Origin: Candidatus Magasanikiibacteriota bacterium
GTDB taxonomy: Bacteria > Patescibacteriota > Patescibacteriia > Magasanikbacterales > GWA2-37-8
Length of the DNA stretch: 50,680 bases
Assembly (NCBI GenBank): GCA_046590235.1
Contig: JBKJTY010000011.1
Span: 1 to 50,680, forward strand
Reading direction: 5' to 3'
The notes under the pieces: model-generated
What the model was told of the DNA's origin: nothing
The model's input: the letters and a program-made list of their open reading frames with translations, nothing else
Database searches by the model: none
Part shown: positions 1 through 50,680 of the stretch, piece by piece
Position numbering within the stretch: the first letter of the stretch is position 1
Layout: each line of letters starts with the position of its first letter
Made by a program: the position numbers and the translations under genes

Positions 1-66
1 CGCGAAGGCGGGAATCCAGGACACGGTACGTTGGTATCCTAGATTCCCGCCTTCGCGGGAATGACA
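1..66. repeat. Palindromic TGTCAT-tagged (dRS3/REP-like) element, family A, empty copy, truncated by window start
   Basis: cgcgaaggcgggaatccaggacac-9 nt-gtatcctagattcccgccttcgcgggaatgaca; the arms match the inverted repeats at 4750-4783/5094-5127. Confidence 0.92.
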
Positions 67-79
67 ATAATTTACCCCT

Positions 80-1147
80 ATGAATATTGATAAAGTTGAA
101 GAAATTGAAAAGCTCGATTCTAAAAACATGCTTGGCAGCTTAGAACTCCTTGGTGAGCAAATCAAACAGATAGTAATGCAAGCAGATTCAGTGCGTATCC
201 CAAAGTCCTATGCAAATTGTACGAACATTGTTGTCTTAGGAATGGGTGGGTCAACACTCGGGTCACATATTATCAAAAGTGTTTTTGATGCTGAGCTTGA
301 AGTGCCATTTGAAATCGTGAATGGTTACCAAGTTCCACAATTTGCTAATAAAAATACGCTTGTCCTTGTTTCCAGCTATTCTGGTACAACTGAAGAGCCG
401 CTCCTAGCCATGCTTGAAGCAAAAAAACGTGGCTGTAAATTAATGGTTATAACTTCTGGTGGTGAATTGGCAAAGCGCGCAAAAAAACAGAAAATTCCAG
501 CGCTACTCTTCACGACAATAAATAATCCTTGCGGCTCACCGCGCATGGGTCTTGGCTATTCCATCGTCGGGCAGATGATCATGTTTGCTCTCGCTGGATT
601 TATCGATTTAGATGACCGCACATTGTTGCAGATTTTAAATACAATTACCCAAGCAGATCATGTATTTGGTGTAGATACCAAAGCAGTAAATAACCCAGCA
701 AAACAAATCGCCCAAAAACTCGAGCACCGCAGTGTTTGGTATGTTGCTTCAGGTCATTTAGCTGGCAGTGTTCACACAGCTGCGAACCAGCTTAACGAAA
801 ATGCTAAGCATTTTGGTGGTTCATTTTTAATCCCGGAATTAAACCATCATTTAATTGAAGGTTTACAGTACCCAAAGACAAACGCAGAAAACTTGGCATT
901 CATCATGATCGAATCAAAACTCTATGATAAGAAAGTACAGAAGCGTTTTGAGGTCACTAAAGAAGTGTTAAAGAAAAATAAAATCTTCTTCGCTGTCTAT
1001 ACTTGTGTCAGTAAAACTAAATTACATCAAGCAATGGAATGCTTAGTCTTAAGCAGTTATATTAGTTTTTACTTAGCGATGGTAGAAGAAATTGATCCGA
1101 CAGCAATTCCGTTTGTCGATTTCTTAAAGAAAGAGCTTAAAAAATAA
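80..1147 (+). CDS. Bifunctional phosphoglucose/phosphomannose isomerase (SIS domain)
   Basis: VVLGMGGSTLGS, VSSYSGTTEE, ITSGGEL, PRMGLGY and ELNHH motifs of the PGI/PMI family. Confidence 0.88.
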   Translation: MNIDKVEEIEKLDSKNMLGSLELLGEQIKQIVMQADSVRIPKSYANCTNIVVLGMGGSTLGSHIIKSVFDAELEVPFEIVNGYQVPQFANKNTLVLVSSYSGTTEEPLLAMLEAKKRGCKLMVITSGGELAKRAKKQKIPALLFTTINNPCGSPRMGLGYSIVGQMIMFALAGFIDLDDRTLLQILNTITQADHVFGVDTKAVNNPAKQIAQKLEHRSVWYVASGHLAGSVHTAANQLNENAKHFGGSFLIPELNHHLIEGLQYPKTNAENLAFIMIESKLYDKKVQKRFEVTKEVLKKNKIFFAVYTCVSKTKLHQAMECLVLSSYISFYLAMVEEIDPTAIPFVDFLKKELKK

Positions 1148-1152
1148 ATAAT

Positions 1153-1881
1153 ATGGTTGAGCGTTACTCCCCGTATGGTTTAGAAGAGGACAAACGCATA
1201 CAAGAAGCGTTTAAAAGCGATGAAGCTGAAAATGCTATTCGATTTCGTTTTGACAATGTCGCGCTCATGAAGAGGGAGAATGAAAAAAGTGATACGTTTG
1301 AACTAGTTAAAGAGTTGATGCCGTATTGTTCCAAAGTATTTTCGCAAAAAATCGCTATCAGAGTAGCTGGTTCCGAAGGTATTATGGGGAAAGGGTCAAA
1401 TAGTTCGCATGGTGACTTTGATGAAATTAAAATTGAGGCAATGCACCAAAATATGGACGAAGCGCCTGATTATATTTTTCATGAATTAGGACACAGTCTT
1501 GAAAAAGTCATGAAAAAAGTTGCAAAAGAAAAAAACTTGTCATTACCAAAAGACACTACCCACCAATCGTGGGCAGATTTATGTGCGTGCTTCGTTCTGC
1601 GACCTGAAATGTTCGCGCGACACGCTGATATCTTAGTACAGGAAACGTTTAAATGCTTAGAAATAGTTTTTGAAAAAGCAGACTTGCCCGCGCTCCGTAA
1701 AAAAATTACGGAATTAGTAGAGCGGATAAAACAAAAAGAGATAGAAAATTATGTAAAAATTCGTGAACAAATACCAGCATTTGAACTGCCAGAATGGATG
1801 CAGGATGGGTATGTTTATAAACCTTTTACCGATAGAGGCTTTGAGGATTTATTACAACAGTCTGCGCAATTAGAAAAATAA
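1153..1881 (+). CDS. Hypothetical protein with HExxH (possible zinc-binding) motif
   Basis: 242-aa ORF tightly packed between its neighbours; YIFHELGHSLE. Confidence 0.6.
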   Translation: MVERYSPYGLEEDKRIQEAFKSDEAENAIRFRFDNVALMKRENEKSDTFELVKELMPYCSKVFSQKIAIRVAGSEGIMGKGSNSSHGDFDEIKIEAMHQNMDEAPDYIFHELGHSLEKVMKKVAKEKNLSLPKDTTHQSWADLCACFVLRPEMFARHADILVQETFKCLEIVFEKADLPALRKKITELVERIKQKEIENYVKIREQIPAFELPEWMQDGYVYKPFTDRGFEDLLQQSAQLEK

Positions 1882-1884
1882 TGT

Positions 1885-2736
1885 ATGGACGTTTCAGTAA
1901 TTACGGTCACTTGGAACTCAGCTGGTAAAATCGCTGAACAAATTCGCTCTGTAGAGAAAGCGTTTGTTAAGCGTACCTATGAAGAGTTTGTGGTGGATAA
2001 TGCGTCATCAGATGGCACTGCTGCTATGGTGGAAAGAGATTTTCCACTTGTTAAATTAATGTCTCAAGCACGTAATCGAGGGTTTGGTGCAGCAAATAAC
2101 GAAGCTGCACGACGAGCGCAAGGGAAGTACTTATTATTTCTGAATCCAGATATGCGTTTGGAAGCGGGGAGTCTCGATAAAATCTGTGATTGGATGGATA
2201 ACCGTCCAAAGGCGGGGATTGTCAGTTGTAAATTAGTAAATGAAAAAGGACAAGTAAATAAAGATGCGCTGCCTCGCCGATTTCCAACCTTAAAAGACCA
2301 ACTAATAATTCTTTTAAAACTCCATCATTTCTTCCCAAAATTACTTAACGATTATTTGTTTAGTGATTTCAATCCTGAAAAAGAACAAATGGTCGACAGT
2401 GTGCGCGGATCGTTCATGCTCATGCGCCGTGAAGTTTACCAACAGCTTGGCTGGGCTTTTGACCCTCGTTATTTTATTTGGTTTGAAGATGTTGATGTTT
2501 GCCGTGAAGTCTGGCGCCTCGATTACGCTGTCATGTACACGCCAATTATCAGCGCTGTAGATTATGTCGGCCAAAGCTTTAACCAACGCCCTTCTGTCTG
2601 GAAACAAAAACAATTTTCCGCGAGCATGCTCATCTACTTTAAGAAGTGGGGGCCAGGCTATGCGGCTTTCATGGTGGCCGTGGCGCGACCAATAGGTATT
2701 GCGCTCGTTTGGTTACATTCAAAATTTAAAAAATAA
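1885..2736 (+). CDS. Glycosyltransferase family 2
   Basis: VSVITVTWN, VVDNASSDG, NRGFGAANN, FLNPD, FIWFEDVD motifs. Confidence 0.92.
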   Translation: MDVSVITVTWNSAGKIAEQIRSVEKAFVKRTYEEFVVDNASSDGTAAMVERDFPLVKLMSQARNRGFGAANNEAARRAQGKYLLFLNPDMRLEAGSLDKICDWMDNRPKAGIVSCKLVNEKGQVNKDALPRRFPTLKDQLIILLKLHHFFPKLLNDYLFSDFNPEKEQMVDSVRGSFMLMRREVYQQLGWAFDPRYFIWFEDVDVCREVWRLDYAVMYTPIISAVDYVGQSFNQRPSVWKQKQFSASMLIYFKKWGPGYAAFMVAVARPIGIALVWLHSKFKK

Positions 2737-2748
2737 AGTTAGCAACGG

Positions 2749-2822
2749 TGTCATTCCCGCGAAGGCGGGAATCCAGGACACCCAACATCGTATCCTGGAT
2801 CCCCGCCTTCGCGGGGATGACA
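2749..2822. repeat. Family A palindromic element, empty copy
   Basis: tgtcattcccgcgaaggcgggaatccaggacac-ccaacatc-gtatcctggatccccgccttcgcggggatgaca. Confidence 0.95.
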
Positions 2823-2851
2823 AATTGGCGCAACCCAAGCAATTCACTATT

Positions 2852-3892
2852 ATGTCTAAAGTAATCGTACAATTAGTCACTTGGAATGGCGCTGCGTATA
2901 TCCCGTATCTTTTTGCATCGTTAAAAAATCAAACTTCCAAAGATTGGGAGTTATTTATTTTGGATAATAATTCCAGTGATAATACAGTTGCCGCAATTGA
3001 CGAGGCCTTGAAAGATTTCCCAGTACCAACTCAATTTATAAAAGGTGAAGAAAATCTTGGTTTTGCAAAAGGCCACAATGTACTTTATAAAAAATCTACA
3101 GCGCCCTACGTTCTTCTACTCAACCAAGATGTGTACCTGACTAATGATTGTATTGCGTCGTTGGGATTATTCTTAGATGCTCATGATGACGTTTCAGCTG
3201 TGTCGCCACGTCTCATGCGCTGGCAATTTGATATTGCTGATAGCAACCTCCATAAGAGTTTTACCAACGACATCGACGCGATTGGTTTAAAAGTATTTCG
3301 TAATAGGCGTGTTATTGAACAGTACACCAAACAGTATTGGGGAAGCCTTTCCATGCAGCTACCTAAAGAGTTGGAAGTTTTTGGCGTCTCTGGAGCATTC
3401 CCAATGTATCGCAGAAGCACGGTAGACTCAGTGGCCTATGCTGATGGTGGTATTTTCGATGAATCCTACGTGGCATATAAAGAAGATATGGATTTAGCTT
3501 TTAGGTTGCAAGAAGCTGGTACAAGAGCTTACGTGCTTACCAATGTAGTAGCCTATCATGACCGCACCGGTGCAGGAGCGCTGGAACTCTCAGATCGCGC
3601 GGCTATAGCTAATAAACGAAAGCAGTCAAAATACGTGAGTTATCACAGCTACAAGAATCATCTTCGTACTTTGTATAAACATGAATACTGGCAGAACCTC
3701 CTCCTTGATCTTCCTTGGATTTTGTGGTATGAAATAAAGAAGTTTGGCTATTACTTTTTGCTCGACCGGGCCATTTTAAAAGGCTTAAAAGAGGTTTGGC
3801 AGGACAGAAAAAATTTGAATGAAAAAAGAAGTTTGATTAAAGCTAAGCGTGCCCTAAGCTGGAAAGCCATGCGCCGCTGGTGGACAGTATGA
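2852..3892 (+). CDS. Glycosyltransferase family 2 (start moved from 2699 to 2852)
   Basis: MSKVIVQLVTWNG, ILDNNSSD, NLGFAKGHN, LLNQD, YKEDMDL; the upstream extension only reads through the repeat. Confidence 0.9.
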   Translation: MSKVIVQLVTWNGAAYIPYLFASLKNQTSKDWELFILDNNSSDNTVAAIDEALKDFPVPTQFIKGEENLGFAKGHNVLYKKSTAPYVLLLNQDVYLTNDCIASLGLFLDAHDDVSAVSPRLMRWQFDIADSNLHKSFTNDIDAIGLKVFRNRRVIEQYTKQYWGSLSMQLPKELEVFGVSGAFPMYRRSTVDSVAYADGGIFDESYVAYKEDMDLAFRLQEAGTRAYVLTNVVAYHDRTGAGALELSDRAAIANKRKQSKYVSYHSYKNHLRTLYKHEYWQNLLLDLPWILWYEIKKFGYYFLLDRAILKGLKEVWQDRKNLNEKRSLIKAKRALSWKAMRRWWTV

Positions 3893-4734
3893 CCGATATA
3901 AATATCGTATTTCTAAACTACTTCATGAAGGATGATATCCTCCATGCGGTCGAATCAGTTGTCAAAGATATTGCCAACTGTCCTTATAGCGTCCAAATCA
4001 CTGTTGCTGATAACTCCGAAAATAAAGATGGCATGAAAGAAGCGCTTATAAAAAAGTTCCCACAAGTTAGTTATGTTAACTGCGGTTGTAACATTGGTTT
4101 TGGAAAGGGGAATACTGTTGGTTTTAAATCCTGGACAGCCCGATATTATTTCGCTTTAAATCCCGATACAGAAATTATTGAAAATAGCCGCACTATCGAA
4201 CGTATCATTCGTTTCATGGATGAACACCCTAAGATTGGTGCAGTTGGTCCAAAACTTTTAAATCTCGACGGTTCACTTCAGTATACTTGTTTCCGTTTTG
4301 ATTTCCGCTCAATCCTGATTAAACCGTTCAAACACATTAACTGGGATAAAAAATACGCCTTTGTTAAAAAACACGCCAACCGACTGCTCATGAAAGATTT
4401 TGATCATGCCAGCACTCGACCGGTAGATTGGGTCCTTGGTGCCGCGATTGTCGTGCGCCAAGAAGTGGTGAACGAAATTGGCTGGTTTGATGAGCGTTAT
4501 TTCATGTATATGGAAGACGCTGACTGGTGCCACACCATGTGGGAGCACTCCTGGCCTGTCTATTATGTCCATGATATACTTGTCAAACATGCCCACGCCA
4601 GAGAATCCGCTAAGATTCCGGGTATTTTCAGGGCAATATTCAAAAATAAACTAGCTCGCATCCATGCCGCCAGCTGGCTTAAATATCTTTGGAAATGGCG
4701 GGGTAACCATAAATACTATGCACCACTCAGCTAA
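3889..4734 (+). CDS. Glycosyltransferase family 2
   Basis: ATGA overlap with the previous stop; VADNS, NIGFGKGN, ALNPD, DWVLGA, YFMYMEDAD motifs. Confidence 0.9.
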   Translation: MTDINIVFLNYFMKDDILHAVESVVKDIANCPYSVQITVADNSENKDGMKEALIKKFPQVSYVNCGCNIGFGKGNTVGFKSWTARYYFALNPDTEIIENSRTIERIIRFMDEHPKIGAVGPKLLNLDGSLQYTCFRFDFRSILIKPFKHINWDKKYAFVKKHANRLLMKDFDHASTRPVDWVLGAAIVVRQEVVNEIGWFDERYFMYMEDADWCHTMWEHSWPVYYVHDILVKHAHARESAKIPGIFRAIFKNKLARIHAASWLKYLWKWRGNHKYYAPLS

Positions 4735-4749
4735 AAAGTGTGCGTGATG

Positions 4750-5127
4750 GTGTCATTCCCGCGAAGGCGGGAATCCAGGATACTCAACTATGCGACATAA
4801 TGGAAAATATTACGTTTATATTATAGCTAGTGAGAAAAACGGTACGCTATACATTGGGGTAACCAACGACCTCATAAAAAGAGTTTTCGAACACAAGAAT
4901 GGTAGTTATGAAGGTTTTTCAAAAGAAAATAAAGTAAGCAGTTTAGTTTATTACGAAGAGTTTAGGGAAATCGGTGATGCCATTACGCGTGAAAAACAAC
5001 TTAAAAAATGGAACCGTGCTTGGAAATTACGTTTGATTGAAAAAAATAATTACGCTTGGCGTGACTTGTATAATGAATTAAATCCTTTATAATGTATCCT
5101 GGATTCCCGCCTTCGCGGGAATGACAC
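4750..5127 (+). mobile_element. Putative autonomous family A element: GIY-YIG gene between perfect 34-bp inverted repeats
   Basis: 4750-4783 gtgtcattcccgcgaaggcgggaatccaggatac is the exact reverse complement of 5094-5127; no target-site duplication visible. Confidence 0.75.
4790..5092 (+). CDS. Stand-alone GIY-YIG nuclease (~100 aa)
   Basis: YYVYII...LYIGVTNDLIKRVFEH...LVYYE...AITREKQLKKWNRAWKLRLIEKNN. Confidence 0.93.
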   Translation: MRHNGKYYVYIIASEKNGTLYIGVTNDLIKRVFEHKNGSYEGFSKENKVSSLVYYEEFREIGDAITREKQLKKWNRAWKLRLIEKNNYAWRDLYNELNPL

Positions 5128-5133
5128 AATTGT

Positions 5134-6231
5134 ATGCACCACTCTCCTAAAGTCGCGATCATCTATTTATCATTCTATTCAGAACCGTATATTAACGACG
5201 TTGTTTCTGCTTTGAAAAAAATTACTTACCCAAAGGATAAGGTGGAGCTTATTATCGTTGATAATCCACATCCAAAATACGGTAGTTCAGTCCGCTACTT
5301 AGAGGAAAATGTTATGCCGCTTTCCGGTAGTGAATTGCCGCATGTAACACTTTTACCGCAGAAAGAAAATCTTGGTTTTGCTGGTGGAAATAATGTCGGT
5401 ATCAAATGGGCGCTTGATAATGGTTTTGATTATATTTATTTACACAATAATGACGGCTTTGTCGCGGCAGATTTCCTTGAGCCGCTCGTTAAGGCTGTTC
5501 AAGAAGATGAGACGATCGGTGTTGTCCAGTCGCTTATCCTCATGCACCCAGAAACTGATCTCGTTAACACTGCGGGCAACAAATACCATTATCTTGGTAT
5601 GGCATATTGCGGTGATTTCCGTGTTAATAAAAATGCACTCCAATTACCAGCTGTTAAAAAAGTTAATTATGCGAGTGGGGCAGGTTGTTTGCTCCGAGCA
5701 GATTTACTAAAAAAATATGGTCCATGGGATGAGGATTATTTCTTGTACCATGAAGATGTTGAGTATAGTTATCGTTTGAAAGCGGTTGGGTACAGTGCAG
5801 CGGTTGCTCGTGATTCAATTTTTTTTCATAAATATGCTTTTGGACGAACGGCACAAAAATTCTTCTTTATTGAACGAAATCGAGTCGGGGTCCTCTTAAC
5901 TTTTTACAAATGGCCGACATTGGTACTTATCTTGCCAATGTTTATCATCCTTGAAATTGGTTTACTATTATTCTCTGTTAAGGGTCATTGGTTTACATCA
6001 AAAATTAAGGCATACTTCTATTGGTTGAACCCAGGCAATTGGTCCATGTGGGCTAAAAAGCGCGCCACTGTGCAAAACATGCGTACAGTTCCGGATAGCA
6101 TGTTACTCTCTGACGCCGTGGGGGATGTTAACTTTAATGACAGTTCAGTAAAAAACCCATTGTTAACCTATATTGGCAACCCCCTTATGTCTATCTATTG
6201 GGCGGTTGTAAAACGATTATTATTTTGGTAG
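5134..6231 (+). CDS. Glycosyltransferase family 2
   Basis: IIVDN, NLGFAGGNN, LHNND, YFLYHEDVE motifs. Confidence 0.9.
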   Translation: MHHSPKVAIIYLSFYSEPYINDVVSALKKITYPKDKVELIIVDNPHPKYGSSVRYLEENVMPLSGSELPHVTLLPQKENLGFAGGNNVGIKWALDNGFDYIYLHNNDGFVAADFLEPLVKAVQEDETIGVVQSLILMHPETDLVNTAGNKYHYLGMAYCGDFRVNKNALQLPAVKKVNYASGAGCLLRADLLKKYGPWDEDYFLYHEDVEYSYRLKAVGYSAAVARDSIFFHKYAFGRTAQKFFFIERNRVGVLLTFYKWPTLVLILPMFIILEIGLLLFSVKGHWFTSKIKAYFYWLNPGNWSMWAKKRATVQNMRTVPDSMLLSDAVGDVNFNDSSVKNPLLTYIGNPLMSIYWAVVKRLLFW

Positions 6232-6242
6232 GGTACTAAAAT

Positions 6243-6332
6243 TGTCATTCTGAGCGCAGCGAAGGATCTTCCTCTTAGTCAAATTACAGTAAAATGGATA
6301 ATAGGAAGATCCTTCGGTTCCTCAGGATGACA
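6243..6332. repeat. Palindromic TGTCAT-tagged element, family B
   Basis: tgtcattctgagcgcagcgaaggatcttcctctta...taataggaagatccttcggttcctcaggatgaca; related copy at 22872-22966. Confidence 0.85.
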
Positions 6333-6345
6333 TCTATACACTTAT

Positions 6346-7428
6346 ATGCAAATCAAAAAAGCCATTTTAACGGGGGGTGGTCGGGCAACTCGTTTACGTC
6401 CGATTACAAGTACAATTAATAAGCACCTTATCCCATTGGCTAATAAGCCGATGATTTTTCACGCTATCGATAAAGCGGTGGAAGCAGGTGTGACAGAAAT
6501 TTTCATCAATACTAATCCAGGTGAAACACAACTCCAAAAGGCCATCGGTGATGGAGGGCATTGGGGGATTAAAATTGAATTCTTTGAGCAAACTGGTGGT
6601 CCGCAAGGTATCGCACACGTGGTTAAGTGTGCGGAAAAGTTTATCGGCGGCGACCCGTTCATGTTCTACTTATCAGATAATATTACACTTGGCAGCTTAA
6701 GACCGCTCTTCGAGCAATTTGATAAAGAAAACCTCGATTGCATGTTGGCATTTGCGAAGGTGGCAGACCCGCAGCGTTTTGGTGTGCCAGTATTTTCTGA
6801 AAAAGGGGAATTGGTAGAAATGCTTGAAAAACCAAGTAATCCACCAAACAATTTTGCACAAACTGGTATTTATCTCTATAGCTCACCGGCATATTTTGAA
6901 GCCTTTGATCATATTAAAAAGAGTGTTCGTGGTGAATACGAAATTTCTGATATCAACACCTACTTATTAAAGAATAGTTTTAAAGTCGGTTGGAAAGAAA
7001 TCACTGGTTTTTGGAAAGATACAGGTCAATCAAATGATTTACTCCTGACTAACAAGCTCCTTATGGACGAGCTCAATCTTGATCAGTTCAAGCGTCAGGG
7101 GACAGCCGACCCGGGAACGGTAATTGAAGGCAAGGTCCATTTCGGTGTTGGTACAACTATTGGTAAGAATGTTACTTTGCGTGGTCCAGTTCTCATTGGT
7201 GAAAACTGTAATTTAGAAAATTGCATTATTGGCCCTTATGTAGCACTTGGTAGCGGGTCAACTGTAAAAGAAGCTACGATTGAAGAGTCATTAATCTTTA
7301 ATAATGCGACGATTACAAAAAAATTAAAATTAAAACAAAGTATTCTAGGTGAAAGCGTTTCCATTAAGGAAAAGCCAAGTGAAGAATCCGGTATGATTAT
7401 CGGGGACTATACTTCAATGCACATCTAA
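6346..7428 (+). CDS. rmlA: Glucose-1-phosphate thymidylyltransferase, long form with C-terminal beta-helix
   Basis: GGRATRLRPITSTINKHLIPLANKPMI, QGIAH, RGEYEISD, FWKDTG; hexapeptide-like C-terminus. Confidence 0.85.
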   Translation: MQIKKAILTGGGRATRLRPITSTINKHLIPLANKPMIFHAIDKAVEAGVTEIFINTNPGETQLQKAIGDGGHWGIKIEFFEQTGGPQGIAHVVKCAEKFIGGDPFMFYLSDNITLGSLRPLFEQFDKENLDCMLAFAKVADPQRFGVPVFSEKGELVEMLEKPSNPPNNFAQTGIYLYSSPAYFEAFDHIKKSVRGEYEISDINTYLLKNSFKVGWKEITGFWKDTGQSNDLLLTNKLLMDELNLDQFKRQGTADPGTVIEGKVHFGVGTTIGKNVTLRGPVLIGENCNLENCIIGPYVALGSGSTVKEATIEESLIFNNATITKKLKLKQSILGESVSIKEKPSEESGMIIGDYTSMHI

Positions 7429-7448
7429 AAATATAGTTAATTACAGTA

Positions 7449-7474
7449 AAGAAGGCCGCTCGGCCTTCTTTTTT
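7449..7474 (+). terminator. Intrinsic terminator
   Basis: aagaaggccg-ct-cggccttctt followed by tttt. Confidence 0.8.
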
Positions 7475-7542
7475 AATGTGTAAGCAGAACTCCGCCGTAA
7501 CGTCACTTAGTAATAAGATTTTAACCTTTTTATTTACACGAT

Positions 7543-8229
7543 ATGAATACTTTTTCTGCTACACTAACGATGATGGGGATGCAAATTGGTGCATTTTTAC
7601 CACGTTTGCTTTCGGCTATAATCGTCTTAATTGTCGGTATCATCATTGCAGTTGCTTTAAGTAAAATAGTGGAGAAAATTTGTGATTACATTAAGTTGGA
7701 CCAACATCTCTTATCCCCGGAATCACGTGCTGCGATGCAAAAGTATAATATTCGTTATACCTTCAAGGATGCGCTAGCAGCCATTGTACGTTGGTTTTTC
7801 TATTTAATTACACTTGTAGCTGTTTCCGATATTCTACAAATTACACAGCTTACTCAGTTCTTGCTCAGCGTCACCTATTATATTCCAAATGTTATCGTCG
7901 CCATTATTATTTTGGCCATCGGTATCTTTGCTGCACGTTTGGTTGGTGCCTTGGTTGATACCGCATTACGAGCTGCTCGAATGGGGGAGCGGACTGGACG
8001 GGTATTGTCAGGCCTTACACGAACAGCAATTATTATCTTCGCGGTCATGGCAGCATTGTTGCAACTTGGTATTGCTCCAAGCTTGATCCAAATCCTTTTT
8101 GCCGGTGTGGTTGTCATGTTGGCAATTGCCGGAGGTTTGGCCTTTGGTCTCGGTGGTAAAGATAAGGCGCATGAAATATTGGACGATGCCTCTCGCGAAA
8201 TGACGGGCCCACAAGGAATGGCTAGTTAA
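7543..8229 (+). CDS. TM-helix-repeat membrane protein (CmpX/MscS-TM-like)
   Basis: FLPRLLSAIIVLIVG, YIPNVIVAIIILAIG, LAIAGGLAFGLGGKDKA. Confidence 0.8.
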   Translation: MNTFSATLTMMGMQIGAFLPRLLSAIIVLIVGIIIAVALSKIVEKICDYIKLDQHLLSPESRAAMQKYNIRYTFKDALAAIVRWFFYLITLVAVSDILQITQLTQFLLSVTYYIPNVIVAIIILAIGIFAARLVGALVDTALRAARMGERTGRVLSGLTRTAIIIFAVMAALLQLGIAPSLIQILFAGVVVMLAIAGGLAFGLGGKDKAHEILDDASREMTGPQGMAS

Positions 8230-8234
8230 CAAAT

Positions 8235-8268
8235 AAAAAAATCCAGGATACATATCCTGGATTTTTTT
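8235..8268. terminator. Bidirectional terminator whose stem matches the inner core of family A
   Basis: aaaaaaatccaggatacatatcctggattttttt between convergent genes. Confidence 0.75.
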
Positions 8269-8360
8269 ATTATTTCAATGCACCATGTAATGATGCAATA
8301 AAGTAGTGCGAGTGGGCCGTCGAGCTTGCGTTCGCTCGACGGCACCTCCCAAGGAAAGAA

Positions 8361-8903
8361 CTAGTACGACCACCTGATCCCGAAAAATTCGGGTTCGAAG
8401 TTGATGATATACATCGCCACCGGTATTGCCACGGAAAGTGCTGCGCCGACAATGAGCACGGCCGCTTTGGTAAAGCCGGTGAAGCGACCCTTCGCCCCGA
8501 AGAACGTGGCGGCGCACATCCCGATCATGAGGAAGGTGCACATGAACGCGCCTGACTTGTCGAGGATAAACAGGTTGGTCACTGGCTCCTCAACGACTTC
8601 GGACTTGAACCGCTGGTTGAAGCGGGTGTCGTAAGGTTCCGTGGTGATCGGTGCCGACATGGGCGTGGCGGGGATCACGATCGTCTCCACCGGCGTGGGT
8701 GGGATAGGCGGCAAGATCTCCCTGATCTCCTGGCGCACTTGCTCGGTAGTAGTCGGTTTGGAAACGGTGTTCTTGGCCGTTTTAGGCTTAGCAACGATCT
8801 TTTTCTCGACTTTGCCGGTCTTTTTTGTCGTAACCGCCTTCTTGGCCGGCTTCTCGACCTTTTGCTGAACGACTTTCTTCACCGTTTCTTGCTTTTGACG
8901 CAT
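8361..8903 (-). CDS. Hypothetical protein: Lys/Ala/Val-rich N-terminus, Pro/Thr linker, two C-terminal TM helices
   Basis: GC-rich ORF with its own promoter (8948-8976) and a 3' hairpin (8316-8343). Confidence 0.65.
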   Translation of the reverse strand: MRQKQETVKKVVQQKVEKPAKKAVTTKKTGKVEKKIVAKPKTAKNTVSKPTTTEQVRQEIREILPPIPPTPVETIVIPATPMSAPITTEPYDTRFNQRFKSEVVEEPVTNLFILDKSGAFMCTFLMIGMCAATFFGAKGRFTGFTKAAVLIVGAALSVAIPVAMYIINFEPEFFGIRWSY

Positions 8904-8947
8904 TCGCCCCCCCCCGGAGTGTGTAAGATGGTAAAAGAGCTATTTTT

Positions 8948-8976
8948 ACCGTAGCAAAGGCGGGAAGAGGCGTCAA
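8948..8976 (-). promoter_or_regulatory. Sigma70-type promoter
   Basis: TTGACG-17 nt-TACGGT on the minus strand, with TG extension. Confidence 0.5.
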
Positions 8977-8983
8977 GACGTTT

Positions 8984-9017
8984 AAAAACAAAACTCCACG
9001 TTGAATCGCGGAGTTTT
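8984..9017 (-). terminator. Intrinsic terminator
   Basis: minus strand AAAACTCCGCG-attcaa-CGTGGAGTTTTgTTTTT. Confidence 0.7.
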
Positions 9018-9027
9018 GAAGTTGTGG

Positions 9028-9085
9028 CACATGGCCCTCGTTATGGCTACAAGTAATTATAGCTATAACGAGTAGGGGCCATGTG
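9028..9085 (-). other. Long bulged stem-loop in 3' UTR
   Basis: CACATGGCC-[CCTA]-CTCGTTATAGCTA-loop-TAGCCATAACGAG-GGCCATGTG on the minus strand. Confidence 0.65.
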
Positions 9086-9120
9086 TGAGCGCCCCGTCGT
9101 CCCGGTTGGGGAAGGGGTAG

Positions 9121-9645
9121 TTATGGAACGATGCCGCTACCTTGCCTTTTTGACAGGGTATCAATCGCCTTGTCGATGTTCTTGTCGAGCAGGTTCAGCT
9201 CTTTCTGTGTGAGCGGTCGATTGCCTGTGTCGTCGTTGCTTGGAACAAGCTGCTTTAGTTTTTGAATCTCAGCTTGTGCGGCCAGAAGGGCTTCTTCAGC
9301 CGCTTTCTTCTCCTCCGCCAACTTGTCGAAGCTCTTGAGAGTTTCCTTGAACGACTTTGACGTCTCGGCGATCGAATCGGCCATTCGGACCATTCGTTCG
9401 TCAGTCATCTTTGAGTTGACCAGCCCCAGTCGGTCGGAGCTCTCTTCGCACTGCTTGTGGAGATCCCTCGCGTTGTGGATGTCTTGGATCATATCATGTT
9501 TGGATCCGAGGGGGTTTGACGTCAGGTCGACGTGCAGACCCATGAACACGAGCGCCATTTGGCACGAATCGGCGCTGAGATCCTTCTTGGGGTTGTTGCA
9601 GCCGAGCACGAACAGGGAAGCGAGCAGAACGATGGAAAGGCGCAT
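9121..9645 (-). CDS. Hypothetical lipoprotein with coiled coil
   Basis: MRLSIVLLASLFVLGC lipobox; SD AGAAAGGA; GC-rich. Confidence 0.7.
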   Translation of the reverse strand: MRLSIVLLASLFVLGCNNPKKDLSADSCQMALVFMGLHVDLTSNPLGSKHDMIQDIHNARDLHKQCEESSDRLGLVNSKMTDERMVRMADSIAETSKSFKETLKSFDKLAEEKKAAEEALLAAQAEIQKLKQLVPSNDDTGNRPLTQKELNLLDKNIDKAIDTLSKRQGSGIVP

Positions 9646-9724
9646 TAGCCAATCCTTTCTGGCGGGGTTGCCGCCTGTGGTCGTACAGGGCTTGTACGTT
9701 GTTGATCGGTAGGATCAACACATG

Positions 9725-9753
9725 AGTGTACTTAAAAACTAGCTTTTTGTCAA
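9725..9753 (-). promoter_or_regulatory. Sigma70-type promoter
   Basis: TTGACA-17 nt-TACACT on the minus strand. Confidence 0.7.
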
Positions 9754-9823
9754 GGCTTGTTAACCCCTGTTCAAATCAGCATTTTTCCTCTATACTAAAG
9801 CCATATACACTATTCTTTAACGT

Positions 9824-10858
9824 ATGCTTAGCACAAAACAATATTTCGCGGAGGCAATCAAAAAAGAGGCTTCAGACGTACATTTGGTAGGTGATGAACT
9901 TCCAATGCTTCGTGTGGAAGGTGAGTTGGTTGTACTTGATGAGAAACCGCTTAAAAATAAAGAGCTGGAGACAGCTATTTTTGGATTGTTAAGTAAAGAG
10001 CAGATACAAAAATACCAAGAAGAATTAGAGCTTGATTTTGGCTACGAGCAAGACGGTGCTCGTTTCCGTATTAATTTGCATCAAGAACAAGAAAGAATCG
10101 GCATGACCGCGCGTCTTATTCCGCAAACTATCCCAACACCGGAAGATTTACGTTTTGAACCAGCCTTAAAAGATTTCACCAATCTTCTCGATGGTTTGGT
10201 TTTGATTACTGGTCCAACAGGCAGTGGTAAATCAACTACGATTGCTTCGATGATTGAAGAAATTAACAAGACCAGAAAATCACATATCGTAACTGTTGAA
10301 GATCCGATTGAGTTTGTTTTTGAAGATAAAAAATGTTTAATTGAACAACGAGAAGTAGGAACTGATACAAAATCATTTGCCAACGCACTTAAATATGTTT
10401 TGCGTCAGGATCCAAATATTATCTATGTAGGTGAAATGCGCGACCCCGAAACCATCGCAACAGTTTTGACCGCTGCAGAAACAGGTCATTTGGTTTTCTC
10501 CACTTTGCATACCTCCAGTGCAGCAGAAGCGATCGAACGTATCGTGGATGTCTTTGAGGGTTCAAAACAAAAACAAATTTTGATCCAGCTCTCTAGTGTT
10601 TTACGTGGTGTAGTGGCTCAGCAGTTGATCCCATCAAAAGATGGTGGTCGCGTGCCAGCACGTGAAATTCTCATTAACACATCTGGGGTTGCGAACTTGA
10701 TACGTGAAAATTCCTCTAGCCAAATGAAGTCTGCTATTCAGACTGGCGGAAAAGACGGTATGGTCTCTATGGAAAACTCTATTAAACAATTACTCAAAGA
10801 AGGATGGATTACTGAGGAACAAGCCTCTAATCGAACGGGACGGGCTAAAAAGGCCTAA
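9824..10858 (+). CDS. pilT: Type IV pilus retraction ATPase PilT/PilU family
   Basis: GPTGSGKST, TVEDPIEF, LRQDPNIIYVGEMRD, AETGHLVFSTLHT, ANLIRE. Confidence 0.88.
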   Translation: MLSTKQYFAEAIKKEASDVHLVGDELPMLRVEGELVVLDEKPLKNKELETAIFGLLSKEQIQKYQEELELDFGYEQDGARFRINLHQEQERIGMTARLIPQTIPTPEDLRFEPALKDFTNLLDGLVLITGPTGSGKSTTIASMIEEINKTRKSHIVTVEDPIEFVFEDKKCLIEQREVGTDTKSFANALKYVLRQDPNIIYVGEMRDPETIATVLTAAETGHLVFSTLHTSSAAEAIERIVDVFEGSKQKQILIQLSSVLRGVVAQQLIPSKDGGRVPAREILINTSGVANLIRENSSSQMKSAIQTGGKDGMVSMENSIKQLLKEGWITEEQASNRTGRAKKA

Positions 10859-10865
10859 TCAATTT

Positions 10866-12350
10866 ATGAACAATCTTCCGAATCTATTTACGGTCATTAA
10901 AGATGTAAGTGAAAAAATGGACGCGCCTATCTATGTAGTTGGCGGATATGTCCGTGATGTTTTACTTAAAAAAGAATTAAAAAAAGACATTGATTTTGTT
11001 GTCGTTGGCAGCGGCCTAGTTTTTGCGAAGGCGCTCGATGAGGCGCTGAATAAAGAGGGGAGACTCATTGAGTTTCCAGATTTTGATACTGCGCGTTATT
11101 TGATATCACTCAATGATATTGCAGTGGGAGACGAGGGTGCGGAAGTGCTTGAGCTTGAATTCGCCGGTGCACGATCTGAAACCTACGATGAAAAATCACG
11201 CAAACCAAAAGTTAGTTCCGCGACACTTGAACAAGATTTATCTCGTCGTGATTTCACCGTAAACGCCATGGCAGTGCCGGTGGAAGTATTCGCAAAGAAA
11301 AAAGCTCCAGCTCTCACAACTGTAGTTAAAAATATTATTGATCCTTTTAACGGCCAAAAAGATTTGGCTGATTTAATTATCCGTACACCCCTTGATCCAA
11401 ACATCACCTTTAGTGATGATCCGCTCCGCATGCTCCGCGCGGTCCGTTTTGCTGCCAAACTAAACGCTTCTATTGAGCCAAAAACACTTCAAGCGATTCA
11501 TGACAACCGTGAACGCATGAAGATTATTTCAGCGGAACGCACCCAAGAAGAACTCTTCAAATTACTTGGTACTAAGATGCCGTCCATTGGTCTCGCACTG
11601 ATGTTTCAGACGCACTTACTCGATGTAGTTTTGCCGGAAGTCTCAAATCTTGATGGTGTTGAAGAAATTTTTGGGCACCAACATAAAAATAATTTAACCC
11701 ACTCCTTTAAAGTCGTTGATAACGTGGCAGAGCAGTCAAATAAAGTCTGGCTTCGTTTGGCAGGCCTTTTACACGATATTGGTAAGCCAGGGACAAAACA
11801 GTTTGTGGAAAAAATTGGTTGGACTTTCCATGGACATGAACATCTTGGTAAAAAAATGCTATACGCGATTGCTAAACGACTAAAGTTCTCAAAAGATTTA
11901 ACTGATTACTTAGCTAAATTAATTCGCTGGCATCTGCAGCCGATCGCCCTAATGGATGATGGGATTACAGATTCTGCCGTTCGCCGTCTCATCGTAGCTC
12001 TTGGGATTGAAATCAACGATCTGCTTATTTTAGGACGTAGCGATATCACGACAGGTAATCCTTATAAAAAAGAAAAACGTCTCAAGAATTACGACTACCT
12101 AGAAAAACGCGTTGCAGAGGTAATTGAAACAGATAAAATGTTAGCCTTCCAGTCTCCGGTACGTGGTGAAGAAATTATGGAATTGTGCAAGTTAAAACCA
12201 GGTCCAACAGTTGGTAAAATTAAAACTGCCATTGAAGAAGCGATTTTGGATGGTATTATTCCGAATGAGTACGAACCGGCAAGAGCTTATTTCGAAAAGA
12301 TAAAAGATTCCTATCTTGAAAAAGCAGCGGATTGGGAAAGACTTAGCTAG
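10866..12350 (+). CDS. cca: CCA tRNA nucleotidyltransferase with HD domain
   Basis: VGGYVRD, DIDFVV, RRDFTVNAMA, DDPLRMLRAVRF, LLHDIGKP. Confidence 0.9.
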   Translation: MNNLPNLFTVIKDVSEKMDAPIYVVGGYVRDVLLKKELKKDIDFVVVGSGLVFAKALDEALNKEGRLIEFPDFDTARYLISLNDIAVGDEGAEVLELEFAGARSETYDEKSRKPKVSSATLEQDLSRRDFTVNAMAVPVEVFAKKKAPALTTVVKNIIDPFNGQKDLADLIIRTPLDPNITFSDDPLRMLRAVRFAAKLNASIEPKTLQAIHDNRERMKIISAERTQEELFKLLGTKMPSIGLALMFQTHLLDVVLPEVSNLDGVEEIFGHQHKNNLTHSFKVVDNVAEQSNKVWLRLAGLLHDIGKPGTKQFVEKIGWTFHGHEHLGKKMLYAIAKRLKFSKDLTDYLAKLIRWHLQPIALMDDGITDSAVRRLIVALGIEINDLLILGRSDITTGNPYKKEKRLKNYDYLEKRVAEVIETDKMLAFQSPVRGEEIMELCKLKPGPTVGKIKTAIEEAILDGIIPNEYEPARAYFEKIKDSYLEKAADWERLS

Positions 12351-12351
12351 A

Positions 12352-12380
12352 TTGACAATACCATACATCATCATTATAAT
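12352..12380 (+). promoter_or_regulatory. Consensus sigma70 promoter of the exporter operon
   Basis: TTGACA-17 nt-TATAAT. Confidence 0.8.
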
Positions 12381-12410
12381 TGAACATTCCTGACTATTTA
12401 CATTATATAT

Positions 12411-13976
12411 ATGAAGAAAAAGATTATCATCAGTGCGATCGCCGTGCTGGTTGTCGGCGGAATTGGACTTAATAGTTATATAAAAGCTAATAAGCCCCCA
12501 GAATACGAAACAGTTACCGTTACTAAGGGTACTGTAAGACAAACGGTAGACGCCACGGGTAAGGTGCAATCAACTAACAATCTTAATTTACGATTTGAAG
12601 TTCCAGGTATCATTGCTACAGTAAATGTCCGTGAAGGTCAGGCAATTAAACGTGGGACAATCATTGCAAGCCTACGTCTGGCAGATCTCAATGCTTCTGT
12701 GGCGCAAGCTCAAGCAAACTTGAATCTTAAATTAGCTGGTGCGACCGAACAAGATAAATTATATTACAAAGCAGCGCTAGATTCAGCAAAAGCTTCTTTA
12801 GAGCAGGTTGAAAATGGTACAAGCTTAATTACAACACAAGCATACGAGAATTTGGTAACTACACTACAAGCTGGCAGTCCAAAACTCGACGATGCTTTAA
12901 CACAAGCTGATAACATTTTAGGTATTGATAACGCAGCTGCAAATGAAGGTTTTCGAACAATATTATCAAGTCTCGATTCTTCAAAAATTGGCCTGGCTAC
13001 CATTCGTTATCCAATTGCTAAGAATGACAATATAAATGTGCGCGTTAAAGCTGCTGCACTTACACCTCAATCAAATTTTGGTGATATTGATGCTGGCGCA
13101 ACCCTTGGATTAAAAGCCTTACAAAGTATGAATGAACTTTTGATTGCGGTATCAGATGTTTTGCGAGCTACTCCACCGCAAGGTTCGTTAACACAAGCTA
13201 CACTTGATGCAAAAAAATCCACAATCGAAACAACCAGAACTACCATTAACACGCAATATGCTGCCTTGCTTGGGAAAAAGCAAGCTATTGATTCTTCTAA
13301 AACGACTTTAGCCCAAAAGCAAGCAGCATACGATCAGGCGCTAGCGAATTATCAAAGTAAGATTCTTCCACCACGAGAAGTCGATGTTGCATCGTATCGC
13401 GCTGCTTTATCACAAGCTATTGCGAGTCGTAACAAAGCAATTATCATTGCCCCAATTGACGGTGTAGTTACTAAATTAAACAGCAAAATTGGCGAAACAG
13501 TTTCCGGCGCTGACACGATTGTTCAGCTTTTAGCTCCGCAGTATCAGATTGAAGTAGATATTCCTGAAACAGATGTGTCCAAAATAAAATTGGATGATTC
13601 CGTAGTGATCACATTAGATGCATTTGGTGATGACGTGAAATTAAGTGGCAAAGTAGTTGATATTGAACCAGGTGCAACTGAAGTACAGGATGTTGTTTAC
13701 TATAAAGTTACTGTTAGCTTGAATACTGATAACAAACCAGTAAAACCAGGTATGACAGCAAACATTGCCGTAAATACGGTAGAAAAAGAAAACACATTGG
13801 CTATTCCGCTCCGCACTGTCCGCACTCGCGAAGACGGTACGAAGTATGTTCGTATACTCGAAAATAACCAAGAAAAAGAAGTGACCGTAAAACTTGGCTT
13901 CAGAGCTGATGAAGGAAAGGTTGAAATTACAGAAGGTTTACAAGAAGGCCAGCAAGTTATTATCTCAGTTAAATAA
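12411..13976 (+). CDS. Periplasmic adaptor (MacA/HlyD-like) subunit
   Basis: N-terminal TM, long coiled coil, IAPIDGVV, VKPGMTA, VEITEGLQEGQQVI. Confidence 0.88.
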   Translation: MKKKIIISAIAVLVVGGIGLNSYIKANKPPEYETVTVTKGTVRQTVDATGKVQSTNNLNLRFEVPGIIATVNVREGQAIKRGTIIASLRLADLNASVAQAQANLNLKLAGATEQDKLYYKAALDSAKASLEQVENGTSLITTQAYENLVTTLQAGSPKLDDALTQADNILGIDNAAANEGFRTILSSLDSSKIGLATIRYPIAKNDNINVRVKAAALTPQSNFGDIDAGATLGLKALQSMNELLIAVSDVLRATPPQGSLTQATLDAKKSTIETTRTTINTQYAALLGKKQAIDSSKTTLAQKQAAYDQALANYQSKILPPREVDVASYRAALSQAIASRNKAIIIAPIDGVVTKLNSKIGETVSGADTIVQLLAPQYQIEVDIPETDVSKIKLDDSVVITLDAFGDDVKLSGKVVDIEPGATEVQDVVYYKVTVSLNTDNKPVKPGMTANIAVNTVEKENTLAIPLRTVRTREDGTKYVRILENNQEKEVTVKLGFRADEGKVEITEGLQEGQQVIISVK

Positions 13977-13987
13977 GCTGCGTTTTT

Positions 13988-14710
13988 ATGTCGCTTGTCA
14001 CGCTTACGAACGTAATGAAAGAGTATAAAAATGAGGAGATAGTTACTTCCGTTTTGGGTGGTGTTTCTTTTACGATTGAAAAAGGGGATTTCATTTCCAT
14101 CATGGGTCCATCAGGTTCTGGTAAATCAACCTTGATGCACATACTCGGTTTCCTTGATACGCTCACCACGGGAAAATATATTTTTGAAGGCCGTGATGTT
14201 AGTGGTTTGACGGATGACCAGCTTGCGTTAATGCGTGGCAATAAAGTAGGGTTCGTCTTTCAGGCGTTCAACCTCTTGCCGCGTATGAGCGCACTTGAAA
14301 ATGTTATGCTGCCACTCATGTACAGCACTATGCCAAAAGCAGAACGCCAAACGCGCGCTAAAGACCTTTTGGTATCTGTCGGTCTAAGTCATCGTTTAGG
14401 TCATACTCCTAACCAATTATCCGGCGGTGAAAAACAACGTGTCGCCATTGCACGTGCCCTGGTAAATAATCCGGAAGTTATTTTTGCCGATGAACCGACT
14501 GGTAACCTTGATTCTAAATCAGGCTTGCAGGTTATGAAAATTCTACAAAAGTTAAATGATGAAGGTCATACTATTATCCTCGTTACACACGAACGTTACA
14601 CTGCTGAACACGCCAAACGCATTCTTTCCATACGCGATGGTTTAATCACTAAAGACGAAGTGATCACTAATCGTCAGATTGCGGCTGCAAAAGAAGAGCT
14701 GACAAAATAA
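13988..14710 (+). CDS. ABC transporter ATP-binding protein (MacB/LolD-like)
   Basis: [38 protein letters not shown]. Confidence 0.93.
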
Positions 14711-14713
14711 GCT

Positions 14714-15952
14714 ATGCAAATTATTGAAAATATTCAGCAAGCCTGGAATATTTTAGTTCGCAATAAAGTGCGGTCCTTTTTGACGATGCTCGGTATTATT
14801 ATTGGTGTTATGTCGGTCGTGGTTATCATGTCTGTTGGTGCCGGCGCGCAGGGGTTGGTTTTGAACCAGGTGAAAAGCTTGGGGTCTAACCTAGTTGGTA
14901 TTTTGCCGGGCAAGTCTGATGATAACGGACCACCTGCGGCAGTGTTTGGTATTGTGGTAACTACCTTAACGGATGATGATGCTAGCGAAATGTTAAAAAG
15001 TGGTTTTGATCATGTCGTGTCTGTCAGTTCGTATGTCCGTGGCGCGAGCACGATGTCCGCCAATGACACAGAAACCGATTCAAGCTATGTCGGTGTCTCC
15101 GCCAGTTATCCAGAAGTTGAAGATGTATCTCTGCTCGATGGTCGTTTTTTTGATGAAGAAGAAAATCGGGGGATCGCTAAAGTCGCGGTGCTTGGCTACG
15201 GTGTAGCTAAAGATTTATTCGGCGACGAGAGTCCGCTCGGTAAAGAAATTAAAATTAAACGAACGCCGTTTCGTATTATCGGCGTTGTTACCGAACGTGG
15301 GGTCAGCGGTTTTCAAAACCAGGATGACCAGGTCTTTGTTCCGGTCAGCACCGCTCAGAAATTATTGCTCGGTATTAATTATGTTAATTTTATCCGCGTA
15401 AAAATCGACGAAGCCCAGAATGTTGACCCAACCGTTGAGCAGATAAAAGACTATTTGCGCGTCCGCCACGATATTGATACACAGGAAAATGATGACTTTT
15501 CAGTCCGCTCCAGTAACCAGGGTCTGGAAGCGCTCACGTCGATCACCGATGCCTTAAAATTCTTCCTCGCAGCCATCGCGGCAATTTCTTTGCTGGTTGG
15601 CGGTATCGGTATTATGAATATCATGCTTGCGGCTGTGGAAGAGCGAACAAAAGAAATTGGTTTACGCAAAGCTGTTGGCGCTACCAACGCTAATATCATT
15701 ATCCAATTTTTAATTGAGACTGTAACGATTACCCTGCTTGGTGGCGTTATAGGGATTGTGCTCGGATCAATTATTTCCGTGGTCGTCGCTGTGGTGGCGC
15801 GTAGCCAGGGCTATACATGGGATTTGGTTATTACGCCAGGATCAATTATTCTTGGTTGTTCCGTCTCTATTGCTATTGGCTTACTCTTCGGCATCACACC
15901 AGCGCGCCATGCCAGCCGTTTAAGTCCTATTGAAGCGCTTCGTTATGAATAA
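14714..15952 (+). CDS. ABC transporter permease (MacB-like)
   Basis: RSFLTMLGIIIG, VGGIGIMNIML, ERTKEIGLRKAVGA, LSPIEALRYE. Confidence 0.92.
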   Translation: MQIIENIQQAWNILVRNKVRSFLTMLGIIIGVMSVVVIMSVGAGAQGLVLNQVKSLGSNLVGILPGKSDDNGPPAAVFGIVVTTLTDDDASEMLKSGFDHVVSVSSYVRGASTMSANDTETDSSYVGVSASYPEVEDVSLLDGRFFDEEENRGIAKVAVLGYGVAKDLFGDESPLGKEIKIKRTPFRIIGVVTERGVSGFQNQDDQVFVPVSTAQKLLLGINYVNFIRVKIDEAQNVDPTVEQIKDYLRVRHDIDTQENDDFSVRSSNQGLEALTSITDALKFFLAAIAAISLLVGGIGIMNIMLAAVEERTKEIGLRKAVGATNANIIIQFLIETVTITLLGGVIGIVLGSIISVVVAVVARSQGYTWDLVITPGSIILGCSVSIAIGLLFGITPARHASRLSPIEALRYE

Positions 15953-17198
15953 ATTTAAAGCGTTATTACTCTCCAGTATTGAACTCGCCTATGGTGCTTT
16001 GTTGCGCCAGCGTTCCCGCACTATCTTAACCATGCTCGCAATTGCTATCGGTGTTGGCGCGGTCGTTACCATCAACGCTGCTGGTGTCGGTGTGCAGAAA
16101 TTCGTGCTTGGCCAGTTAGATGTTTTTGGCGCGGATACATTTTATATAGAAACACGCGTACCAACTTCTAAGCGAAACGGTGGTGGAACAGGAGATGTTG
16201 GTATCACCATCACCAGCATGAAACAAAAAGATGTCGATGCGATGATGAAACACCCAAACGTCATGGCAGCCTTTGGCGCTGTGAATGGACAGGAAGCAGT
16301 GAGTTATCAGGGGCAAATTAAAAAAATTATGTTAATGGGCCGCGGCGCGGCTTTGCCTGAGGTGGAAAAAGCAGCTATTGCCGCCGGCCGTTTTTATACG
16401 CAGGATGAAGAAGATTCATTATCAAACGTAGTTGTTTTGGGTTCTAAAGCAAAAGAAAAATTATTTGGCGATGACAACGCGCTGGAAAAAAATATTTATA
16501 TCAAAGGAAAAACTTTCCGGGTCGTTGGTGTCATGGCCGAGCGCGGTTCGGCTTTTTTCCTGGATATGGACAACGTCTTGTTTTTGCCGACAAAAACCAT
16601 GCAGAAGAAATTGCTCGGTATTGATTACTTTCAGTCTATTCAAGGTAAGTTTATTGATGGCAGCAAATCCGAAACTACTGCCGAAGATATTCGAGAAATA
16701 CTCCGTGAAAATCGCGGTACAACTAATCCAGAAAAAGATGATTTCCAGGTTAATACTACAGCTGACGCGCAGGAAACCCTCACAACTATTACAGGTGGTT
16801 TAACACTACTTCTTATCGCGCTCGTCTGCATTTCTCTGATTGTCGGGGGCGTGGGTATCATGAATATTATGTACGTGTCTGTTGCGGAGCGCACGTTTGA
16901 AATCGGTTTACGTAAATCACTCGGGGCCACCAAGCAGGCCATTCTCTGGCAATTTTTAGCTGAAGCAGTTTTGATTACGATCGGCGGTGGTATCGTCGGT
17001 ATTATCGGTGGCGCGCTGATGGCATTCCTCATCTATGTGACGGCAACATCTTTTGGTTTTAAGTGGATTTACTCGATTACCTTTGGGTCAATTTTCCTCT
17101 CGGTTGGTTTTTCAGCCACTATTGGTTTTATCTTCGGTTTGTATCCGGCGCGACAAGCCTCCAACCTGAATCCGATCGATGCGCTTCGAAAAGAATAA
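15945..17198 (+). CDS. Second ABC transporter permease (MacB-like)
   Basis: RTILTMLAIAIG, VGGVGIMNIMY, ERTFEIGLRKSLGA, LNPIDALRKE; ATG at 15945 overlaps the previous stop. Confidence 0.9.
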   Translation: MNKFKALLLSSIELAYGALLRQRSRTILTMLAIAIGVGAVVTINAAGVGVQKFVLGQLDVFGADTFYIETRVPTSKRNGGGTGDVGITITSMKQKDVDAMMKHPNVMAAFGAVNGQEAVSYQGQIKKIMLMGRGAALPEVEKAAIAAGRFYTQDEEDSLSNVVVLGSKAKEKLFGDDNALEKNIYIKGKTFRVVGVMAERGSAFFLDMDNVLFLPTKTMQKKLLGIDYFQSIQGKFIDGSKSETTAEDIREILRENRGTTNPEKDDFQVNTTADAQETLTTITGGLTLLLIALVCISLIVGGVGIMNIMYVSVAERTFEIGLRKSLGATKQAILWQFLAEAVLITIGGGIVGIIGGALMAFLIYVTATSFGFKWIYSITFGSIFLSVGFSATIGFIFGLYPARQASNLNPIDALRKE

Positions 17199-17199
17199 C

Positions 17200-17229
17200 A
17201 AAAAAGAGACTCATCTGAGTCTCTTTTTT
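17200..17229. terminator. Bidirectional intrinsic terminator
   Basis: aaaaaagagactca-tc-tgagtctctttttt. Confidence 0.82.
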
Positions 17230-17321
17230 AAACTGCTGGCCTCGTGATACTAAGGACAATAGTTTGAGGGTCGGGCGCGTCAGTCGTGGTGACTGACGCG
17301 CCCTTCCGGTTGAAAGATCAA

Positions 17322-17606
17322 TTACATGATCGGGAGGGTCGGCCTGCGACGCTCTGACTCGGGCACAGGTCCTGCGATGGGGCCTCTGGCGAGTCGGTCG
17401 AGCCGATGGTATTCGTAGTGCCTGTTGACCACGACGACGACCTTCACGACAGCGAGGATCACACCAACGGACCAGAGTCCGATGTTCATGACATCTGGCC
17501 GAACGGAAAAGATCCAGTGCAGGAAAATATCCACCAGGAACGTCAGAATAATTCCCCAGACGATCCAGAACGCGGTGGGCTTACCAAACGCCTTGTTGGT
17601 ACGCAT
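17322..17606 (-). CDS. Small hypothetical membrane protein (2 TM)
   Basis: GC-rich 94-aa ORF, purine-rich RBS, 13-bp perfect hairpin downstream (17273-17303). Confidence 0.6.
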   Translation of the reverse strand: MRTNKAFGKPTAFWIVWGIILTFLVDIFLHWIFSVRPDVMNIGLWSVGVILAVVKVVVVVNRHYEYHRLDRLARGPIAGPVPESERRRPTLPIM

Positions 17607-17812
17607 GCGAACCTTCTTTCGGTCTCCGTCTGCCAGGCAAACGGGATGGAAGGGGGCGGTGAGGACTTACGCAGCGATGTCCACTGGACATCTTGGAGTA
17701 CACCCGGGTGGGTATATCCTTTAGCACCTCATGCCTTGTTTCAAGCCTATAGTATTAGCTTGCGCAAAATTTATACTATCTGAAATACAAACTTTATGCA
17801 AGTTAACGGATA

Positions 17813-17841
17813 AGTATAGCATAAAAACGGCCTTTTGTCAA
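17813..17841 (-). promoter_or_regulatory. Sigma70 promoter, giving a ~200-nt leader
   Basis: TTGACA-17 nt-TATACT with TG extension on the minus strand. Confidence 0.75.
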
Positions 17842-17878
17842 GGATAACTGAAGATTAGCTTAAATTAAGCTGAAAAAC

Positions 17879-17907
17879 AAAAAACCGCAGAAATATGCGG
17901 TTTTTTT
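17879..17907 (-). terminator. Intrinsic terminator of the HD1 unit
   Basis: aaaaaaccgca-gaaata-tgcggttttttt. Confidence 0.75.
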
Positions 17908-17912
17908 GCGAA

Positions 17913-17990
17913 TCATCGCCACCAGGCTGGTTACTAGGGTAGTAAACAACATGGTAGGTAAGCGACGATGTATTGTGCCCCCTTTCCACC
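17913..17990 (-). ncRNA. Candidate conserved structured 3'-UTR element (copy after HD1)
   Basis: Aligns with 18822-18897 and shows compensatory base changes. Confidence 0.6.
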
Positions 17991-18002
17991 GTACAATGAA
18001 CG

Positions 18003-18704
18003 TTACGCAGCGCGCTTCTCCTCAGGAACATTAGCATGGTTGGTCAGGAAATCAGTTGCCCAGGTATGCATCTCAGGTGTCCAGATCTCGTCGAAACCGG
18101 GGATTTTCTTGGCATAGTGCGCCATCTCGTCGATCTGCTTGCGAAGCACGTGGGTCAGGATGACCTCGTCTCCATGCACCACGAACGATTCTGAGGCGTA
18201 CTTGATGTAGTCGAGCCGTTCAAGCGCCGCAAAGATCAGAGCTTCATGCGAGTACTTCTCCTTCAGGGCGTTCATTACTACTCGTGCATCGTCCGGGAAA
18301 AGGTGATTGTCCCCCAGGCAGAACTGGAGAAGAAACGCTGCTTCGAGTCGTTCGCGAACGTCATCATCCAAATCCTGGATGCGTCGACGAAAGCCTAGAA
18401 ACTCTTGGACGTCGATCTCTTGCCGCTTGTTGATAAACGGCGTGTCGTGACCGATCTCGCCCTCACCAATGTCATGCAAGTGAATGCAGGACAGGATAAG
18501 CTCATTATCGAGCTTTGGAAAGTGCCACTGGAGCTTTGGCAAAGCGGTCATGGCAAGAAACATGAACGCGTACGTGTGCTCCAGGTTGGTCTGCCCGCGG
18601 AGTGCCTGGTTACGAGCCCGATGATTTCCCCAGCGGAAAACCTTGGTAAGACTCGTCTGAAAATGTGTCCAGACGCCGAGAAGGGCAAGGAACGATTTCG
18701 TCAT
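18003..18704 (-). CDS. YfbR-like HD-domain phosphohydrolase (HD1)
   Basis: LTKVFRW, QTNLEH, LHDIGEG..GHD, LERLD; SD AAAGGAG. Confidence 0.82.
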   Translation of the reverse strand: MTKSFLALLGVWTHFQTSLTKVFRWGNHRARNQALRGQTNLEHTYAFMFLAMTALPKLQWHFPKLDNELILSCIHLHDIGEGEIGHDTPFINKRQEIDVQEFLGFRRRIQDLDDDVRERLEAAFLLQFCLGDNHLFPDDARVVMNALKEKYSHEALIFAALERLDYIKYASESFVVHGDEVILTHVLRKQIDEMAHYAKKIPGFDEIWTPEMHTWATDFLTNHANVPEEKRAA

Positions 18705-18746
18705 GTTGTTCTCCTTTCGGGAGAGTGTGGGTGGGATTGCGTTAGC

Positions 18747-18775
18747 AGACTATCAGTTTACCGCTACTTTGACAA
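18747..18775 (-). promoter_or_regulatory. Promoter of HD1
   Basis: TTGTCA-17 nt-TAGTCT on the minus strand. Confidence 0.55.
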
Positions 18776-18784
18776 GTTAAAAAT

Positions 18785-18810
18785 AAAAACACGCCCAAAG
18801 GCGCATCTTT
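18785..18810 (-). terminator. Intrinsic terminator of the HD2 unit
   Basis: minus strand atgcgcc-ttt-gggcgtg-tttttattttt. Confidence 0.6.
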
Positions 18811-18821
18811 ATAATTGGCTT

Positions 18822-18897
18822 TCATCGCCACCACGCTTATCACTATTTATTAGTGAGAAGCATGGTAAGGAGGCGACGAAGATTATTCGTTTCCACC
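18822..18897 (-). ncRNA. Candidate conserved structured 3'-UTR element (copy after HD2)
   Basis: Aligns with 17913-17990; 7-bp basal stem, 5' bulge, 16-bp upper stem. Confidence 0.6.
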
Positions 18898-18920
18898 AAA
18901 CCATTCTCGTGCCGTTTAGA

Positions 18921-19640
18921 TTAAGCGGCGACGATCTCAAGCTTTTCGGGCGGAATGTCCTTGTGTTCGTCGAGGAACTTGAGCGAACGGATCCGCTCAT
19001 CGTGGGTCCAGATCGTGGCGGACTGGTCGCAGCTCTTTGCGAGCTTATCGAGCTCCGGCAACAAGTTCCGGAGCACATGCACATGCATCGTGCGCGCTTC
19101 GTAGAGCGTGTCCATGTCAGCGGCGTAGCAAACCGCTTGGTAGGCCTCGATGGTTTTGAAAACCAGCGCTGCCGTGCGATAGTGCGCGTGCTGCTGCATG
19201 TGTCCCTGCATGATCTCCTTGGCCGAATCAGGAAAGTTCTGGGGCATGTTGACGCTGAGCGGCAAGAGGTAGTAACTCTCAAGACGCGCTCGATCGTCCT
19301 TGGGCAAGCCTTCGGTCAGCTCGAGGAAGGCGTTGTACTCGTTCAGGTCGTGTTCAGGCGTACGGTCACGGTGGGGGATGTCCCGGCCCTCACCCACGTC
19401 CTTGGCGTAGATGTGCTGGCCGAGGTAGTGCATCGCGAGCGACTTGAGGACGATGTCGCCGCTCACGATGTTCGTCCGGTTAACGCGCTCGAGAATGGGT
19501 ACTGCCATGATGAGGAGCTGGCCGACATGTTCGGCCACTGACTGCGGTTGCAGATCGTACAGATCCGTATAATTACTCCACCGAAAAACTCGGCTGAGCC
19601 GTTCGCGTGCCCAACGCATCTTCCGTGTCTCTGACAACAT
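18921..19640 (-). CDS. YfbR-like HD-fold paralogue with degenerate HD motif (HD2)
   Basis: LSRVFRW, QSVAEH retained; HD replaced by HYLGQ...KDVGEG; SD GGAGG. Confidence 0.78.
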   Translation of the reverse strand: MLSETRKMRWARERLSRVFRWSNYTDLYDLQPQSVAEHVGQLLIMAVPILERVNRTNIVSGDIVLKSLAMHYLGQHIYAKDVGEGRDIPHRDRTPEHDLNEYNAFLELTEGLPKDDRARLESYYLLPLSVNMPQNFPDSAKEIMQGHMQQHAHYRTAALVFKTIEAYQAVCYAADMDTLYEARTMHVHVLRNLLPELDKLAKSCDQSATIWTHDERIRSLKFLDEHKDIPPEKLEIVAA

Positions 19641-19682
19641 GTGTACCTCCGTAGTGCGGTTGTGGGTGGGAAAACTGGCCGT

Positions 19683-19711
19683 AGTTTAGTCCCATTAGTA
19701 GCGGCTGTCAA
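19683..19711 (-). promoter_or_regulatory. Promoter of HD2
   Basis: TTGACA-17 nt-TAAACT on the minus strand. Confidence 0.7.
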
Positions 19712-19715
19712 CAGG

Positions 19716-19744
19716 TTGTCAGGTGTATAAACCTATGCTAGAGT
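19716..19744 (+). promoter_or_regulatory. Promoter of dnaG-rpoD
   Basis: TTGTCA-17 nt-TAGAGT with TG extension. Confidence 0.6.
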
Positions 19745-19753
19745 AAGGCCACT

Positions 19754-21547
19754 ATGTCCGACACGCAAGTTATCAAAGACCGCCTCGATATTGTCCAAAT
19801 TATTGGCGAATACATCACTGTCAAAAAGGCGGGCACGAATTGGAAAGCAAACTGTCCGTTCCATCACGAAAAAAGCCCCTCCTTTATGGTGCACCAGGAT
19901 AAACAAATCTGGCATTGTTTTGGTTGTGGCAAAGGCGGCGATGTATTTTCTTTTGTCCAAGAAATTGAAGGCATGGATTTTCCGGAAGTATTAAAATTAC
20001 TTGCTAAACGCGCTGGTGTTGAGATTGCTGCGTATAAATCTGATGGAGATAACGGACTTCGAGCACGATTGTTAGAAATTAATTCTACTGCTGCCTATTT
20101 TTTTCATCACATGCTCCTTGAAATGGAAGCATCAAAAGCTGCTCGCGACTATTTAGAACGACGCCAAGTTAAACCGGAAACAATTAAGGACTGGCAAATT
20201 GGTTTTGTTCCAGACCAGTGGGAACTTCTCACAAAATATTTAGTTAAAAAAGGATACGCCCTCGAAGACATGGTAACGGCTGGCCTCACTATCAAACGTG
20301 AAGGTGCTGATGTGCAAACGGGCAAAGGTTATTACGATCGTTTTCGTGGCCGTGTTATGTTTCCAATTTCAGATGCGCACGGAAACATCGTGGGCTTCAC
20401 GGGTCGCGTATTAGTTGAGACAGAAACATCGGGCGGTAAATATGTAAATACACCGCAATCACCGCTGTACGACAAGTCTAGAGTCTTGTACGGCATACAC
20501 AAAGCAAAGACAGCAATCAAATCCAAAGATCTTGCCGTGCTGGTAGAAGGCCAAATGGATGTGGTTGCTTGTCATCAGGCAGGGATGACTAATGTTGTTG
20601 CTGCTTCGGGCACCGCTCTAACTGCCGAACAAATTAAATTATTAAAACGATATACACCAAACATTGCAATGGCCTTTGACGCGGACGCTGCAGGGCAAAA
20701 TGCTGGCAAGCGTGGTATTGGAATTGCTATGGAAGAGGGGATGAATATTCGTGTTATTCAAATCCCACCAGGTTTTGCAAAAGATGCTGATGAATGTTTG
20801 AAAAAAGATTCGGCAGTGTGGTTTAAAGCCGTTGAAGGTGCGAAAGGTGTCATGGATTGGTATTTCGCTGTTACACTTTTGAATCTCAACCGTAATGATC
20901 CTAAGAGAAAGCAGGAAGCCGCAGCGCTACTCCTCACAGAAATTGCGCGTATTCCGTATGCAGTTGAGCGCGATGAATGGGTTAAACGACTAGCCGAAGA
21001 ATTAGCTATTGAAGTTAGTATTCTTCGTACTGAACTAAAAAAATTAAATGTGGCTACAAAGCCTACGGCTAAAGCCGCTCCAGCTGCGCCGACTGCGCCC
21101 GTAATTGCGATCCCCCAGAGCCTTCTTGATCAGTTTGGGCAGGAGCTTTGGTCACTGCTCTTGAAATATCCGCAAGAATATGGAAAACTACGTGAAAAGC
21201 TCAAACCGGGGTATTTTGAGGATGGAGCCATCCGAAGCCTTTACGAAACCGCAGAAAGCTTCTATAATAAGGACACAAACCTAGATTTAGAGGCTTTACG
21301 GCATTATTACCATAAAGAAGGTCTGGAAAACAGCATAGATATCCTCCTTTTAAAGCCGTATAAGAACTTTGATGAGATCAACCCGGCTGAAGCTGGGAAA
21401 GAGTTACAGACGATAGTTGAGCGTTTAAAAGAAGAGTGGCGCAAACGGCGCGGTAAGGAAATTGCCCGGGAACTTAGTTTAGCTGAGAAATCCGGCGATA
21501 AGGCAACGCTCGAAAAACTCTTTATAGAATTACAAACATTACAATAA
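19754..21547 (+). CDS. dnaG: DNA primase
   Basis: [11 protein letters not shown]...HCFGC zinc finger, [32 protein letters not shown]. Confidence 0.97.
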
Positions 21548-21558
21548 TTATTTTTAGC

Positions 21559-22866
21559 TTGAAGGACATGGCCGCAAAGTCACCTGCTCCAACAAAGAGC
21601 AAGACAACCAAAAAGGCAGCCCCAAAGGCAGCCACAAAAAAACCCGTAGCAGCTCAGAAGGCTGTGACCAAAAAAATTTTGAAACCGAAGGCAGATGCGT
21701 CTAAAAAACCTACTGTCAAAAAAACGACCCAAGCTAACAAGCCACACCAACAACCAGTTTTTGTTCCTGCGGTAGAACCAACTACACAAGAACTCTGGGA
21801 ATTAATTATCAAAGGCCGCAATCGTGGTTTTATTACCGAAATAGAACTGCTTCGAGCTATGCAGAATCCAGAACAATATTTGGATTTGTATGAAGGCTTT
21901 TTAGAACTCGTAGACCGAAACGGTATTTCTATCGTTGAAGGCTCTACAGGTTTTCTCGGCAACAAACAAGAAAATTCTGATAAATTAAAACAATTCCAAG
22001 GTGCGCAACCAGATATGGATGTGCCGTTTGACCTTGGTCAAATTTCTTCTGATTCCATCCAGATGTATTTGCGTGAAATCGGTAAGATTCCATTGCTCAC
22101 TGGTGAAGAAGAAGTTTCACTTGCGAAACGTAAAGAACGCAGTGATAAAGCTGCAGAACGTAAACTCATCGAGGCCAACTTGCGTCTCGTGGTTTCTATT
22201 GCGAAAAAATTTGTCGGCAAAAGTTTGTCTTTGTTGGATTTAATCCAAGAAGGTAATATTGGTTTATTCCGTGCTGTCAAAAAATTCGATTACCGCAAAG
22301 GTTATAAATTTTCTACGTACGCTACTTGGTGGATTCGCCAGGCGATCACTCGTGCGCTCGCCGACCAATCTCGTACTATCCGTATCCCTGTTCACATGGT
22401 GGAAACTATCAACCGTTTTCAACAAGTGCAGCGCCGCTTGCTCCAAGATTTGGGTCGTGATCCAACTCCAGAAGAATTAGCAGCTGAAATGGGTGAAGAA
22501 GTTTCTAAAATCCATCACATTATTAAAATTTCCCAGGACACCATGTCACTTGAAGTGCCAATTGGTGATGATGACGAAGACACACAGTTGTCCGACTTCA
22601 TCGAAGACGTCAAAAACGTTTCCCCAGATCGCCAAGCTGGCCTCCAGATTTTGCGCGACTACGTCCACCAGGCTATCAAAGATCTCGCTCCTCGCGAACA
22701 AAAGATTCTCGAAATGCGTTTTGGTTTAACCGATGGCGTTACGCACACCCTCGAAGAAGTAGGGCAAGAATTCGGCGTTACTCGTGAACGTATCCGTCAG
22801 ATTGAAGCAAAGGCACTTGAAAAAATCTCTCATACTGAAGTCATCGCTAAATTGCGCGACTACTAA
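21559..22866 (+). CDS. rpoD: RNA polymerase primary sigma factor (start 21559 TTG or 21568 ATG)
   Basis: [58 protein letters not shown]. Confidence 0.97.
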
Positions 22867-22871
22867 AAAAT

Positions 22872-22966
22872 TGTCATCCTGAACGTATGTGAAGGATCTT
22901 CCTCTTAATACCGTGTTACCGGTTAGTTGGTTAATAGGAAGATTCCACGCTTCGCTCTGAATGACA
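22872..22966. repeat. Family B palindromic element
   Basis: tgtcatcctgaacgtatgtgaaggatcttcctctta...taataggaagattccacgcttcgctctgaatgaca. Confidence 0.82.
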
Positions 22967-22996
22967 TTTAATAATTTTCGCTTACGTAGTGAATAT

Positions 22997-24073
22997 ATGA
23001 AAATCATCCTCTCGGGCGGGGGCACCTTGGGGCCAGTCATCCCGCTTCTCGCCATCGCTGAAGCGTATCGCGCAAAACACCCTGACGTACAATTCGTCTG
23101 GGTTGGTACTCCAAATGGTCCTGAACAGGCTTTGGTAGAAGAAGCGCGCATTCCGTATGCCTCTATTGGGGCAGGGAAGTGGCGTCGTTATTTTTCTTGG
23201 TTGAATGTACTCGATATCTTCCGCAACATCGCGGCATTCTTCCAATCAGTTATTATCATTATCAAAGAAAAACCAGACCTCCTCATCTCATGTGGAGGTT
23301 TTGTCAGTGTCCCATTACATTGGGCAGGGGCACTCATGGCTGTGCCAGCGTGGGTACATCAGCAGGATATCCGATTGGGCTTTGCTAACCAGCTCATGTT
23401 CCCGTTCGCAAAGAAAGTCACAACCGCGCTCCGCGACAGTGTTGCCGGTCTTCCAGAAAAGAAAACAGAATGGATTGGTAACCCAGTTCGCAATTTGTCC
23501 GTGAAAGATCCTGTTGTTTCACGTATGAAGTTTAAAATTCCTGAAGGCGCACCGGTCATTTTGGCCATGGGTGGCGGTACAGGTTCTACCAGTATTAATA
23601 ATGTAGTAATCGAAGCGCTGCCGCACTTACCTAAGAAATGGCATGTTATTAACTTGGTTGGTAAAGAGCGCCCAAAGGAAAGCGCTGAAAAAGCTGCTGG
23701 ATTTTACGAAAATTATCACGTCTTACCATTTTTAACCGACCAAATGAAAGACGCTTATGCTGCGGCAGATGTCGTAGTAGCACGAGCTGGTTTTTCTACC
23801 CTTACAGAATTAGCCGCACTCTCTAAAGCGGCAATCATTATGCCGATGTACGGCACGCATCAAGAAGATAACGCGAAACAGTTTGCTGACCATGATGGTA
23901 TTATGCTTCTCCAAAAAGGCAATGACATGGGCATTAAGTTAGCTCAAATGATAAAAGATATTATCGAGATACCGGAAAAGCGCCAAGCACTTGGTGAAAA
24001 CTTACGTAAACTTTTACCACGGACTAAACCGGAAAAGATAGTTGAAATTATAGATGAGCTTACAAAAGCGTAA
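22997..24073 (+). CDS. murG: Undecaprenyl-PP-MurNAc-pentapeptide GlcNAc transferase (start moved to 22997)
   Basis: MKIILSGGGTLGP, GGFVSVP, IGNPVR, MGGGTGS, ARAGFSTLTE, HQEDNA. Confidence 0.93.
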   Translation: MKIILSGGGTLGPVIPLLAIAEAYRAKHPDVQFVWVGTPNGPEQALVEEARIPYASIGAGKWRRYFSWLNVLDIFRNIAAFFQSVIIIIKEKPDLLISCGGFVSVPLHWAGALMAVPAWVHQQDIRLGFANQLMFPFAKKVTTALRDSVAGLPEKKTEWIGNPVRNLSVKDPVVSRMKFKIPEGAPVILAMGGGTGSTSINNVVIEALPHLPKKWHVINLVGKERPKESAEKAAGFYENYHVLPFLTDQMKDAYAAADVVVARAGFSTLTELAALSKAAIIMPMYGTHQEDNAKQFADHDGIMLLQKGNDMGIKLAQMIKDIIEIPEKRQALGENLRKLLPRTKPEKIVEIIDELTKA

Positions 24074-24076
24074 TAC

Positions 24077-24151
24077 TGTCATCCCCGCCTACGCGGGGAT
24101 CAAGGATACCACAACGACGTATCCTGGATTCCCGTTTTCACGGGAATGACA
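24077..24151. repeat. Family A palindromic element, diverged empty copy
   Basis: tgtcatccccgcctacgcggggatcaaggatac-cacaacgac-gtatcctggattcccgttttcacgggaatgaca. Confidence 0.9.
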
Positions 24152-24154
24152 AAT

Positions 24155-24183
24155 AAAAAACCTCCTTTGCAGGAGGTTTTTTT
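24155..24183. terminator. Bidirectional terminator
   Basis: aaaaaacctcct-ttgc-aggaggttttttt between convergent genes. Confidence 0.8.
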
Positions 24184-24192
24184 GTTGCCAGA

Positions 24193-24708
24193 TTATGATG
24201 AGGTGTATTCGTCGCCAGTGTTAAAATCATCTTTTGGACCTACGATAGTACCAATTTTCGGTTCACCAACTCTGAAGGTGAACATGAGCGTATCTTTATT
24301 ATTGTGAGAGATAATTGCACCACTACCATCATTAATGCCGCTAATTTCAATGGTATATCCAGCATCCTTAACTGCTTTAGAAAGGCTGTTAATATCGCCG
24401 GCAGTAACGTTGCGGTTAGCAGTATATTCCATTGACATACCACCCTGCGCTGGGAAGTTTTGCATGAAGGAAGTTATTTTTACTTTACCAAATACACTCT
24501 CAACTAAATCTTGCGCTCTATCACCATATACTTTTGCTTCGCCATCTGGAATTTCCAAATTGATTGAGCTGTCAAAAGAATTTTCGTTCTGGTTATTTGA
24601 GTTGTTAGCAGTGTTATTTGATTTTATGATGCTTTTCGAACATCCGGCACCTGTCAGGGTAATAAGTGAGATCACACCTGCCGCCACAATGAGACGTTTT
24701 GTATCCAT
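24193..24708 (-). CDS. Secreted/lipoprotein-like hypothetical protein, paralogue of 31639-32109
   Basis: LITLTGAGCS signal; FGKVKITSFMQNFPAQG shared with the paralogue. Confidence 0.78.
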   Translation of the reverse strand: MDTKRLIVAAGVISLITLTGAGCSKSIIKSNNTANNSNNQNENSFDSSINLEIPDGEAKVYGDRAQDLVESVFGKVKITSFMQNFPAQGGMSMEYTANRNVTAGDINSLSKAVKDAGYTIEISGINDGSGAIISHNNKDTLMFTFRVGEPKIGTIVGPKDDFNTGDEYTSS

Positions 24709-24845
24709 AGTAAAAGATTAAATATAACTATGTGGAGTATAGCATGGCACCTAAAAAATGAGAATACCACAGCAGTTATACACTTTACAAACAGTGATAA
24801 TAGGCATACGCTTGTTGTGGCTTTAATTCACATTTGGAGGTTACA

Positions 24846-24926
24846 ATGCTAGGGAAAGAGCCCGATATCCGCTTTGTAGCACTCGCGATTGCGATTGGCG
24901 TAATCGCTGCAGCGTTCATCAAATAA
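24846..24926 (+). CDS. 26-aa single-TM small protein (not in the ORF track)
   Basis: GGAGG-5 nt-ATG; MLGKEPDIRFVALAIAIGVIAAAFIK; TTTACA-17-TACGCT promoter upstream. Confidence 0.55.
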   Translation: MLGKEPDIRFVALAIAIGVIAAAFIK

Positions 24927-24936
24927 GGAGATGGAC

Positions 24937-25110
24937 ATGGATGATCCTGCAACACGAAACGAGGAGACTGGTTGGTGGTGGTTGGTAAGAGACTTATTTC
25001 TTACCGCTGTCGCGCTTAGTTTGATAACTATCGTTTGTATCGTGCTGTACGATCACTACACTTCTGCGGACAAAGGCGTAGTCCTTGCGTCCAGAGAGGA
25101 ACAAGAATAA
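24937..25110 (+). CDS. 57-aa single-TM small protein (not in the ORF track)
   Basis: TAAGGAG-6 nt-ATG; MDDPATRNEETGWWWLVRDLFLTAVALSLITIVCIVLYDHYTSADKGVVLASREEQE. Confidence 0.6.
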   Translation: MDDPATRNEETGWWWLVRDLFLTAVALSLITIVCIVLYDHYTSADKGVVLASREEQE

Positions 25111-25215
25111 TGCGAATTCTAAAGCCACGGGGCGAAGCAGGTTTATCTTCATCGCCCCAGTGTCTTATGTCTGTGATTATCGTAGATATAAGATACTTAA
25201 ATCGCGTTAGATACT

Positions 25216-26097
25216 ATGAGTGAAAAAAAACTTCCTATTACCGTAGTAATAAGCACTTATAAAACACGTGAAGTTGGACTTCGAGCGCTTGATGCGCTTT
25301 ACAAATCCACTCCGTTGCCAGAGCAAGTGATTGTCATTGATAATGATTCCCAGGATGGAAGTGTTGAAGCGTATCGCCAGGCTTTTCCGCAAGCAACGTA
25401 TGTTGTTAATGCAAAAAATCTCGGTTTTGCCGGATCAAATAATCGAGCAATGCGTGAATATGCAACTCAGCCGTACATTTGGCTACTTAATAGTGATACC
25501 GAAACAGGTGTACATAGTTTAGAGCAGCTCCATCAATACATGGTAAGCAATCCAAAGGTTGCCTCGGTTGGTCCACAGCTTGTGTATCCTAATGGTGCTT
25601 ACCAATCCGTAGGTGGGTATTTTCCGACACCGCTCAATGTATTCTTGTACTTATTCCCCGTCACTAAAATTTTACCAGCTTCAATTAAACGTAAGCTTAA
25701 GCAGATCGCTCTTACACCACAATCCATTTCTGAAGAAGGAATTAAGTTAGATTACGTAACTGGGGCGGCTATTTTGCTTCGCAAGAGCGCCTTGGATGAG
25801 GTAGGACTTTTGGCAGAAGATTTTTATATGTATTTTGAAGAAACGGATTTATGTTTGCGCTTACACCGTGCTGGATGGGAATGTGTGGTAATTAATACTG
25901 AGCCCGTCATGCATGTCTATGGTGGCAGTTTTAAAACCGCTTATGATCAGCGGCGACTTCAAATTATGTTAGACAGTCTTGTGATTTTTATAAAGAAAAA
26001 TTATTCTGGCTGGCGCCGTGCCGTAATGCTTGCTGAAGTTGCGTTATTTGGTAAATTGAGTTTGCGAATCAAGCAATTAAAAAGCCTTTTTAAATAG
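25216..26097 (+). CDS. Glycosyltransferase family 2
   Basis: IVIDNDSQDG, NLGFAGSNN, LLNSD, YMYFEETD motifs. Confidence 0.9.
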   Translation: MSEKKLPITVVISTYKTREVGLRALDALYKSTPLPEQVIVIDNDSQDGSVEAYRQAFPQATYVVNAKNLGFAGSNNRAMREYATQPYIWLLNSDTETGVHSLEQLHQYMVSNPKVASVGPQLVYPNGAYQSVGGYFPTPLNVFLYLFPVTKILPASIKRKLKQIALTPQSISEEGIKLDYVTGAAILLRKSALDEVGLLAEDFYMYFEETDLCLRLHRAGWECVVINTEPVMHVYGGSFKTAYDQRRLQIMLDSLVIFIKKNYSGWRRAVMLAEVALFGKLSLRIKQLKSLFK

Positions 26098-26164
26098 AGG
26101 TTATAATTGACTTTTAAGGGGTAAAATGCTATTATTTTTGCAAGTTTATCGATTTTTCCCCTCT

Positions 26165-26938
26165 ATGAAAACAATTATTCTTTGCGGTGGTAAAGGGATG
26201 CGGCTTAACCAAGAAACTGAATTCAAGCCAAAACCAATGGTAAAAATAGGTGAATTACCAATGGTTGTTCACATCATGAATTTATATCACCAATTTGGTT
26301 TTAAAGAGTTTATTTTAGCTTTAGGGTATAAGGGCGAATACATTCGCAACTTTTTTTTACACGCAAAAAAGCATACAGATGACTTTACGTACGATATTCC
26401 AAACGGAGAAGTTACCTATCACACCAATAACGAAAAATTTCCTTTTAAAATTACATTTGTAGATACTGGAGAAGATACGCTGAGCGGTGAAAGAGTTATG
26501 AATTGCGCGAATTATATCGGTGAAGATACTTTCATGGTTACTTACGGTGATGGTGTCAGCAGTGTTTCAATTCCTGAGCTTATAAACTTTCATAAACGCC
26601 AAAGTGAAATGTTTGGTACGAGCGCGACTATTACTACCGTACATCCTTCTTCGAAGTATGGCCAAATACTAAGTAACGAAAACAATGTTATTCAAGTATT
26701 TGAGGAAAAGCCTGTGCTACACGATTACATCAATGGTGGTTTTATGATTTTTAACAAAGACGCGTTATCATTTTTTCAACCAGGCGAAATGCTCGAAACA
26801 ACATTGCAGCGCATGGTTAAAGCAGGGAAGTTGTCGCAATATCGTCATGAGGGATTTTGGCATTCCATGGATACAATGAAAGACGTTGTTGATTTAACAG
26901 TAATTTGGAACAAGCATAAAAAGTGGAATATAGATTAA
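26165..26938 (+). CDS. rfbF: Glucose-1-phosphate cytidylyltransferase
   Basis: IILCGGKGMRL..ET..KPKPMV, GYKGEYI, VTYGDG, INGGF, WHSMDT; promoter TTGACT-17-TATTAT at 26107-26135. Confidence 0.9.
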   Translation: MKTIILCGGKGMRLNQETEFKPKPMVKIGELPMVVHIMNLYHQFGFKEFILALGYKGEYIRNFFLHAKKHTDDFTYDIPNGEVTYHTNNEKFPFKITFVDTGEDTLSGERVMNCANYIGEDTFMVTYGDGVSSVSIPELINFHKRQSEMFGTSATITTVHPSSKYGQILSNENNVIQVFEEKPVLHDYINGGFMIFNKDALSFFQPGEMLETTLQRMVKAGKLSQYRHEGFWHSMDTMKDVVDLTVIWNKHKKWNID

Positions 26939-26942
26939 TCGT

Positions 26943-27875
26943 ATGGTGCAAAAGACTATTCTTGTAACTGGTGCCACCGGGTTTATTGGCTCACAACTCC
27001 TCCACGCGCTTCTCGATACAGGATTTAAAGTCTGCATTATTAAACGTAAAGAATCTGGCACTTGGAGAATTGCCGAAGCACTTACGCATCAAAATATAAA
27101 AGTGTACGGAGATGAAGTTGGTGAGATTAAACGCGCGTTTTCTGAACAAATAATTGATTGCGTGGTCCATTTGGCTGCTAAATATATTAAACAGCACAGC
27201 CAAGCTGATGATGTTCGTGATTTAATTACTTCCAATGTTGTCTTCCCATCCACACTACTCGAAGTAATGCGCGAATTTAACGTTCGCTCGATTGTAACGA
27301 CAGGAACCTTTTTTGAATATGATCTTCAGGGAAACAATAAGCTAACTGAAACGTCACCACTTAAACCGTACAATTTGTACGCGCGCACCAAACTTCTGTT
27401 TGATGATGTAGCGCGAGATTACGTAACGACTTATGGTTTCTCCTGCGTGCACCTAAGACTTTTTGCGCCGTATGGTCCAAAAGATAATGAAAAACTCATG
27501 CACTATCTGATAAGGAATTTATTATCTGGCCAGGCAATTAAACTAACGCCCGCCGAACAACAATGGAACTTTACGTATGTTGATGATATTGTTGCGGCAT
27601 ATGTGCAAGCTATTAATTTCTGTTTAAAAATGAAAGGCGGCCACGAAGTGTTTAACATCGGAAACACCGAGGCTGTTTCAATTAAGACTGTCGTTGGTAT
27701 CATTGAAAAAAAACTTGCTGTATCCGGGTTGGTAAGCTATGATAAGCCATATCAACAAAATGAAATTTTCTATGCTGTTTGTGACGGTCTAAAGGCAAAA
27801 GAACAGCTTGGTTGGACAGCAGCCACTTCTATTTCGGATGGTTTAGAAAAAACTATTAATTACTATCGTACATAA
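26943..27875 (+). CDS. NAD-dependent epimerase/reductase (CDP-dideoxyhexose synthase-like)
   Basis: GATGFIG, YARTK, LFAPYGP, FTYVDD; lies in the CDP-sugar cluster. Confidence 0.8.
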   Translation: MVQKTILVTGATGFIGSQLLHALLDTGFKVCIIKRKESGTWRIAEALTHQNIKVYGDEVGEIKRAFSEQIIDCVVHLAAKYIKQHSQADDVRDLITSNVVFPSTLLEVMREFNVRSIVTTGTFFEYDLQGNNKLTETSPLKPYNLYARTKLLFDDVARDYVTTYGFSCVHLRLFAPYGPKDNEKLMHYLIRNLLSGQAIKLTPAEQQWNFTYVDDIVAAYVQAINFCLKMKGGHEVFNIGNTEAVSIKTVVGIIEKKLAVSGLVSYDKPYQQNEIFYAVCDGLKAKEQLGWTAATSISDGLEKTINYYRT

Positions 27876-27876
27876 T

Positions 27877-28359
27877 ATGGCAGAAACTATTTTCGGTATC
27901 AAAGGCGGGCCTATTGCAGGTGTAGAAGTCCAGCGATTATCAGTTATCCCCGATGAGCGTGGAGCTATTTATCACATGCTACGTAACGATAGTCCATTAT
28001 TTGAAAAATTTGGTGAAATCTATTTCTCAAAAGCTAATCCAGGTGTAATTAAAGCTTGGCACATCCACAAAGAAATGACCTTGATGTATTCTGTGGTTGT
28101 AGGTATGGCAAAGTTGGTGCTGTATGATGATCGAGAAGGCAGTCCGACCAAAGGCAATCTGATGGAATTATGTGTCGGTGAAGAAAATCGCTTATTAGTT
28201 AAAGTACCGCCATTGGTTTGGAACGGGTTTAAGTGTATTAGCACAACACCTGTTATTGTGGCTAATTGCGCCACCTTACCACACGATAAGAATGAAATAG
28301 ATCGTTTGGATCCATTTTCTCCTACCATTCCGTACTCATGGGATTTAGTCCATGGTTAA
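27877..28359 (+). CDS. RmlC-like cupin sugar-nucleotide epimerase
   Basis: PDERG, KAWHIH, LYDDREGSPT, VPPLVWNGF. Confidence 0.82.
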   Translation: MAETIFGIKGGPIAGVEVQRLSVIPDERGAIYHMLRNDSPLFEKFGEIYFSKANPGVIKAWHIHKEMTLMYSVVVGMAKLVLYDDREGSPTKGNLMELCVGEENRLLVKVPPLVWNGFKCISTTPVIVANCATLPHDKNEIDRLDPFSPTIPYSWDLVHG

Positions 28360-28362
28360 AAT

Positions 28363-29469
28363 ATGCAATCGTTTTATAACGGTAAAAAAGTTCTGATAAC
28401 TGGTCACACGGGTTTTAAAGGTGGGTGGTTGACGCGAGTGCTTACCAAATGGGGTGCACGCGTTGTTGGCGTTTCATTGCCGGCGCACACTGAACCAAAT
28501 ATTTTTACTGTTGTAGGTTTGAAAAATACTTTAACTAATTACGAAGCAGATATTACAGATGATGTGGCAATGGTAGATATTTTTAAAAAAGAGCAGCCTG
28601 AAATAGTTTTTCATTTAGCAGCGCAAGCTTTGGTACGCGACAGTTATGATAATCCAGAATTAACCCATAAAACTAATATTCTCGGCACAGCTCATATTTT
28701 AAAAGCGATACGCGTAGTACCGTCAGTGCAGGCAGCTGTAATTATTACGACAGATAAAGTTTACCACAATGATGAGCAAGGAAAGCCCTATAAAGAAACT
28801 GATCCACTGGGTGGTCATGACCCGTATAGCGCGAGTAAAGCTGCCGCTGACCTTATCACAGCATCCTATATCCATTCTTTTTTCCATCCAGAAAAATATG
28901 GTTTAAAGCATAAAACACTAATAGCCTCAGCTCGATCCGGTAATGTATTTGGCGGAGGTGATTGGTCAAAAGATCGTTTAATTCCAGATATTGTTCGGGC
29001 CGTATATCATGATAATGCGCCTGTGATAATTCGTAACCCACAAGCTATCCGTCCTTGGCAGCACGTACTTGAGCCAATAGCAGGCTACTTACAATTAGCT
29101 AAAAAACTGCATGAAGGAGACGTTTCAAGTGGTGGAGCATGGAACTTTGGCCCGCACGATGAATTAAGTTGTACAGTAGAAGAAATGGTTAAACAAGCCT
29201 TAATTACTCTAAATAAAGGTGCATATGTGCTAGTGCCGGATGTGTCAAAGTCAGAAGCTGGCTTGCTCAGATTGGACAGTTCAAAAGCGCGAGCGCAATT
29301 AGGCTGGGAATCAAAATTAGACTTAATTACGTCATTAAAATGGACGTTCGATTGGTACCGCCGGCATTACGAAGATAACAGTGCGCTTGAAGAAATGGAT
29401 CGACAAATAGAAGATTATTTTTCACCTCACCTTACAGTCAGCGTTACTAAGACAATCAGTCAAGCTTAA
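28363..29469 (+). CDS. rfbG: CDP-glucose 4,6-dehydratase
   Basis: ITGHTGFKGGWL, FHLAAQALVRDSY, TTDKVY, DPYSASKA, RPWQHVLEP, WNFGP. Confidence 0.95.
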   Translation: MQSFYNGKKVLITGHTGFKGGWLTRVLTKWGARVVGVSLPAHTEPNIFTVVGLKNTLTNYEADITDDVAMVDIFKKEQPEIVFHLAAQALVRDSYDNPELTHKTNILGTAHILKAIRVVPSVQAAVIITTDKVYHNDEQGKPYKETDPLGGHDPYSASKAAADLITASYIHSFFHPEKYGLKHKTLIASARSGNVFGGGDWSKDRLIPDIVRAVYHDNAPVIIRNPQAIRPWQHVLEPIAGYLQLAKKLHEGDVSSGGAWNFGPHDELSCTVEEMVKQALITLNKGAYVLVPDVSKSEAGLLRLDSSKARAQLGWESKLDLITSLKWTFDWYRRHYEDNSALEEMDRQIEDYFSPHLTVSVTKTISQA

Positions 29470-29552
29470 AGCTTGACTTTTTGTTAATAAAATGCTAAGA
29501 TTTTGGGCTTCTTGGCCCCCCGTAAGGGCTGGAGCAATACGAGGGAAACGAA

Positions 29553-30119
29553 ATGGATAAGGATGAGGCATTATGGATTCTCAATGAAGGGGATTCGACA
29601 AGTATGCAGTTTCGTGAGGCGATTGCTTATTTCCAGAACCTGCTCGACCCCAAGGCTCCGGCCGGAACGGTGCTCTGCAATGCCATCATGCGCATCTGGC
29701 CGACCCCGGCTTTCGAGGGTGTACTGTTGCGCGAGGTCAATGGCGAATACCAGGTCTACTTGCGTCGTCGGGCTGAGAACGAAGCCTACCCACTTCAATA
29801 CCACTCTCCCGGCGTGCTTTACTGCAATGCGGACGAGTCCGACGAGACCGCGGCCAAACGCCTCTTCGAGGAGTTTGGTTGCGAATTCGACTACGAACAG
29901 ATCGATTCGTTGGTGGTTAATGATGTGCGTGGGCGACTGCGATCAGTGATCTATCTGCTCACCACTCGAAGCGAACCTCGTCTCGATGAGCGTCACGGAT
30001 GGTTCCCGGTGAACCGTTTGCCGGAGAAAACCATAGAGCATCACCGTCTCCAGGTGATTCCGCGTGCTGTGGCTAAGGTCATGGTTCGAGCCAGCAGGGC
30101 GAAGTGTGGTGATAAATGA
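29553..30119 (+). CDS. Nudix-fold hydrolase, GC-rich insertion
   Basis: VYLRRR, HSPG...DESDETAAKRLFEEFG degenerate Nudix box; promoter TTGACT-17-TAAGAT at 29473-29501. Confidence 0.65.
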   Translation: MDKDEALWILNEGDSTSMQFREAIAYFQNLLDPKAPAGTVLCNAIMRIWPTPAFEGVLLREVNGEYQVYLRRRAENEAYPLQYHSPGVLYCNADESDETAAKRLFEEFGCEFDYEQIDSLVVNDVRGRLRSVIYLLTTRSEPRLDERHGWFPVNRLPEKTIEHHRLQVIPRAVAKVMVRASRAKCGDK

Positions 30120-30262
30120 GGATGTTGGGCCCCGGTGGAAAGTCATTCTTGACGAGTACACCGGGGCTATTCTATTTGTAAAGGTAAACCGTTGCTTTTT
30201 TAAGCAAAAAGTGGTACTGTGCAAGTACTTACTAGCCTGTTTTCGTACAGCAAAAAGGATTT

Positions 30263-31585
30263 ATGAATGATCAATTAAAAGGACTTTTGGAAGCAGATTA
30301 TCGCGAACATTTTCCAGTTAAAAAATTTATTCCAGGCCAATCCATCGTACCTGTCTCAGGCAAAGTTTTTGATGAGCATGAAATTGTGAATGCTACAGAA
30401 GCAGTGCTCGATGGCTGGTGGACAGACGGACGATTTAGCGCATCTTTTGAACATCGCCTGGCAAAATGGCTAGGGGTATCTTTTGCTTGCTTGGTTAATT
30501 CAGGTTCTTCGGCAAATTTAATCGCGGTAACGGCACTTACATCACTCAAACTAGGTGAGAAAAGGCTAAAGCCAGGTGATGAAATTATTACTGTTGCGGC
30601 CGGGTTCCCAAGTACCGTCAATCCGATTGTGCAAAACCGGTTAGTGCCTGTTTTTGTCCATGTTGATCTAGGTACCTATAATGCAAATATCGAAGAGGTA
30701 AAAAAAGCGATTTCGCCAAAAACGCGCGCAATTATGATCGCGCATACGCTTGGTAATCCTTTTCACTTAGAAGCAATAGCCGAGCTTTGTGCAAAACACG
30801 ATCTCTGGTTAATTGAAGATAACTGTGACGCGCTTGGTTCACGTTATAACGGTAAAAAAACCGGCACATTTGGACAGATTGCTACGTGCAGTTTTTATCC
30901 GGCACATCACATTACTATGGGTGAGGGCGGGGCAGTATTTACTAACGATTCACGTCTATATAAAATTATTGAATCAGTACGTGATTGGGGACGTGATTGT
31001 TGGTGTCCAACTGGCAAAGATAATACCTGCGGTAAGCGCTTCTGTTGGCAGCTCGGTACACTTCCAGTCGGCTACGATCATAAATATACCTACTCCGAAA
31101 TGGGGTACAATTTGAAAGCGACTGATATTCAAGCAGCCATTGGTTTGGCACAACTTCAAAAGGTAGATTCATTTATTGAGAAAAGAAAAGAAAACTTTAA
31201 CAGGCTTTTTGAAGGATTAAAACAGTATGAGTCTTCCTTCATATTACCTCAGTGGGAGCCGAGTGCGGAGCCAAGCTGGTTCGGGTTTCTTCTGACGGTG
31301 CGTACCGATGCATCATTTTCGCGTGAAAGTATTATTAAATTTCTGCAAGAGAAAAAAATCGGAACGCGTTATTTGTTCGCTGGTAACTTACTCCGTCAGC
31401 CGTATTTTGCTGAGCGCAAAGATATCGAGTATCGAGTTATCGGCGACTTAAAAAATACAGATATCGTAATGAATAATACATTTTGGGTTGGATGTTATCC
31501 AGGGCTAACGTCTGAGATGATAACGTATATGATCGATTCTTTTAAGGAATTCATGGAACAACAATCGTTAAATAAGCCAGCATAA
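30263..31585 (+). CDS. rfbH: CDP-4-keto-6-deoxyglucose 3-dehydrase (E1, DdhC/RfbH)
   Basis: EDNCDALG, SFYPAHHITMGEGG (His in place of Lys), RDCWC...NTC, YDHKY. Confidence 0.95.
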   Translation: MNDQLKGLLEADYREHFPVKKFIPGQSIVPVSGKVFDEHEIVNATEAVLDGWWTDGRFSASFEHRLAKWLGVSFACLVNSGSSANLIAVTALTSLKLGEKRLKPGDEIITVAAGFPSTVNPIVQNRLVPVFVHVDLGTYNANIEEVKKAISPKTRAIMIAHTLGNPFHLEAIAELCAKHDLWLIEDNCDALGSRYNGKKTGTFGQIATCSFYPAHHITMGEGGAVFTNDSRLYKIIESVRDWGRDCWCPTGKDNTCGKRFCWQLGTLPVGYDHKYTYSEMGYNLKATDIQAAIGLAQLQKVDSFIEKRKENFNRLFEGLKQYESSFILPQWEPSAEPSWFGFLLTVRTDASFSRESIIKFLQEKKIGTRYLFAGNLLRQPYFAERKDIEYRVIGDLKNTDIVMNNTFWVGCYPGLTSEMITYMIDSFKEFMEQQSLNKPA

Positions 31586-31595
31586 TCGTATAAAC

Positions 31596-31625
31596 AAAAA
31601 CACTCTCAAAATGAGAGTGTTTTTT
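31596..31625. terminator. Bidirectional terminator
   Basis: aaaaacactctca-aaa-tgagagtgtttttt. Confidence 0.8.
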
Positions 31626-31638
31626 AATTATGTTACTA

Positions 31639-32109
31639 TTATTCTTCGCTTTCAAAATCTTCTGGAATAGGCATGAGTAAAGCACCAACTTTTGTTTTGC
31701 CGATATCGAGCGTGAACACGATGAGGTGTGTTTCACTTTGACCGCCAACTCCGTAAGCGCCATCTTCTTCTGGGCCGGATTCAGTCTTGAAACCATCTTT
31801 CTTAAGCATGTTTTCGATTGCTGTAATATCTTTTTGTGTTACTGTGCGTGAAACGTTATATTCAATACCTGTTGCCCCTTTGACTGGGAAGTCGTTGAGG
31901 AATGAAGTAATTTTTGCTTCACCAAACGTTTTCTTGACGTATGATTCCAAAACTTTTGCATTGTCAGTCGGATTAGTAACTTTAATGCCAGATCCACCGT
32001 CATTGTTTGTTTGCTTAGTTTCAGTTGTGTTAGAGTTGGAACAGCCTGCGCCGGTTAGTGTGAGCAAAGTCACTACTCCAGCAGCTGCTAAGAATCTTTT
32101 TATTTGCAT
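31639..32109 (-). CDS. Secreted/lipoprotein-like hypothetical protein, paralogue of 24193-24708 (start moved to 32109)
   Basis: MQIKRFLAAAGVVTLLTLTGAGCS; FGEAKITSFLNDFPVKG. Confidence 0.78.
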   Translation of the reverse strand: MQIKRFLAAAGVVTLLTLTGAGCSNSNTTETKQTNNDGGSGIKVTNPTDNAKVLESYVKKTFGEAKITSFLNDFPVKGATGIEYNVSRTVTQKDITAIENMLKKDGFKTESGPEEDGAYGVGGQSETHLIVFTLDIGKTKVGALLMPIPEDFESEE

Positions 32110-32191
32110 AATCATACAATATAAATAGTAAATCATACTTAAGTATAACACATCACTATTGGTAGAACAAATAAAAACAGCCCGAAAGCTG

Positions 32192-32253
32192 TTTTTCAAT
32201 GTGGGTTGCCGGGGGCTCAAACCTAAGACCTTATCCTTAAAAAGGGTACGCTC
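32192..32253 (-). pseudogene. Decayed copy of the 3' part of tRNA-Lys plus downstream flank (att-like scar)
   Basis: ttttcaatgtgggttgccgggggctcaaacctaagaccttatccttaaaaaggg versus ttttcaatgtgggtcggccggggctcgaacccgggaccttatccttaaaaggg at 32761-32813. Confidence 0.85.
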
Positions 32254-32396
32254 AAATAATCAGGTGCGCAAAACTAAAAACATCCGTCGTAATAACGGAT
32301 GTTTTTGTATCTCTTGACGCCAGAGGTCTGACGTAAAAGGATAAGGATCGGCCGGAGATAAGCGCCAACCCTCATCATACTTGAGAATTGGTGGGT

Positions 32397-32657
32397 TTAG
32401 CGCGTTAGCCGTCGCCCGAGGGTGAACGAGCCGAACGATGTTAGTCCAAACCCGACACTAAAGGCAAGGCCTTTGAGCGCGCGGGCGTAGTGCCAGTCGT
32501 GTCGCGGGTCAATCGGCGAGTTTCCGAGTAAATACTCGAAAAAACACCAGAATGCTGCGAGTACGCATGCGATAAGCATGATTGCGCTGAAAATGTGTAA
32601 ATTAATTGCAAAAAACTGCTTCACTTCACTTTCAGGGCGATTGATTACGGTAGGCAT
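32397..32657 (-). CDS. Small membrane protein (2 TM)
   Basis: SD AGGAGGAG; promoter TTGACT-17-TATAAT at 32702-32730. Confidence 0.65.
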   Translation of the reverse strand: MPTVINRPESEVKQFFAINLHIFSAIMLIACVLAAFWCFFEYLLGNSPIDPRHDWHYARALKGLAFSVGFGLTSFGSFTLGRRLTR

Positions 32658-32769
32658 TAGCTCCTCCTAGAGCATGGTTAGCGGTAACGAATCAATGAAA
32701 CATTATAGCATAAAAATGCCCAAAAGTCAATGGTAAACAAAAACCCCCTAAACTAGGGGGTTTTCAATG

Positions 32770-32842
32770 TGGGTCGGCCGGGGCTCGAACCCGGGACCTT
32801 ATCCTTAAAAGGGATCTGCTCTACCAGCTGAGCTACCGACCC
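32770..32842 (-). tRNA. tRNA-Lys (TTT)
   Basis: GGGTCGG acceptor stem, GCTC/GAGC D arm, loop CTTTTAA, CCGGG-TTCGAGC-CCCGG T arm; CCA not encoded. Confidence 0.96.
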
Positions 32843-33030
32843 GCCTTCGTCCGCTACAGCTTTAGCGGAAGCGGATTCTCTGGTTATCTTAGAAAAGCCT
32901 TAGAATAAAGCGATTTTTAAGATGAGAAGATAATACACTAAAAGCAAAATAAAATCAAGGTTTTCCTCCACAGTTACAGAAAGCAACAGGATTGCTACCC
33001 GTCATGTATAGTAATTATTAAGCAAAGTAT

Positions 33031-33276
33031 ATGCATTATTACTCAAATCATATGGGGTTGCTCTGGGGTGGGGGTATCATCATGTTTGCTGTAAATATCC
33101 TGCTTTGGATAGCCATATTCTGGGGAGTTATCTACGCTATCCGCGCATTAAATGGAGGTTCACGGCATAATTTTCCAGTGCATACGAGAGCTTTAGCCAT
33201 CCTTGATGAGCGGTATGCTAAGGGTGAAATTAGCAAAGATGAGTACTTAGAGCGTAAGCGAGACCTGCTAAGTTAG
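33031..33276 (+). CDS. SHOCT-domain small membrane protein
   Basis: TM segment followed by ALAILDERYAKGEISKDEYLERK. Confidence 0.85.
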   Translation: MHYYSNHMGLLWGGGIIMFAVNILLWIAIFWGVIYAIRALNGGSRHNFPVHTRALAILDERYAKGEISKDEYLERKRDLLS

Positions 33277-33362
33277 TTAAAACGGGTATATGCCCGTTTT
33301 TTCATGCAGTTCTCGACTTTTACCTTCTTAAATGCTATACTTGAGCATATTATTATATACGT

Positions 33363-33935
33363 ATGCTCAACAAAAAATATTTCCAAACACTCCGAACAGA
33401 CCTTTTAGCCTATGCGGAAAAACGTCGTGAAGTGATCAAAATGGCAGGGGATGCACAGCATCATGCTAAACGCGCTATCTTTGCCCTTCAACGTGAAAGT
33501 TTGCAAGAAGCAAGTGAAAGTTTGTCTAAAGCAGAAACAAATTTAAAAGAATTAACAAAAAAGTATAGTAAGGATACTCGCATTTTTGACGAAGGATCAT
33601 TTAAGGCAGCGCTCGAAGAATATACTGAAGCAGTTTTGTTTAAACAATTTTTAGAAGGTAAAGAGATTGGTGAAATTAAGGCCTTCAAATTAGATAGTGA
33701 CGCGTATGTTTCCGGGCTTTGTGATGTGCCGGGTGAAATTGTGCGATATGCGATCAAGGCGGCGACTGAACGTAAGTTTGCGATGGTGCAGCGAGCGTAT
33801 GCGGTTTCTGAAGCGATTATAGCGGAGCTTATTGATATGGACCTTACAGGTTATAATCGTCAGAAGTTTGATCAGGCTAAACAAGCACACAATAAATTGC
33901 AGCAGATTGTCTACGAAGTTAGTTTAAAAGCTTAA
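33363..33935 (+). CDS. Translin/TRAX (C3PO)-family protein
   Basis: RREVIK, ALEEYTEA, YVSGLCDVPGEIVR, RQKFD; promoter TCGACT-17-TATACT at 33313-33341. Confidence 0.85.
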   Translation: MLNKKYFQTLRTDLLAYAEKRREVIKMAGDAQHHAKRAIFALQRESLQEASESLSKAETNLKELTKKYSKDTRIFDEGSFKAALEEYTEAVLFKQFLEGKEIGEIKAFKLDSDAYVSGLCDVPGEIVRYAIKAATERKFAMVQRAYAVSEAIIAELIDMDLTGYNRQKFDQAKQAHNKLQQIVYEVSLKA

Positions 33936-33937
33936 GT

Positions 33938-36900
33938 ATGGATAGTTATAAAAAAAGTATCCTTTTTTCATTTTTAATATTTTTTTTCTGTTTCCAGGCA
34001 GAGGATTCTCAAGCGGTGTTAAATTATTTAACACCTAATAATCCCTGGACAGTAGACGGAACCGTCAGTGCGATAAAAAAAGGGCCCGATGGCACTATTT
34101 ATGTTGGTGGAGCATTCTATAGTCTGTTTAATACCAATTCTTCCACTCACTCGATGGCATTGCCAATTAATACGGTAACAAACTTGCCAGGGATGGCTAC
34201 GTACCCATCACTCAATTCATCGCCGGAAATGGTTATTCCAGATGGTAATAACGGTTGGTATATTGGTGGAGGTAATGGTGGTGCGCTCTATATTCAAGGA
34301 GACCCTGAACCGCGATATCTTATCCATGTGCTATCGACCGGAGTGATTAATCCATCGTTTAACCCGGTAATTACTAGTACTGTACGAGCGCTCGCGCTTA
34401 GCAGTACTACTTTGTATATTGGTGGTGATTTTAGGTTCGTCAACAACACAGCTAGAAACCGCTTAGCCGCTCTCGATACCAGCGGAAATTTATTAAGCTG
34501 GAATCCAGACGTGAATAATGGTGTTTATGATATTGCTTTAGACCCAAGTGGTTCGACGACCACCATTTATGTTGGTGGTGCATTTACTACATCTTCCGCA
34601 GCGGTGCGAAATCGCGCCGCCGCTTTTGATGCGAATGGGGCAGTTTCAAGTTGGAACCCAAATGTTGGTTCGGGTATTGTGTATAGAATTTTACTCCACC
34701 CATCAGGGGCGACATCGACTATCTACATGAGCGGAAGCTTTACGTCGGTTGGTAGTTCAACGAAATCATATTTAGCATCAGTTAATAATACAAATGGTGC
34801 CACAACAACGTGGTCACCAATTCCAAACTCAAGTGTTTTCAGCGGCTTTACTATGTCGAGTACCACCCTGTATGTGGGCGGTAGCTTTACAACAATAACC
34901 AATAATGGAGTTACTTCAAACAGAAATAGACTTGCTGCTTTTGACTTAAACGGTAACTTGCTTGATACATGGGTTCCGGGGAAGGCTGCTGGGGTTAACT
35001 ACATGTTGTATGCGAGTGGTACGATCTATATGTCCAATGGAAGTGGTACGACGGTGAACCCGCATAGTTCGCTAGTATCTACGACGGTTGGTCCGATTGT
35101 TGGTTTTGATGAAGCGGGAGAAATTAGTTTTAACCCTGTGGCAACATTGGGGTACAACCAGACAGCTGGCAGAAGCCTCGCCTATGCAAATAACGTCGTG
35201 TACCTGATGGGTTGGTTGCGTGGTTTTTATCCAGTTGGCCGTGAATTTATTTTTGCTTTAGACAGCAATCGTAATTTAAAAAGTTGGTATCCGTCTTTAA
35301 ATGGCAGTGTCAGTACGATGCTCGTCACCAGCAATACTGTGTATGTTGCAGGATCGTTTACCACTGTTACAGGAACAAACAGCTCCGGGGCACGGGAGCG
35401 TCTGGCAGCATTTGATTTTGATGGTAACTTGCTGCCATGGGCGCCGCGCGTTAATGGTTCTGTTAATGCACTAGCTATTAATCCCGAAGGGACGGTTATT
35501 TATGCGGGTGGTGCATTCACTACAACGAGTGATAGTAATCGGCAGCGTCTGGCGGCATTCGACCTCAACGGAAATACACTAGCTTGGGATCCGGGCGCAA
35601 GTAGTACGGTGAATACAATCGTAGTCGGGCCATCAGGTATTACCACTTCAATCTTTGTTGGCGGTTCATTTACCAAAGTTGCCAATACTACCCGTAACCG
35701 CATTGCGGCAATCGATCCAAACGGTGTATTGATTGGTAGCTGGAATCCAGCCATGGGTAGTACTGTTAATACACTTGAATTTGACCAGACTGGTTCAACA
35801 TCTTCTATTTTTGTAGGTGGCAGTTTTACAACTGTAAGCAGTTCGGTTGCGCGTAACCGCGCAGCTGCCATAGACATGAATGGTAAGGCAACCCAGTGGA
35901 ACCCAAACATAACCGGAACAGTGAGTGATATAGAAATCACCACCACATCCGTATATTTAGTCGGTTCAATTACCTCGGTAAGTGGAACAGCGCGAACTGG
36001 TTTTGTTGAGTTGGATAAAACATCCGGTACAATAAAGGGGTATGATTTAAATATCGGCGGGTCTACATCCGCGGCTGTATCGCTGATTACTGAAAATTCA
36101 TTTTTTGTGGGCGCGAGTTTTTTTAATAGCTATTTCGGTTATGATCGAAAAATGCGCGGTCCATTTGGTGAATTTGAATTACACCGGGCAGGTTTTGTTT
36201 CGAGCGCTTCGACTGTGGCGGAAAATGTGGGCACCGTAACATTCGTTTACACACTGAACGCTACATCAACAGAAGATATCTCGTTTGATTATGCCGTATC
36301 TGGTGGTACTGCTACACAGGGGAATGATTTTACATTTAGCACTGGCACAGCTACAATCACGGCAGGATCACTTACAACGTCCGTTGACCTCATTGTGACA
36401 GATGATGTGGAGGCTGACCCCAATGAAACAATTGTTTTGACCTTGTCGAATAGTAGGGGGGCCGCTATTACTACATCGACCTACACATTAACGATTAGTG
36501 ATGATGATGTGGCTAGTAGTGGTAGTAATAATAGTAGTAATGCCTATAGCCCACCTTTGGTTATGAGTGATATCGCGGCTACTGCACCACAGATAACAGT
36601 AACTACGACCGTGTCCACAACGACAACGGTAATTATGGTTACGACAACATTAGCATCACCAACAACGACAATAATCATTATTCCAATTTTAGTAGATTCC
36701 TCACATTCCGTTGCAACAACAAGTAATAAAACCATCAATGCAACACCGCTCTTTAAGCGACAGTTGATGGTGGGTACAATAGGTGACGATGTTTTACAGC
36801 TTCAAAAAATGTTAAATAAACTTGGTTTTACCGTTGCAAAGACTGGGGCAGGTTCACCAGGTAACGAAACAAAGACGTTTGGACCCGCAACAAAAAAAGC

Positions 36901-37012
36901 CGTTATTCAGTTTCAGGAAAAAAACCGCGCAACAATCCTAGTTCCGCTTAAACTGAGAAAAGGTACGGGTGCAGTAGGGGCAGCAACATTGCGCGCGCTT
37001 AATGTGTTGTAA
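33938..37012 (+). CDS. Large secreted surface protein: beta-propeller repeats, Calx-beta-like domain, Thr-rich linker, C-terminal peptidoglycan-binding domain
   Basis: Repeated YVGGxFT..RNRLAAFD..W.P units; TATQGNDF...TDD.EA.NETIVLTL; GDDVLQLQKMLN...FGPATKKAVIQFQ. Confidence 0.8.
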   Translation: MDSYKKSILFSFLIFFFCFQAEDSQAVLNYLTPNNPWTVDGTVSAIKKGPDGTIYVGGAFYSLFNTNSSTHSMALPINTVTNLPGMATYPSLNSSPEMVIPDGNNGWYIGGGNGGALYIQGDPEPRYLIHVLSTGVINPSFNPVITSTVRALALSSTTLYIGGDFRFVNNTARNRLAALDTSGNLLSWNPDVNNGVYDIALDPSGSTTTIYVGGAFTTSSAAVRNRAAAFDANGAVSSWNPNVGSGIVYRILLHPSGATSTIYMSGSFTSVGSSTKSYLASVNNTNGATTTWSPIPNSSVFSGFTMSSTTLYVGGSFTTITNNGVTSNRNRLAAFDLNGNLLDTWVPGKAAGVNYMLYASGTIYMSNGSGTTVNPHSSLVSTTVGPIVGFDEAGEISFNPVATLGYNQTAGRSLAYANNVVYLMGWLRGFYPVGREFIFALDSNRNLKSWYPSLNGSVSTMLVTSNTVYVAGSFTTVTGTNSSGARERLAAFDFDGNLLPWAPRVNGSVNALAINPEGTVIYAGGAFTTTSDSNRQRLAAFDLNGNTLAWDPGASSTVNTIVVGPSGITTSIFVGGSFTKVANTTRNRIAAIDPNGVLIGSWNPAMGSTVNTLEFDQTGSTSSIFVGGSFTTVSSSVARNRAAAIDMNGKATQWNPNITGTVSDIEITTTSVYLVGSITSVSGTARTGFVELDKTSGTIKGYDLNIGGSTSAAVSLITENSFFVGASFFNSYFGYDRKMRGPFGEFELHRAGFVSSASTVAENVGTVTFVYTLNATSTEDISFDYAVSGGTATQGNDFTFSTGTATITAGSLTTSVDLIVTDDVEADPNETIVLTLSNSRGAAITTSTYTLTISDDDVASSGSNNSSNAYSPPLVMSDIAATAPQITVTTTVSTTTTVIMVTTTLASPTTTIIIIPILVDSSHSVATTSNKTINATPLFKRQLMVGTIGDDVLQLQKMLNKLGFTVAKTGAGSPGNETKTFGPATKKAVIQFQEKNRATILVPLKLRKGTGAVGAATLRALNVL

Positions 37013-37016
37013 AAGT

Positions 37017-38315
37017 ATGATAACAATACTCAAAAAACTTTCACACCTTACTCGGGCAGTACTGGCGTATTGGTGGTATGGTCGACCAGCTCAAAAGCTA
37101 GTCGTTGTTGGGGTGACCGGGACTAAAGGGAAGTCTACGACTTCACGTTTGGTTGCTTCTGTCCTTGAAGCAGGTGGCTTCAAGGTTGGTTTGTTGTCGA
37201 CGGTGGAATTTCAAGTGGGAGATAAACGCTGGTTGAATGATAAAAAGATGACAATGTTGGGGCGTGGTCAAATTCAGGGGATGCTCCGCGCTATGGTGGC
37301 GGCTGGTTGTCAGTACGCTGTTGTAGAAACTTCCTCAGAGGGAATTTTGCAGTATCGGCATTATGGCTTAAAGTATGATATCGCCGTGTTTACTAATCTT
37401 GGCAACGAACATTCTGAGCGTCATGGTGGCTTTGAAAACCTTCGTCGTGATAAAGGGAAGTTATTTGCTGCTTTGAACCATAAGCGCAAACAGTTGTTTG
37501 GAAAAAAGATTGCTACCGTAAGTGTGGTGAATGCTGATGATGAACACGCTCCTTTTTATTTAAACTATCCAGCAGATCAGCAATGGATTTTTAGTTTAAA
37601 AAATACATCACTTAAAAAACAAACAAAAAGAATTGATGGAAACATCACTGCCAGCTCAGCTGTGAGTACTTCGTTTATCGCGAACGGCAGACCGTACCAG
37701 CTGAACATCGTAGGCGATTTTAACGTGCCTAACGCACTCGCAGCTATTGCAGTTGGTGCATCACAGGGTATGAGCGCAGACGCAATGGCTAAGGGCCTAC
37801 AGAGCGTTTCACAGGTTGCTGGGCGTATGGAGTTTATCGAAGCGGGACAACCATTCAAAGCTTTGGTTGATTACGCGCACGAACCTATGAGTCTCACTGC
37901 TTTATTTACAACTTTACGCGCACTCATTGGAAAAAATAACAAAGTAATTGCAGTTATTGGTTCTGATGGTGGTGGTCGCGATATCAAGAAACGTTCAACA
38001 ATGGGGGAGATAGCTGGAAGATTAACCGATTATGTTGTCGTCAGCGATGTGAATTGTTTTGATGAAGATCCAGCGCAAATTGCTGAAATGCTTGCCACAG
38101 GCGCTCGCCAAGCTGGTAAAAAAGATGGTGCTGATTTATTTATTGAAATTGACCGTCGCGCCGGTGTACAAAAAGCGATTCGATTAGCTCGTCCAGGAGA
38201 TGTTGTTGTTTTGACTGCTAAGGGTACTGAACCATGCATTGTGGTCGCAGATGGTAAAAAAATTCCATGGAGCGACGCTCACGTGCTTCGTGAAGAATTA
38301 GAAGCTCTCAAATAA
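37017..38315 (+). CDS. murE: UDP-MurNAc-tripeptide synthetase
   Basis: GVTGTKGKSTT, VETSSEG, FTNLGNEH, GRMEFI, VDYAHEP, GSDGGGRD. Confidence 0.88.
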   Translation: MITILKKLSHLTRAVLAYWWYGRPAQKLVVVGVTGTKGKSTTSRLVASVLEAGGFKVGLLSTVEFQVGDKRWLNDKKMTMLGRGQIQGMLRAMVAAGCQYAVVETSSEGILQYRHYGLKYDIAVFTNLGNEHSERHGGFENLRRDKGKLFAALNHKRKQLFGKKIATVSVVNADDEHAPFYLNYPADQQWIFSLKNTSLKKQTKRIDGNITASSAVSTSFIANGRPYQLNIVGDFNVPNALAAIAVGASQGMSADAMAKGLQSVSQVAGRMEFIEAGQPFKALVDYAHEPMSLTALFTTLRALIGKNNKVIAVIGSDGGGRDIKKRSTMGEIAGRLTDYVVVSDVNCFDEDPAQIAEMLATGARQAGKKDGADLFIEIDRRAGVQKAIRLARPGDVVVLTAKGTEPCIVVADGKKIPWSDAHVLREELEALK

Positions 38316-38316
38316 T

Positions 38317-38955
38317 ATGTCCCTTGAAAAGAAAATGGAGCTAGGAGAAAATGAGCACATCATTACGGTTGTCCGTTCGTTTTTTTTAACACAGTGGTTG
38401 ATAATTGCAGCTTCGGTTGTAGTGTTGTCAGCAACCGCCTTCGGAACATTTTGGTTTATTAGTAAAGGTACGATCGGATACATTGGTATTGTGTGCGGCG
38501 TCCTGATTAGTTTTGGATTATTTATTAAAGGCTGGAACTACAACCGTCAAAGCTTCATTATAATTACAAACGAACGCGTCGTCGATGTTACACGCGAAGG
38601 TACTTTCAAACAAACAGTTTCCGGTGTGCGTTATCACGCTGTTAAAGACGTAGTGGTGGATCGTAGTGGTTTCAGTGCAGCTATTTTTAGTCACGGGACG
38701 CTCACGGTCATCACCGAAGACGACGCCGGCTCAATTGAGCTGGCTCAGGTACGTTACCCGGAACGACTTCAGCGATTAGTGCTTGAACGTAAGGAAATTG
38801 CCCAGGAATCATTTAAAGAACGCCGTTTACCCGACCTCTTTAATTCCTTTTTGCAGGCATTACCAAAGTTTAATGAAATACAGCTTATTTTGCTTGAAAA
38901 GAAGATTCAGGACCGCTTAAAAGTAGTGGATAGAATCGATAGCACACTTTTTTAG
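38317..38955 (+). CDS. Membrane protein with bacterial PH-like domain
   Basis: Two TM segments, then IITNERVVD...FSHGTLTV...YPERL. Confidence 0.7.
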   Translation: MSLEKKMELGENEHIITVVRSFFLTQWLIIAASVVVLSATAFGTFWFISKGTIGYIGIVCGVLISFGLFIKGWNYNRQSFIIITNERVVDVTREGTFKQTVSGVRYHAVKDVVVDRSGFSAAIFSHGTLTVITEDDAGSIELAQVRYPERLQRLVLERKEIAQESFKERRLPDLFNSFLQALPKFNEIQLILLEKKIQDRLKVVDRIDSTLF

Positions 38956-38979
38956 AAACATGGTATACTAGTCAGTGAT

Positions 38980-39372
38980 ATGGTAGCATCGAAATCTACA
39001 TTTAGAGGTTTTTTCTCATCCCGCTGGTTTATGGGCCTAGCGTTTTTTGTGTTAGTACTGCTTCTTGTGGCATTTACTCGCGCTTATTACCAAAATTTCC
39101 AAATCCAAGAAGAAATTAAGCGTCTCCAAAGTGAGTCGCAAAAGCTCGAAGCACGACGCATTGAAACCCTCGATCTCTTAAATTACGTTAAATCTCCGGC
39201 CTATGTAGAAGAGAAGGCTCGCACTGAGTTGAATATGGTTAAAGAAGGGGAGCATATGGCCATTATCACCAACCAATCCGGTGGAAATCGTAATGGACAG
39301 ACGCGTGACACCATGCTACAATCAGACAGCATTTCTAACCAACTCAAGTGGTGGAAATATTTCTTTCATTAA
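38980..39372 (+). CDS. Septum formation initiator (FtsB/DivIC family)
   Basis: TM plus coiled coil, YVEEKARTELNMVKEGE. Confidence 0.85.
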   Translation: MVASKSTFRGFFSSRWFMGLAFFVLVLLLVAFTRAYYQNFQIQEEIKRLQSESQKLEARRIETLDLLNYVKSPAYVEEKARTELNMVKEGEHMAIITNQSGGNRNGQTRDTMLQSDSISNQLKWWKYFFH

Positions 39373-39381
39373 ACAATAGTT

Positions 39382-40431
39382 ATGGATAACATGGAGACAA
39401 AGGGGGAACAAACAGTAGTTACTGATAAAGACGCTTTATTAATGGTTGCAGCCAAGCAGCAAAATGTGAAAATGTTTGCCTTTGCTTTTGGTGGAATGTT
39501 ACTTTTAGCAATTGCATTAGCGCTTGGCGTTGGTGTGTACCGCGTGTATGCTAAAGCAGCGACAGACCCATTCAGCGCAGGTGTTGCTCGAGTACTTCGT
39601 TTGCCAGCAGCTAAAGTAAATGATGAAACATTGCTCTACGCTGATTACGTTAACGATCTTAAAGCAATCTCCACTTTACGTGATTACGACAAGAAAAACG
39701 GTGGTGACGCAGCTACCCTCACTGACGAACAATTATCTGACCAAGTGTTAATTCGCATGGTTAATAATGTTTTGGTAAACGACCAGGCTCGCGAAATGGG
39801 TTTGAAGGTAGAAGATAGCGACATTCAGGAAGTCTATGACCAGTTCAAACAACGCTTTACCACACTTGAAGCAGCGGAACAAGGTTTGATGGATCACTAT
39901 GGTTGGAACCTTGCTCAATACGAAGCTCGTGTTATCCGCCCGTTAATTTTACAAAACAAAATTTCAGAAAAGATTAGTACTGATTTACCAGCTCGTGAAG
40001 CAATCAAAGTGCAAGCACAAAGTGTTCTAGAAGAAATCAAAAAAGGTGGAAACTTTGAAGAGCTTGCAAAAAAGCACGGCCAAGATGGTACAGCTCCATC
40101 AGGTGGCGATCTTGGTGAATTCAAACCAGGCGACATGGTCCCTGAATTTGAAAATGCTGTTAAAGCACTCAAAAAAGGCCAAACAAGCCAGGTATTGGTT
40201 GAAAGCCCATATGGTTACCACATTGTCCGTTTAGATGATTCTCGTACAGAAAAGATTAAGGATGCCGATGGCAAAAACGTAAACCAAACTGTCTACAAGG
40301 CGCACCACATCTTGTTCATGTACCCAAGTATCAACCAGAAATTAGCTGACAGACTCAAACAAACTTCTTTCCGTCTTTACATCAAAGTTCACAACCCATT
40401 AGAAAATCCTTCCGCAATCACAGCTCAATAA
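39382..40431 (+). CDS. PrsA/SurA-like parvulin peptidyl-prolyl isomerase
   Basis: N-terminal TM; FEELAKKHGQD...GGDLG...MVPEFENA...SPYGYHIV. Confidence 0.9.
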   Translation: MDNMETKGEQTVVTDKDALLMVAAKQQNVKMFAFAFGGMLLLAIALALGVGVYRVYAKAATDPFSAGVARVLRLPAAKVNDETLLYADYVNDLKAISTLRDYDKKNGGDAATLTDEQLSDQVLIRMVNNVLVNDQAREMGLKVEDSDIQEVYDQFKQRFTTLEAAEQGLMDHYGWNLAQYEARVIRPLILQNKISEKISTDLPAREAIKVQAQSVLEEIKKGGNFEELAKKHGQDGTAPSGGDLGEFKPGDMVPEFENAVKALKKGQTSQVLVESPYGYHIVRLDDSRTEKIKDADGKNVNQTVYKAHHILFMYPSINQKLADRLKQTSFRLYIKVHNPLENPSAITAQ

Positions 40432-40459
40432 GAATTATTGGGGCGCCTAGCCCCAGTAT

Positions 40460-40530
40460 GCGGGTGTAGTATAGTGGTAATATGTGACCTTCCCAAGGTT
40501 AAGCTACGAGTTCGATTCTCGTCACCCGCT
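40460..40530 (+). tRNA. tRNA-Gly (CCC)
   Basis: GCGGGTG/CACCCGC acceptor stem, loop TTCCCAA, ACGAG-TTCGATT-CTCGT T arm. Confidence 0.95.
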
Positions 40531-40541
40531 CACTTTCCAAC

Positions 40542-41108
40542 ATGACAACTAACTATACAATTCTTCCAAAGGAAAGCATTGCTGCTTTTTTAAAAAAGCC
40601 ATCGACGCAGATAATTTTTGTTTCAAATCTTGCCGTTGCGTTGTTGGTAATTTTTTCTAATTGGGGACTTTCAAATATCTTATTAGCCTACTGGCTCGAA
40701 AATTTTGTTTTATTCGGGATAAGCGTGGTGCCATTCATTCGCACTCAAGGAATACGAGATGTGATGAAAGTGGCGGGAACATTTACCATCTTTCAGCTTG
40801 CATTTTTTCTCTGTATTTATCAATTGTTTAAGTTCGCTGATTGGAAGTTGATTGGTATTGGATTGGCTATTTTGACACTGCTGGAGCTTGTCGGCTTTGG
40901 CTATCGCCGTACGGTTAATAGAAAAGATCTAGAGAGTCGTAATGACAGACCGCTTATACATGCCTGGGTACGAATGGTAATACTGTTTGTTGCACTTATT
41001 TTAATAGTAATGTTAGACACAATGCACTCTCCCACTTTTTCTCTTATTATATTTTTTATAATTAAAGTCCCAGTTGATACTTTGGTCGAAGCGATTAGTC
41101 AAAAGTAG
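40542..41108 (+). CDS. Multi-TM hypothetical protein (DUF6498-like)
   Basis: YWLEN motif after the second TM; five to six hydrophobic segments. Confidence 0.55.
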   Translation: MTTNYTILPKESIAAFLKKPSTQIIFVSNLAVALLVIFSNWGLSNILLAYWLENFVLFGISVVPFIRTQGIRDVMKVAGTFTIFQLAFFLCIYQLFKFADWKLIGIGLAILTLLELVGFGYRRTVNRKDLESRNDRPLIHAWVRMVILFVALILIVMLDTMHSPTFSLIIFFIIKVPVDTLVEAISQK

Positions 41109-41194
41109 TTCTAACTTCCTCTACTAAGGAGCTCAAAGACGCTTTTACAAAGCGTCTTTTTTGTTCTATAATGACACAATAACTAATAAAATTT

Positions 41195-41680
41195 ATGGCT
41201 ATTAAAAAATATCTCGGCAACTTACATGTTAATTTAGAAAGTAAAAAAACTACCAGCGATCGTCTATCCGATTTTCTAACAGCCTTTTTTGGCACGTCAT
41301 GGTTTCTAATTGTTAACGCTGCTTTTTTTTGTATCTGGATAACGGTAAATTCTGGATTGGTTACGGGTATACCAATGTTTGACCCATTTCCGTATGGGCT
41401 ATTAACCATGATTGTGTCGCTCGAAGCCATTTTCTTAAGTATCATTGTCTTGATAAGCCAAAACCGGGCTGGGAAAAATGCTGATCTCCGCGAAGAGCTT
41501 GATTTACGCATTAACATTAAGACTGAAGAAGAAGTTACCAGAATGATTAACATGCTTGATGAAATTCACGATCATTTGGGATTAGTGCCAGAAGATGATG
41601 AGGAGCTTAGAACAATGAAAAAGAAAACCGATGTACTAAAGATGCGAAATGATTTAGTTACAGAAAAAAAGAGCAGGTAA
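41195..41680 (+). CDS. DUF1003-family membrane protein
   Basis: FDPFPYGLLTMIVSLEAIFLSIIVLISQNR. Confidence 0.88.
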   Translation: MAIKKYLGNLHVNLESKKTTSDRLSDFLTAFFGTSWFLIVNAAFFCIWITVNSGLVTGIPMFDPFPYGLLTMIVSLEAIFLSIIVLISQNRAGKNADLREELDLRINIKTEEEVTRMINMLDEIHDHLGLVPEDDEELRTMKKKTDVLKMRNDLVTEKKSR

Positions 41681-41682
41681 TT

Positions 41683-42192
41683 ATGAAATGGCAAACGCAG
41701 AATAAAATACTTTACGCTATCATTGGAACTGTACTAATTGCATGGTTGCTATTCGGATTTTTTGGTGTGCAAGCATTGTTCGTGAATCGTACGGTTAATG
41801 AGCAAACTCCAGTTGTGAAAGTCATAGACGCGGGTGTTACAACAATTACACCAATTAAAGCTGAAGGTAAGTTTGTAAAAGGGGACAGTACCTACACTAT
41901 TAGCGGCAACGTTTTAGTCGTTGACAGCACTGTATCATTAACAGATTTTGATGTAACTAACGGACCAGATCTATTTGTGTACCTTGTTAGTGCATCTAGT
42001 ACCGATAATCAAACCGTAAAGGACGCCGTTGCATCAGGTGCATTTGTAAATTTAGGTGAGCTCAAGGGGAACCGTGGAAACCAGAATTATGTTTTACCAA
42101 GCGGTGTCGAGTTCAATGATCAATCTGTTATCAGTATCTGGTGTCGCAGATTTTCACGAAATTTTGGTTCGGCATTACTAGAAACACATTAA
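41683..42192 (+). CDS. DM13-domain protein
   Basis: NGPDLFVYL, LKGNRGNQNYVLP, IWCRRFSRNFGSA. Confidence 0.88.
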   Translation: MKWQTQNKILYAIIGTVLIAWLLFGFFGVQALFVNRTVNEQTPVVKVIDAGVTTITPIKAEGKFVKGDSTYTISGNVLVVDSTVSLTDFDVTNGPDLFVYLVSASSTDNQTVKDAVASGAFVNLGELKGNRGNQNYVLPSGVEFNDQSVISIWCRRFSRNFGSALLETH

Positions 42193-42273
42193 TTAATTTG
42201 CAGCTACTTTTAATTGGTAACATGGGAGAACGCGTTCCGTCACTTATACTAATCTATCCTAAAGTTTAAGCTT

Positions 42274-42372
42274 ATGAGAAAATTTCTTGTAAAATTCATT
42301 GTTGGCATTCTCGCTAATCTATTAATAAATCGTTTGACGCGTACAAGACCGCGAAAAATAAAATTAGGATAA
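42274..42372 (+). CDS. Possible 32-aa cationic amphipathic peptide
   Basis: MRKFLVKFIVGILANLLINRLTRTRPRKIKLG; fills the space before a hairpin; no SD. Confidence 0.3.
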   Translation: MRKFLVKFIVGILANLLINRLTRTRPRKIKLG

Positions 42373-42476
42373 ACGTATCATTGAAAAATGGCTATCTAAG
42401 CCATTTTTTATTTGCACAACAGCTACTGTAAGAAAGTTTGAAAAGATGCTAAAATAAACATGCTTAACCTTATACA

Positions 42477-43592
42477 ATGAATATGGTAATGAAACAATTG
42501 CGAGTACGATGTTTACAGATAGTAATGGCTTTAATTTTAGTGTTACCCTTGAATGCCGAAGCAGCGCAGATTGGTTTTGTTAAAAGTAATATCTGGGCTT
42601 CAAAGAGCACAGTGCTTGTAGGTGAGAATGTTACTATTTACGCAGTAATTGTTAACAGTGAAACTAATGCTTTGGAAGGTAAAGTAGTTTTTATTAATGA
42701 AAGTAGTGGTGCTGCCGTCGGAAATCCCACTGCCTTTGCGCTCTCGGGTGGCGGAAGTAGTAATGTGATGTCCGCTGTATGGAAAGCACAGTTGGGGTCA
42801 CACCGTTTCAAGGCAAAAATCATTGAAGCCGTTGAGGTTGATCGCACGGGGAAGAGAACTCCGGTTGGCAGCGCTATCCTGAGTGAATTAACAGATACGG
42901 TTACTGTGCAGGTTGATACAGATGGTGATGGAGTTTCAGATGTTGTTGAAGTAAAGAATGGTACAAATCCAAAAAATCCCGACACTGACGGCGATACTGT
43001 TCCGGATGGTCGCGATCCAAACCCAACCAATAAAGACGCAGATAATGATGGTGATCCAGACGGCACTGATCCAAACCCTACTAATCCAAACATCTTTACT
43101 CCGCCAGATACAGATCGTGATGGTAAGCCGGACAGCACAGATTCTGACATGGACAATGATGGTTTATATAATTTCCAAGAAACAGGTAAGGCAACTGGTA
43201 ATAAAAATTCAACAGCTACAACAGTTGATGGTAGTGTCTCCAAACCAACCGACGCACGAAAATATGATACCGATGGTGATGCAGTTGGTGATAAACAGGA
43301 TTATTATCCGCTAGATCCTAAGCGATGGAATAAAGAAGTGGTTGCCGCTGCCTCACTACCTACAGTTACGCCAAGTGAAACGCAAGAAGAGGTTGTGCCT
43401 GAAGCTGGTACAGACGGAGAAGTGTTGGGTGAAAAAATTACACAGCAAAGTTCAGAAAATAAAAGCCTATTTAGCTGGTCAAATTGGTTGATGTGGACGT
43501 TAGGCGGGTTCTGGATAGTTTTATTAGTTGTTTTGGTAATGATGCATCTTAAAAAGAAAGATAATGATGCTCACGGACATTCAAGAGAGTAA
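42477..43592 (+). CDS. Surface protein: Ig-like domain, thrombospondin-type-3-like Ca-binding repeats, C-terminal TM anchor
   Basis: Signal peptide; many DxDxDGxxD units; hydrophobic C-terminus followed by KKK. Confidence 0.8.
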   Translation: MNMVMKQLRVRCLQIVMALILVLPLNAEAAQIGFVKSNIWASKSTVLVGENVTIYAVIVNSETNALEGKVVFINESSGAAVGNPTAFALSGGGSSNVMSAVWKAQLGSHRFKAKIIEAVEVDRTGKRTPVGSAILSELTDTVTVQVDTDGDGVSDVVEVKNGTNPKNPDTDGDTVPDGRDPNPTNKDADNDGDPDGTDPNPTNPNIFTPPDTDRDGKPDSTDSDMDNDGLYNFQETGKATGNKNSTATTVDGSVSKPTDARKYDTDGDAVGDKQDYYPLDPKRWNKEVVAAASLPTVTPSETQEEVVPEAGTDGEVLGEKITQQSSENKSLFSWSNWLMWTLGGFWIVLLVVLVMMHLKKKDNDAHGHSRE

Positions 43593-43605
43593 TTAGTAGT
43601 CTTAT

Positions 43606-45024
43606 ATGAAACCAAACCTATCTCCCTGGCTTCATCAATTAAAACGAACACGCGAACCTGTAGCTCTCACCGGGAATAAACACGCACAGGTCGCTATTAT
43701 TGGCGGTGGTATTGCTGGTGTGATGACCGCGTATTTTACTTTGAAATTTTCTTCTAAAAATATTGTTCTCATTGAAGGTGGTAAGGTTGCGCATGGAGCG
43801 ACCGGTCACAATGCGGGACAATTGGTCAGCTACTTTGAAAAATCCTTTGCTGAACTATCTCAGGAATTTGGTGTTGTTATGGCTGCTGAAGGTCAGGCTG
43901 CGGTTGAGTCTGCGTGGATTCTCCTAGAAGAGCTAATCCAAGAAGTTGGTTTGAACACGCCGCTTCTTCAATTTACAGGCTATGCAGGGTGCAAAGATTT
44001 GGAAGAAATCCTTATCCACTTAGAAGATAATTGGTGGCGAGATAAGGGTGGGTTAGCGCCAGAAAAACTCTTTATTGCTAGAGAGGCATCATATCTCAAA
44101 CAAATTGATCCTAAATATAAAAATCTTTACAGCGTTATTCCGCAAAAAGACATTTTGGCCTTGCTCGAAACAGACGATACCTGCTATTCGGCCACGCTCG
44201 CTTCGCACAAGGGGTGTATGAATAGCGCATTATTTTGTGAAGAACTAGTTGAATACCTGCTTCGTACCTACGCGTCTCGATTTACGGTATACGAACATAC
44301 ACCAATTAATCGTCTAGTACTTTTTAAGAACCACGCTAACCTTCACGCTGATAAGCATATTATATTCGCTGATAAAGTAGTGCTTTGCACAAATGGGTTT
44401 GAACGAATCAAAATTGAAAATACCGTTGGGGGAGATGTGGATAAAAAATTTCACCACCTTGTCCGAGGATCAGTCGGTTATATGGCAGGATTTTTAGCGC
44501 CACTCAATAAATCGCCTGTTGCGATTAGCTATCTTCCTGAACATCATGATGGTACAGCCGGCGCATACTCCGCCGATCCTTATTTTTACCTTACCCGTCG
44601 GCCGTATGAGATGGAAGCAAACGAGCGACACAACCTCATTTGCGTTGGTGGTCCAGAGGCGCTCATGGATGATACTAATAACTATAAAAAAGAACATTAC
44701 TACCCAGAGGAGGCGCAACAGGCGATTGATACCTTTTTACATAAAACCTATAAAGACGCTCCGAAAAAAGTTGATTATGTTTTCCGTTGGCATGGTTTAA
44801 TGGGTTATACGCCAAATGGCGTGCGATGTGTTGGTTTTGAGCCGTGTAACCAGGTGCTGCTCTATAACCTCGGCTGTAATGGTGTAGGCATACTCCCGTC
44901 AATTTATGGGGGAAAACGAATTGCTGAATTATTAAGTGGGCAAAAAATGCCACCTTCAATATTCGATCCGCAGGATAAACGCTGCGTTATACCGGTACGC
45001 CCAAAAGCAAAGATTACCACGTAA
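43606..45024 (+). CDS. FAD-dependent oxidoreductase (DAO family)
   Basis: IIGGGIAG, GATGHNAGQ, VVLCTNGF, WHGLMGYT, GCNGVG. Confidence 0.88.
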   Translation: MKPNLSPWLHQLKRTREPVALTGNKHAQVAIIGGGIAGVMTAYFTLKFSSKNIVLIEGGKVAHGATGHNAGQLVSYFEKSFAELSQEFGVVMAAEGQAAVESAWILLEELIQEVGLNTPLLQFTGYAGCKDLEEILIHLEDNWWRDKGGLAPEKLFIAREASYLKQIDPKYKNLYSVIPQKDILALLETDDTCYSATLASHKGCMNSALFCEELVEYLLRTYASRFTVYEHTPINRLVLFKNHANLHADKHIIFADKVVLCTNGFERIKIENTVGGDVDKKFHHLVRGSVGYMAGFLAPLNKSPVAISYLPEHHDGTAGAYSADPYFYLTRRPYEMEANERHNLICVGGPEALMDDTNNYKKEHYYPEEAQQAIDTFLHKTYKDAPKKVDYVFRWHGLMGYTPNGVRCVGFEPCNQVLLYNLGCNGVGILPSIYGGKRIAELLSGQKMPPSIFDPQDKRCVIPVRPKAKITT

Positions 45025-45095
45025 AGAATAACCGTGAACGGTTGACAAAATTGTTCTAAGAGACTACGCTTCCGAGCGTATCTTTCATTTTCTTT

Positions 45096-46187
45096 ATGCT
45101 TATTGCCGGCCTTATTTTCATCCAAGCTACACTCGCGCTCACGCACTACTTTATTTATAAAACAGCGGTCTTTTTCTTTGGCTTAAGTACTCCATTATGG
45201 AGTAAGATTTTATTTGCGATTCTATCTGTTAGCTTTGTTGCTGTCACGTTCTTAACCTATCGTTGGCACGGTCCGCTTGCGCGTGCTGCTTATACAGCCG
45301 GAGCAGTTTGGTTAGGGACTGTTTATTGGTTATTTATTGCAAGTATTTTCGCTTGGGCTGTCTATGGTGTTGCAAAACTAGCCTCACCTGGAAGCAATGT
45401 AGTCACAATTGGCGCAGCTTTATTAATTGTGGCTGTGCTAACTAGTGTGTACGGTGTCTGGAATTCATACCAAACAAAGATACAGCATGTAACTGTCCGC
45501 CTCAACAATTTACCATCACAATGGAAGGGCAAGCGTGCGGTGCTTATTGCTGATACACATTATGGAAGTGTGCGAAATGTTAGATTTGCAAATAAAGTTG
45601 CTAGTACAGTTTCATCACTACAACCCGACATAGTTTTTATTGCAGGTGATTTTTATGACGGTCCGCCAGTAGATGCTGCAGCTATTGCCGCTCCGTTTGG
45701 AAAGATTACTTCAAGGCACGGTGTTTATTTTGCAGCTGGTAATCACGAGGAGTATGGTGCGTTAACTCCATTTATGGATGCGCTCACCGGAGTGGGGGTT
45801 CATGTGCTTGATAATAAGCTTATGGTCGTTGATGGTCTCCAGGTGGCTGGTGTAAATTATTTAAGCACAAACAGAGCTGAAACTAAGCGAACGGTACTTC
45901 AAAGTTTAGCAATCAATCCTGCAATTGCAAGTATTTTAATTAAACATGTTCCCGCAAATATTGAAGTTACTGAGGAGGCGGGGATTGGCCTTCAGGTTTC
46001 AGGGCATACCCACTTAGGCCAAGTTTTCCCGATCAGCTTAATTACCAAAGTGATGTATGGTAAATATGTGTACGGTTTGAGCCGTTTTGATAAAACGCAA
46101 GTTCTTACAACGAGCGGTGTGGGTACCTGGGGTCCGCCGCAGCGTGTCGGTACTACTTCGGAGATTGTGGTTATCACATTTGAGTAA
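45096..46187 (+). CDS. Membrane-bound metallophosphoesterase (YkuE-like)
   Basis: ADTHYG, AGDFYD, GNHE, SGHTHLGQ; promoter TTGACA-17-TACGCT at 45042-45070. Confidence 0.92.
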   Translation: MLIAGLIFIQATLALTHYFIYKTAVFFFGLSTPLWSKILFAILSVSFVAVTFLTYRWHGPLARAAYTAGAVWLGTVYWLFIASIFAWAVYGVAKLASPGSNVVTIGAALLIVAVLTSVYGVWNSYQTKIQHVTVRLNNLPSQWKGKRAVLIADTHYGSVRNVRFANKVASTVSSLQPDIVFIAGDFYDGPPVDAAAIAAPFGKITSRHGVYFAAGNHEEYGALTPFMDALTGVGVHVLDNKLMVVDGLQVAGVNYLSTNRAETKRTVLQSLAINPAIASILIKHVPANIEVTEEAGIGLQVSGHTHLGQVFPISLITKVMYGKYVYGLSRFDKTQVLTTSGVGTWGPPQRVGTTSEIVVITFE

Positions 46188-46237
46188 GTAAATCTTTAAA
46201 AAGAACCTAGCTGATAATAGCTAGGTTCTTTATTTTG

Positions 46238-46310
46238 AGCCAAGAATGAGGATTGAACTCACGACCTGCACGTTACGAATGTGCTGCTCTACCAACTGAG
46301 CTACCTTGGC
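46238..46310 (-). tRNA. tRNA-Thr (CGT)
   Basis: GCCAAGG/TCTTGGC acceptor stem, loop TTCGTAA, GTGAG-TTCAATC-CTCAT T arm. Confidence 0.94.
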
Positions 46311-46454
46311 TTAGGTGGCCAGTATAATACTGAAAAAAGTTTTCAATGTCAATGTAATTTTCTTAAAAAAGTATAGCCAAAGCTTACTTTTGTGTCCACA
46401 TGTTTTTCTTTGTTGGATATGCTATAATGAAACTACTCTATCTGTCCTTATATT

Positions 46455-47135
46455 ATGATTACATTGCACGGAGTTTCCAAATTTTACCAAAATACTGCTC
46501 CTGTTCTAAAAGATGTTACTGTTGCTATTGGTTCCGGTGAATTTGTCTCTATTGTTGGTCAAAGTGGCGCGGGTAAAACCACGCTCGTCAAACTGCTTAT
46601 TGCAGAAGAGCGTCCAACAAAAGGTAAAATTGAAGTCGGCGGTTGGGATATTACCAATATCAAATCAAACATTGTCCCATATCTACGTCGCCAAATCGGT
46701 GTTATCTTCCAAGATTTCCGTCTTTTGCCAAAAAAGACTGTTTTTGAAAACGTGGCATTTGCTCTTGAGGTGGCAGGGGAAGCCTCTCACCGAATTAACC
46801 AGATCGTACCACAAGTTTTAACCATTGTTGGTTTGGGGAATAAAGGTGAACGTTACCCAGGTCAGCTCTCAGGCGGTGAACAGCAGCGCGTCGCGATTGC
46901 CCGCTCATTGGTGCACGGTCCTAAAGTACTTATTGCCGATGAACCAACCGGCAATCTCGACACCATTAACACTGATGAGATTATTGAAATTCTAAAAAAG
47001 ATTAATGAATTTGGTACAACCATTTTATTGGTTACCCATAACCGTGAAGTGGTTAACCACTTACGTCGTCGCGTTATCACACTTGCAAATGGCCAGATTG
47101 TCAGCGACGAAGCGGCAGGTAAATATGTCTTATAA
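46455..47135 (+). CDS. ftsE: Cell division ATP-binding protein
   Basis: GQSGAGKTT, YLRRQIGVIFQDFRLL, LSGGEQQRVAIAR, HNREVVN..RRRVI. Confidence 0.92.
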   Translation: MITLHGVSKFYQNTAPVLKDVTVAIGSGEFVSIVGQSGAGKTTLVKLLIAEERPTKGKIEVGGWDITNIKSNIVPYLRRQIGVIFQDFRLLPKKTVFENVAFALEVAGEASHRINQIVPQVLTIVGLGNKGERYPGQLSGGEQQRVAIARSLVHGPKVLIADEPTGNLDTINTDEIIEILKKINEFGTTILLVTHNREVVNHLRRRVITLANGQIVSDEAAGKYVL

Positions 47136-47138
47136 CCT

Positions 47139-48050
47139 ATGACCTCATTTATACGTATTCTTAAATTCGCGTGGCAAGATATTGGGCGTAATTTTGGCTT
47201 GTCCGCCATGACAGTATTTATTTTGGTACTCATGCTTTTGTCGGTTAACACGCTTCTTGCTATGGATGTGACCGCTAAAGAAGCAATTCGCCTTGTTAAA
47301 GAGCAAGTCAATGTGAGTTTTTACATGACAGAAAAAGTTGCTGAGAAAAGTGTAAAAGATTTCCAGAACTATTTAGCGTCTTACTCAGAAGTTGAAACGG
47401 TAAAAGTACTGACTCGTGAAGAAGTTTTAGCATCATTCCAAAACCGCCACAAATTTAGTGCTGAAGTACTTCAGGCCCTGAGTGAGCTTGGTGGTAATCC
47501 GTTCGGTCCGACAGTGGTTATTAAAACCAAGGAACCAGGGGATTATAAAAAGATTATTGCTGCCATTGATGACAATCCAACCTATGAATCGATAATCGAA
47601 AGTAAGAGTTTTGATGGTCATGAAGAAGCTCTCGATCGTATCCAGGTTATTACTACTCGCATCGAACAAATCGGTCTCGGACTATCATTGTTATTTGCAA
47701 TTATCTCGTTTTTGATCATCTTTAACACCATTCGAGTAGCTATCCAGACCCACCGCGTTGAAATCAGTATTAAGCGTTTAGTGGGTGCTAATAACTGGTT
47801 TATCCGGGGTCCGTACTTGGTAGAGTCAGTGATCTTCTCCCTTTCCAGCATGATAATTACGCTAATTATCTTGTATTTTGGCATCCGCTACCTCGACCGC
47901 TATATTAGCGTGGTTTTCCCAAATGGCTTTTCCTTGACAAATTACTACGAATCCAATATGCTGTACGTGCTTCTACTTCAGACTGTGGCCGTATTGCTCC
48001 TCACTATTACTTCCAGTAGTTTGGCGATGCGCCGACAGCTTAAGGTCTAA
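47139..48050 (+). CDS. ftsX: Cell division permease
   Basis: Follows ftsE; IFNTIRVAI, EISIKRLVGANNWFIRGPY. Confidence 0.9.
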   Translation: MTSFIRILKFAWQDIGRNFGLSAMTVFILVLMLLSVNTLLAMDVTAKEAIRLVKEQVNVSFYMTEKVAEKSVKDFQNYLASYSEVETVKVLTREEVLASFQNRHKFSAEVLQALSELGGNPFGPTVVIKTKEPGDYKKIIAAIDDNPTYESIIESKSFDGHEEALDRIQVITTRIEQIGLGLSLLFAIISFLIIFNTIRVAIQTHRVEISIKRLVGANNWFIRGPYLVESVIFSLSSMIITLIILYFGIRYLDRYISVVFPNGFSLTNYYESNMLYVLLLQTVAVLLLTITSSSLAMRRQLKV

Positions 48051-48061
48051 GCGAAAGATAT

Positions 48062-48135
48062 TCGGGGATCGTCTAACGGCAGGACATCGCCCTTTGAAGG
48101 CGAGTATCCTGGTTCGAATCCAGGTCCCCGAACCA
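48062..48135 (+). tRNA. tRNA-Gln (TTG), CCA encoded
   Basis: TCGGGGA/TCCCCGA acceptor stem, loop CTTTGAA, CCTGG-TTCGAAT-CCAGG T arm, ACCA. Confidence 0.95.
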
Positions 48136-48283
48136 GGGAAAACACCACCATATCAATGGTGGTGTTTTAATTTAAAATCTAGTTTTTCAAAGGCCATTTC
48201 CTTAGTAATTTTAATAATCCCATTCGTCAGATAACGTATCAGGGTAGCTTGTCACCCGCATTTAATTCACTAAAAAAGTGCAT

Positions 48284-48775
48284 ATGAATATACGTAAAAT
48301 AATTGCCACCGCGTCTACTCTGCCGCTTGTCTTTCTTGGAAGCGCAGCATCAGCCGGCTCATGGTCAGGTAATAACTTGATTCTAGGTGACGACTACTAC
48401 AAGCCGTATGGCTCCCACTATAGAAATAACAATAATAATCGTTACTATAATAACCTCAACAACAATCATCGCTACAATCGTAACTTTAACAAAAACAGTT
48501 CAGTAATTATTGACAATGGTAATGTAAATGTAAGTAGAAGTAGTAGTTTTGGCGGAACAGTTTCAACATATGATCCGCAAAGTAGCGTCTTCTGGGTTAA
48601 CGATGGTAATGGTGGATTGATACGAGTTATTACTGACGATACTACAAGGTACGACGGCCTTAACAATAATTTCTATGACCATAACTCATTTTACGCTGAT
48701 GGTTTAATTGGTAGGCACGTAAACTTTGATGGCTGGCGTCAACACGACGGTTACCGAGCGGTATCAATCTGGTAA
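48284..48775 (+). CDS. Secreted Asn-rich hypothetical protein, paralogue of 48929-49399
   Basis: Signal peptide ending ASA; C-terminal FWVNDGNGGLIRV...VNFDGW domain; terminator 48788-48818. Confidence 0.72.
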   Translation: MNIRKIIATASTLPLVFLGSAASAGSWSGNNLILGDDYYKPYGSHYRNNNNNRYYNNLNNNHRYNRNFNKNSSVIIDNGNVNVSRSSSFGGTVSTYDPQSSVFWVNDGNGGLIRVITDDTTRYDGLNNNFYDHNSFYADGLIGRHVNFDGWRQHDGYRAVSIW

Positions 48776-48928
48776 TCGTGAGCAAATTAAAAGCCTTTCT
48801 CTACAAAGGGCTTTTTTGTTAGATCTGTCCTGCATTTTCAAAAACTGTTTCTTTCGTAATGATATTCTTTTGGTTCGTCATACAATTGTGTGGATTTGTC
48901 GCCACATATTAATTCATTTTAATATACA

Positions 48929-49399
48929 ATGCGTATGAATATTAAAAAAACAATCGCGGCAGCAGCGATACCACTCCTCACATTTTTGAGTAGCGGCGTT
49001 GCATCAGCTTCCAGTATGTTTCCAGGTGGAGTGCTAAACAATACTACTGATAGAACATCTGTATTGAGCGGGCCATTTGGGAATAGTTACGTAAGCACGG
49101 ATCGTCATAGTAGCATCCTTGATTCAGATTATGGATCATGTGGTAACGACTTTTCATCCGGAAACTTTAACTGCGATGGCTTCATTTCAGCAGTAGACGA
49201 TGATGCCTTCTGGTTAGATACCGGACACGGTCGAAACGTTCGCGTTTTCTCCGATGGATACCGAGGCAGTGATTATGCCGTTGGTAACCGGTTTAATGTA
49301 GTTGGTTGGCCATTCGAACAGGGTGTACAAGCCACTTCAATTAGCCCGATCGATGCTAGTGGTAACTCTGGCATCGTAAACACAGGTATTCTCCACTAA
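48929..49399 (+). CDS. Secreted hypothetical protein, paralogue of 48284-48775
   Basis: Signal peptide ending ASA; FWLDTGHGRNVRV...FNVVGW; terminator 49411-49440. Confidence 0.72.
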   Translation: MRMNIKKTIAAAAIPLLTFLSSGVASASSMFPGGVLNNTTDRTSVLSGPFGNSYVSTDRHSSILDSDYGSCGNDFSSGNFNCDGFISAVDDDAFWLDTGHGRNVRVFSDGYRGSDYAVGNRFNVVGWPFEQGVQATSISPIDASGNSGIVNTGILH

Positions 49400-49490
49400 T
49401 ACCCGTGTGTAAAAAGCCCCAGTTAAAAGGGGCTTTTTTTGTTTTAATCGGCAGTGGAAATTTTTATCACTCTATAGTATACTGTTAAAC

Positions 49491-50186
49491 ATGAAGACTA
49501 CTACCTATACAATTAATAACCAGAATATAAGCGTTAAGCTCCGTGACGAAGCAGACCAAAGCGTTGCGGCAGAAATTTTTAAGTTACGCGAATATCGTCT
49601 TGCCGAAGAAATCATTGCAAGTACTACGTTGCCGATCGTTGATGTCGGTGCTCATAGTGGTATGTTTACCCTCTATGCCAGAGCGTTAAATAAAGCCGCT
49701 CGCATTATTGCCATTGAGCCAGAACCAGAAAACCTAAAGCTCTTTGAAGAACACCTTAAAGACAACAGTGTAGTTAATGTTAAAGTTATCGCCGGTGCTT
49801 TGGCTGGAACAATAGGTAAACGTCAGTTGGAAGTTTCTCCTGATAGTCATAACCATAAACTCACTTTTGCGCTCGATGATGAAAACACCTTGACTGTGCA
49901 GGCGTATGATTGGGAACATCTTCTCAAACTTTGTCCGGATGGAATTGGTCTTATGAAGATGGATATTGAGGGTGGGGAATATGAAGTATTTTTGGCAGCA
50001 AAGACAGACGAGCTTGCACAGATACAAGCGTTAGTCATGGAATATCACGACCTACCCGATGAAAAGCACGGTATTATTGAACAAATTTTACGCGAGAATG
50101 GATTTGGTGTGCAAACATTTCCATCAAAATTTGATAAAACCATGGGATTTTTATGGGCAACCAACAAAAAAAACAAGCGTGGGTAG
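49491..50186 (+). CDS. FkbM-family SAM-dependent methyltransferase
   Basis: VDVGAHSG, IEPEP, MKMDIEGGEY, MEYH. Confidence 0.9.
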   Translation: MKTTTYTINNQNISVKLRDEADQSVAAEIFKLREYRLAEEIIASTTLPIVDVGAHSGMFTLYARALNKAARIIAIEPEPENLKLFEEHLKDNSVVNVKVIAGALAGTIGKRQLEVSPDSHNHKLTFALDDENTLTVQAYDWEHLLKLCPDGIGLMKMDIEGGEYEVFLAAKTDELAQIQALVMEYHDLPDEKHGIIEQILRENGFGVQTFPSKFDKTMGFLWATNKKNKRG

Positions 50187-50680
50187 TTGCTATTGATATG
50201 GGTTACGGTCATCAACGAGCCGCTTTCCCGCTTCGTCACTTGTCACCTGATGGCACCGTATTCATTGCCAATAAATATCAGGGGATACCTAAGAAAGATT
50301 ATAACTTCTGGCACTACGGACAAGTTTTTTATGAATTTGTCTCTCGAATGACTTCAATACCGCTCATCGGATCGGTCATTTTTGGTATTATGGATAGCTT
50401 TCAAGCTATCAAAGAATTTGATCCAAAAAAGAAATTTTTACGCCCAACAGCACAGCTCATCCAAAATTACTCCGCAATCAAAGGTGGTGTCGGCAAGCAT
50501 TTGATCGACCAGCTTAACAAAAAAGACATTCCACTCATCACTACTTTTTTTACCATCGCCTACATGGCCGAGGAGCATGGCTTTAAAAATGATATTTACC
50601 TGGTAATATGTGATACTGACATTAGTCGCTCCTGGGCGCCTTATCACCCGGAAAAATCACGTATACAGTACTGTGCCTCC
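50153..50680 (+). CDS. Glycosyltransferase-like protein, truncated by window end
   Basis: Open frame MGNQQKKQAWVVAIDMGYGHQRAA...VICDTDISRSW runs to the window end; MGYGH resembles GT-B N-terminal motifs. Confidence 0.65.
   Translation, partial: MGNQQKKQAWVVAIDMGYGHQRAAFPLRHLSPDGTVFIANKYQGIPKKDYNFWHYGQVFYEFVSRMTSIPLIGSVIFGIMDSFQAIKEFDPKKKFLRPTAQLIQNYSAIKGGVGKHLIDQLNKKDIPLITTFFTIAYMAEEHGFKNDIYLVICDTDISRSWAPYHPEKSRIQYCAS

Follow-up and report, generated by a model that had tools for sequence, protein, structure and literature searches.

A GIY-YIG nuclease gene of the Ssn type packaged between inverted hairpin repeats in a Candidatus Magasanikiibacteriota genome: a recently gained cassette with a possible part in repeat spread

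The question raised by this locus is why a small GIY-YIG nuclease gene should be packaged inside a perfect palindromic repeat, at positions 4750 to 5127, when other copies of the same repeat arms nearby enclose next to nothing. The window, by which we mean the whole stretch of DNA analysed (50,680 nt from Candidatus Magasanikiibacteriota bacterium, GCA_046590235.1 JBKJTY010000011.1:1-50680), had been read in an initial annotation as containing an autonomous/non-autonomous pair in which a minimal GIY-YIG nickase spreads or maintains its own flanking palindromes. The best overall explanation of our results, which we hold with high confidence, is that the locus is a 378-bp Ssn cassette, flanked head to head by hairpins and recently gained; that it also takes part in spreading the repeats is a more tentative proposal.

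The Ssn family of nucleases and their hairpin targets, the NTS/SRM repeats, which include dRS3, were described by Chenal et al. (Nat Commun 2025;16:2388; PMC11893778). The NTS (Neisseria Transformation Sequence), CGTCATTCCCGCGMAVGCGGGAATCYRG, a hairpin of 28 nt with the dRS3 palindrome inside it, is spatially tied across phyla to ssnA (NMB0047/NMV_0044 in N. meningitidis, 94 aa, CDD cd10448). Biochemistry on four homologues established binding that is restricted to ssDNA and strand-specific, followed by an upstream cut: SsnA binds the NTS as single-stranded DNA only and in one strand sense only, cuts a few nt upstream of it, has no action on dsDNA or RNA, and loses its cleavage activity when carrying Y6A, Y17A or E64A (PMC11893778). 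In the same work 42% of the Ssn homologues were flanked on both sides by SRM, the NTS-ssnA-NTS layout was called 'identical to' an insertion sequence and likened to the pairing of RAYT and REP, and the only role shown in vivo was the restriction of incoming single-stranded DNA during natural transformation of Neisseria; candidate phyla are mentioned nowhere in that paper. The nuclease-hairpin link that drew attention to the window is real, and it was already published in 2025 (PMC11893778). The initial comparison with a REPtron that uses a different nuclease fold stands as an analogy but had already been drawn there, and the word nickase is imprecise, because the characterised members cut single-stranded DNA only and show no dsDNA activity.

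The cassette consists of a left arm (GTGTCATTCCCGCGAAGGCGGGAATCCAGGATAC) at 4750-4783, a hairpin repeat with its NTS sense on the + strand; the ssn gene at 4790-5092 on the + strand (303 bp, 100 aa plus stop, with a PF01541 match); and a right arm at 5094-5127, the same hairpin repeat with its NTS sense on the - strand. The whole unit of arm, ssn and arm measures 378 bp. The two arms are perfect 34-nt reverse complements of each other (inverted-repeat score 34), and the open reading frame starts 6 nt past the left arm and ends 1 nt short of the right arm; both the coordinates and a reverse-complement check agree with the packaging as it was first described. The SRM/NTS core of the left arm, TGTCATTCCCGCGAAGGCGGGAATCCAG, occupies 4751-4778 and the SRM core of the right arm 5099-5126, and the inverted repeat reaches 3-4 nt beyond TGTCAT (ATGG/ATTG). 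As single-stranded DNA the left arm is predicted to form a hairpin of 8 bp whose loop is GAAG (z = -3.6), and the predicted fold of the right arm has z = -4.0. Between the left arm and the ATG of the window gene lies a leader of 6 nt, TCAACT. A Shine-Dalgarno-like AGGA motif at 4777-4780, placed 9 nt before the ATG, is formed with the help of the inner extension of the left arm, GATAC, and through this motif the arm may also serve ssn expression. A promoter and terminator scan of the cassette gave nothing above shuffled expectation: no promoter belonging to ssn itself was found, nor was a T-run terminator signature in the arms at the cassette, and ssn is probably transcribed by read-through from the glycosyltransferase operon.

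When aligned to the NTS CGTCATTCCCGCGMAVGCGGGAATCYRG, the arm is identical at 27 of 28 positions, with T in place of the first C. Both cassette arms fit the SRM pattern HGTCWYN(0-2)YYVSBRHN(0-5)WNVSBRGN(0-2)RNCYNB, which has 59 matches in the genome against 2 in the reversed genome. A search with GTCATYCCC-N8-GGGRATC gave 56 matches in the 917-kb genome and none with the reversed pattern, which puts family A, first noticed within the window, at 56 arms genome-wide. The dRS3 consensus ATTCCC-N8-GGGAAT that had been ascribed to each arm is indeed present, but some arms carry an ATCCCC/GGGGAT variant, and every arm of the window's four pairs has one form or the other. The arm hairpin is under selection: the 8-bp stem, compared over 49 distinct arms taken from other genomes, shows pairing in 99.2% of cells, and changes on both sides occur at five of its eight pairs (41 cells), above every shuffle and slid control, with two of the eight pairs fixed by sequence selection and carrying no weight in this result. 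No known RNA family explains the arms: an Rfam gathering search of the whole window returned four tRNAs only, and an Rfam E-value search of the cassettes gave sub-threshold matches only, with FtrB scoring about 30 bits where the cut-off is 66. Outside TGTCAT, no conserved motif in the target or flank was evident among the units. A likeness to the type I-E CRISPR repeat (CCCCGC..GCGGGG hairpin) was considered and dropped, as no repeat-spacer array is present; we take this to be a resemblance between GC-rich hairpins.

The window protein contains a single GIY-YIG domain (PF01541, E = 1.1e-15, residues 6-80). Searches of Pfam and NCBIfam found no second domain and no extra DNA-binding domain in its 100 aa, and the only NCBIfam match, to group I intron endonucleases, was sub-threshold (TIGR01453, 24 bits against a cut-off of 56). 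Y10, Y21 and E68 are invariant in a 22-sequence alignment, H35 is likewise invariant and R31 nearly so. Compared by published residue positions, the spacing of Y10/Y21/E68 is that of the SsnA catalytic residues Y6/Y17/E64 with an offset of 4. Identity to homologues in many phyla is 60-70%; the Betaproteobacteria homologues, for example L079 from Nitrosomonadales, are 60-65% identical and their arms fit the exact NTS consensus. A PDB sequence search found no Ssn structure and returned only distant UPF0213 structures, and the UPF0213/COG2827 proteins (E. coli YhbQ; PDB 1ywl EF2693, 1zg2 BH0048) are only distantly related to the window protein (E about 3e-3). The GIY-YIG homing endonuclease class of the I-TevI and Seg type was considered as an assignment and set aside, the window protein having no C-terminal DNA-binding domain. 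Because the arms match the NTS/SRM and the Y10/Y21/E68 spacing equals that of SsnA, we place the locus in the Ssn/SRM system, an assignment made on catalytic-residue spacing and arm match. The specificity of the window protein for binding and cleaving ssDNA would then be that of its characterised homologues.

The likeness to the Ssn/NTS system extends to a single-domain GIY-YIG protein of about 95-100 aa with the same Tyr/Tyr/Glu spacing, to an inverted hairpin-gene-hairpin layout whose arms match 27/28 NTS positions and have many further copies in the genome, and to the co-variation of distinct nuclease/repeat pairs. The two differ in several respects. The host here is a 0.9-Mb Patescibacteria-like genome, and the tag is TGTC where that of the Ssn/NTS system and of the CGTC-tagged REPs is CGTC. 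In Neisseria the extra copies form mosaic clusters, whereas here they are mostly tight head-to-head pairs with an 8-9-nt spacer. Finally, three Ssn genes and three arm types coexist in this one genome, and the published SRM pattern misses one of these types, family B.

To follow the association of nuclease and arms across taxa, homologues were scanned in one genome per species and the best 80 loci were taken, all of them 55-69% identical to the window protein. These best 80 loci span Pseudomonadota, Planctomycetota, Bacteroidota, Omnitrophota, several candidate phyla and others. A flanking inverted repeat with a score of at least 14 was found at 52 of the 80 loci and at none of the 144 controls shifted by 900 nt; nearly all of the scoring arms read TGTCATTCCCGCG...GCGGGAATCCAG, and most of the weaker cases keep fragments. 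Among 41 relatives, the close homologues (E < 1e-20) have TGTCAT-anchored arms, and the distant GIY-YIG proteins (E about 1e-8 to 1e-10) were found without flanking arms. The arm type tracks the nuclease clade, with four protein clades and four arm types. Proteins with the signature YILASxxNGTLYIGVT have arms of the type TCCCGCG...CGCGGGA, those with YIMASxSGVLYIGVT have CCTGAGCG...CGAAGGATC, those with YILTxxxxTVLYVGVT have CCTGAAC...GTTCAGG and those with FVYIxTNxxxxVLYTG have TTGCGAG. Arm distance correlates with protein distance across 59 loci (Mantel r = 0.52), a value reached by none of 5000 permutations. The expectation that homologues across taxa would be flanked by cognate, co-varying arms, which the initial annotation had put forward, is thus borne out. 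On an Ssn tree of 93 columns, most forks of which are unresolved, the phylum labels change 29 times against 33.4 +/- 0.7 times for shuffled labels, so the tree is nearly uncoupled from taxonomy; this near-random pattern may be counted toward horizontal transfer.

Comparison within the genus bears on when the cassette arrived. Against the 56 matches of the arm pattern in the window's genome, there are 0 in each of three same-genus genomes, and these three congeners, which have no arms, give only distant GIY-YIG matches. More widely, at least 10 arms are present in ten relatives, of which eight have a close Ssn gene and the other two truncated or weaker matches; three relatives that have a close Ssn and no type A arms carry other arm types. 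The number of Ssn copies in sister genera runs from 0 to 9 or more, a patchy, multi-copy distribution. The orthologous junction between the glycosyltransferase genes that flank the cassette, a comparison already suggested at the outset, is an empty site in every one of the three congeners: two have a junction of 21-22 nt, and in the third the genes overlap. This genome comparison shows that the cassette and about 56 arms entered the lineage after its split from the three sequenced congeners and multiplied there.

No other mobiliser of a familiar kind was found. Domains of Y1_Tnp (RAYT/IS200; PF01797) and IS110 transposases are missing from the whole genome (95.6% complete), so that the lack of a RAYT or IS110 enzyme first noted for the window holds genome-wide. 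No target-site duplication was found in 19 of 20 units, whose longest flanking repeat is 7 nt and lies within the control range. The sole exception is a 12-nt direct repeat, TATGCACCACTC, around the window cassette (4716-4727 and 5131-5142), which extends to about 20 nt with mismatches and is placed asymmetrically, with a gap of 23 nt to the left arm but of 7 nt to the right arm. The repeat duplicates the sequence where the upstream glycosyltransferase gene ends and the downstream one begins, and we rejected it as a target-site duplication because it is a duplicated gene junction. The counterpart of the TATGCACCACTC copies is a single overlapping segment in the third congener and a pair of diverged copies 21-22 nt apart in the other two. 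Since the two copies are more alike in the window's genome than in the congeners, the junction duplication may be linked to insertion of the cassette; exact insertion footprints are not definable at the distance of these congeners (76-78% protein identity). A contig search found no other contigs that encode the neighbouring glycosyltransferase.

The genome contains three Ssn genes, each inside its own arm type. The window gene has type A arms (...CCAGGATAC). The copy on contig C7 has type A' arms (...CCAT) and is a pseudogene, as it carries a frameshift and a TAG. The copy on contig C24, with 51% identity, lies between arms of family B (TGTCATCCTGAGCGCAGCGAAGGATCTTCC...), about 11 of which occur in the genome and which the published SRM pattern does not find. 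The family B arms include two pairs in the window that hold no ORF: one at 6243-6332 (TGTCATYCTGAGCG..CGAAGGATCTTCC), cognate to the third Ssn gene on C24 and not to the window gene, and a second at 22872-22966, located by repeat detection.

The remaining gene-less pairs of the window confirm the sibling copies of the arms that had been reported with 8-9 nt inside. The type A head-to-head pair at 1-66, whose left arm is cut by the contig start, has 9 nt between its arms. The type A pair at 2749-2822 has 8 nt between its arms and an inner sequence of CCAGGACAC-CCAACATC-GTATCCTGG; as ssDNA it is predicted to fold at -34.1 kcal/mol (z = -10). The pair at 24077-24151 has 9 nt between arms with differing stems (CCCCGC vs TCCCGT), and each arm nevertheless forms its own hairpin in a predicted three-hairpin structure. 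Genome-wide, 38 of the 60 type A/A' arms make up 19 convergent head-to-head pairs, a gene being present in two of the 19; one of the 19 (C10:12837-12862) has no inner sequence and is a single symmetric hairpin matched on both strands. Counting type A only, the gene is held by 1 of about 20 units, or by 1 of about 17 pairs. The inner sequence of type A pairs is CCAGGAYAC-(C)CAACGT(C)-GTRTCCTGG, in which YCAAC is shared with the leader TCAACT of the window gene. Three type A' gene-less pairs read CCAT-N9-ATG-C-N6-ATGG, and the portion CCAT-N9-ATG-C agrees with the C7 cassette, over its leader and start codon, at 10 of 13 positions. Because these leader pieces are retained (YCAAC in type A, leader plus ATG in type A'), the gene-less pairs look like internal-deletion (MITE-like) copies of full cassettes rather than virgin targets. 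The autonomous/non-autonomous pairing initially proposed is favoured by this deletion-copy anatomy, by the tie between nuclease and arms and by the absence of the system from the congeners, but it is not a new idea.

Two groups of known repeats offer a comparison for how such copies might spread. The CGTC-tagged REPs (Di Nocera et al., BMC Genomics 2013;14:522; PMC3733652) include dRS3 (CGTC-1) and some Rickettsia RPEs, are mostly head-to-head dimers and 'apparently lack a dedicated transposase'. They resemble the arms described here in being short palindromic stem-loops that carry a conserved tag at one end, in occurring in several phyla and in having no link to a RAYT or transposase, and the gene-less sibling copies in the window are head-to-head dimers of just this kind. 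The difference is that no associated enzyme was known to that study (PMC3733652), whereas here and in PMC11893778 the associated gene is Ssn. The second group is the REPtron (RAYT with GTAG-tagged REPs/REPINs) and IS200/IS605, in which, by analogy with our cassette, a small nuclease gene is bracketed by hairpins that would be recognised as ssDNA; numerous gene-less repeat dimers elsewhere and the lack of target-site duplication are further points in common. The fold and chemistry of a GIY-YIG enzyme are unrelated to theirs, being hydrolytic with no covalent tyrosyl intermediate. The window gene is GIY-YIG and not Y1, and its tag is TGTC and not the GTAG of the REPtron. In IS200/IS605 both ends are processed on one strand, whereas here the hairpins are inverted and the recognised strand differs at each end.

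The mechanism that we propose takes its first steps from the characterised homologues. Ssn would bind an arm only when it is single-stranded and folded into a hairpin, in one strand sense, and would then cut on the 5' side of the (C/T)GTCAT tag, about 3 nt away. Given the inverted orientation of the arms, the left end is predicted to be cut on the top strand and the right end on the bottom strand, in both cases immediately beyond the cassette. Replication or DNA uptake would expose the hairpins as single-stranded DNA, and Ssn would then cleave them. Since rejoining DNA is beyond a hydrolytic GIY-YIG nuclease, transposition of any kind must borrow host functions; host replication or repair might be used, for example if the lagging-strand template were nicked and template switching then took place at hairpins. 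The unit would on these terms be a selfish, horizontally moving element. That Ssn cleavage of exposed hairpins underlies the spread or turnover of the repeats is a proposal that we put forward tentatively, with the odds somewhat against it. That the cassette is an autonomous mobile element with Ssn as its only enzyme, and the gene-less head-to-head pairs its non-autonomous copies, we consider possible but doubtful. Counting against mobility are the 19 of 20 units that have no target-site duplication, the presence of a gene in few type A units, the pseudogene state of the A' gene and the in vivo role in Neisseria, which is control of transformation and not mobility.

If the proposal of an autonomous element were true, it would add a new class of transposon to the known DDE, HUH, serine, tyrosine and Cas1 types, and the long-missing mobiliser of the CGTC-class REPs would be found. 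More generally, if Ssn drives the spread of the repeats, the mechanism of transposition would be a new one and the origin of dRS3/NTS-type repeats in many bacteria would be explained. The genus would be a natural test case, with 0 arms in three species and 56 arms and three cassettes in the fourth.

The alternative that survives best is a domesticated host function, in which Ssn cuts incoming ssDNA at the repeats during transformation and thereby tunes which DNA recombines; the repeats would as a corollary be kept as marks of particular loci, and a selfish origin would still be compatible with this. We regard such a function as a serious minority reading. It has been shown in vivo for SsnA and the NTS in N. 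meningitidis (PMC11893778). The present genome encodes both ComEC (E = 8.9e-54) and DprA (E = 9.5e-76), so that uptake of single-stranded DNA is plausible, and the window ssn gene is intact and highly conserved. Against it stand the three same-genus genomes without Ssn or arms, which imply that the function is dispensable in this lineage, and the fact that one of the three Ssn copies has decayed to a pseudogene; the patchy, multi-copy distribution and the near-random phylum pattern look, moreover, like those of a selfish element.

Many GIY-YIG enzymes are homing endonucleases, and a homing endonuclease gene is the second alternative. According to this explanation the arm pair is older than its gene: an empty pair is cut in the middle by the nuclease, and the gene is copied into the loop when a filled copy serves as the template for repair. 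That the ORF lies precisely within the loop of such a pair, 6 nt and 1 nt from the arms, agrees with this origin, as does the family to which the enzyme belongs. We judge it very unlikely all the same: the characterised Ssn proteins do not cut dsDNA and cut 5' outside the hairpin, not between the arms, and past the 100-aa core there is no DNA-binding domain. Homing should fill the type A pairs, whereas only 1 of about 17 has the gene; the leader and ATG in gene-less A' pairs fit deletion better than an untouched target, and arms of only 33 nt are short for recombinational repair.

The third alternative, that the arms act as ordinary regulatory hairpins of the REP type (terminators or mRNA stabilisers) or are moved by some other transposase and that the GIY-YIG gene lies between them incidentally, draws on the arms being intergenic hairpins that would also form in RNA, and on the finding of no dedicated transposase for CGTC-class REPs (PMC3733652), but is next to negligible given the gene-arm association (52/80 loci vs 0/144 controls), an arm type that follows the protein clade, a genome without RAYT or IS110, cassette arms without a T-run terminator signature and an RNA form that SsnA does not bind (PMC11893778).

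Returning to the Ssn cassette as we read it, the locus alone adds an example from the candidate phyla (Patescibacteria-like) to the Ssn family. Its comparative value lies in the question of mobility left by PMC11893778, to which the all-or-none occurrence among congeners, the empty site, the leader remnants and the lack of another transposase all speak. The three nuclease/arm pairs in one small genome are also ready-made orthogonal pairs of enzyme and site for the ssDNA-cutting applications proposed for the Ssn family.

Several minor observations were made on the arms in the course of this work. A solo left arm on contig C34 (87755-87800) has a cassette-type leader (CCAGGATACTCACTT-ATG) that directly abuts the ATG of an unrelated ORF (MKEFKKIT...), for which arm plus leader may be the source of the ribosome-binding site. 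The arms at loci L141-L143 (contigs C26, C12 and C7) match the Francisella sRNA FtrB at 29-31 bits, against a cut-off of 66, a hint that an SRM-like hairpin may be part of the FtrB model of Rfam. In at least four places (C12:4560-4760, C12:1-190, C25:15380-15610 and C26:3285-3500) a solo arm is followed by a repeat of about 210 nt; it reads ...CTCCTTATAAAAGTATTAATAAAATCAATTTTACTTCACTATCGTTC...GTCACTTTCTTTGTAACCAAAGGAAAGTAACCAAAGAAAGTTTCGGGGG...CCCCCGAACCCC, contains hairpins and has no Rfam match. Shorter versions of it occur on contigs C5, C6 and C21, and one copy lies just upstream of dprA.

The arm repeats also break the assembly, since contigs C17, C28, C30 and C34 and the window contig each have a terminus within an arm pair; the pair that closes C34 is nearly the same in sequence as the one that opens the window contig (1-66). 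Arm pairs can in addition inflate ORF calls. An example is the long ORF at 2699-3892, with a TTG start, which reads through the pair at 2749-2822 (...VIPAKAGIQDTQHRILDPRLRGDDK...), where the true start of the glycosyltransferase is probably the ATG near 2853 (MSKVIVQ...).

Follow-up and report, generated by a model that had tools for sequence, protein, structure and literature searches.

Scattered among the AT-rich genes of this tiny Candidatus Magasanikiibacteriota genome (Patescibacteria, candidate phyla radiation) is a discrete class of GC-rich genes that carry Shine-Dalgarno (SD) sequences and avoid the start signal of the core. We consider it somewhat better than even (a probability of about 0.55) that these genes form an accessory class that is translated separately and maintained by selection. 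Since core genes avoid SDs and start at UAUG, a class of this kind is more likely than a collection of freshly captured foreign cassettes. The initial annotation had described eight GC-rich, SD-led units in the window (the whole 50,680-nt stretch of DNA analysed) and had offered both readings, cassette-like capture from a common donor pool or insertion route and a separately regulated gene class. The observation is confirmed, and the class extends over the whole genome.

Two gene classes with different start signals

A two-class codon model, applied to the whole genome independently of the initial annotation, assigns 79 of the 881 genes delivered by our own gene caller (~9%) to the GC-rich class, and these are spread over 28 of the 38 contigs. 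GC3 is 0.67 in this class versus 0.37 in the core, a comparison in which the class definition itself rests partly on GC3. In a comparison by codon position, GC3 is 0.71 versus 0.37, GC1 (0.56 versus 0.52) and GC2 (0.38 versus 0.37) differ little, and the GC shift is mainly, almost purely, synonymous. The members are short (median protein length 149 aa) and mostly stand-alone; they include lipoproteins, small membrane proteins, HD and Nudix-like enzymes and many orphans. A search for duplicates of class genes within the genome returned only the HD1/HD2 pair described below.

Correctly spaced SDs precede 76% of the GC-rich genes that start with ATG. At a threshold of -6 kcal/mol or stronger in predicted pairing energy, SDs are present at 62% of class genes versus 8% of mock windows upstream of class genes. 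For core starts the corresponding values are 8.8% versus 14.5-14.8%, so that the core, already described as SD-less in the initial annotation, in fact avoids SDs, which are rarer there than chance. Genome-wide, SD-core 4-mers begin mostly 9 to 12 nt 5' of the start codon. A U occupies position -1 at 511 of 594 core ATG starts (86%) versus 5 of 52 class starts (10%), and at internal Met codons the preceding base is T in 26% of cases. Core genes typically begin with UAUG after an AU-rich leader, and class genes have C or A at -1. The SD and U(-1) signals are anti-associated (odds ratio 0.08, p = 2e-24), and when GC3 and SDs are scored across the genome, as had been suggested, two classes separate, with SD use and U(-1) both switching stepwise near a GC3 of ~0.5. 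The class is discrete, and SD and UAUG start signals are mutually exclusive. The same pattern recurs in every relative examined, in small samples.

The genome retains a canonical anti-SD, and its initiator tRNA carries A37. The U at -1 of core genes probably pairs with A37, an interaction that has been demonstrated in E. coli (Hollerer and Jeschek 2023, PMC10018350). Initiation benefits from a U immediately before AUG (work of Esposito et al. 2003, reported in PMC10018350). The strongest SD of the genome, at -17.9 kcal/mol, belongs to rpsU, and its motif GAAAnGGAGGTGA is kept in all 20 relatives compared, which represent 10 families. In Bacteroidota, rpsU SDs stronger than -13 kcal/mol are a mark of bS21 autoregulation by ribosomes that lack bS21 (PMC9976891, PMC7797042). 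In Bacteroidia, bS21, bS18 and bS6 sequester the anti-SD. The strong, conserved rpsU SD is the hallmark of a sequestered anti-SD in Bacteroidia, by analogy with which the anti-SD would be sequestered here as well.

We infer from this pattern two expression 'dialects', an AT-rich, SD-avoiding UAUG core and a GC-rich, SD-led class. The anti-SD would usually be unavailable, and the SD-led class would then have a translation lane of its own, with a capacity that depends on ribosomes whose anti-SD is free. The combination of a GC-rich body, an SD and terminal hairpins may yield long-lived mRNAs. The composition of the class would be kept by selection on its mode of expression and would not be a fading mark of recent import.

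Architecture of the units in the window

Six of the eight units are called as members of the GC-rich class (8361-8903, 9121-9645, 17322-17606, 18003-18704, 18921-19640 and 29553-30119), with GC of 0.53-0.58 and GC3 of 0.62-0.77 versus 0.36-0.46 and 0.28-0.45 for neighbouring genes. Of the remaining two, 32397-32657 is marginal and 24846-25110 was misdelimited. The hand counts of GC behind the initial annotation were roughly right for HD2 (0.58) and the Nudix-like gene (0.55); the value for dnaG is 0.44 and not 0.38. As had been noted, most units are antisense to their neighbours (six of eight read from the minus strand in plus-strand surroundings), all the reported SD motifs are present, and at each unit a GC-rich hairpin follows the stop codon, with a separate U-tract terminator farther downstream. 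Each unit had also been credited with its own 17-nt-spaced promoter; promoter-like sites, defined by this spacing and at least 9 of 12 matches, occur at five of the eight. In a GC meta-profile, the GC tract runs from ~-30 in the 5' UTR to ~+60 past the stop and includes the strong 3' hairpin, and the class promoters (sigma-70-type) and U-tract terminators are ordinary, AT-rich sequences. The 3' folds of the class have a mean energy of -23.2 kcal/mol (z -3.8) versus -14.2 for the core.

The first unit (8361..8903, minus strand; GC 0.55, GC3 0.76) encodes a 180-aa protein with a Lys-rich N-terminal and a hydrophobic C-terminal part, which has no Pfam match and no homologue among eight relatives. 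Its leader carries a G-run/SD-like sequence with A at -1, and its proximal 3' hairpin (8316..8343, minus) has a 10-bp stem and no U-tract. The neighbouring 174-aa predicted lipoprotein (9121..9645, minus) has an LFVLGC lipobox, a coiled-coil-like C-terminal part, the SD AGAAAGGA and A at -1. A promoter-like TTGACA-17-TACACT (9725..9753, minus) is followed by a leader of ~75 nt with three small hairpins, and the gene is followed by a long 3' hairpin (9033..9080, minus) and a separate U-tract terminator (8989-9018). The 94-aa product of 17322..17606 (minus; SD GAAAGAAGG, C at -1) is a small membrane protein with two TM segments; a congener has, in the corresponding slot, a small membrane protein with weak similarity to it (E 0.006). 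Its promoter-like site lies ~207 nt upstream of the start, and its proximal 3' GC-rich hairpin (17273..17303, minus; a perfect 13-bp stem without a U-tract) precedes a separate terminator (17199-17230).

HD1 (18003..18704, minus; 233 aa, SD GAAAGGAGAA, C at -1) is an HD-domain protein, and HD2 (18921..19640, minus; 239 aa, GC 0.58, GC3 0.77, SD ACGGAGGT, C at -1) is its paralogue at 27% identity, with a promoter-like TTGACA-17-TAAACT at 19683-19711. A 78-nt structured 3' element of HD1 (17913..17990, minus) has a copy downstream of HD2 (18822..18897, minus), and the aligned downstream regions containing these elements share 77% mean column identity. The terminators lie at 17879-17906 and 18783-18812. 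The sole open frame in the region delimited as 24846-25110 is a doubtful 59-aa ORF (24931..25110, plus; GC 0.47) that the codon model does not place in the class; an AAGGAG abuts its ATG directly, and a GC hairpin lies at 25129-25158.

The marginal unit (32397..32657, minus; GC 0.51, GC3 0.56) encodes an 86-aa membrane protein and has the SD AGGAGGAG, A at -1, a TTGACT-17-TATAAT promoter (32702-32730) and a terminator (32275-32307). It is bracketed by an intact tRNA-Lys (32769-32842) and a partial copy (32193..32253, minus) that reproduces, at 82% identity, the 3' 53 nt of the tRNA and the 8 nt that follow it (32761-32821). This arrangement is an integration-type scar, the only one in the genome.

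Inheritance, turnover and alternative readings

Vertical conservation, which had been named among the observations that would contradict capture, is found for the Nudix-like unit; most other units have no detectable homologue in genomes of the same genus, and long vertical retention is directly demonstrated for this one family. The 188-aa Nudix-fold-like protein (29553..30119, plus; GC 0.55, GC3 0.62) has the SD GAGGGA with A at -1, a promoter-like TTGACT-17-TAAGAT (29473-29501, plus), a 5'-proximal leader hairpin (29505-29535, plus) that covaries across orthologues of seven genera, and a proximal 3' GC-rich hairpin (30129..30167, plus). The gene lies directly 5' of rfbH in three relatives (G001, G062 and G075), adjoins the GT2 gene of the cluster in G064 and keeps the same three-ORF layout in G093, G137 and G071; within the order, synteny with rfbH extends over three families or more. 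Its SD is found in at least seven genera. The locus is a sharp spike of 50-63% GC against a background of 29-47% in six genomes of three families, with a GC3 of 0.77 in G062. Orthologues are 33-44% identical versus 69% for RfbH, and because the spike persists in syntenic orthologues whose synonymous sites must be saturated at this divergence, simple amelioration fails. In G001, of the same genus, three Nudix-like copies lack a clear SD and have GC3 values of 0.62, 0.40 and 0.53, which indicates that these traits are not strictly coupled.

The slot between macB and dnaG is occupied by small GC-rich, SD-led genes that differ among G000, G001 and G003, HD homologues occupy other loci in other genera, and the NhaA gene of the class is missing from seven of seven relatives tested. 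Of 25 class genes tested, 21 (7 of 8 in the window, 14 of 17 elsewhere) have no homologue in genomes of the same genus or near family. These observations, with the scar at the 32397 unit, favour ongoing acquisition from donors of higher GC (host bacteria or a mobile gene pool) with insertion at permissive intergenic sites, in which case GC-richness, SDs and U-less hairpins would be donor features, as the capture proposal held. The near relatives are distant (DnaG 69%), so homologues of small, fast-evolving proteins may be unrecognisable. No donor closer than 50% identity was found among 5.8 billion proteins, where the best match of the NhaA gene, other CPR included, is 50% identical and a word-based search with the Nudix-like gene returned nothing; phage homologues of the units were likewise sought and not found. 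The GC excess barely moves GC1 and GC2, the spike of syntenic orthologues persists across families, class duplicates are confined to HD1/HD2, and the 3' hairpins, which the initial annotation had proposed to cluster, share no common sequence. No integrase was found in the window, as originally noted, and no att-like repeats at unit boundaries; the whole genome yields one Xer-like tyrosine recombinase, no dedicated one and no reverse transcriptase. Cassette-like capture is therefore unsupported as a general explanation and, in the form of ongoing acquisition, unlikely. The discrete, genome-wide class, recurring in each relative examined and syntenic in the Nudix-like case, fits the alternative proposal of a separately regulated class. 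The class is at the same time the fast-turnover part of the genome, shaped by divergence beyond recognition and some real gain and loss.

Selection for stable, structured mRNAs might also produce the class as a physical-chemical side effect, with neither ribosome specialisation nor a regulon: a structured GC-rich leader would be barred from AU-rich, SD-free entry and would need an SD. The GC-rich tract matches the transcript body and excludes promoter and terminator, the 3' hairpins are strong, and leader hairpins lie close to the 5' end in the Nudix-like and 9121 units. In Bacillus and E. coli, mRNA is known to be stabilised by terminal stem-loops and by SD-like stabilisers (STAB-SD). This explanation leaves the below-chance core SDs, the conserved, exceptional rpsU SD and the fast-evolving orphan majority unaccounted for, and we regard it as rather improbable. 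GC-biased gene conversion at recombination hot spots, raising GC3 and substitution rate in variable slots of a naturally competent organism, would suit the mainly synonymous excess, the fast divergence that accompanies high GC3 in the Nudix-like gene, and the type IV pilus/competence-type genes encoded here (e.g. PilT). The 34-point GC3 step tracks transcript boundaries within tens of bases, which is unexpected for conversion tracts, and the change from U(-1) to SD does not follow from conversion either, making it very unlikely. Chimeric assembly or binning with DNA of a GC-rich organism is scarcely credible even for a 38-contig draft that is presumably metagenome-assembled: the islands (0.3-1.6 kb) lie inside long contigs, are bounded by host promoters and terminators, and recur at matching syntenic positions in many genomes that were assembled independently.

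Several points weigh against a separately translated, maintained class itself. The anti-SD may be free here, with GC-rich structured leaders simply needing an SD; the GC-rich synonymous sites are left without a mechanistic explanation; and the share of class genes lacking a near-relative homologue fits repeated import too.

Comparison with known systems

Phage 'morons' are autonomous promoter-gene-terminator units and, like the units here, are self-contained, compositionally distinct and set between genes of an unrelated operon. The units differ in having no prophage context or phage homologue, and at least one is an old syntenic resident. Integron cassettes and CALINs (an ORF with a 3' attC hairpin) similarly place a hairpin after an RBS-led ORF, with the promoter outside the GC tract. 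The hairpins here are perfect, unique GC stems without shared R/L boxes, and the units occur one by one at scattered sites, in both orientations and each with a promoter of its own, with no IntI and no arrays. Horizontally acquired genomic islets, the subject of the amelioration model of Lawrence and Ochman, are usually AT-richer than the core. They resemble the units in their unusual composition and in the patchy distribution of small genes that are accessory or orphan, and one unit lies by a tRNA gene with a duplicated tRNA segment. The units are instead GC-richer than the core, no donors or mobility genes were found, and their synonymous signature persists in cross-family syntenic orthologues, which amelioration disallows.

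The core start signal recalls 'quadruplet' pairing of U(-1) with A37, sharing the U 5' of AUG and the A37 of the initiator tRNA. In E. coli this pairing is a modest modulator, whereas here the U is present in 86% of core genes and absent from the SD-led class. The 'SD-blind' ribosomes of Bacteroidia (Jha et al. 2021, PMC7797042; McNutt et al. 2023, PMC9976891) likewise combine a canonical anti-SD, SDs below chance at ordinary genes and an extended, strong rpsU SD throughout the lineage. They belong to a phylum other than Patescibacteria, their core starts show upstream adenines in place of U at -1, and the use of GC-rich codons by SD-led genes is unlike their system. In Flavobacteriales, rpsU is typically the only gene with a strong SD; here ~45 more genes have good SDs, and this SD-led class therefore departs from the known system.

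A GC-rich gene class in an AT-rich genome

The source genome (G000) is a 917-kb draft in 38 contigs with 42.5% GC and an estimated completeness of 95.6%, and the window is the whole of its 50.7-kb contig C19. The gene content, including PilT, MacAB, DnaG-RpoD, MurG and a CDP-sugar/RfbH glycan cluster, is that of the Patescibacteria (CPR). In a sliding profile of the window, GC rises from a background near 41% to 50-60% in pockets at 8.0-9.7, 17.0-19.7 and 29.5-30.1 kb. The initial annotation had described eight GC-rich, SD-led units here (8361-8903, 9121-9645, 17322-17606, 18003-18704, 18921-19640, 24846-25110, 29553-30119 and 32397-32657). This observation was confirmed and extends genome-wide. 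Two codon models, one trained on long AT-rich ORFs and the other on GC3-rich ORFs, were followed by greedy gene calling, which assigned 79 of 881 genes, spread over 28 of the 38 contigs, to a GC-rich class (R genes). The class definition uses GC3, and the gene calls and start sites are our own; SD, start context and 3′ structure played no part in that definition. Genome-wide statistics come from G000 alone, and relatives were examined locus by locus.

R genes have a median length of 149 aa, a GC content of 0.53 and a GC3 of 0.67, compared with a GC of 0.42 and a GC3 of 0.37 for the AT-rich core genes. Almost all of the excess GC is synonymous (GC1 0.56 vs 0.52, GC2 0.38 vs 0.37 and GC3 0.71 vs 0.37 in the core) and is evident in codon use, with AAG serving for 78% of Lys codons vs 29% in the core and CTC plus CTG for 66% of Leu codons vs 22%. 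G-ending codons can be read, since many of the 40 tRNA genes found are C34 species. Translational selection for C-ending codons was rejected as an explanation because genes for the translation apparatus are almost absent from the class and G-ending codons rise too. A GC-rich mutational equilibrium combined with an AT-selected core was rejected because intergenic DNA is AT-rich. Stop codons also differ, TAA, TAG and TGA accounting for 51, 32 and 17% in the class and 76, 17 and 7% in the core.

Members of the class include lipoproteins, small proteins with two TM segments, an NhaA antiporter, a cold-shock protein, response regulators and a DUF488 protein, and six of its ten longest members have no Pfam domain. 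The gene at 29553-30119 (plus strand) encodes a divergent Nudix-fold protein, hereafter Nudix-like. Nearly all R genes are singletons, the sole paralogous pair being HD1 (18003-18704) and HD2 (18921-19640), both on the minus strand, whose proteins are 27% identical. Antisense orientation to both neighbours is seen for 23% of R genes vs 6% of core genes.

Within the window, the minus-strand ORFs described initially are the real frames: their GC3, at 0.62-0.77, is the highest. The plus strand also has a long ORF (18405-19541), which was rejected as a gene, being the antisense shadow of these frames. SD-like motifs, GC-rich hairpins past the stop codon and separate U-tract terminators were all found for the window units, each of which has its own terminator. 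Promoter-like sites with 17-nt spacing (TTGAC(A/T)-17-TAnnnT), initially described for every unit, lie upstream of five of the eight. The unit at 24846-25110 reduces to a doubtful 59-aa open frame (24931-25110), and the composition of 32397-32657 is marginal. The top promoter match of the region (TTGACA-17-TATACT, extended TG) lies on the minus strand, about 207 nt upstream of the ORF at 17322-17606. The stretch 17607-17841 (minus strand) would then be a long leader, or contain an unannotated small RNA or ORF.

Averaged over the class, the GC-rich tract begins only some 30 nt ahead of the start codon, in the SD-bearing leader, runs through the ORF and across the hairpin, and ends about 60 nt past the stop codon, where GC drops to 35-42%. 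Neither the promoter region nor the distal terminator departs from the backbone in composition, which indicates that the compositional unit is the transcript body. The first 70 nt past the stop codon of R genes fold at a mean of -23.2 kcal/mol (z -3.8 vs shuffles), with 66% at -20 or lower, compared with a mean of -14.2 kcal/mol for core genes.

These 3′ hairpins are perfect GC-rich stems, each unique in sequence. An all-against-all blastn of 76 3′ regions revealed no shared hairpin sequence, yielding only two trivial short matches. The repeated exception is a structured element of 76-78 nt behind HD1 and HD2 (17913-17990 and 18822-18897, minus strand). The two downstream regions align at 77% mean column identity, whereas the proteins are just 27% identical. 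The element matches no Rfam family at the gathering score, and a conserved counterpart is not evident behind the HD homologue of the relative G009.

Two mutually exclusive start signals

SDs were scored as pairing energy with the 16S tail at cut-offs of -6 and -10 kcal/mol, and mock windows taken upstream of genes or within ORFs served as controls. Pairing of -6 kcal/mol or stronger is present in 62% of R genes, compared with 8% of upstream mock and 37% of ORF-internal windows; at -10 kcal/mol the corresponding values are 30, 1.4 and 9.6%. The SD core mostly starts 9 to 12 nt upstream of the initiation codon; 42 of 55 class genes with ATG starts carry an SD of at least the weaker cut-off. In core genes, SDs of this strength are depleted (8.8% vs 14.8 and 14.5% in mock windows). 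As a separate observation, 25% of the 17-nt windows sampled in class ORFs, and 7% of those in core ORFs, contain an internal SD-like sequence of -8 kcal/mol or stronger.

Core genes carry a different mark. T occupies position -1 in 511 of 594 core ATG starts (86%), compared with 26% of internal Met codons in G000, which suggests that most core start calls are right. All window core genes follow this TATG pattern (for example, at 19754, 25216 and 30263). In contrast, only 5 of 52 R-gene ATG starts have T at -1, and 56% have C. When genes are binned by GC3, both signals change in a step at about 0.5: below it 82-89% of genes have U(-1) and 5-13% an SD, and above it U(-1) falls to 9-30% and SD rises to 60-83%. 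The two signals are anti-associated (odds ratio 0.08, p = 2e-24).

The initiator tRNA of G000 has A37, and an effect of U(-1):A37 pairing on initiation has been demonstrated in E. coli (PMC10018350). TATG may be a main SD-independent start signal, acting via four-base pairing with the initiator tRNA. Small samples from relatives show the same division, with TATG in five of six ATG starts on a Falkowbacteria contig and, in the relative G064, T at -1 in core genes and C at -1 plus an SD in the GC-rich Nudix-like gene.

Possible capture, turnover and probable maintenance

The initial annotation had offered two explanations, cassette-like capture from a common donor pool or route and a separately regulated gene class. 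Turnover of the class appears high. The nearest genomes compared are distant (69% DnaG identity within the 'genus'), and in up to eight near relatives no homologue was detectable for seven of the eight window units or for 14 of 17 other R genes, 21 of 25 in total. Upstream of dnaG, the relatives G001 and G003 hold different GC-rich, SD-led, minus-strand small membrane genes (127 aa and 94 aa in G001; 87 aa and 113 aa in G003). This slot is flanked by macB in G000 and G001 and by a gene for the CCA-adding enzyme in G003, and among the slot genes of the three genomes similarity is found in one pair only and is weak (E 0.006). Both the slot differences and the missing homologues fit either replacement or divergence beyond recognition.

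At one site there is something like a scar. A partial tRNA-Lys copy at 32193-32253, 82% identical to the 3′ 53 nt of the gene plus 8 nt (from 32761), lies 568 bp from the intact tRNA-Lys (32769-32842). Between them lies 32397-32657, a unit of one gene that has a promoter and a terminator to itself. The duplicate looks like an integration scar, with no integrase. Partial tRNA copies were rejected as a general insertion mark, since no other copy in G000 adjoins a class gene.

Other expected traces of capture were sought. The sole PF00589 match in G000 is an Xer-like tyrosine recombinase gene of core composition within a cell-division cluster, and G000 contains no reverse transcriptase. Apart from terminators, the tRNA-Lys duplicate and the element shared by HD1 and HD2, no direct repeats mark the unit boundaries in 7400-33200. 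None of the eight units matched any phage record by tblastn. A large database of 5.8 billion proteins was searched with two class genes: a word-based search with the Nudix-like protein matched the query alone, and the NhaA protein had no match above 50% identity, its named top matches being from other CPR and Acidobacteria. The lack of common hairpins, boundary repeats, a dedicated recombinase, phage matches or close homologues speaks against a recent origin of the units in a sampled donor. For the orphan majority of the class, ongoing import out of a GC-rich pool that is unsampled is a live rival.

The units were compared with several known systems. Integron cassettes share an imperfect attC hairpin with R′′/L′′-L′/R′ boxes (GTTRRRY core), whereas the class hairpins are perfect unique stems. 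Integrons also place an IntI-type recombinase, attI and a Pc promoter beside the array, whereas G000 has only the Xer-like gene; their cassettes are promoterless and form tandem arrays in the same orientation, whereas class units are scattered over 28 contigs and five of the eight in the window have their own promoter-like site. Phage morons sit between prophage genes, whereas the window units are flanked by the housekeeping genes msc, pilT, macB, dnaG and rfbH. REP/BIME palindromes form a repeated dispersed family, whereas the hairpins here are unique save for the HD1/HD2 element. The atypical composition of HGT islets is matched (class GC3 0.67-0.71 vs 0.37), but the donor or close homologues expected of them were not found for the class genes searched. 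Moreover, the signature of such islets ameliorates with time, whereas Nudix-like homologues still have 50-63% GC in 29-47% backgrounds.

The Nudix-like gene is the one family for which long vertical retention is demonstrated, and it is the main counter-example to a foreign origin. Of 150 genomes sampled from the order, 23 have homologues, with 24-44% identity and sometimes in tandem. Its immediate downstream neighbour is rfbH in G001 (three copies), G062 and G075, and it adjoins the GT2 gene of the glycan cluster in G064; G093, G137 and G071 show the same three-ORF layout followed by an ORF of 434-436 aa. Where examined, its context is the same glycan cluster, in genomes from three families. 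Amplification to three tandem copies upstream of rfbH is also seen in G002:C29 and G031:C4. In G064, an AT-rich gene for a canonical Nudix hydrolase (L109, C1:2148-2606) directly adjoins the GC-rich Nudix-like gene.

Composition was compared in six further genomes, which belong to three families. The Nudix-like gene stands out in five of them as an abrupt 500-bp peak with 58-63% GC; G092, the sixth, has 50-53% GC there, and the backgrounds of all six are 29-47%. GC3 reaches 0.77 in G062, whose RfbH is 69% identical to that of G000. Synonymous sites are saturated at such divergence, so the signature of one old transfer would be lost. Either the composition is maintained, or a GC-rich pool has repeatedly supplied replacements for the gene at this one site. 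An AGGAGG-type SD is retained in the orthologues, and just 3′ of the promoter a leader hairpin (29505-29535; CTTYTnGnnCC-loop-GGnnCnARAAG, then the SD) covaries across seven genera (L024, L109-L113). The HD homologues of G009 are also GC-rich and SD-led. G001 is a partial exception, its three Nudix-like copies (L021, C6:55016-56912) having GC3 values of 0.62, 0.40 and 0.53. The AT-rich one of the three carries T at -1 and lacks an SD, which resembles a change of dialect.

A probable second expression dialect and a possible role of bS21

The best-supported reading is that the class is a maintained second expression dialect for fast-evolving accessory genes, translated through SD pairing, which the ordinary genes of the lineage do not use. 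From the sequences we infer that bS21 and mRNA stability may have roles in its expression. The 16S 3′ end on contig C34 keeps the canonical anti-SD CCUCCU (GGATCACCTCCTTTCT). On the same contig, rpsU (bS21; C34:4690-4951) has the strongest SD among all G000 genes (GAAAGGAAGGTGA, -17.9 kcal/mol), and GAAAnGGAGGTGA is kept 4-7 nt upstream of its start in 20 of 20 relatives from ten families (L117-L136). In Bacteroidia, bS21, bS18 and bS6 sequester the anti-SD, and the rpsU SD is read by ribosomes without bS21, resulting in autoregulation (PMC7797042, PMC9976891).

A bolder proposal, to which we give roughly one chance in five, is that this patescibacterial order runs a ribosome-heterogeneity regulon in which the level of bS21 switches an SD-led accessory proteome. 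Ordinary ribosomes, their anti-SD held by bS21, would be SD-blind and would select UAUG starts through pairing of all four bases with the initiator tRNA. Those ribosomes in which the anti-SD is free, perhaps because they lack bS21, would serve a dedicated set of about 80 mRNAs that are GC3-rich, SD-led and stabilised by hairpins, and that encode fast-evolving proteins of the surface, the membrane and nucleotide handling. Through its abundance, bS21 would globally switch the accessory or host-interaction proteome, and the GC-rich codon dialect would be the selected mark of regulon membership.

If this is correct, SD-blind translation and bS21 autoregulation reach beyond Bacteroidia to the CPR, bS21 feedback grows from one gene to a possible regulon of tens of genes, and four-base UAUG recognition becomes a main start signal beyond its part as a minor modulator. 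For GC-rich islands in CPR genomes, recent transfer or contamination is unwarranted as a default label, and gene callers for such genomes need two start models, one for SD-less UAUG starts and one for SD-led starts. The class also narrows the candidates for host interaction to a short list of genes defined by sequence, in organisms that are very hard to approach genetically.

Three hallmarks of the Bacteroidia system are matched here by sequence, namely a canonical anti-SD, SDs below chance in the core and an rpsU SD beyond -13 kcal/mol. In Flavobacteriales, SDs are typically found on rpsU alone, whereas G000 has about 40 further SD-led genes, with 30% of the class at -10 kcal/mol or stronger.

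Follow-up and report, generated by a model that had tools for sequence, protein, structure and literature searches.

The bulged hairpin found downstream of two HD-domain genes in the window (the whole stretch of DNA analysed, 50,680 nucleotides) is a real, strongly covarying and selected structure. It is not tied to the HD enzymes, and the hairpin family to which it belongs lies behind at least 20 unrelated gene families in 34 genomes. With about an even chance of being right, we read the element as a cis-acting RNA 3'-end module (a terminator, stabiliser or processing site) of GC3-rich, moron-like units in one Patescibacteria-like order.

The Patescibacteria (CPR) form a vast bacterial branch whose members have tiny genomes and are mostly uncultured; to our knowledge, almost nothing is known about how their genes are controlled or exchanged. 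The hairpin adds a lineage-specific candidate RNA structure that is in no catalogue, and a covariance model with approximately 40 high-scoring loci is at hand. It marks the 3' end of GC3-rich accessory genes that distinguish related genomes, which makes it a handle for finding cassettes. It also offers a test of the expression or stabilisation of accessory genes, and of a dedicated factor or exchange mechanism. At the same time, a tempting functional link to HD phosphohydrolases is removed.

Two hairpin copies in the dnaG-macB slot

The genes dnaG (19754-21547, plus strand) and a macB-type permease (15930-17198, plus strand) flank three GC-rich minus-strand genes; the GC content of the genome around this slot is 42%. 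The source genome is approximately 0.92 Mb long (917 kb), with a completeness of 96%; the label Patescibacteria-like is based in part on these values. Each of the three genes forms a separate unit with its own terminator and promoter-like site. These sites were found by scan for HD1 and the membrane ORF, and by eye only for HD2. The features concerned, in minus-strand order, are as follows.

18921-19640, minus strand: HD1, a catalytically degenerate HD paralog (GC3 0.77)
18887-18903, minus strand: G-rich, C-poor box, copy 1 (ATGGTTTGGTGGAAACGA), 7-23 nt 5' of the hairpin, read from the sequence
18821-18880, minus strand: bulged hairpin copy 1, composed of TTCGTCGCC, bulge TCCTT, ACCATGCTT..AAGCGTGGT and GGCGATGAA
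18783-18812, minus strand: intrinsic terminator of the HD1 unit (terminator scan)
18747-18775, minus strand: putative promoter of the HD2 unit, TTGTCA-17 nt-TAGTCT, read by eye and below the scan threshold
18003-18704, minus strand: HD2, an HD-domain protein with intact H...HD motifs (GC3 0.65)
17975-17990, minus strand: G-rich box, copy 2 (GGTGGAAAGGGGGCAC), read from the sequence
17912-17969, minus strand: bulged hairpin copy 2, composed of ATCGTCGCT, bulge TACCT, ACCATGTTG..CAGCCTGGT and GGCGATGAT
17879-17906, minus strand: intrinsic terminator of the HD2 unit (terminator scan)
17322-17841, minus strand: third GC-rich unit of the slot, with a promoter (17813-17841), a conserved structured leader of approximately 200 nt and a 94-aa membrane ORF (17322-17606)
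9029-9084, minus strand: weak relative of the hairpin family (27.7 bits), behind the GC-rich cassette gene 9121-9645

Both HD stop codons are followed by the same order of parts, namely a G-rich box, a bulged hairpin and, 9-15 nt further on, a separate intrinsic terminator. This confirms an earlier note on this DNA, in which the same structured block and an intrinsic terminator were described behind both genes. The G-rich box begins with GGTGGAAA in both copies (18887-18903 and 17975-17990); however, the literal GGTGGAAA is specific to this genome, and orthologues have other G-rich boxes. The third unit ends in a plain GC hairpin (17273-17303) and a terminator, and this hairpin is not of the bulged family. 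The promoter-like site of HD2 is conserved as TTGNCA-17-TAGTNT in the related loci L006, L008 and L026.

The hairpin in the window copies is 58-60 nt long and takes the form TCGTCGCY, a 5-nt bulge (TCCTT or TACCT), ACCATG, a variable upper stem, CNTGGT and GGCGATGA. The basal helix is TCGTCGCY/RGCGATGA and the upper helix starts with ACCATG/CNTGGT, with the bulge on the 5' strand only. The copies are then followed by AAAGCC and TTCGCAAAAAAA, that is, without a U-tract. When folding was compared with that of shuffled sequences, z was -6.6 for copy 1 and -1.7 for copy 2 (91-nt frame). Copy 1 scored 76.6 bits with covariance model R1 and 69.3 bits with R2, and copy 2 scored 76.7 and 66.5 bits, respectively.

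As the earlier note had stated, this conserved block stands beside highly diverged proteins: HD1 and HD2 are 27-28% identical, and the element copies are 67% identical (64 columns) and almost invariant around the bulge. A recent duplication, which that note had proposed to check at synonymous sites, is ruled out because third-codon-position identity between the two genes is 0.32, at the level expected by chance from composition (0.30), while the element is 67% identical. Recent duplication does not account for the conservation of the element. That both genes have the element would be explained by an ancient tandem duplication which copied the whole unit, the structure having since been kept by selection. 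Of the two products, HD2 has its motifs intact and keeps the HD dyad, but in HD1 the dyad is lost (HY here, MY in orthologues). The HD2 family is small, with approximately 300 clusters at 50% identity, and neither NCBIfam nor a sequence search of solved structures gave a useful name for the HD proteins.

A covarying hairpin family not restricted to HD genes

Close HD2 homologues were found only on a handful of metagenome contigs. At orthologous loci from four other metagenomes the hairpin was kept together with compensatory changes; the source runs of the DNA contigs are SRR21621043, SRR22388307, SRR11476867 and SRR22388068. The element is retained behind HD genes in L006, L026 and L027 (both HD genes being present in L006 and L026), and behind HD2 in L008. 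Between these orthologues the upper stem is rewritten while its pairing is kept. Among eight copies from five related genomes, 95.8% of the cells pair and seven pairs are changed on both sides, a level reached by 0 of 500 shuffles. The compensatory upper-stem pairs first seen in the two window copies are therefore real.

When a covariance model was built from the eight HD-locus copies, it detected diverged members in further genera of the same family, at sites where no HD gene adjoins. With a second model (16 sequences), matches were found in 34 of the 240 genomes of the order. Motif-bearing genomes make up 29 of the 100 in the window's family and another five are from a second family, with 1-6 copies per genome. 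The source genome has only three copies, the third being on contig C2 (3411-3471). Matches below approximately 33 bits, possibly generic hairpins, were left out of the counts. No match to the hairpin family was found in approximately 390 genomes of other orders of the class. When 401 genomes were sampled across the class, only the window's own genome scored at E <= 1e-4; this sample fixes the lineage range and doubles as a false-positive control.

Covariation is strong across the family. The 16 copies have 15 pairs with double changes (61 such cells). For 32 high-scoring copies, 92.8% of the cells are paired and 22 of 26 pairs are double-changed (171 cells), and the covariation score is 0.63 as compared with 0.20 for shuffles and 0.08-0.12 with slid partners. 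The alignment of the 32 sequences was fitted to the model, and the MAFFT-based counts for eight and 16 copies agree with it.

Family members share an architecture more than a sequence. The basal helix is 9-12 bp long and ends in CGCC/GGCG; next to it, on the 5' strand only, 3-7 G-poor nucleotides bulge out. The upper helix begins with ACC/GGU and includes a segment rich in wobble pairs, of the UUUGUUU/AGAUAAA type. The helix interrupted by the bulge has 22-27 bp. The consensus reads aaNNtCGCc, the G-poor 3-7-nt bulge, ACCNtNNTgNtt..loop..AnnanGGT and gGCGannTT. The Watson-Crick pairs directly after the bulge (A-U, C-G and C-G) are nearly invariant, occurring in 29, 29 and 32 of 32 sequences, respectively. 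A G-rich box lies approximately 10-22 nt 5' of the hairpin, with a G fraction of 0.45-0.59 at positions -23 to -9 across the family, followed by a G-poor spacer. The sequence of this box is different in every member.

The element was not recognised in the collections that were searched. Rfam 15 gave no match for the window elements at E <= 10, none for the whole window at gathering score, and none at E <= 0.1 for ten other member loci. Scans of genome, metagenome and viral contigs with an exact pattern of the HD-type element returned chance matches only, which were found inside GC-rich coding DNA of unrelated taxa, with poor stems and no terminator. BLAST of the element against its own genome returned the two copies and one similar terminator, and literature searches on Patescibacteria RNA motifs and GC-rich cassettes found nothing on it. 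The earlier proposal of an undescribed functional RNA thus stands as far as a selected structure, evidence that favours RNA and the lack of an Rfam match are concerned, but its HD link does not.

That link had been put forward as a partnership with HD phosphohydrolases, to be checked at homologous HD loci. The check turned out positive for close relatives, with the element in L006, L008 (HD2), L026 and L027, and negative for more distant loci. HD homologues at 33-37% identity, found in other genomic contexts, have plain terminators only and lack the element (loci L002, L003, L004 and L019; genomes G009, G006 and G022 and the P0006 contigs; ORF calls in related loci were mechanical). Moreover, in L008 the element behind HD1 is lost through a deletion of approximately 110 nt between TACAC repeats, after which a terminator is still present. 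From its sequence, this loss looks like an ordinary micro-homology deletion and not an excision at the hairpin. The element is dispensable in L008, since its HD1 copy is lost and the HD1 gene is kept. An HD-specific partner RNA, bound or processed by the HD proteins in an antitoxin-like manner, could account for its presence behind both paralogs and its retention by the HD2 orthologues; against this stand the HD homologues without the element, the L008 loss and the many non-HD host genes with no HD gene adjoining. We regard such an RNA as extremely improbable, and the partnership is refuted.

Host genes, 3'-end position and candidate functions

The genes upstream of the hairpin include a PNP/UDP-type phosphorylase (PNP_UDP_1), a sigma-70 region-4 (Sigma70_r4) fragment, an MFS transporter (MFS_1), a hexapeptide (Hexapep, DapD-like) transferase, Cys-rich secreted proteins and many orphans. 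Nearly all of them are GC3-rich and co-oriented with the hairpin; the GC3 of the upstream ORF is mostly 0.55-0.92 and that of neighbours 0.3-0.5. The source genome has approximately 100 GC-rich islets, and the GC-rich units in the dnaG-macB slot differ among genomes of the same genus. Further evidence comes from gene 9121-9645 of the window and a gene found in a different genus (G004). The two share an identical 23-nt leader and a lipoprotein signal peptide, in which 12 of 20 residues agree, but have unrelated mature proteins. Their family hairpins score 27.7 and 70.6 bits, respectively, and the shared 23-mer was found in only two of the 240 genomes. The pair agrees with autonomous, moron-like expression cassettes whose non-coding frames are conserved. 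With autonomous promoter-gene-terminator units, deviant GC and GC3, and a variable slot, the loci have the layout of PeSL/moron-like cassettes; for shuffling by recombination between the non-coding parts, this pair is the single hint.

Strand and position both bear on the nature of the element. The stems contain 128 G.U pairs as against 18 single A.C mismatches, and the mean fold is -32.4 kcal/mol for the sense and -26.9 kcal/mol for the antisense strand, with the sense strand better in 49 of 58 members. With the covariance models, the sense strand scores 30-50 bits above the antisense strand. Taken together, covariation and the sense-strand G.U bias point to RNA as judged from the sequences. 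The strand asymmetry favours RNA without proving it, since recombination sites folded from single-stranded DNA have bulges and G.T pairs as well. A same-strand ORF ends upstream of 56 of the 58 members, mostly approximately 20-80 nt before the hairpin, and a scan of the window found no promoter-like site between stop codon and element. At least 36 of the 58 members have a separate terminator no more than 90 nt away. A U-tract directly 3' of the hairpin was found in 12 of the 58, the window copies and most type-A members being without one. Strand, position and promoter evidence together locate the element in the 3' UTR of the gene before it, as the terminator or just ahead of the terminator; we infer from the same evidence that the element is transcribed and stands at the RNA 3' end. 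It is not a leader for the next gene, because that gene is convergent in approximately 19 of 53 members, and a leader or attenuator of the downstream gene was rejected in view of the many convergent neighbours.

As a 3'-end module, the element would act in cis on the mRNA, where a mature 3' end is made or protected. Variants with a U-tract would end transcription by themselves. Where a separate terminator is present, as for both HD genes, the hairpin may be a stable barrier or a processing site. Such a barrier could block 3' exonucleases, or RNase III could cut one strand as in phage T7 mRNAs. An RNase III gene (rnc) is present in the source genome (contig C5, 34768-35154), and the helix length of 22-27 bp fits an RNase III substrate, which needs approximately 20 bp or more of double-stranded RNA, although cleavage is only predicted. 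Termination is insufficient to explain the upkeep of the window copies, since they have no U-tract and a good terminator follows. A plain stabiliser, in turn, needs neither the invariant CGCC-bulge-ACC junction nor the G-rich box, and both point to a specific partner. A conserved host factor might dock at this junction.

These observations were also weighed under a DNA-level reading, in which the hairpin, either folded in single-stranded DNA or combined with terminator and promoter, is a site of cassette exchange. The different GC-rich units found in the dnaG-macB slot within a genus agree with this, as do the single hairpin family behind unrelated genes and the cassette pair with a common leader and signal peptide but unrelated bodies. 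The one-sided bulge gives a strand asymmetry of the kind that attC sites use, and PeSL promoter/stem-loop cassettes that shuffle ORFans provide a precedent (PMC2839356). However, the attC consensus (RYYYAAC/GTTRRRY) is absent, and the copies are dispersed singly (1-6 per genome) and not in integrase-side arrays, as judged from their dispersal and own promoters. Copies within a genome share micro-homologies only, and the L008 loss resembles an ordinary TACAC-repeat deletion. An RNA element would be expected to show just such conserved G.U pairs, an unvarying orientation relative to the gene and a set position ahead of the terminator, and a recombination or mobility frame is considered unlikely. 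An RNA could also work in trans, as a 3'-UTR-derived sRNA made of box, hairpin and terminator, or as a cis anti-Shine-Dalgarno regulator through pairing of box or bulge; this we find quite unlikely. A single-stranded box, a stable hairpin and a terminator are the layout of known 3'-UTR sRNAs, many boxes are GGAGG-like, and copy 1 contains CTCCTT and CCTCC, the complements of nearby AAGGAG and GGAGG Shine-Dalgarno sequences. The first of these matches had been pointed out before, and CTCCTT is indeed the reverse complement of the AAGGAG of gene 18003-18704. Nevertheless, the bulge varies in orthologues (TCCCCT, CCT) whereas that Shine-Dalgarno sequence is conserved, which is why an anti-Shine-Dalgarno bulge was dropped; HD2-type bulges match their own Shine-Dalgarno by 3 nt only.

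There is no common seed for an sRNA because the boxes differ in every member, and the earlier suggestion of an sRNA with its own promoter does not hold, as the scan found no internal promoter. Box and bulge are also only weakly complementary (mean z = -0.69), and in the window copies not at all; a box-bulge pseudoknot was rejected on these grounds, an 8-nt match in L045 being the lone striking case. A small ORF starting from the stem ACCATG was rejected too, given that L006 has ACCAGG and the frames differ. Very doubtful is a regulated read-through, in which a factor-bound hairpin controls the terminator behind it and couples the next gene to the upstream one. Each window element does stand directly before a terminator and the next unit in the window is co-oriented, but the frequent convergent neighbours, the members whose hairpin itself bears a U-tract and the downstream units with their own promoters all speak against coupling, and no alternative stem pairing between element and terminator was seen. 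The cis-acting 3'-end module remains the preferred reading. It could be part of something larger, although the probability is low: the hairpin may be the 3' boundary module of an undescribed Patescibacteria cassette system. In such a system, unrelated GC3-rich genes would travel in portable frames that start with a consensus promoter and leader and close with G-rich box, bulged hairpin and terminator. CGCC-bulge-ACC would be recognised by a protein specific to the lineage, and a single site would give the RNA 3'-end signal and also allow DNA exchange between slots and genera.

Comparison with known systems

Several known elements share one or more properties with the hairpin. Integron attC sites have R''/R' boxes (RYYYAAC...GTTRRRY), extrahelical bases and an unpaired central spacer, and occur in arrays of promoterless cassettes beside an intI integrase. 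Like attC, the element is an imperfect hairpin of approximately 60 nt behind unrelated cassette genes, with structure conserved more than sequence and an asymmetry confined to one strand. Unlike attC, it lacks an R/L box consensus, each gene has its own promoter, and the G.U-rich stems before a terminator point to RNA. Assignment to attC was rejected on the invariant boxes CGCC/GGCG and ACC/GGT, the lack of GTTRRRY, and the dispersed copies. REP and MITE elements occur as many near-identical copies, with terminal inverted repeats and target duplications; these were rejected because the 917-kb genome has only three copies and the stems of the family differ and covary.

Intrinsic terminators consist of a GC-rich hairpin with a U-tract within 0-2 nt. 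The element resembles them in the GC-rich stem base at a gene end and in the members with a U-tract. It differs in that the stem, which has a conserved bulge, exceeds the usual terminator stems of this genome two- to threefold in length, and in that a second, ordinary terminator follows the window copies and most type-A members. The window copies were rejected as intrinsic terminators on the missing U-tract and the separate terminators 9-15 nt downstream. RNase III hairpins of the phage T7 early mRNA (R1.1 type) and REP-type 3' stabiliser hairpins share other features: here too a 22-27-bp helix with an asymmetric unpaired stretch stands between genes or at mRNA 3' ends, a protective 3'-terminal hairpin would be expected, and the RNase III gene is present. 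In contrast to them, the unpaired stretch is on one strand only, and the CGCC/GGCG and ACC/GGU flanks and the G-rich box have no counterpart there.

Other RNA elements were compared on single features. Staphylococcus aureus has an icaR-type 3'-UTR anti-Shine-Dalgarno element; copy 1 alone resembles it, with a C-rich unpaired 3'-UTR motif complementary to a Shine-Dalgarno sequence, but neither the orthologues nor the other family members retain this complementarity. In type III toxin-antitoxin systems the RNA consists of tandem direct repeats upstream of a constant toxin gene. The hairpins are single copies downstream of diverse genes and a type III antitoxin was rejected; the antitoxin-like partner proposed earlier is likewise not borne out, as the element has neither tandem repeats nor a constant partner gene. 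In a kink-turn, tandem sheared G.A pairs come after a 3-nt bulge; this assignment was rejected since the bulge here is followed by Watson-Crick A-U, C-G and C-G pairs.

The units were also compared with phage 'morons' and with the PeSL (promoter-early stem-loop) cassettes of T4-type phages, which are promoter and stem-loop units that shuffle ORFans (Arbiol et al. 2010, PMC2839356). PeSL cassettes differ from the units described here in that the latter are on a cellular chromosome of Patescibacteria-like bacteria, with a long bulged hairpin that has an invariant junction and strong covariation and is often apart from the real terminator. PeSL copies are near-identical and shuffle through mini-circles, whereas the present copies are diverged. 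In both cases, however, non-essential ORFans of deviant composition, situated in hyper-variable regions, are flanked by small non-coding cassettes of a strong sigma-70-type promoter and a stem-loop terminator; HD1, HD2 and the third unit are punctuated in this way by hairpin, terminator and promoter. PeSL cassettes are the nearest published analogue of such units.

GC-rich islets and a shared cassette frame

The 917-kb genome, at 42% GC, contains about 100 short, dispersed GC-rich islets, defined as at least 55% GC in 200-nt windows (e.g. 8291-9735 and 29510-30179 of the window). Most of the islets that were examined correspond to a small gene that has its own promoter and terminator, as well as a 3′ hairpin rich in GC. 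The bulged hairpin family, which follows HD1 and HD2, occurs in only three of them.

One cassette of the window (9121-9790, minus strand) was found to have a counterpart in a different genus (L053, contig C19 of genome G004), with an identical 23-nt leader hairpin and Shine-Dalgarno sequence (GGCGGCAACCCCGCCAGAAAGGA). A lipoprotein signal peptide is also common to both, while the mature proteins are unrelated. Among the 240 genomes of the order, the 23-mer is present in only two, namely their own. Together, these features suggest either that cassette "frames" have been exchanged or that the protein bodies have diverged to an extreme degree.

HD1, HD2, and further hairpin copies

The HD1 and HD2 proteins have in common the C-terminal tail (V/I)PEEKR(A/V)A. 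The HD dyad is intact in HD2 and lost in HD1 (18921-19640, minus strand) and its orthologues, which contain HY or MY instead. This difference makes HD1 and HD2 an inactive/active paralog pair. In the metagenome contig L008, positions 2232-2942 (plus strand) clearly encode the HD1 orthologue, whose start codon is probably TTG; the public gene call here is an overlapping 221-aa gene on the opposite strand.

Additional copies of the hairpin were found in related genomes:

1501-1564 and 1930-1993 of contig C19 in genome G019 (L054/L035), minus strand: two tandem family hairpins, about 430 nt apart
L046, in same-genus genome G001, minus strand: decayed HD2-type element immediately before the macB-side terminator, after a small non-HD ORF

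The G019 hairpins flank a small GC-rich ORF and represent a second tandem case, with a layout that parallels HD1/HD2 in the window. In the decayed element, GGCAACAATACACCGTCGCC and the upper stem CTACTTTG...CTAGAGTAG are retained and the 3′ basal arm is gone.

The leader of the 94-aa membrane ORF

Beside HD1/HD2, a structured region separates the 94-aa membrane ORF from the promoter at 17813-17841:

17607-17812, minus strand: structured 5′ leader, about 200 nt

This leader is conserved in G001 and in three metagenome contigs with orthologous HD loci (L006, L008, and L026), despite divergence of the ORF itself. It has no match in Rfam. RNAalifold analysis produced 50 pairs, 13 of which show compensatory changes, and the hairpin GAUGUCC-N4-GGACAUC is invariant. 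The leader is a candidate riboswitch-like or attenuator element.
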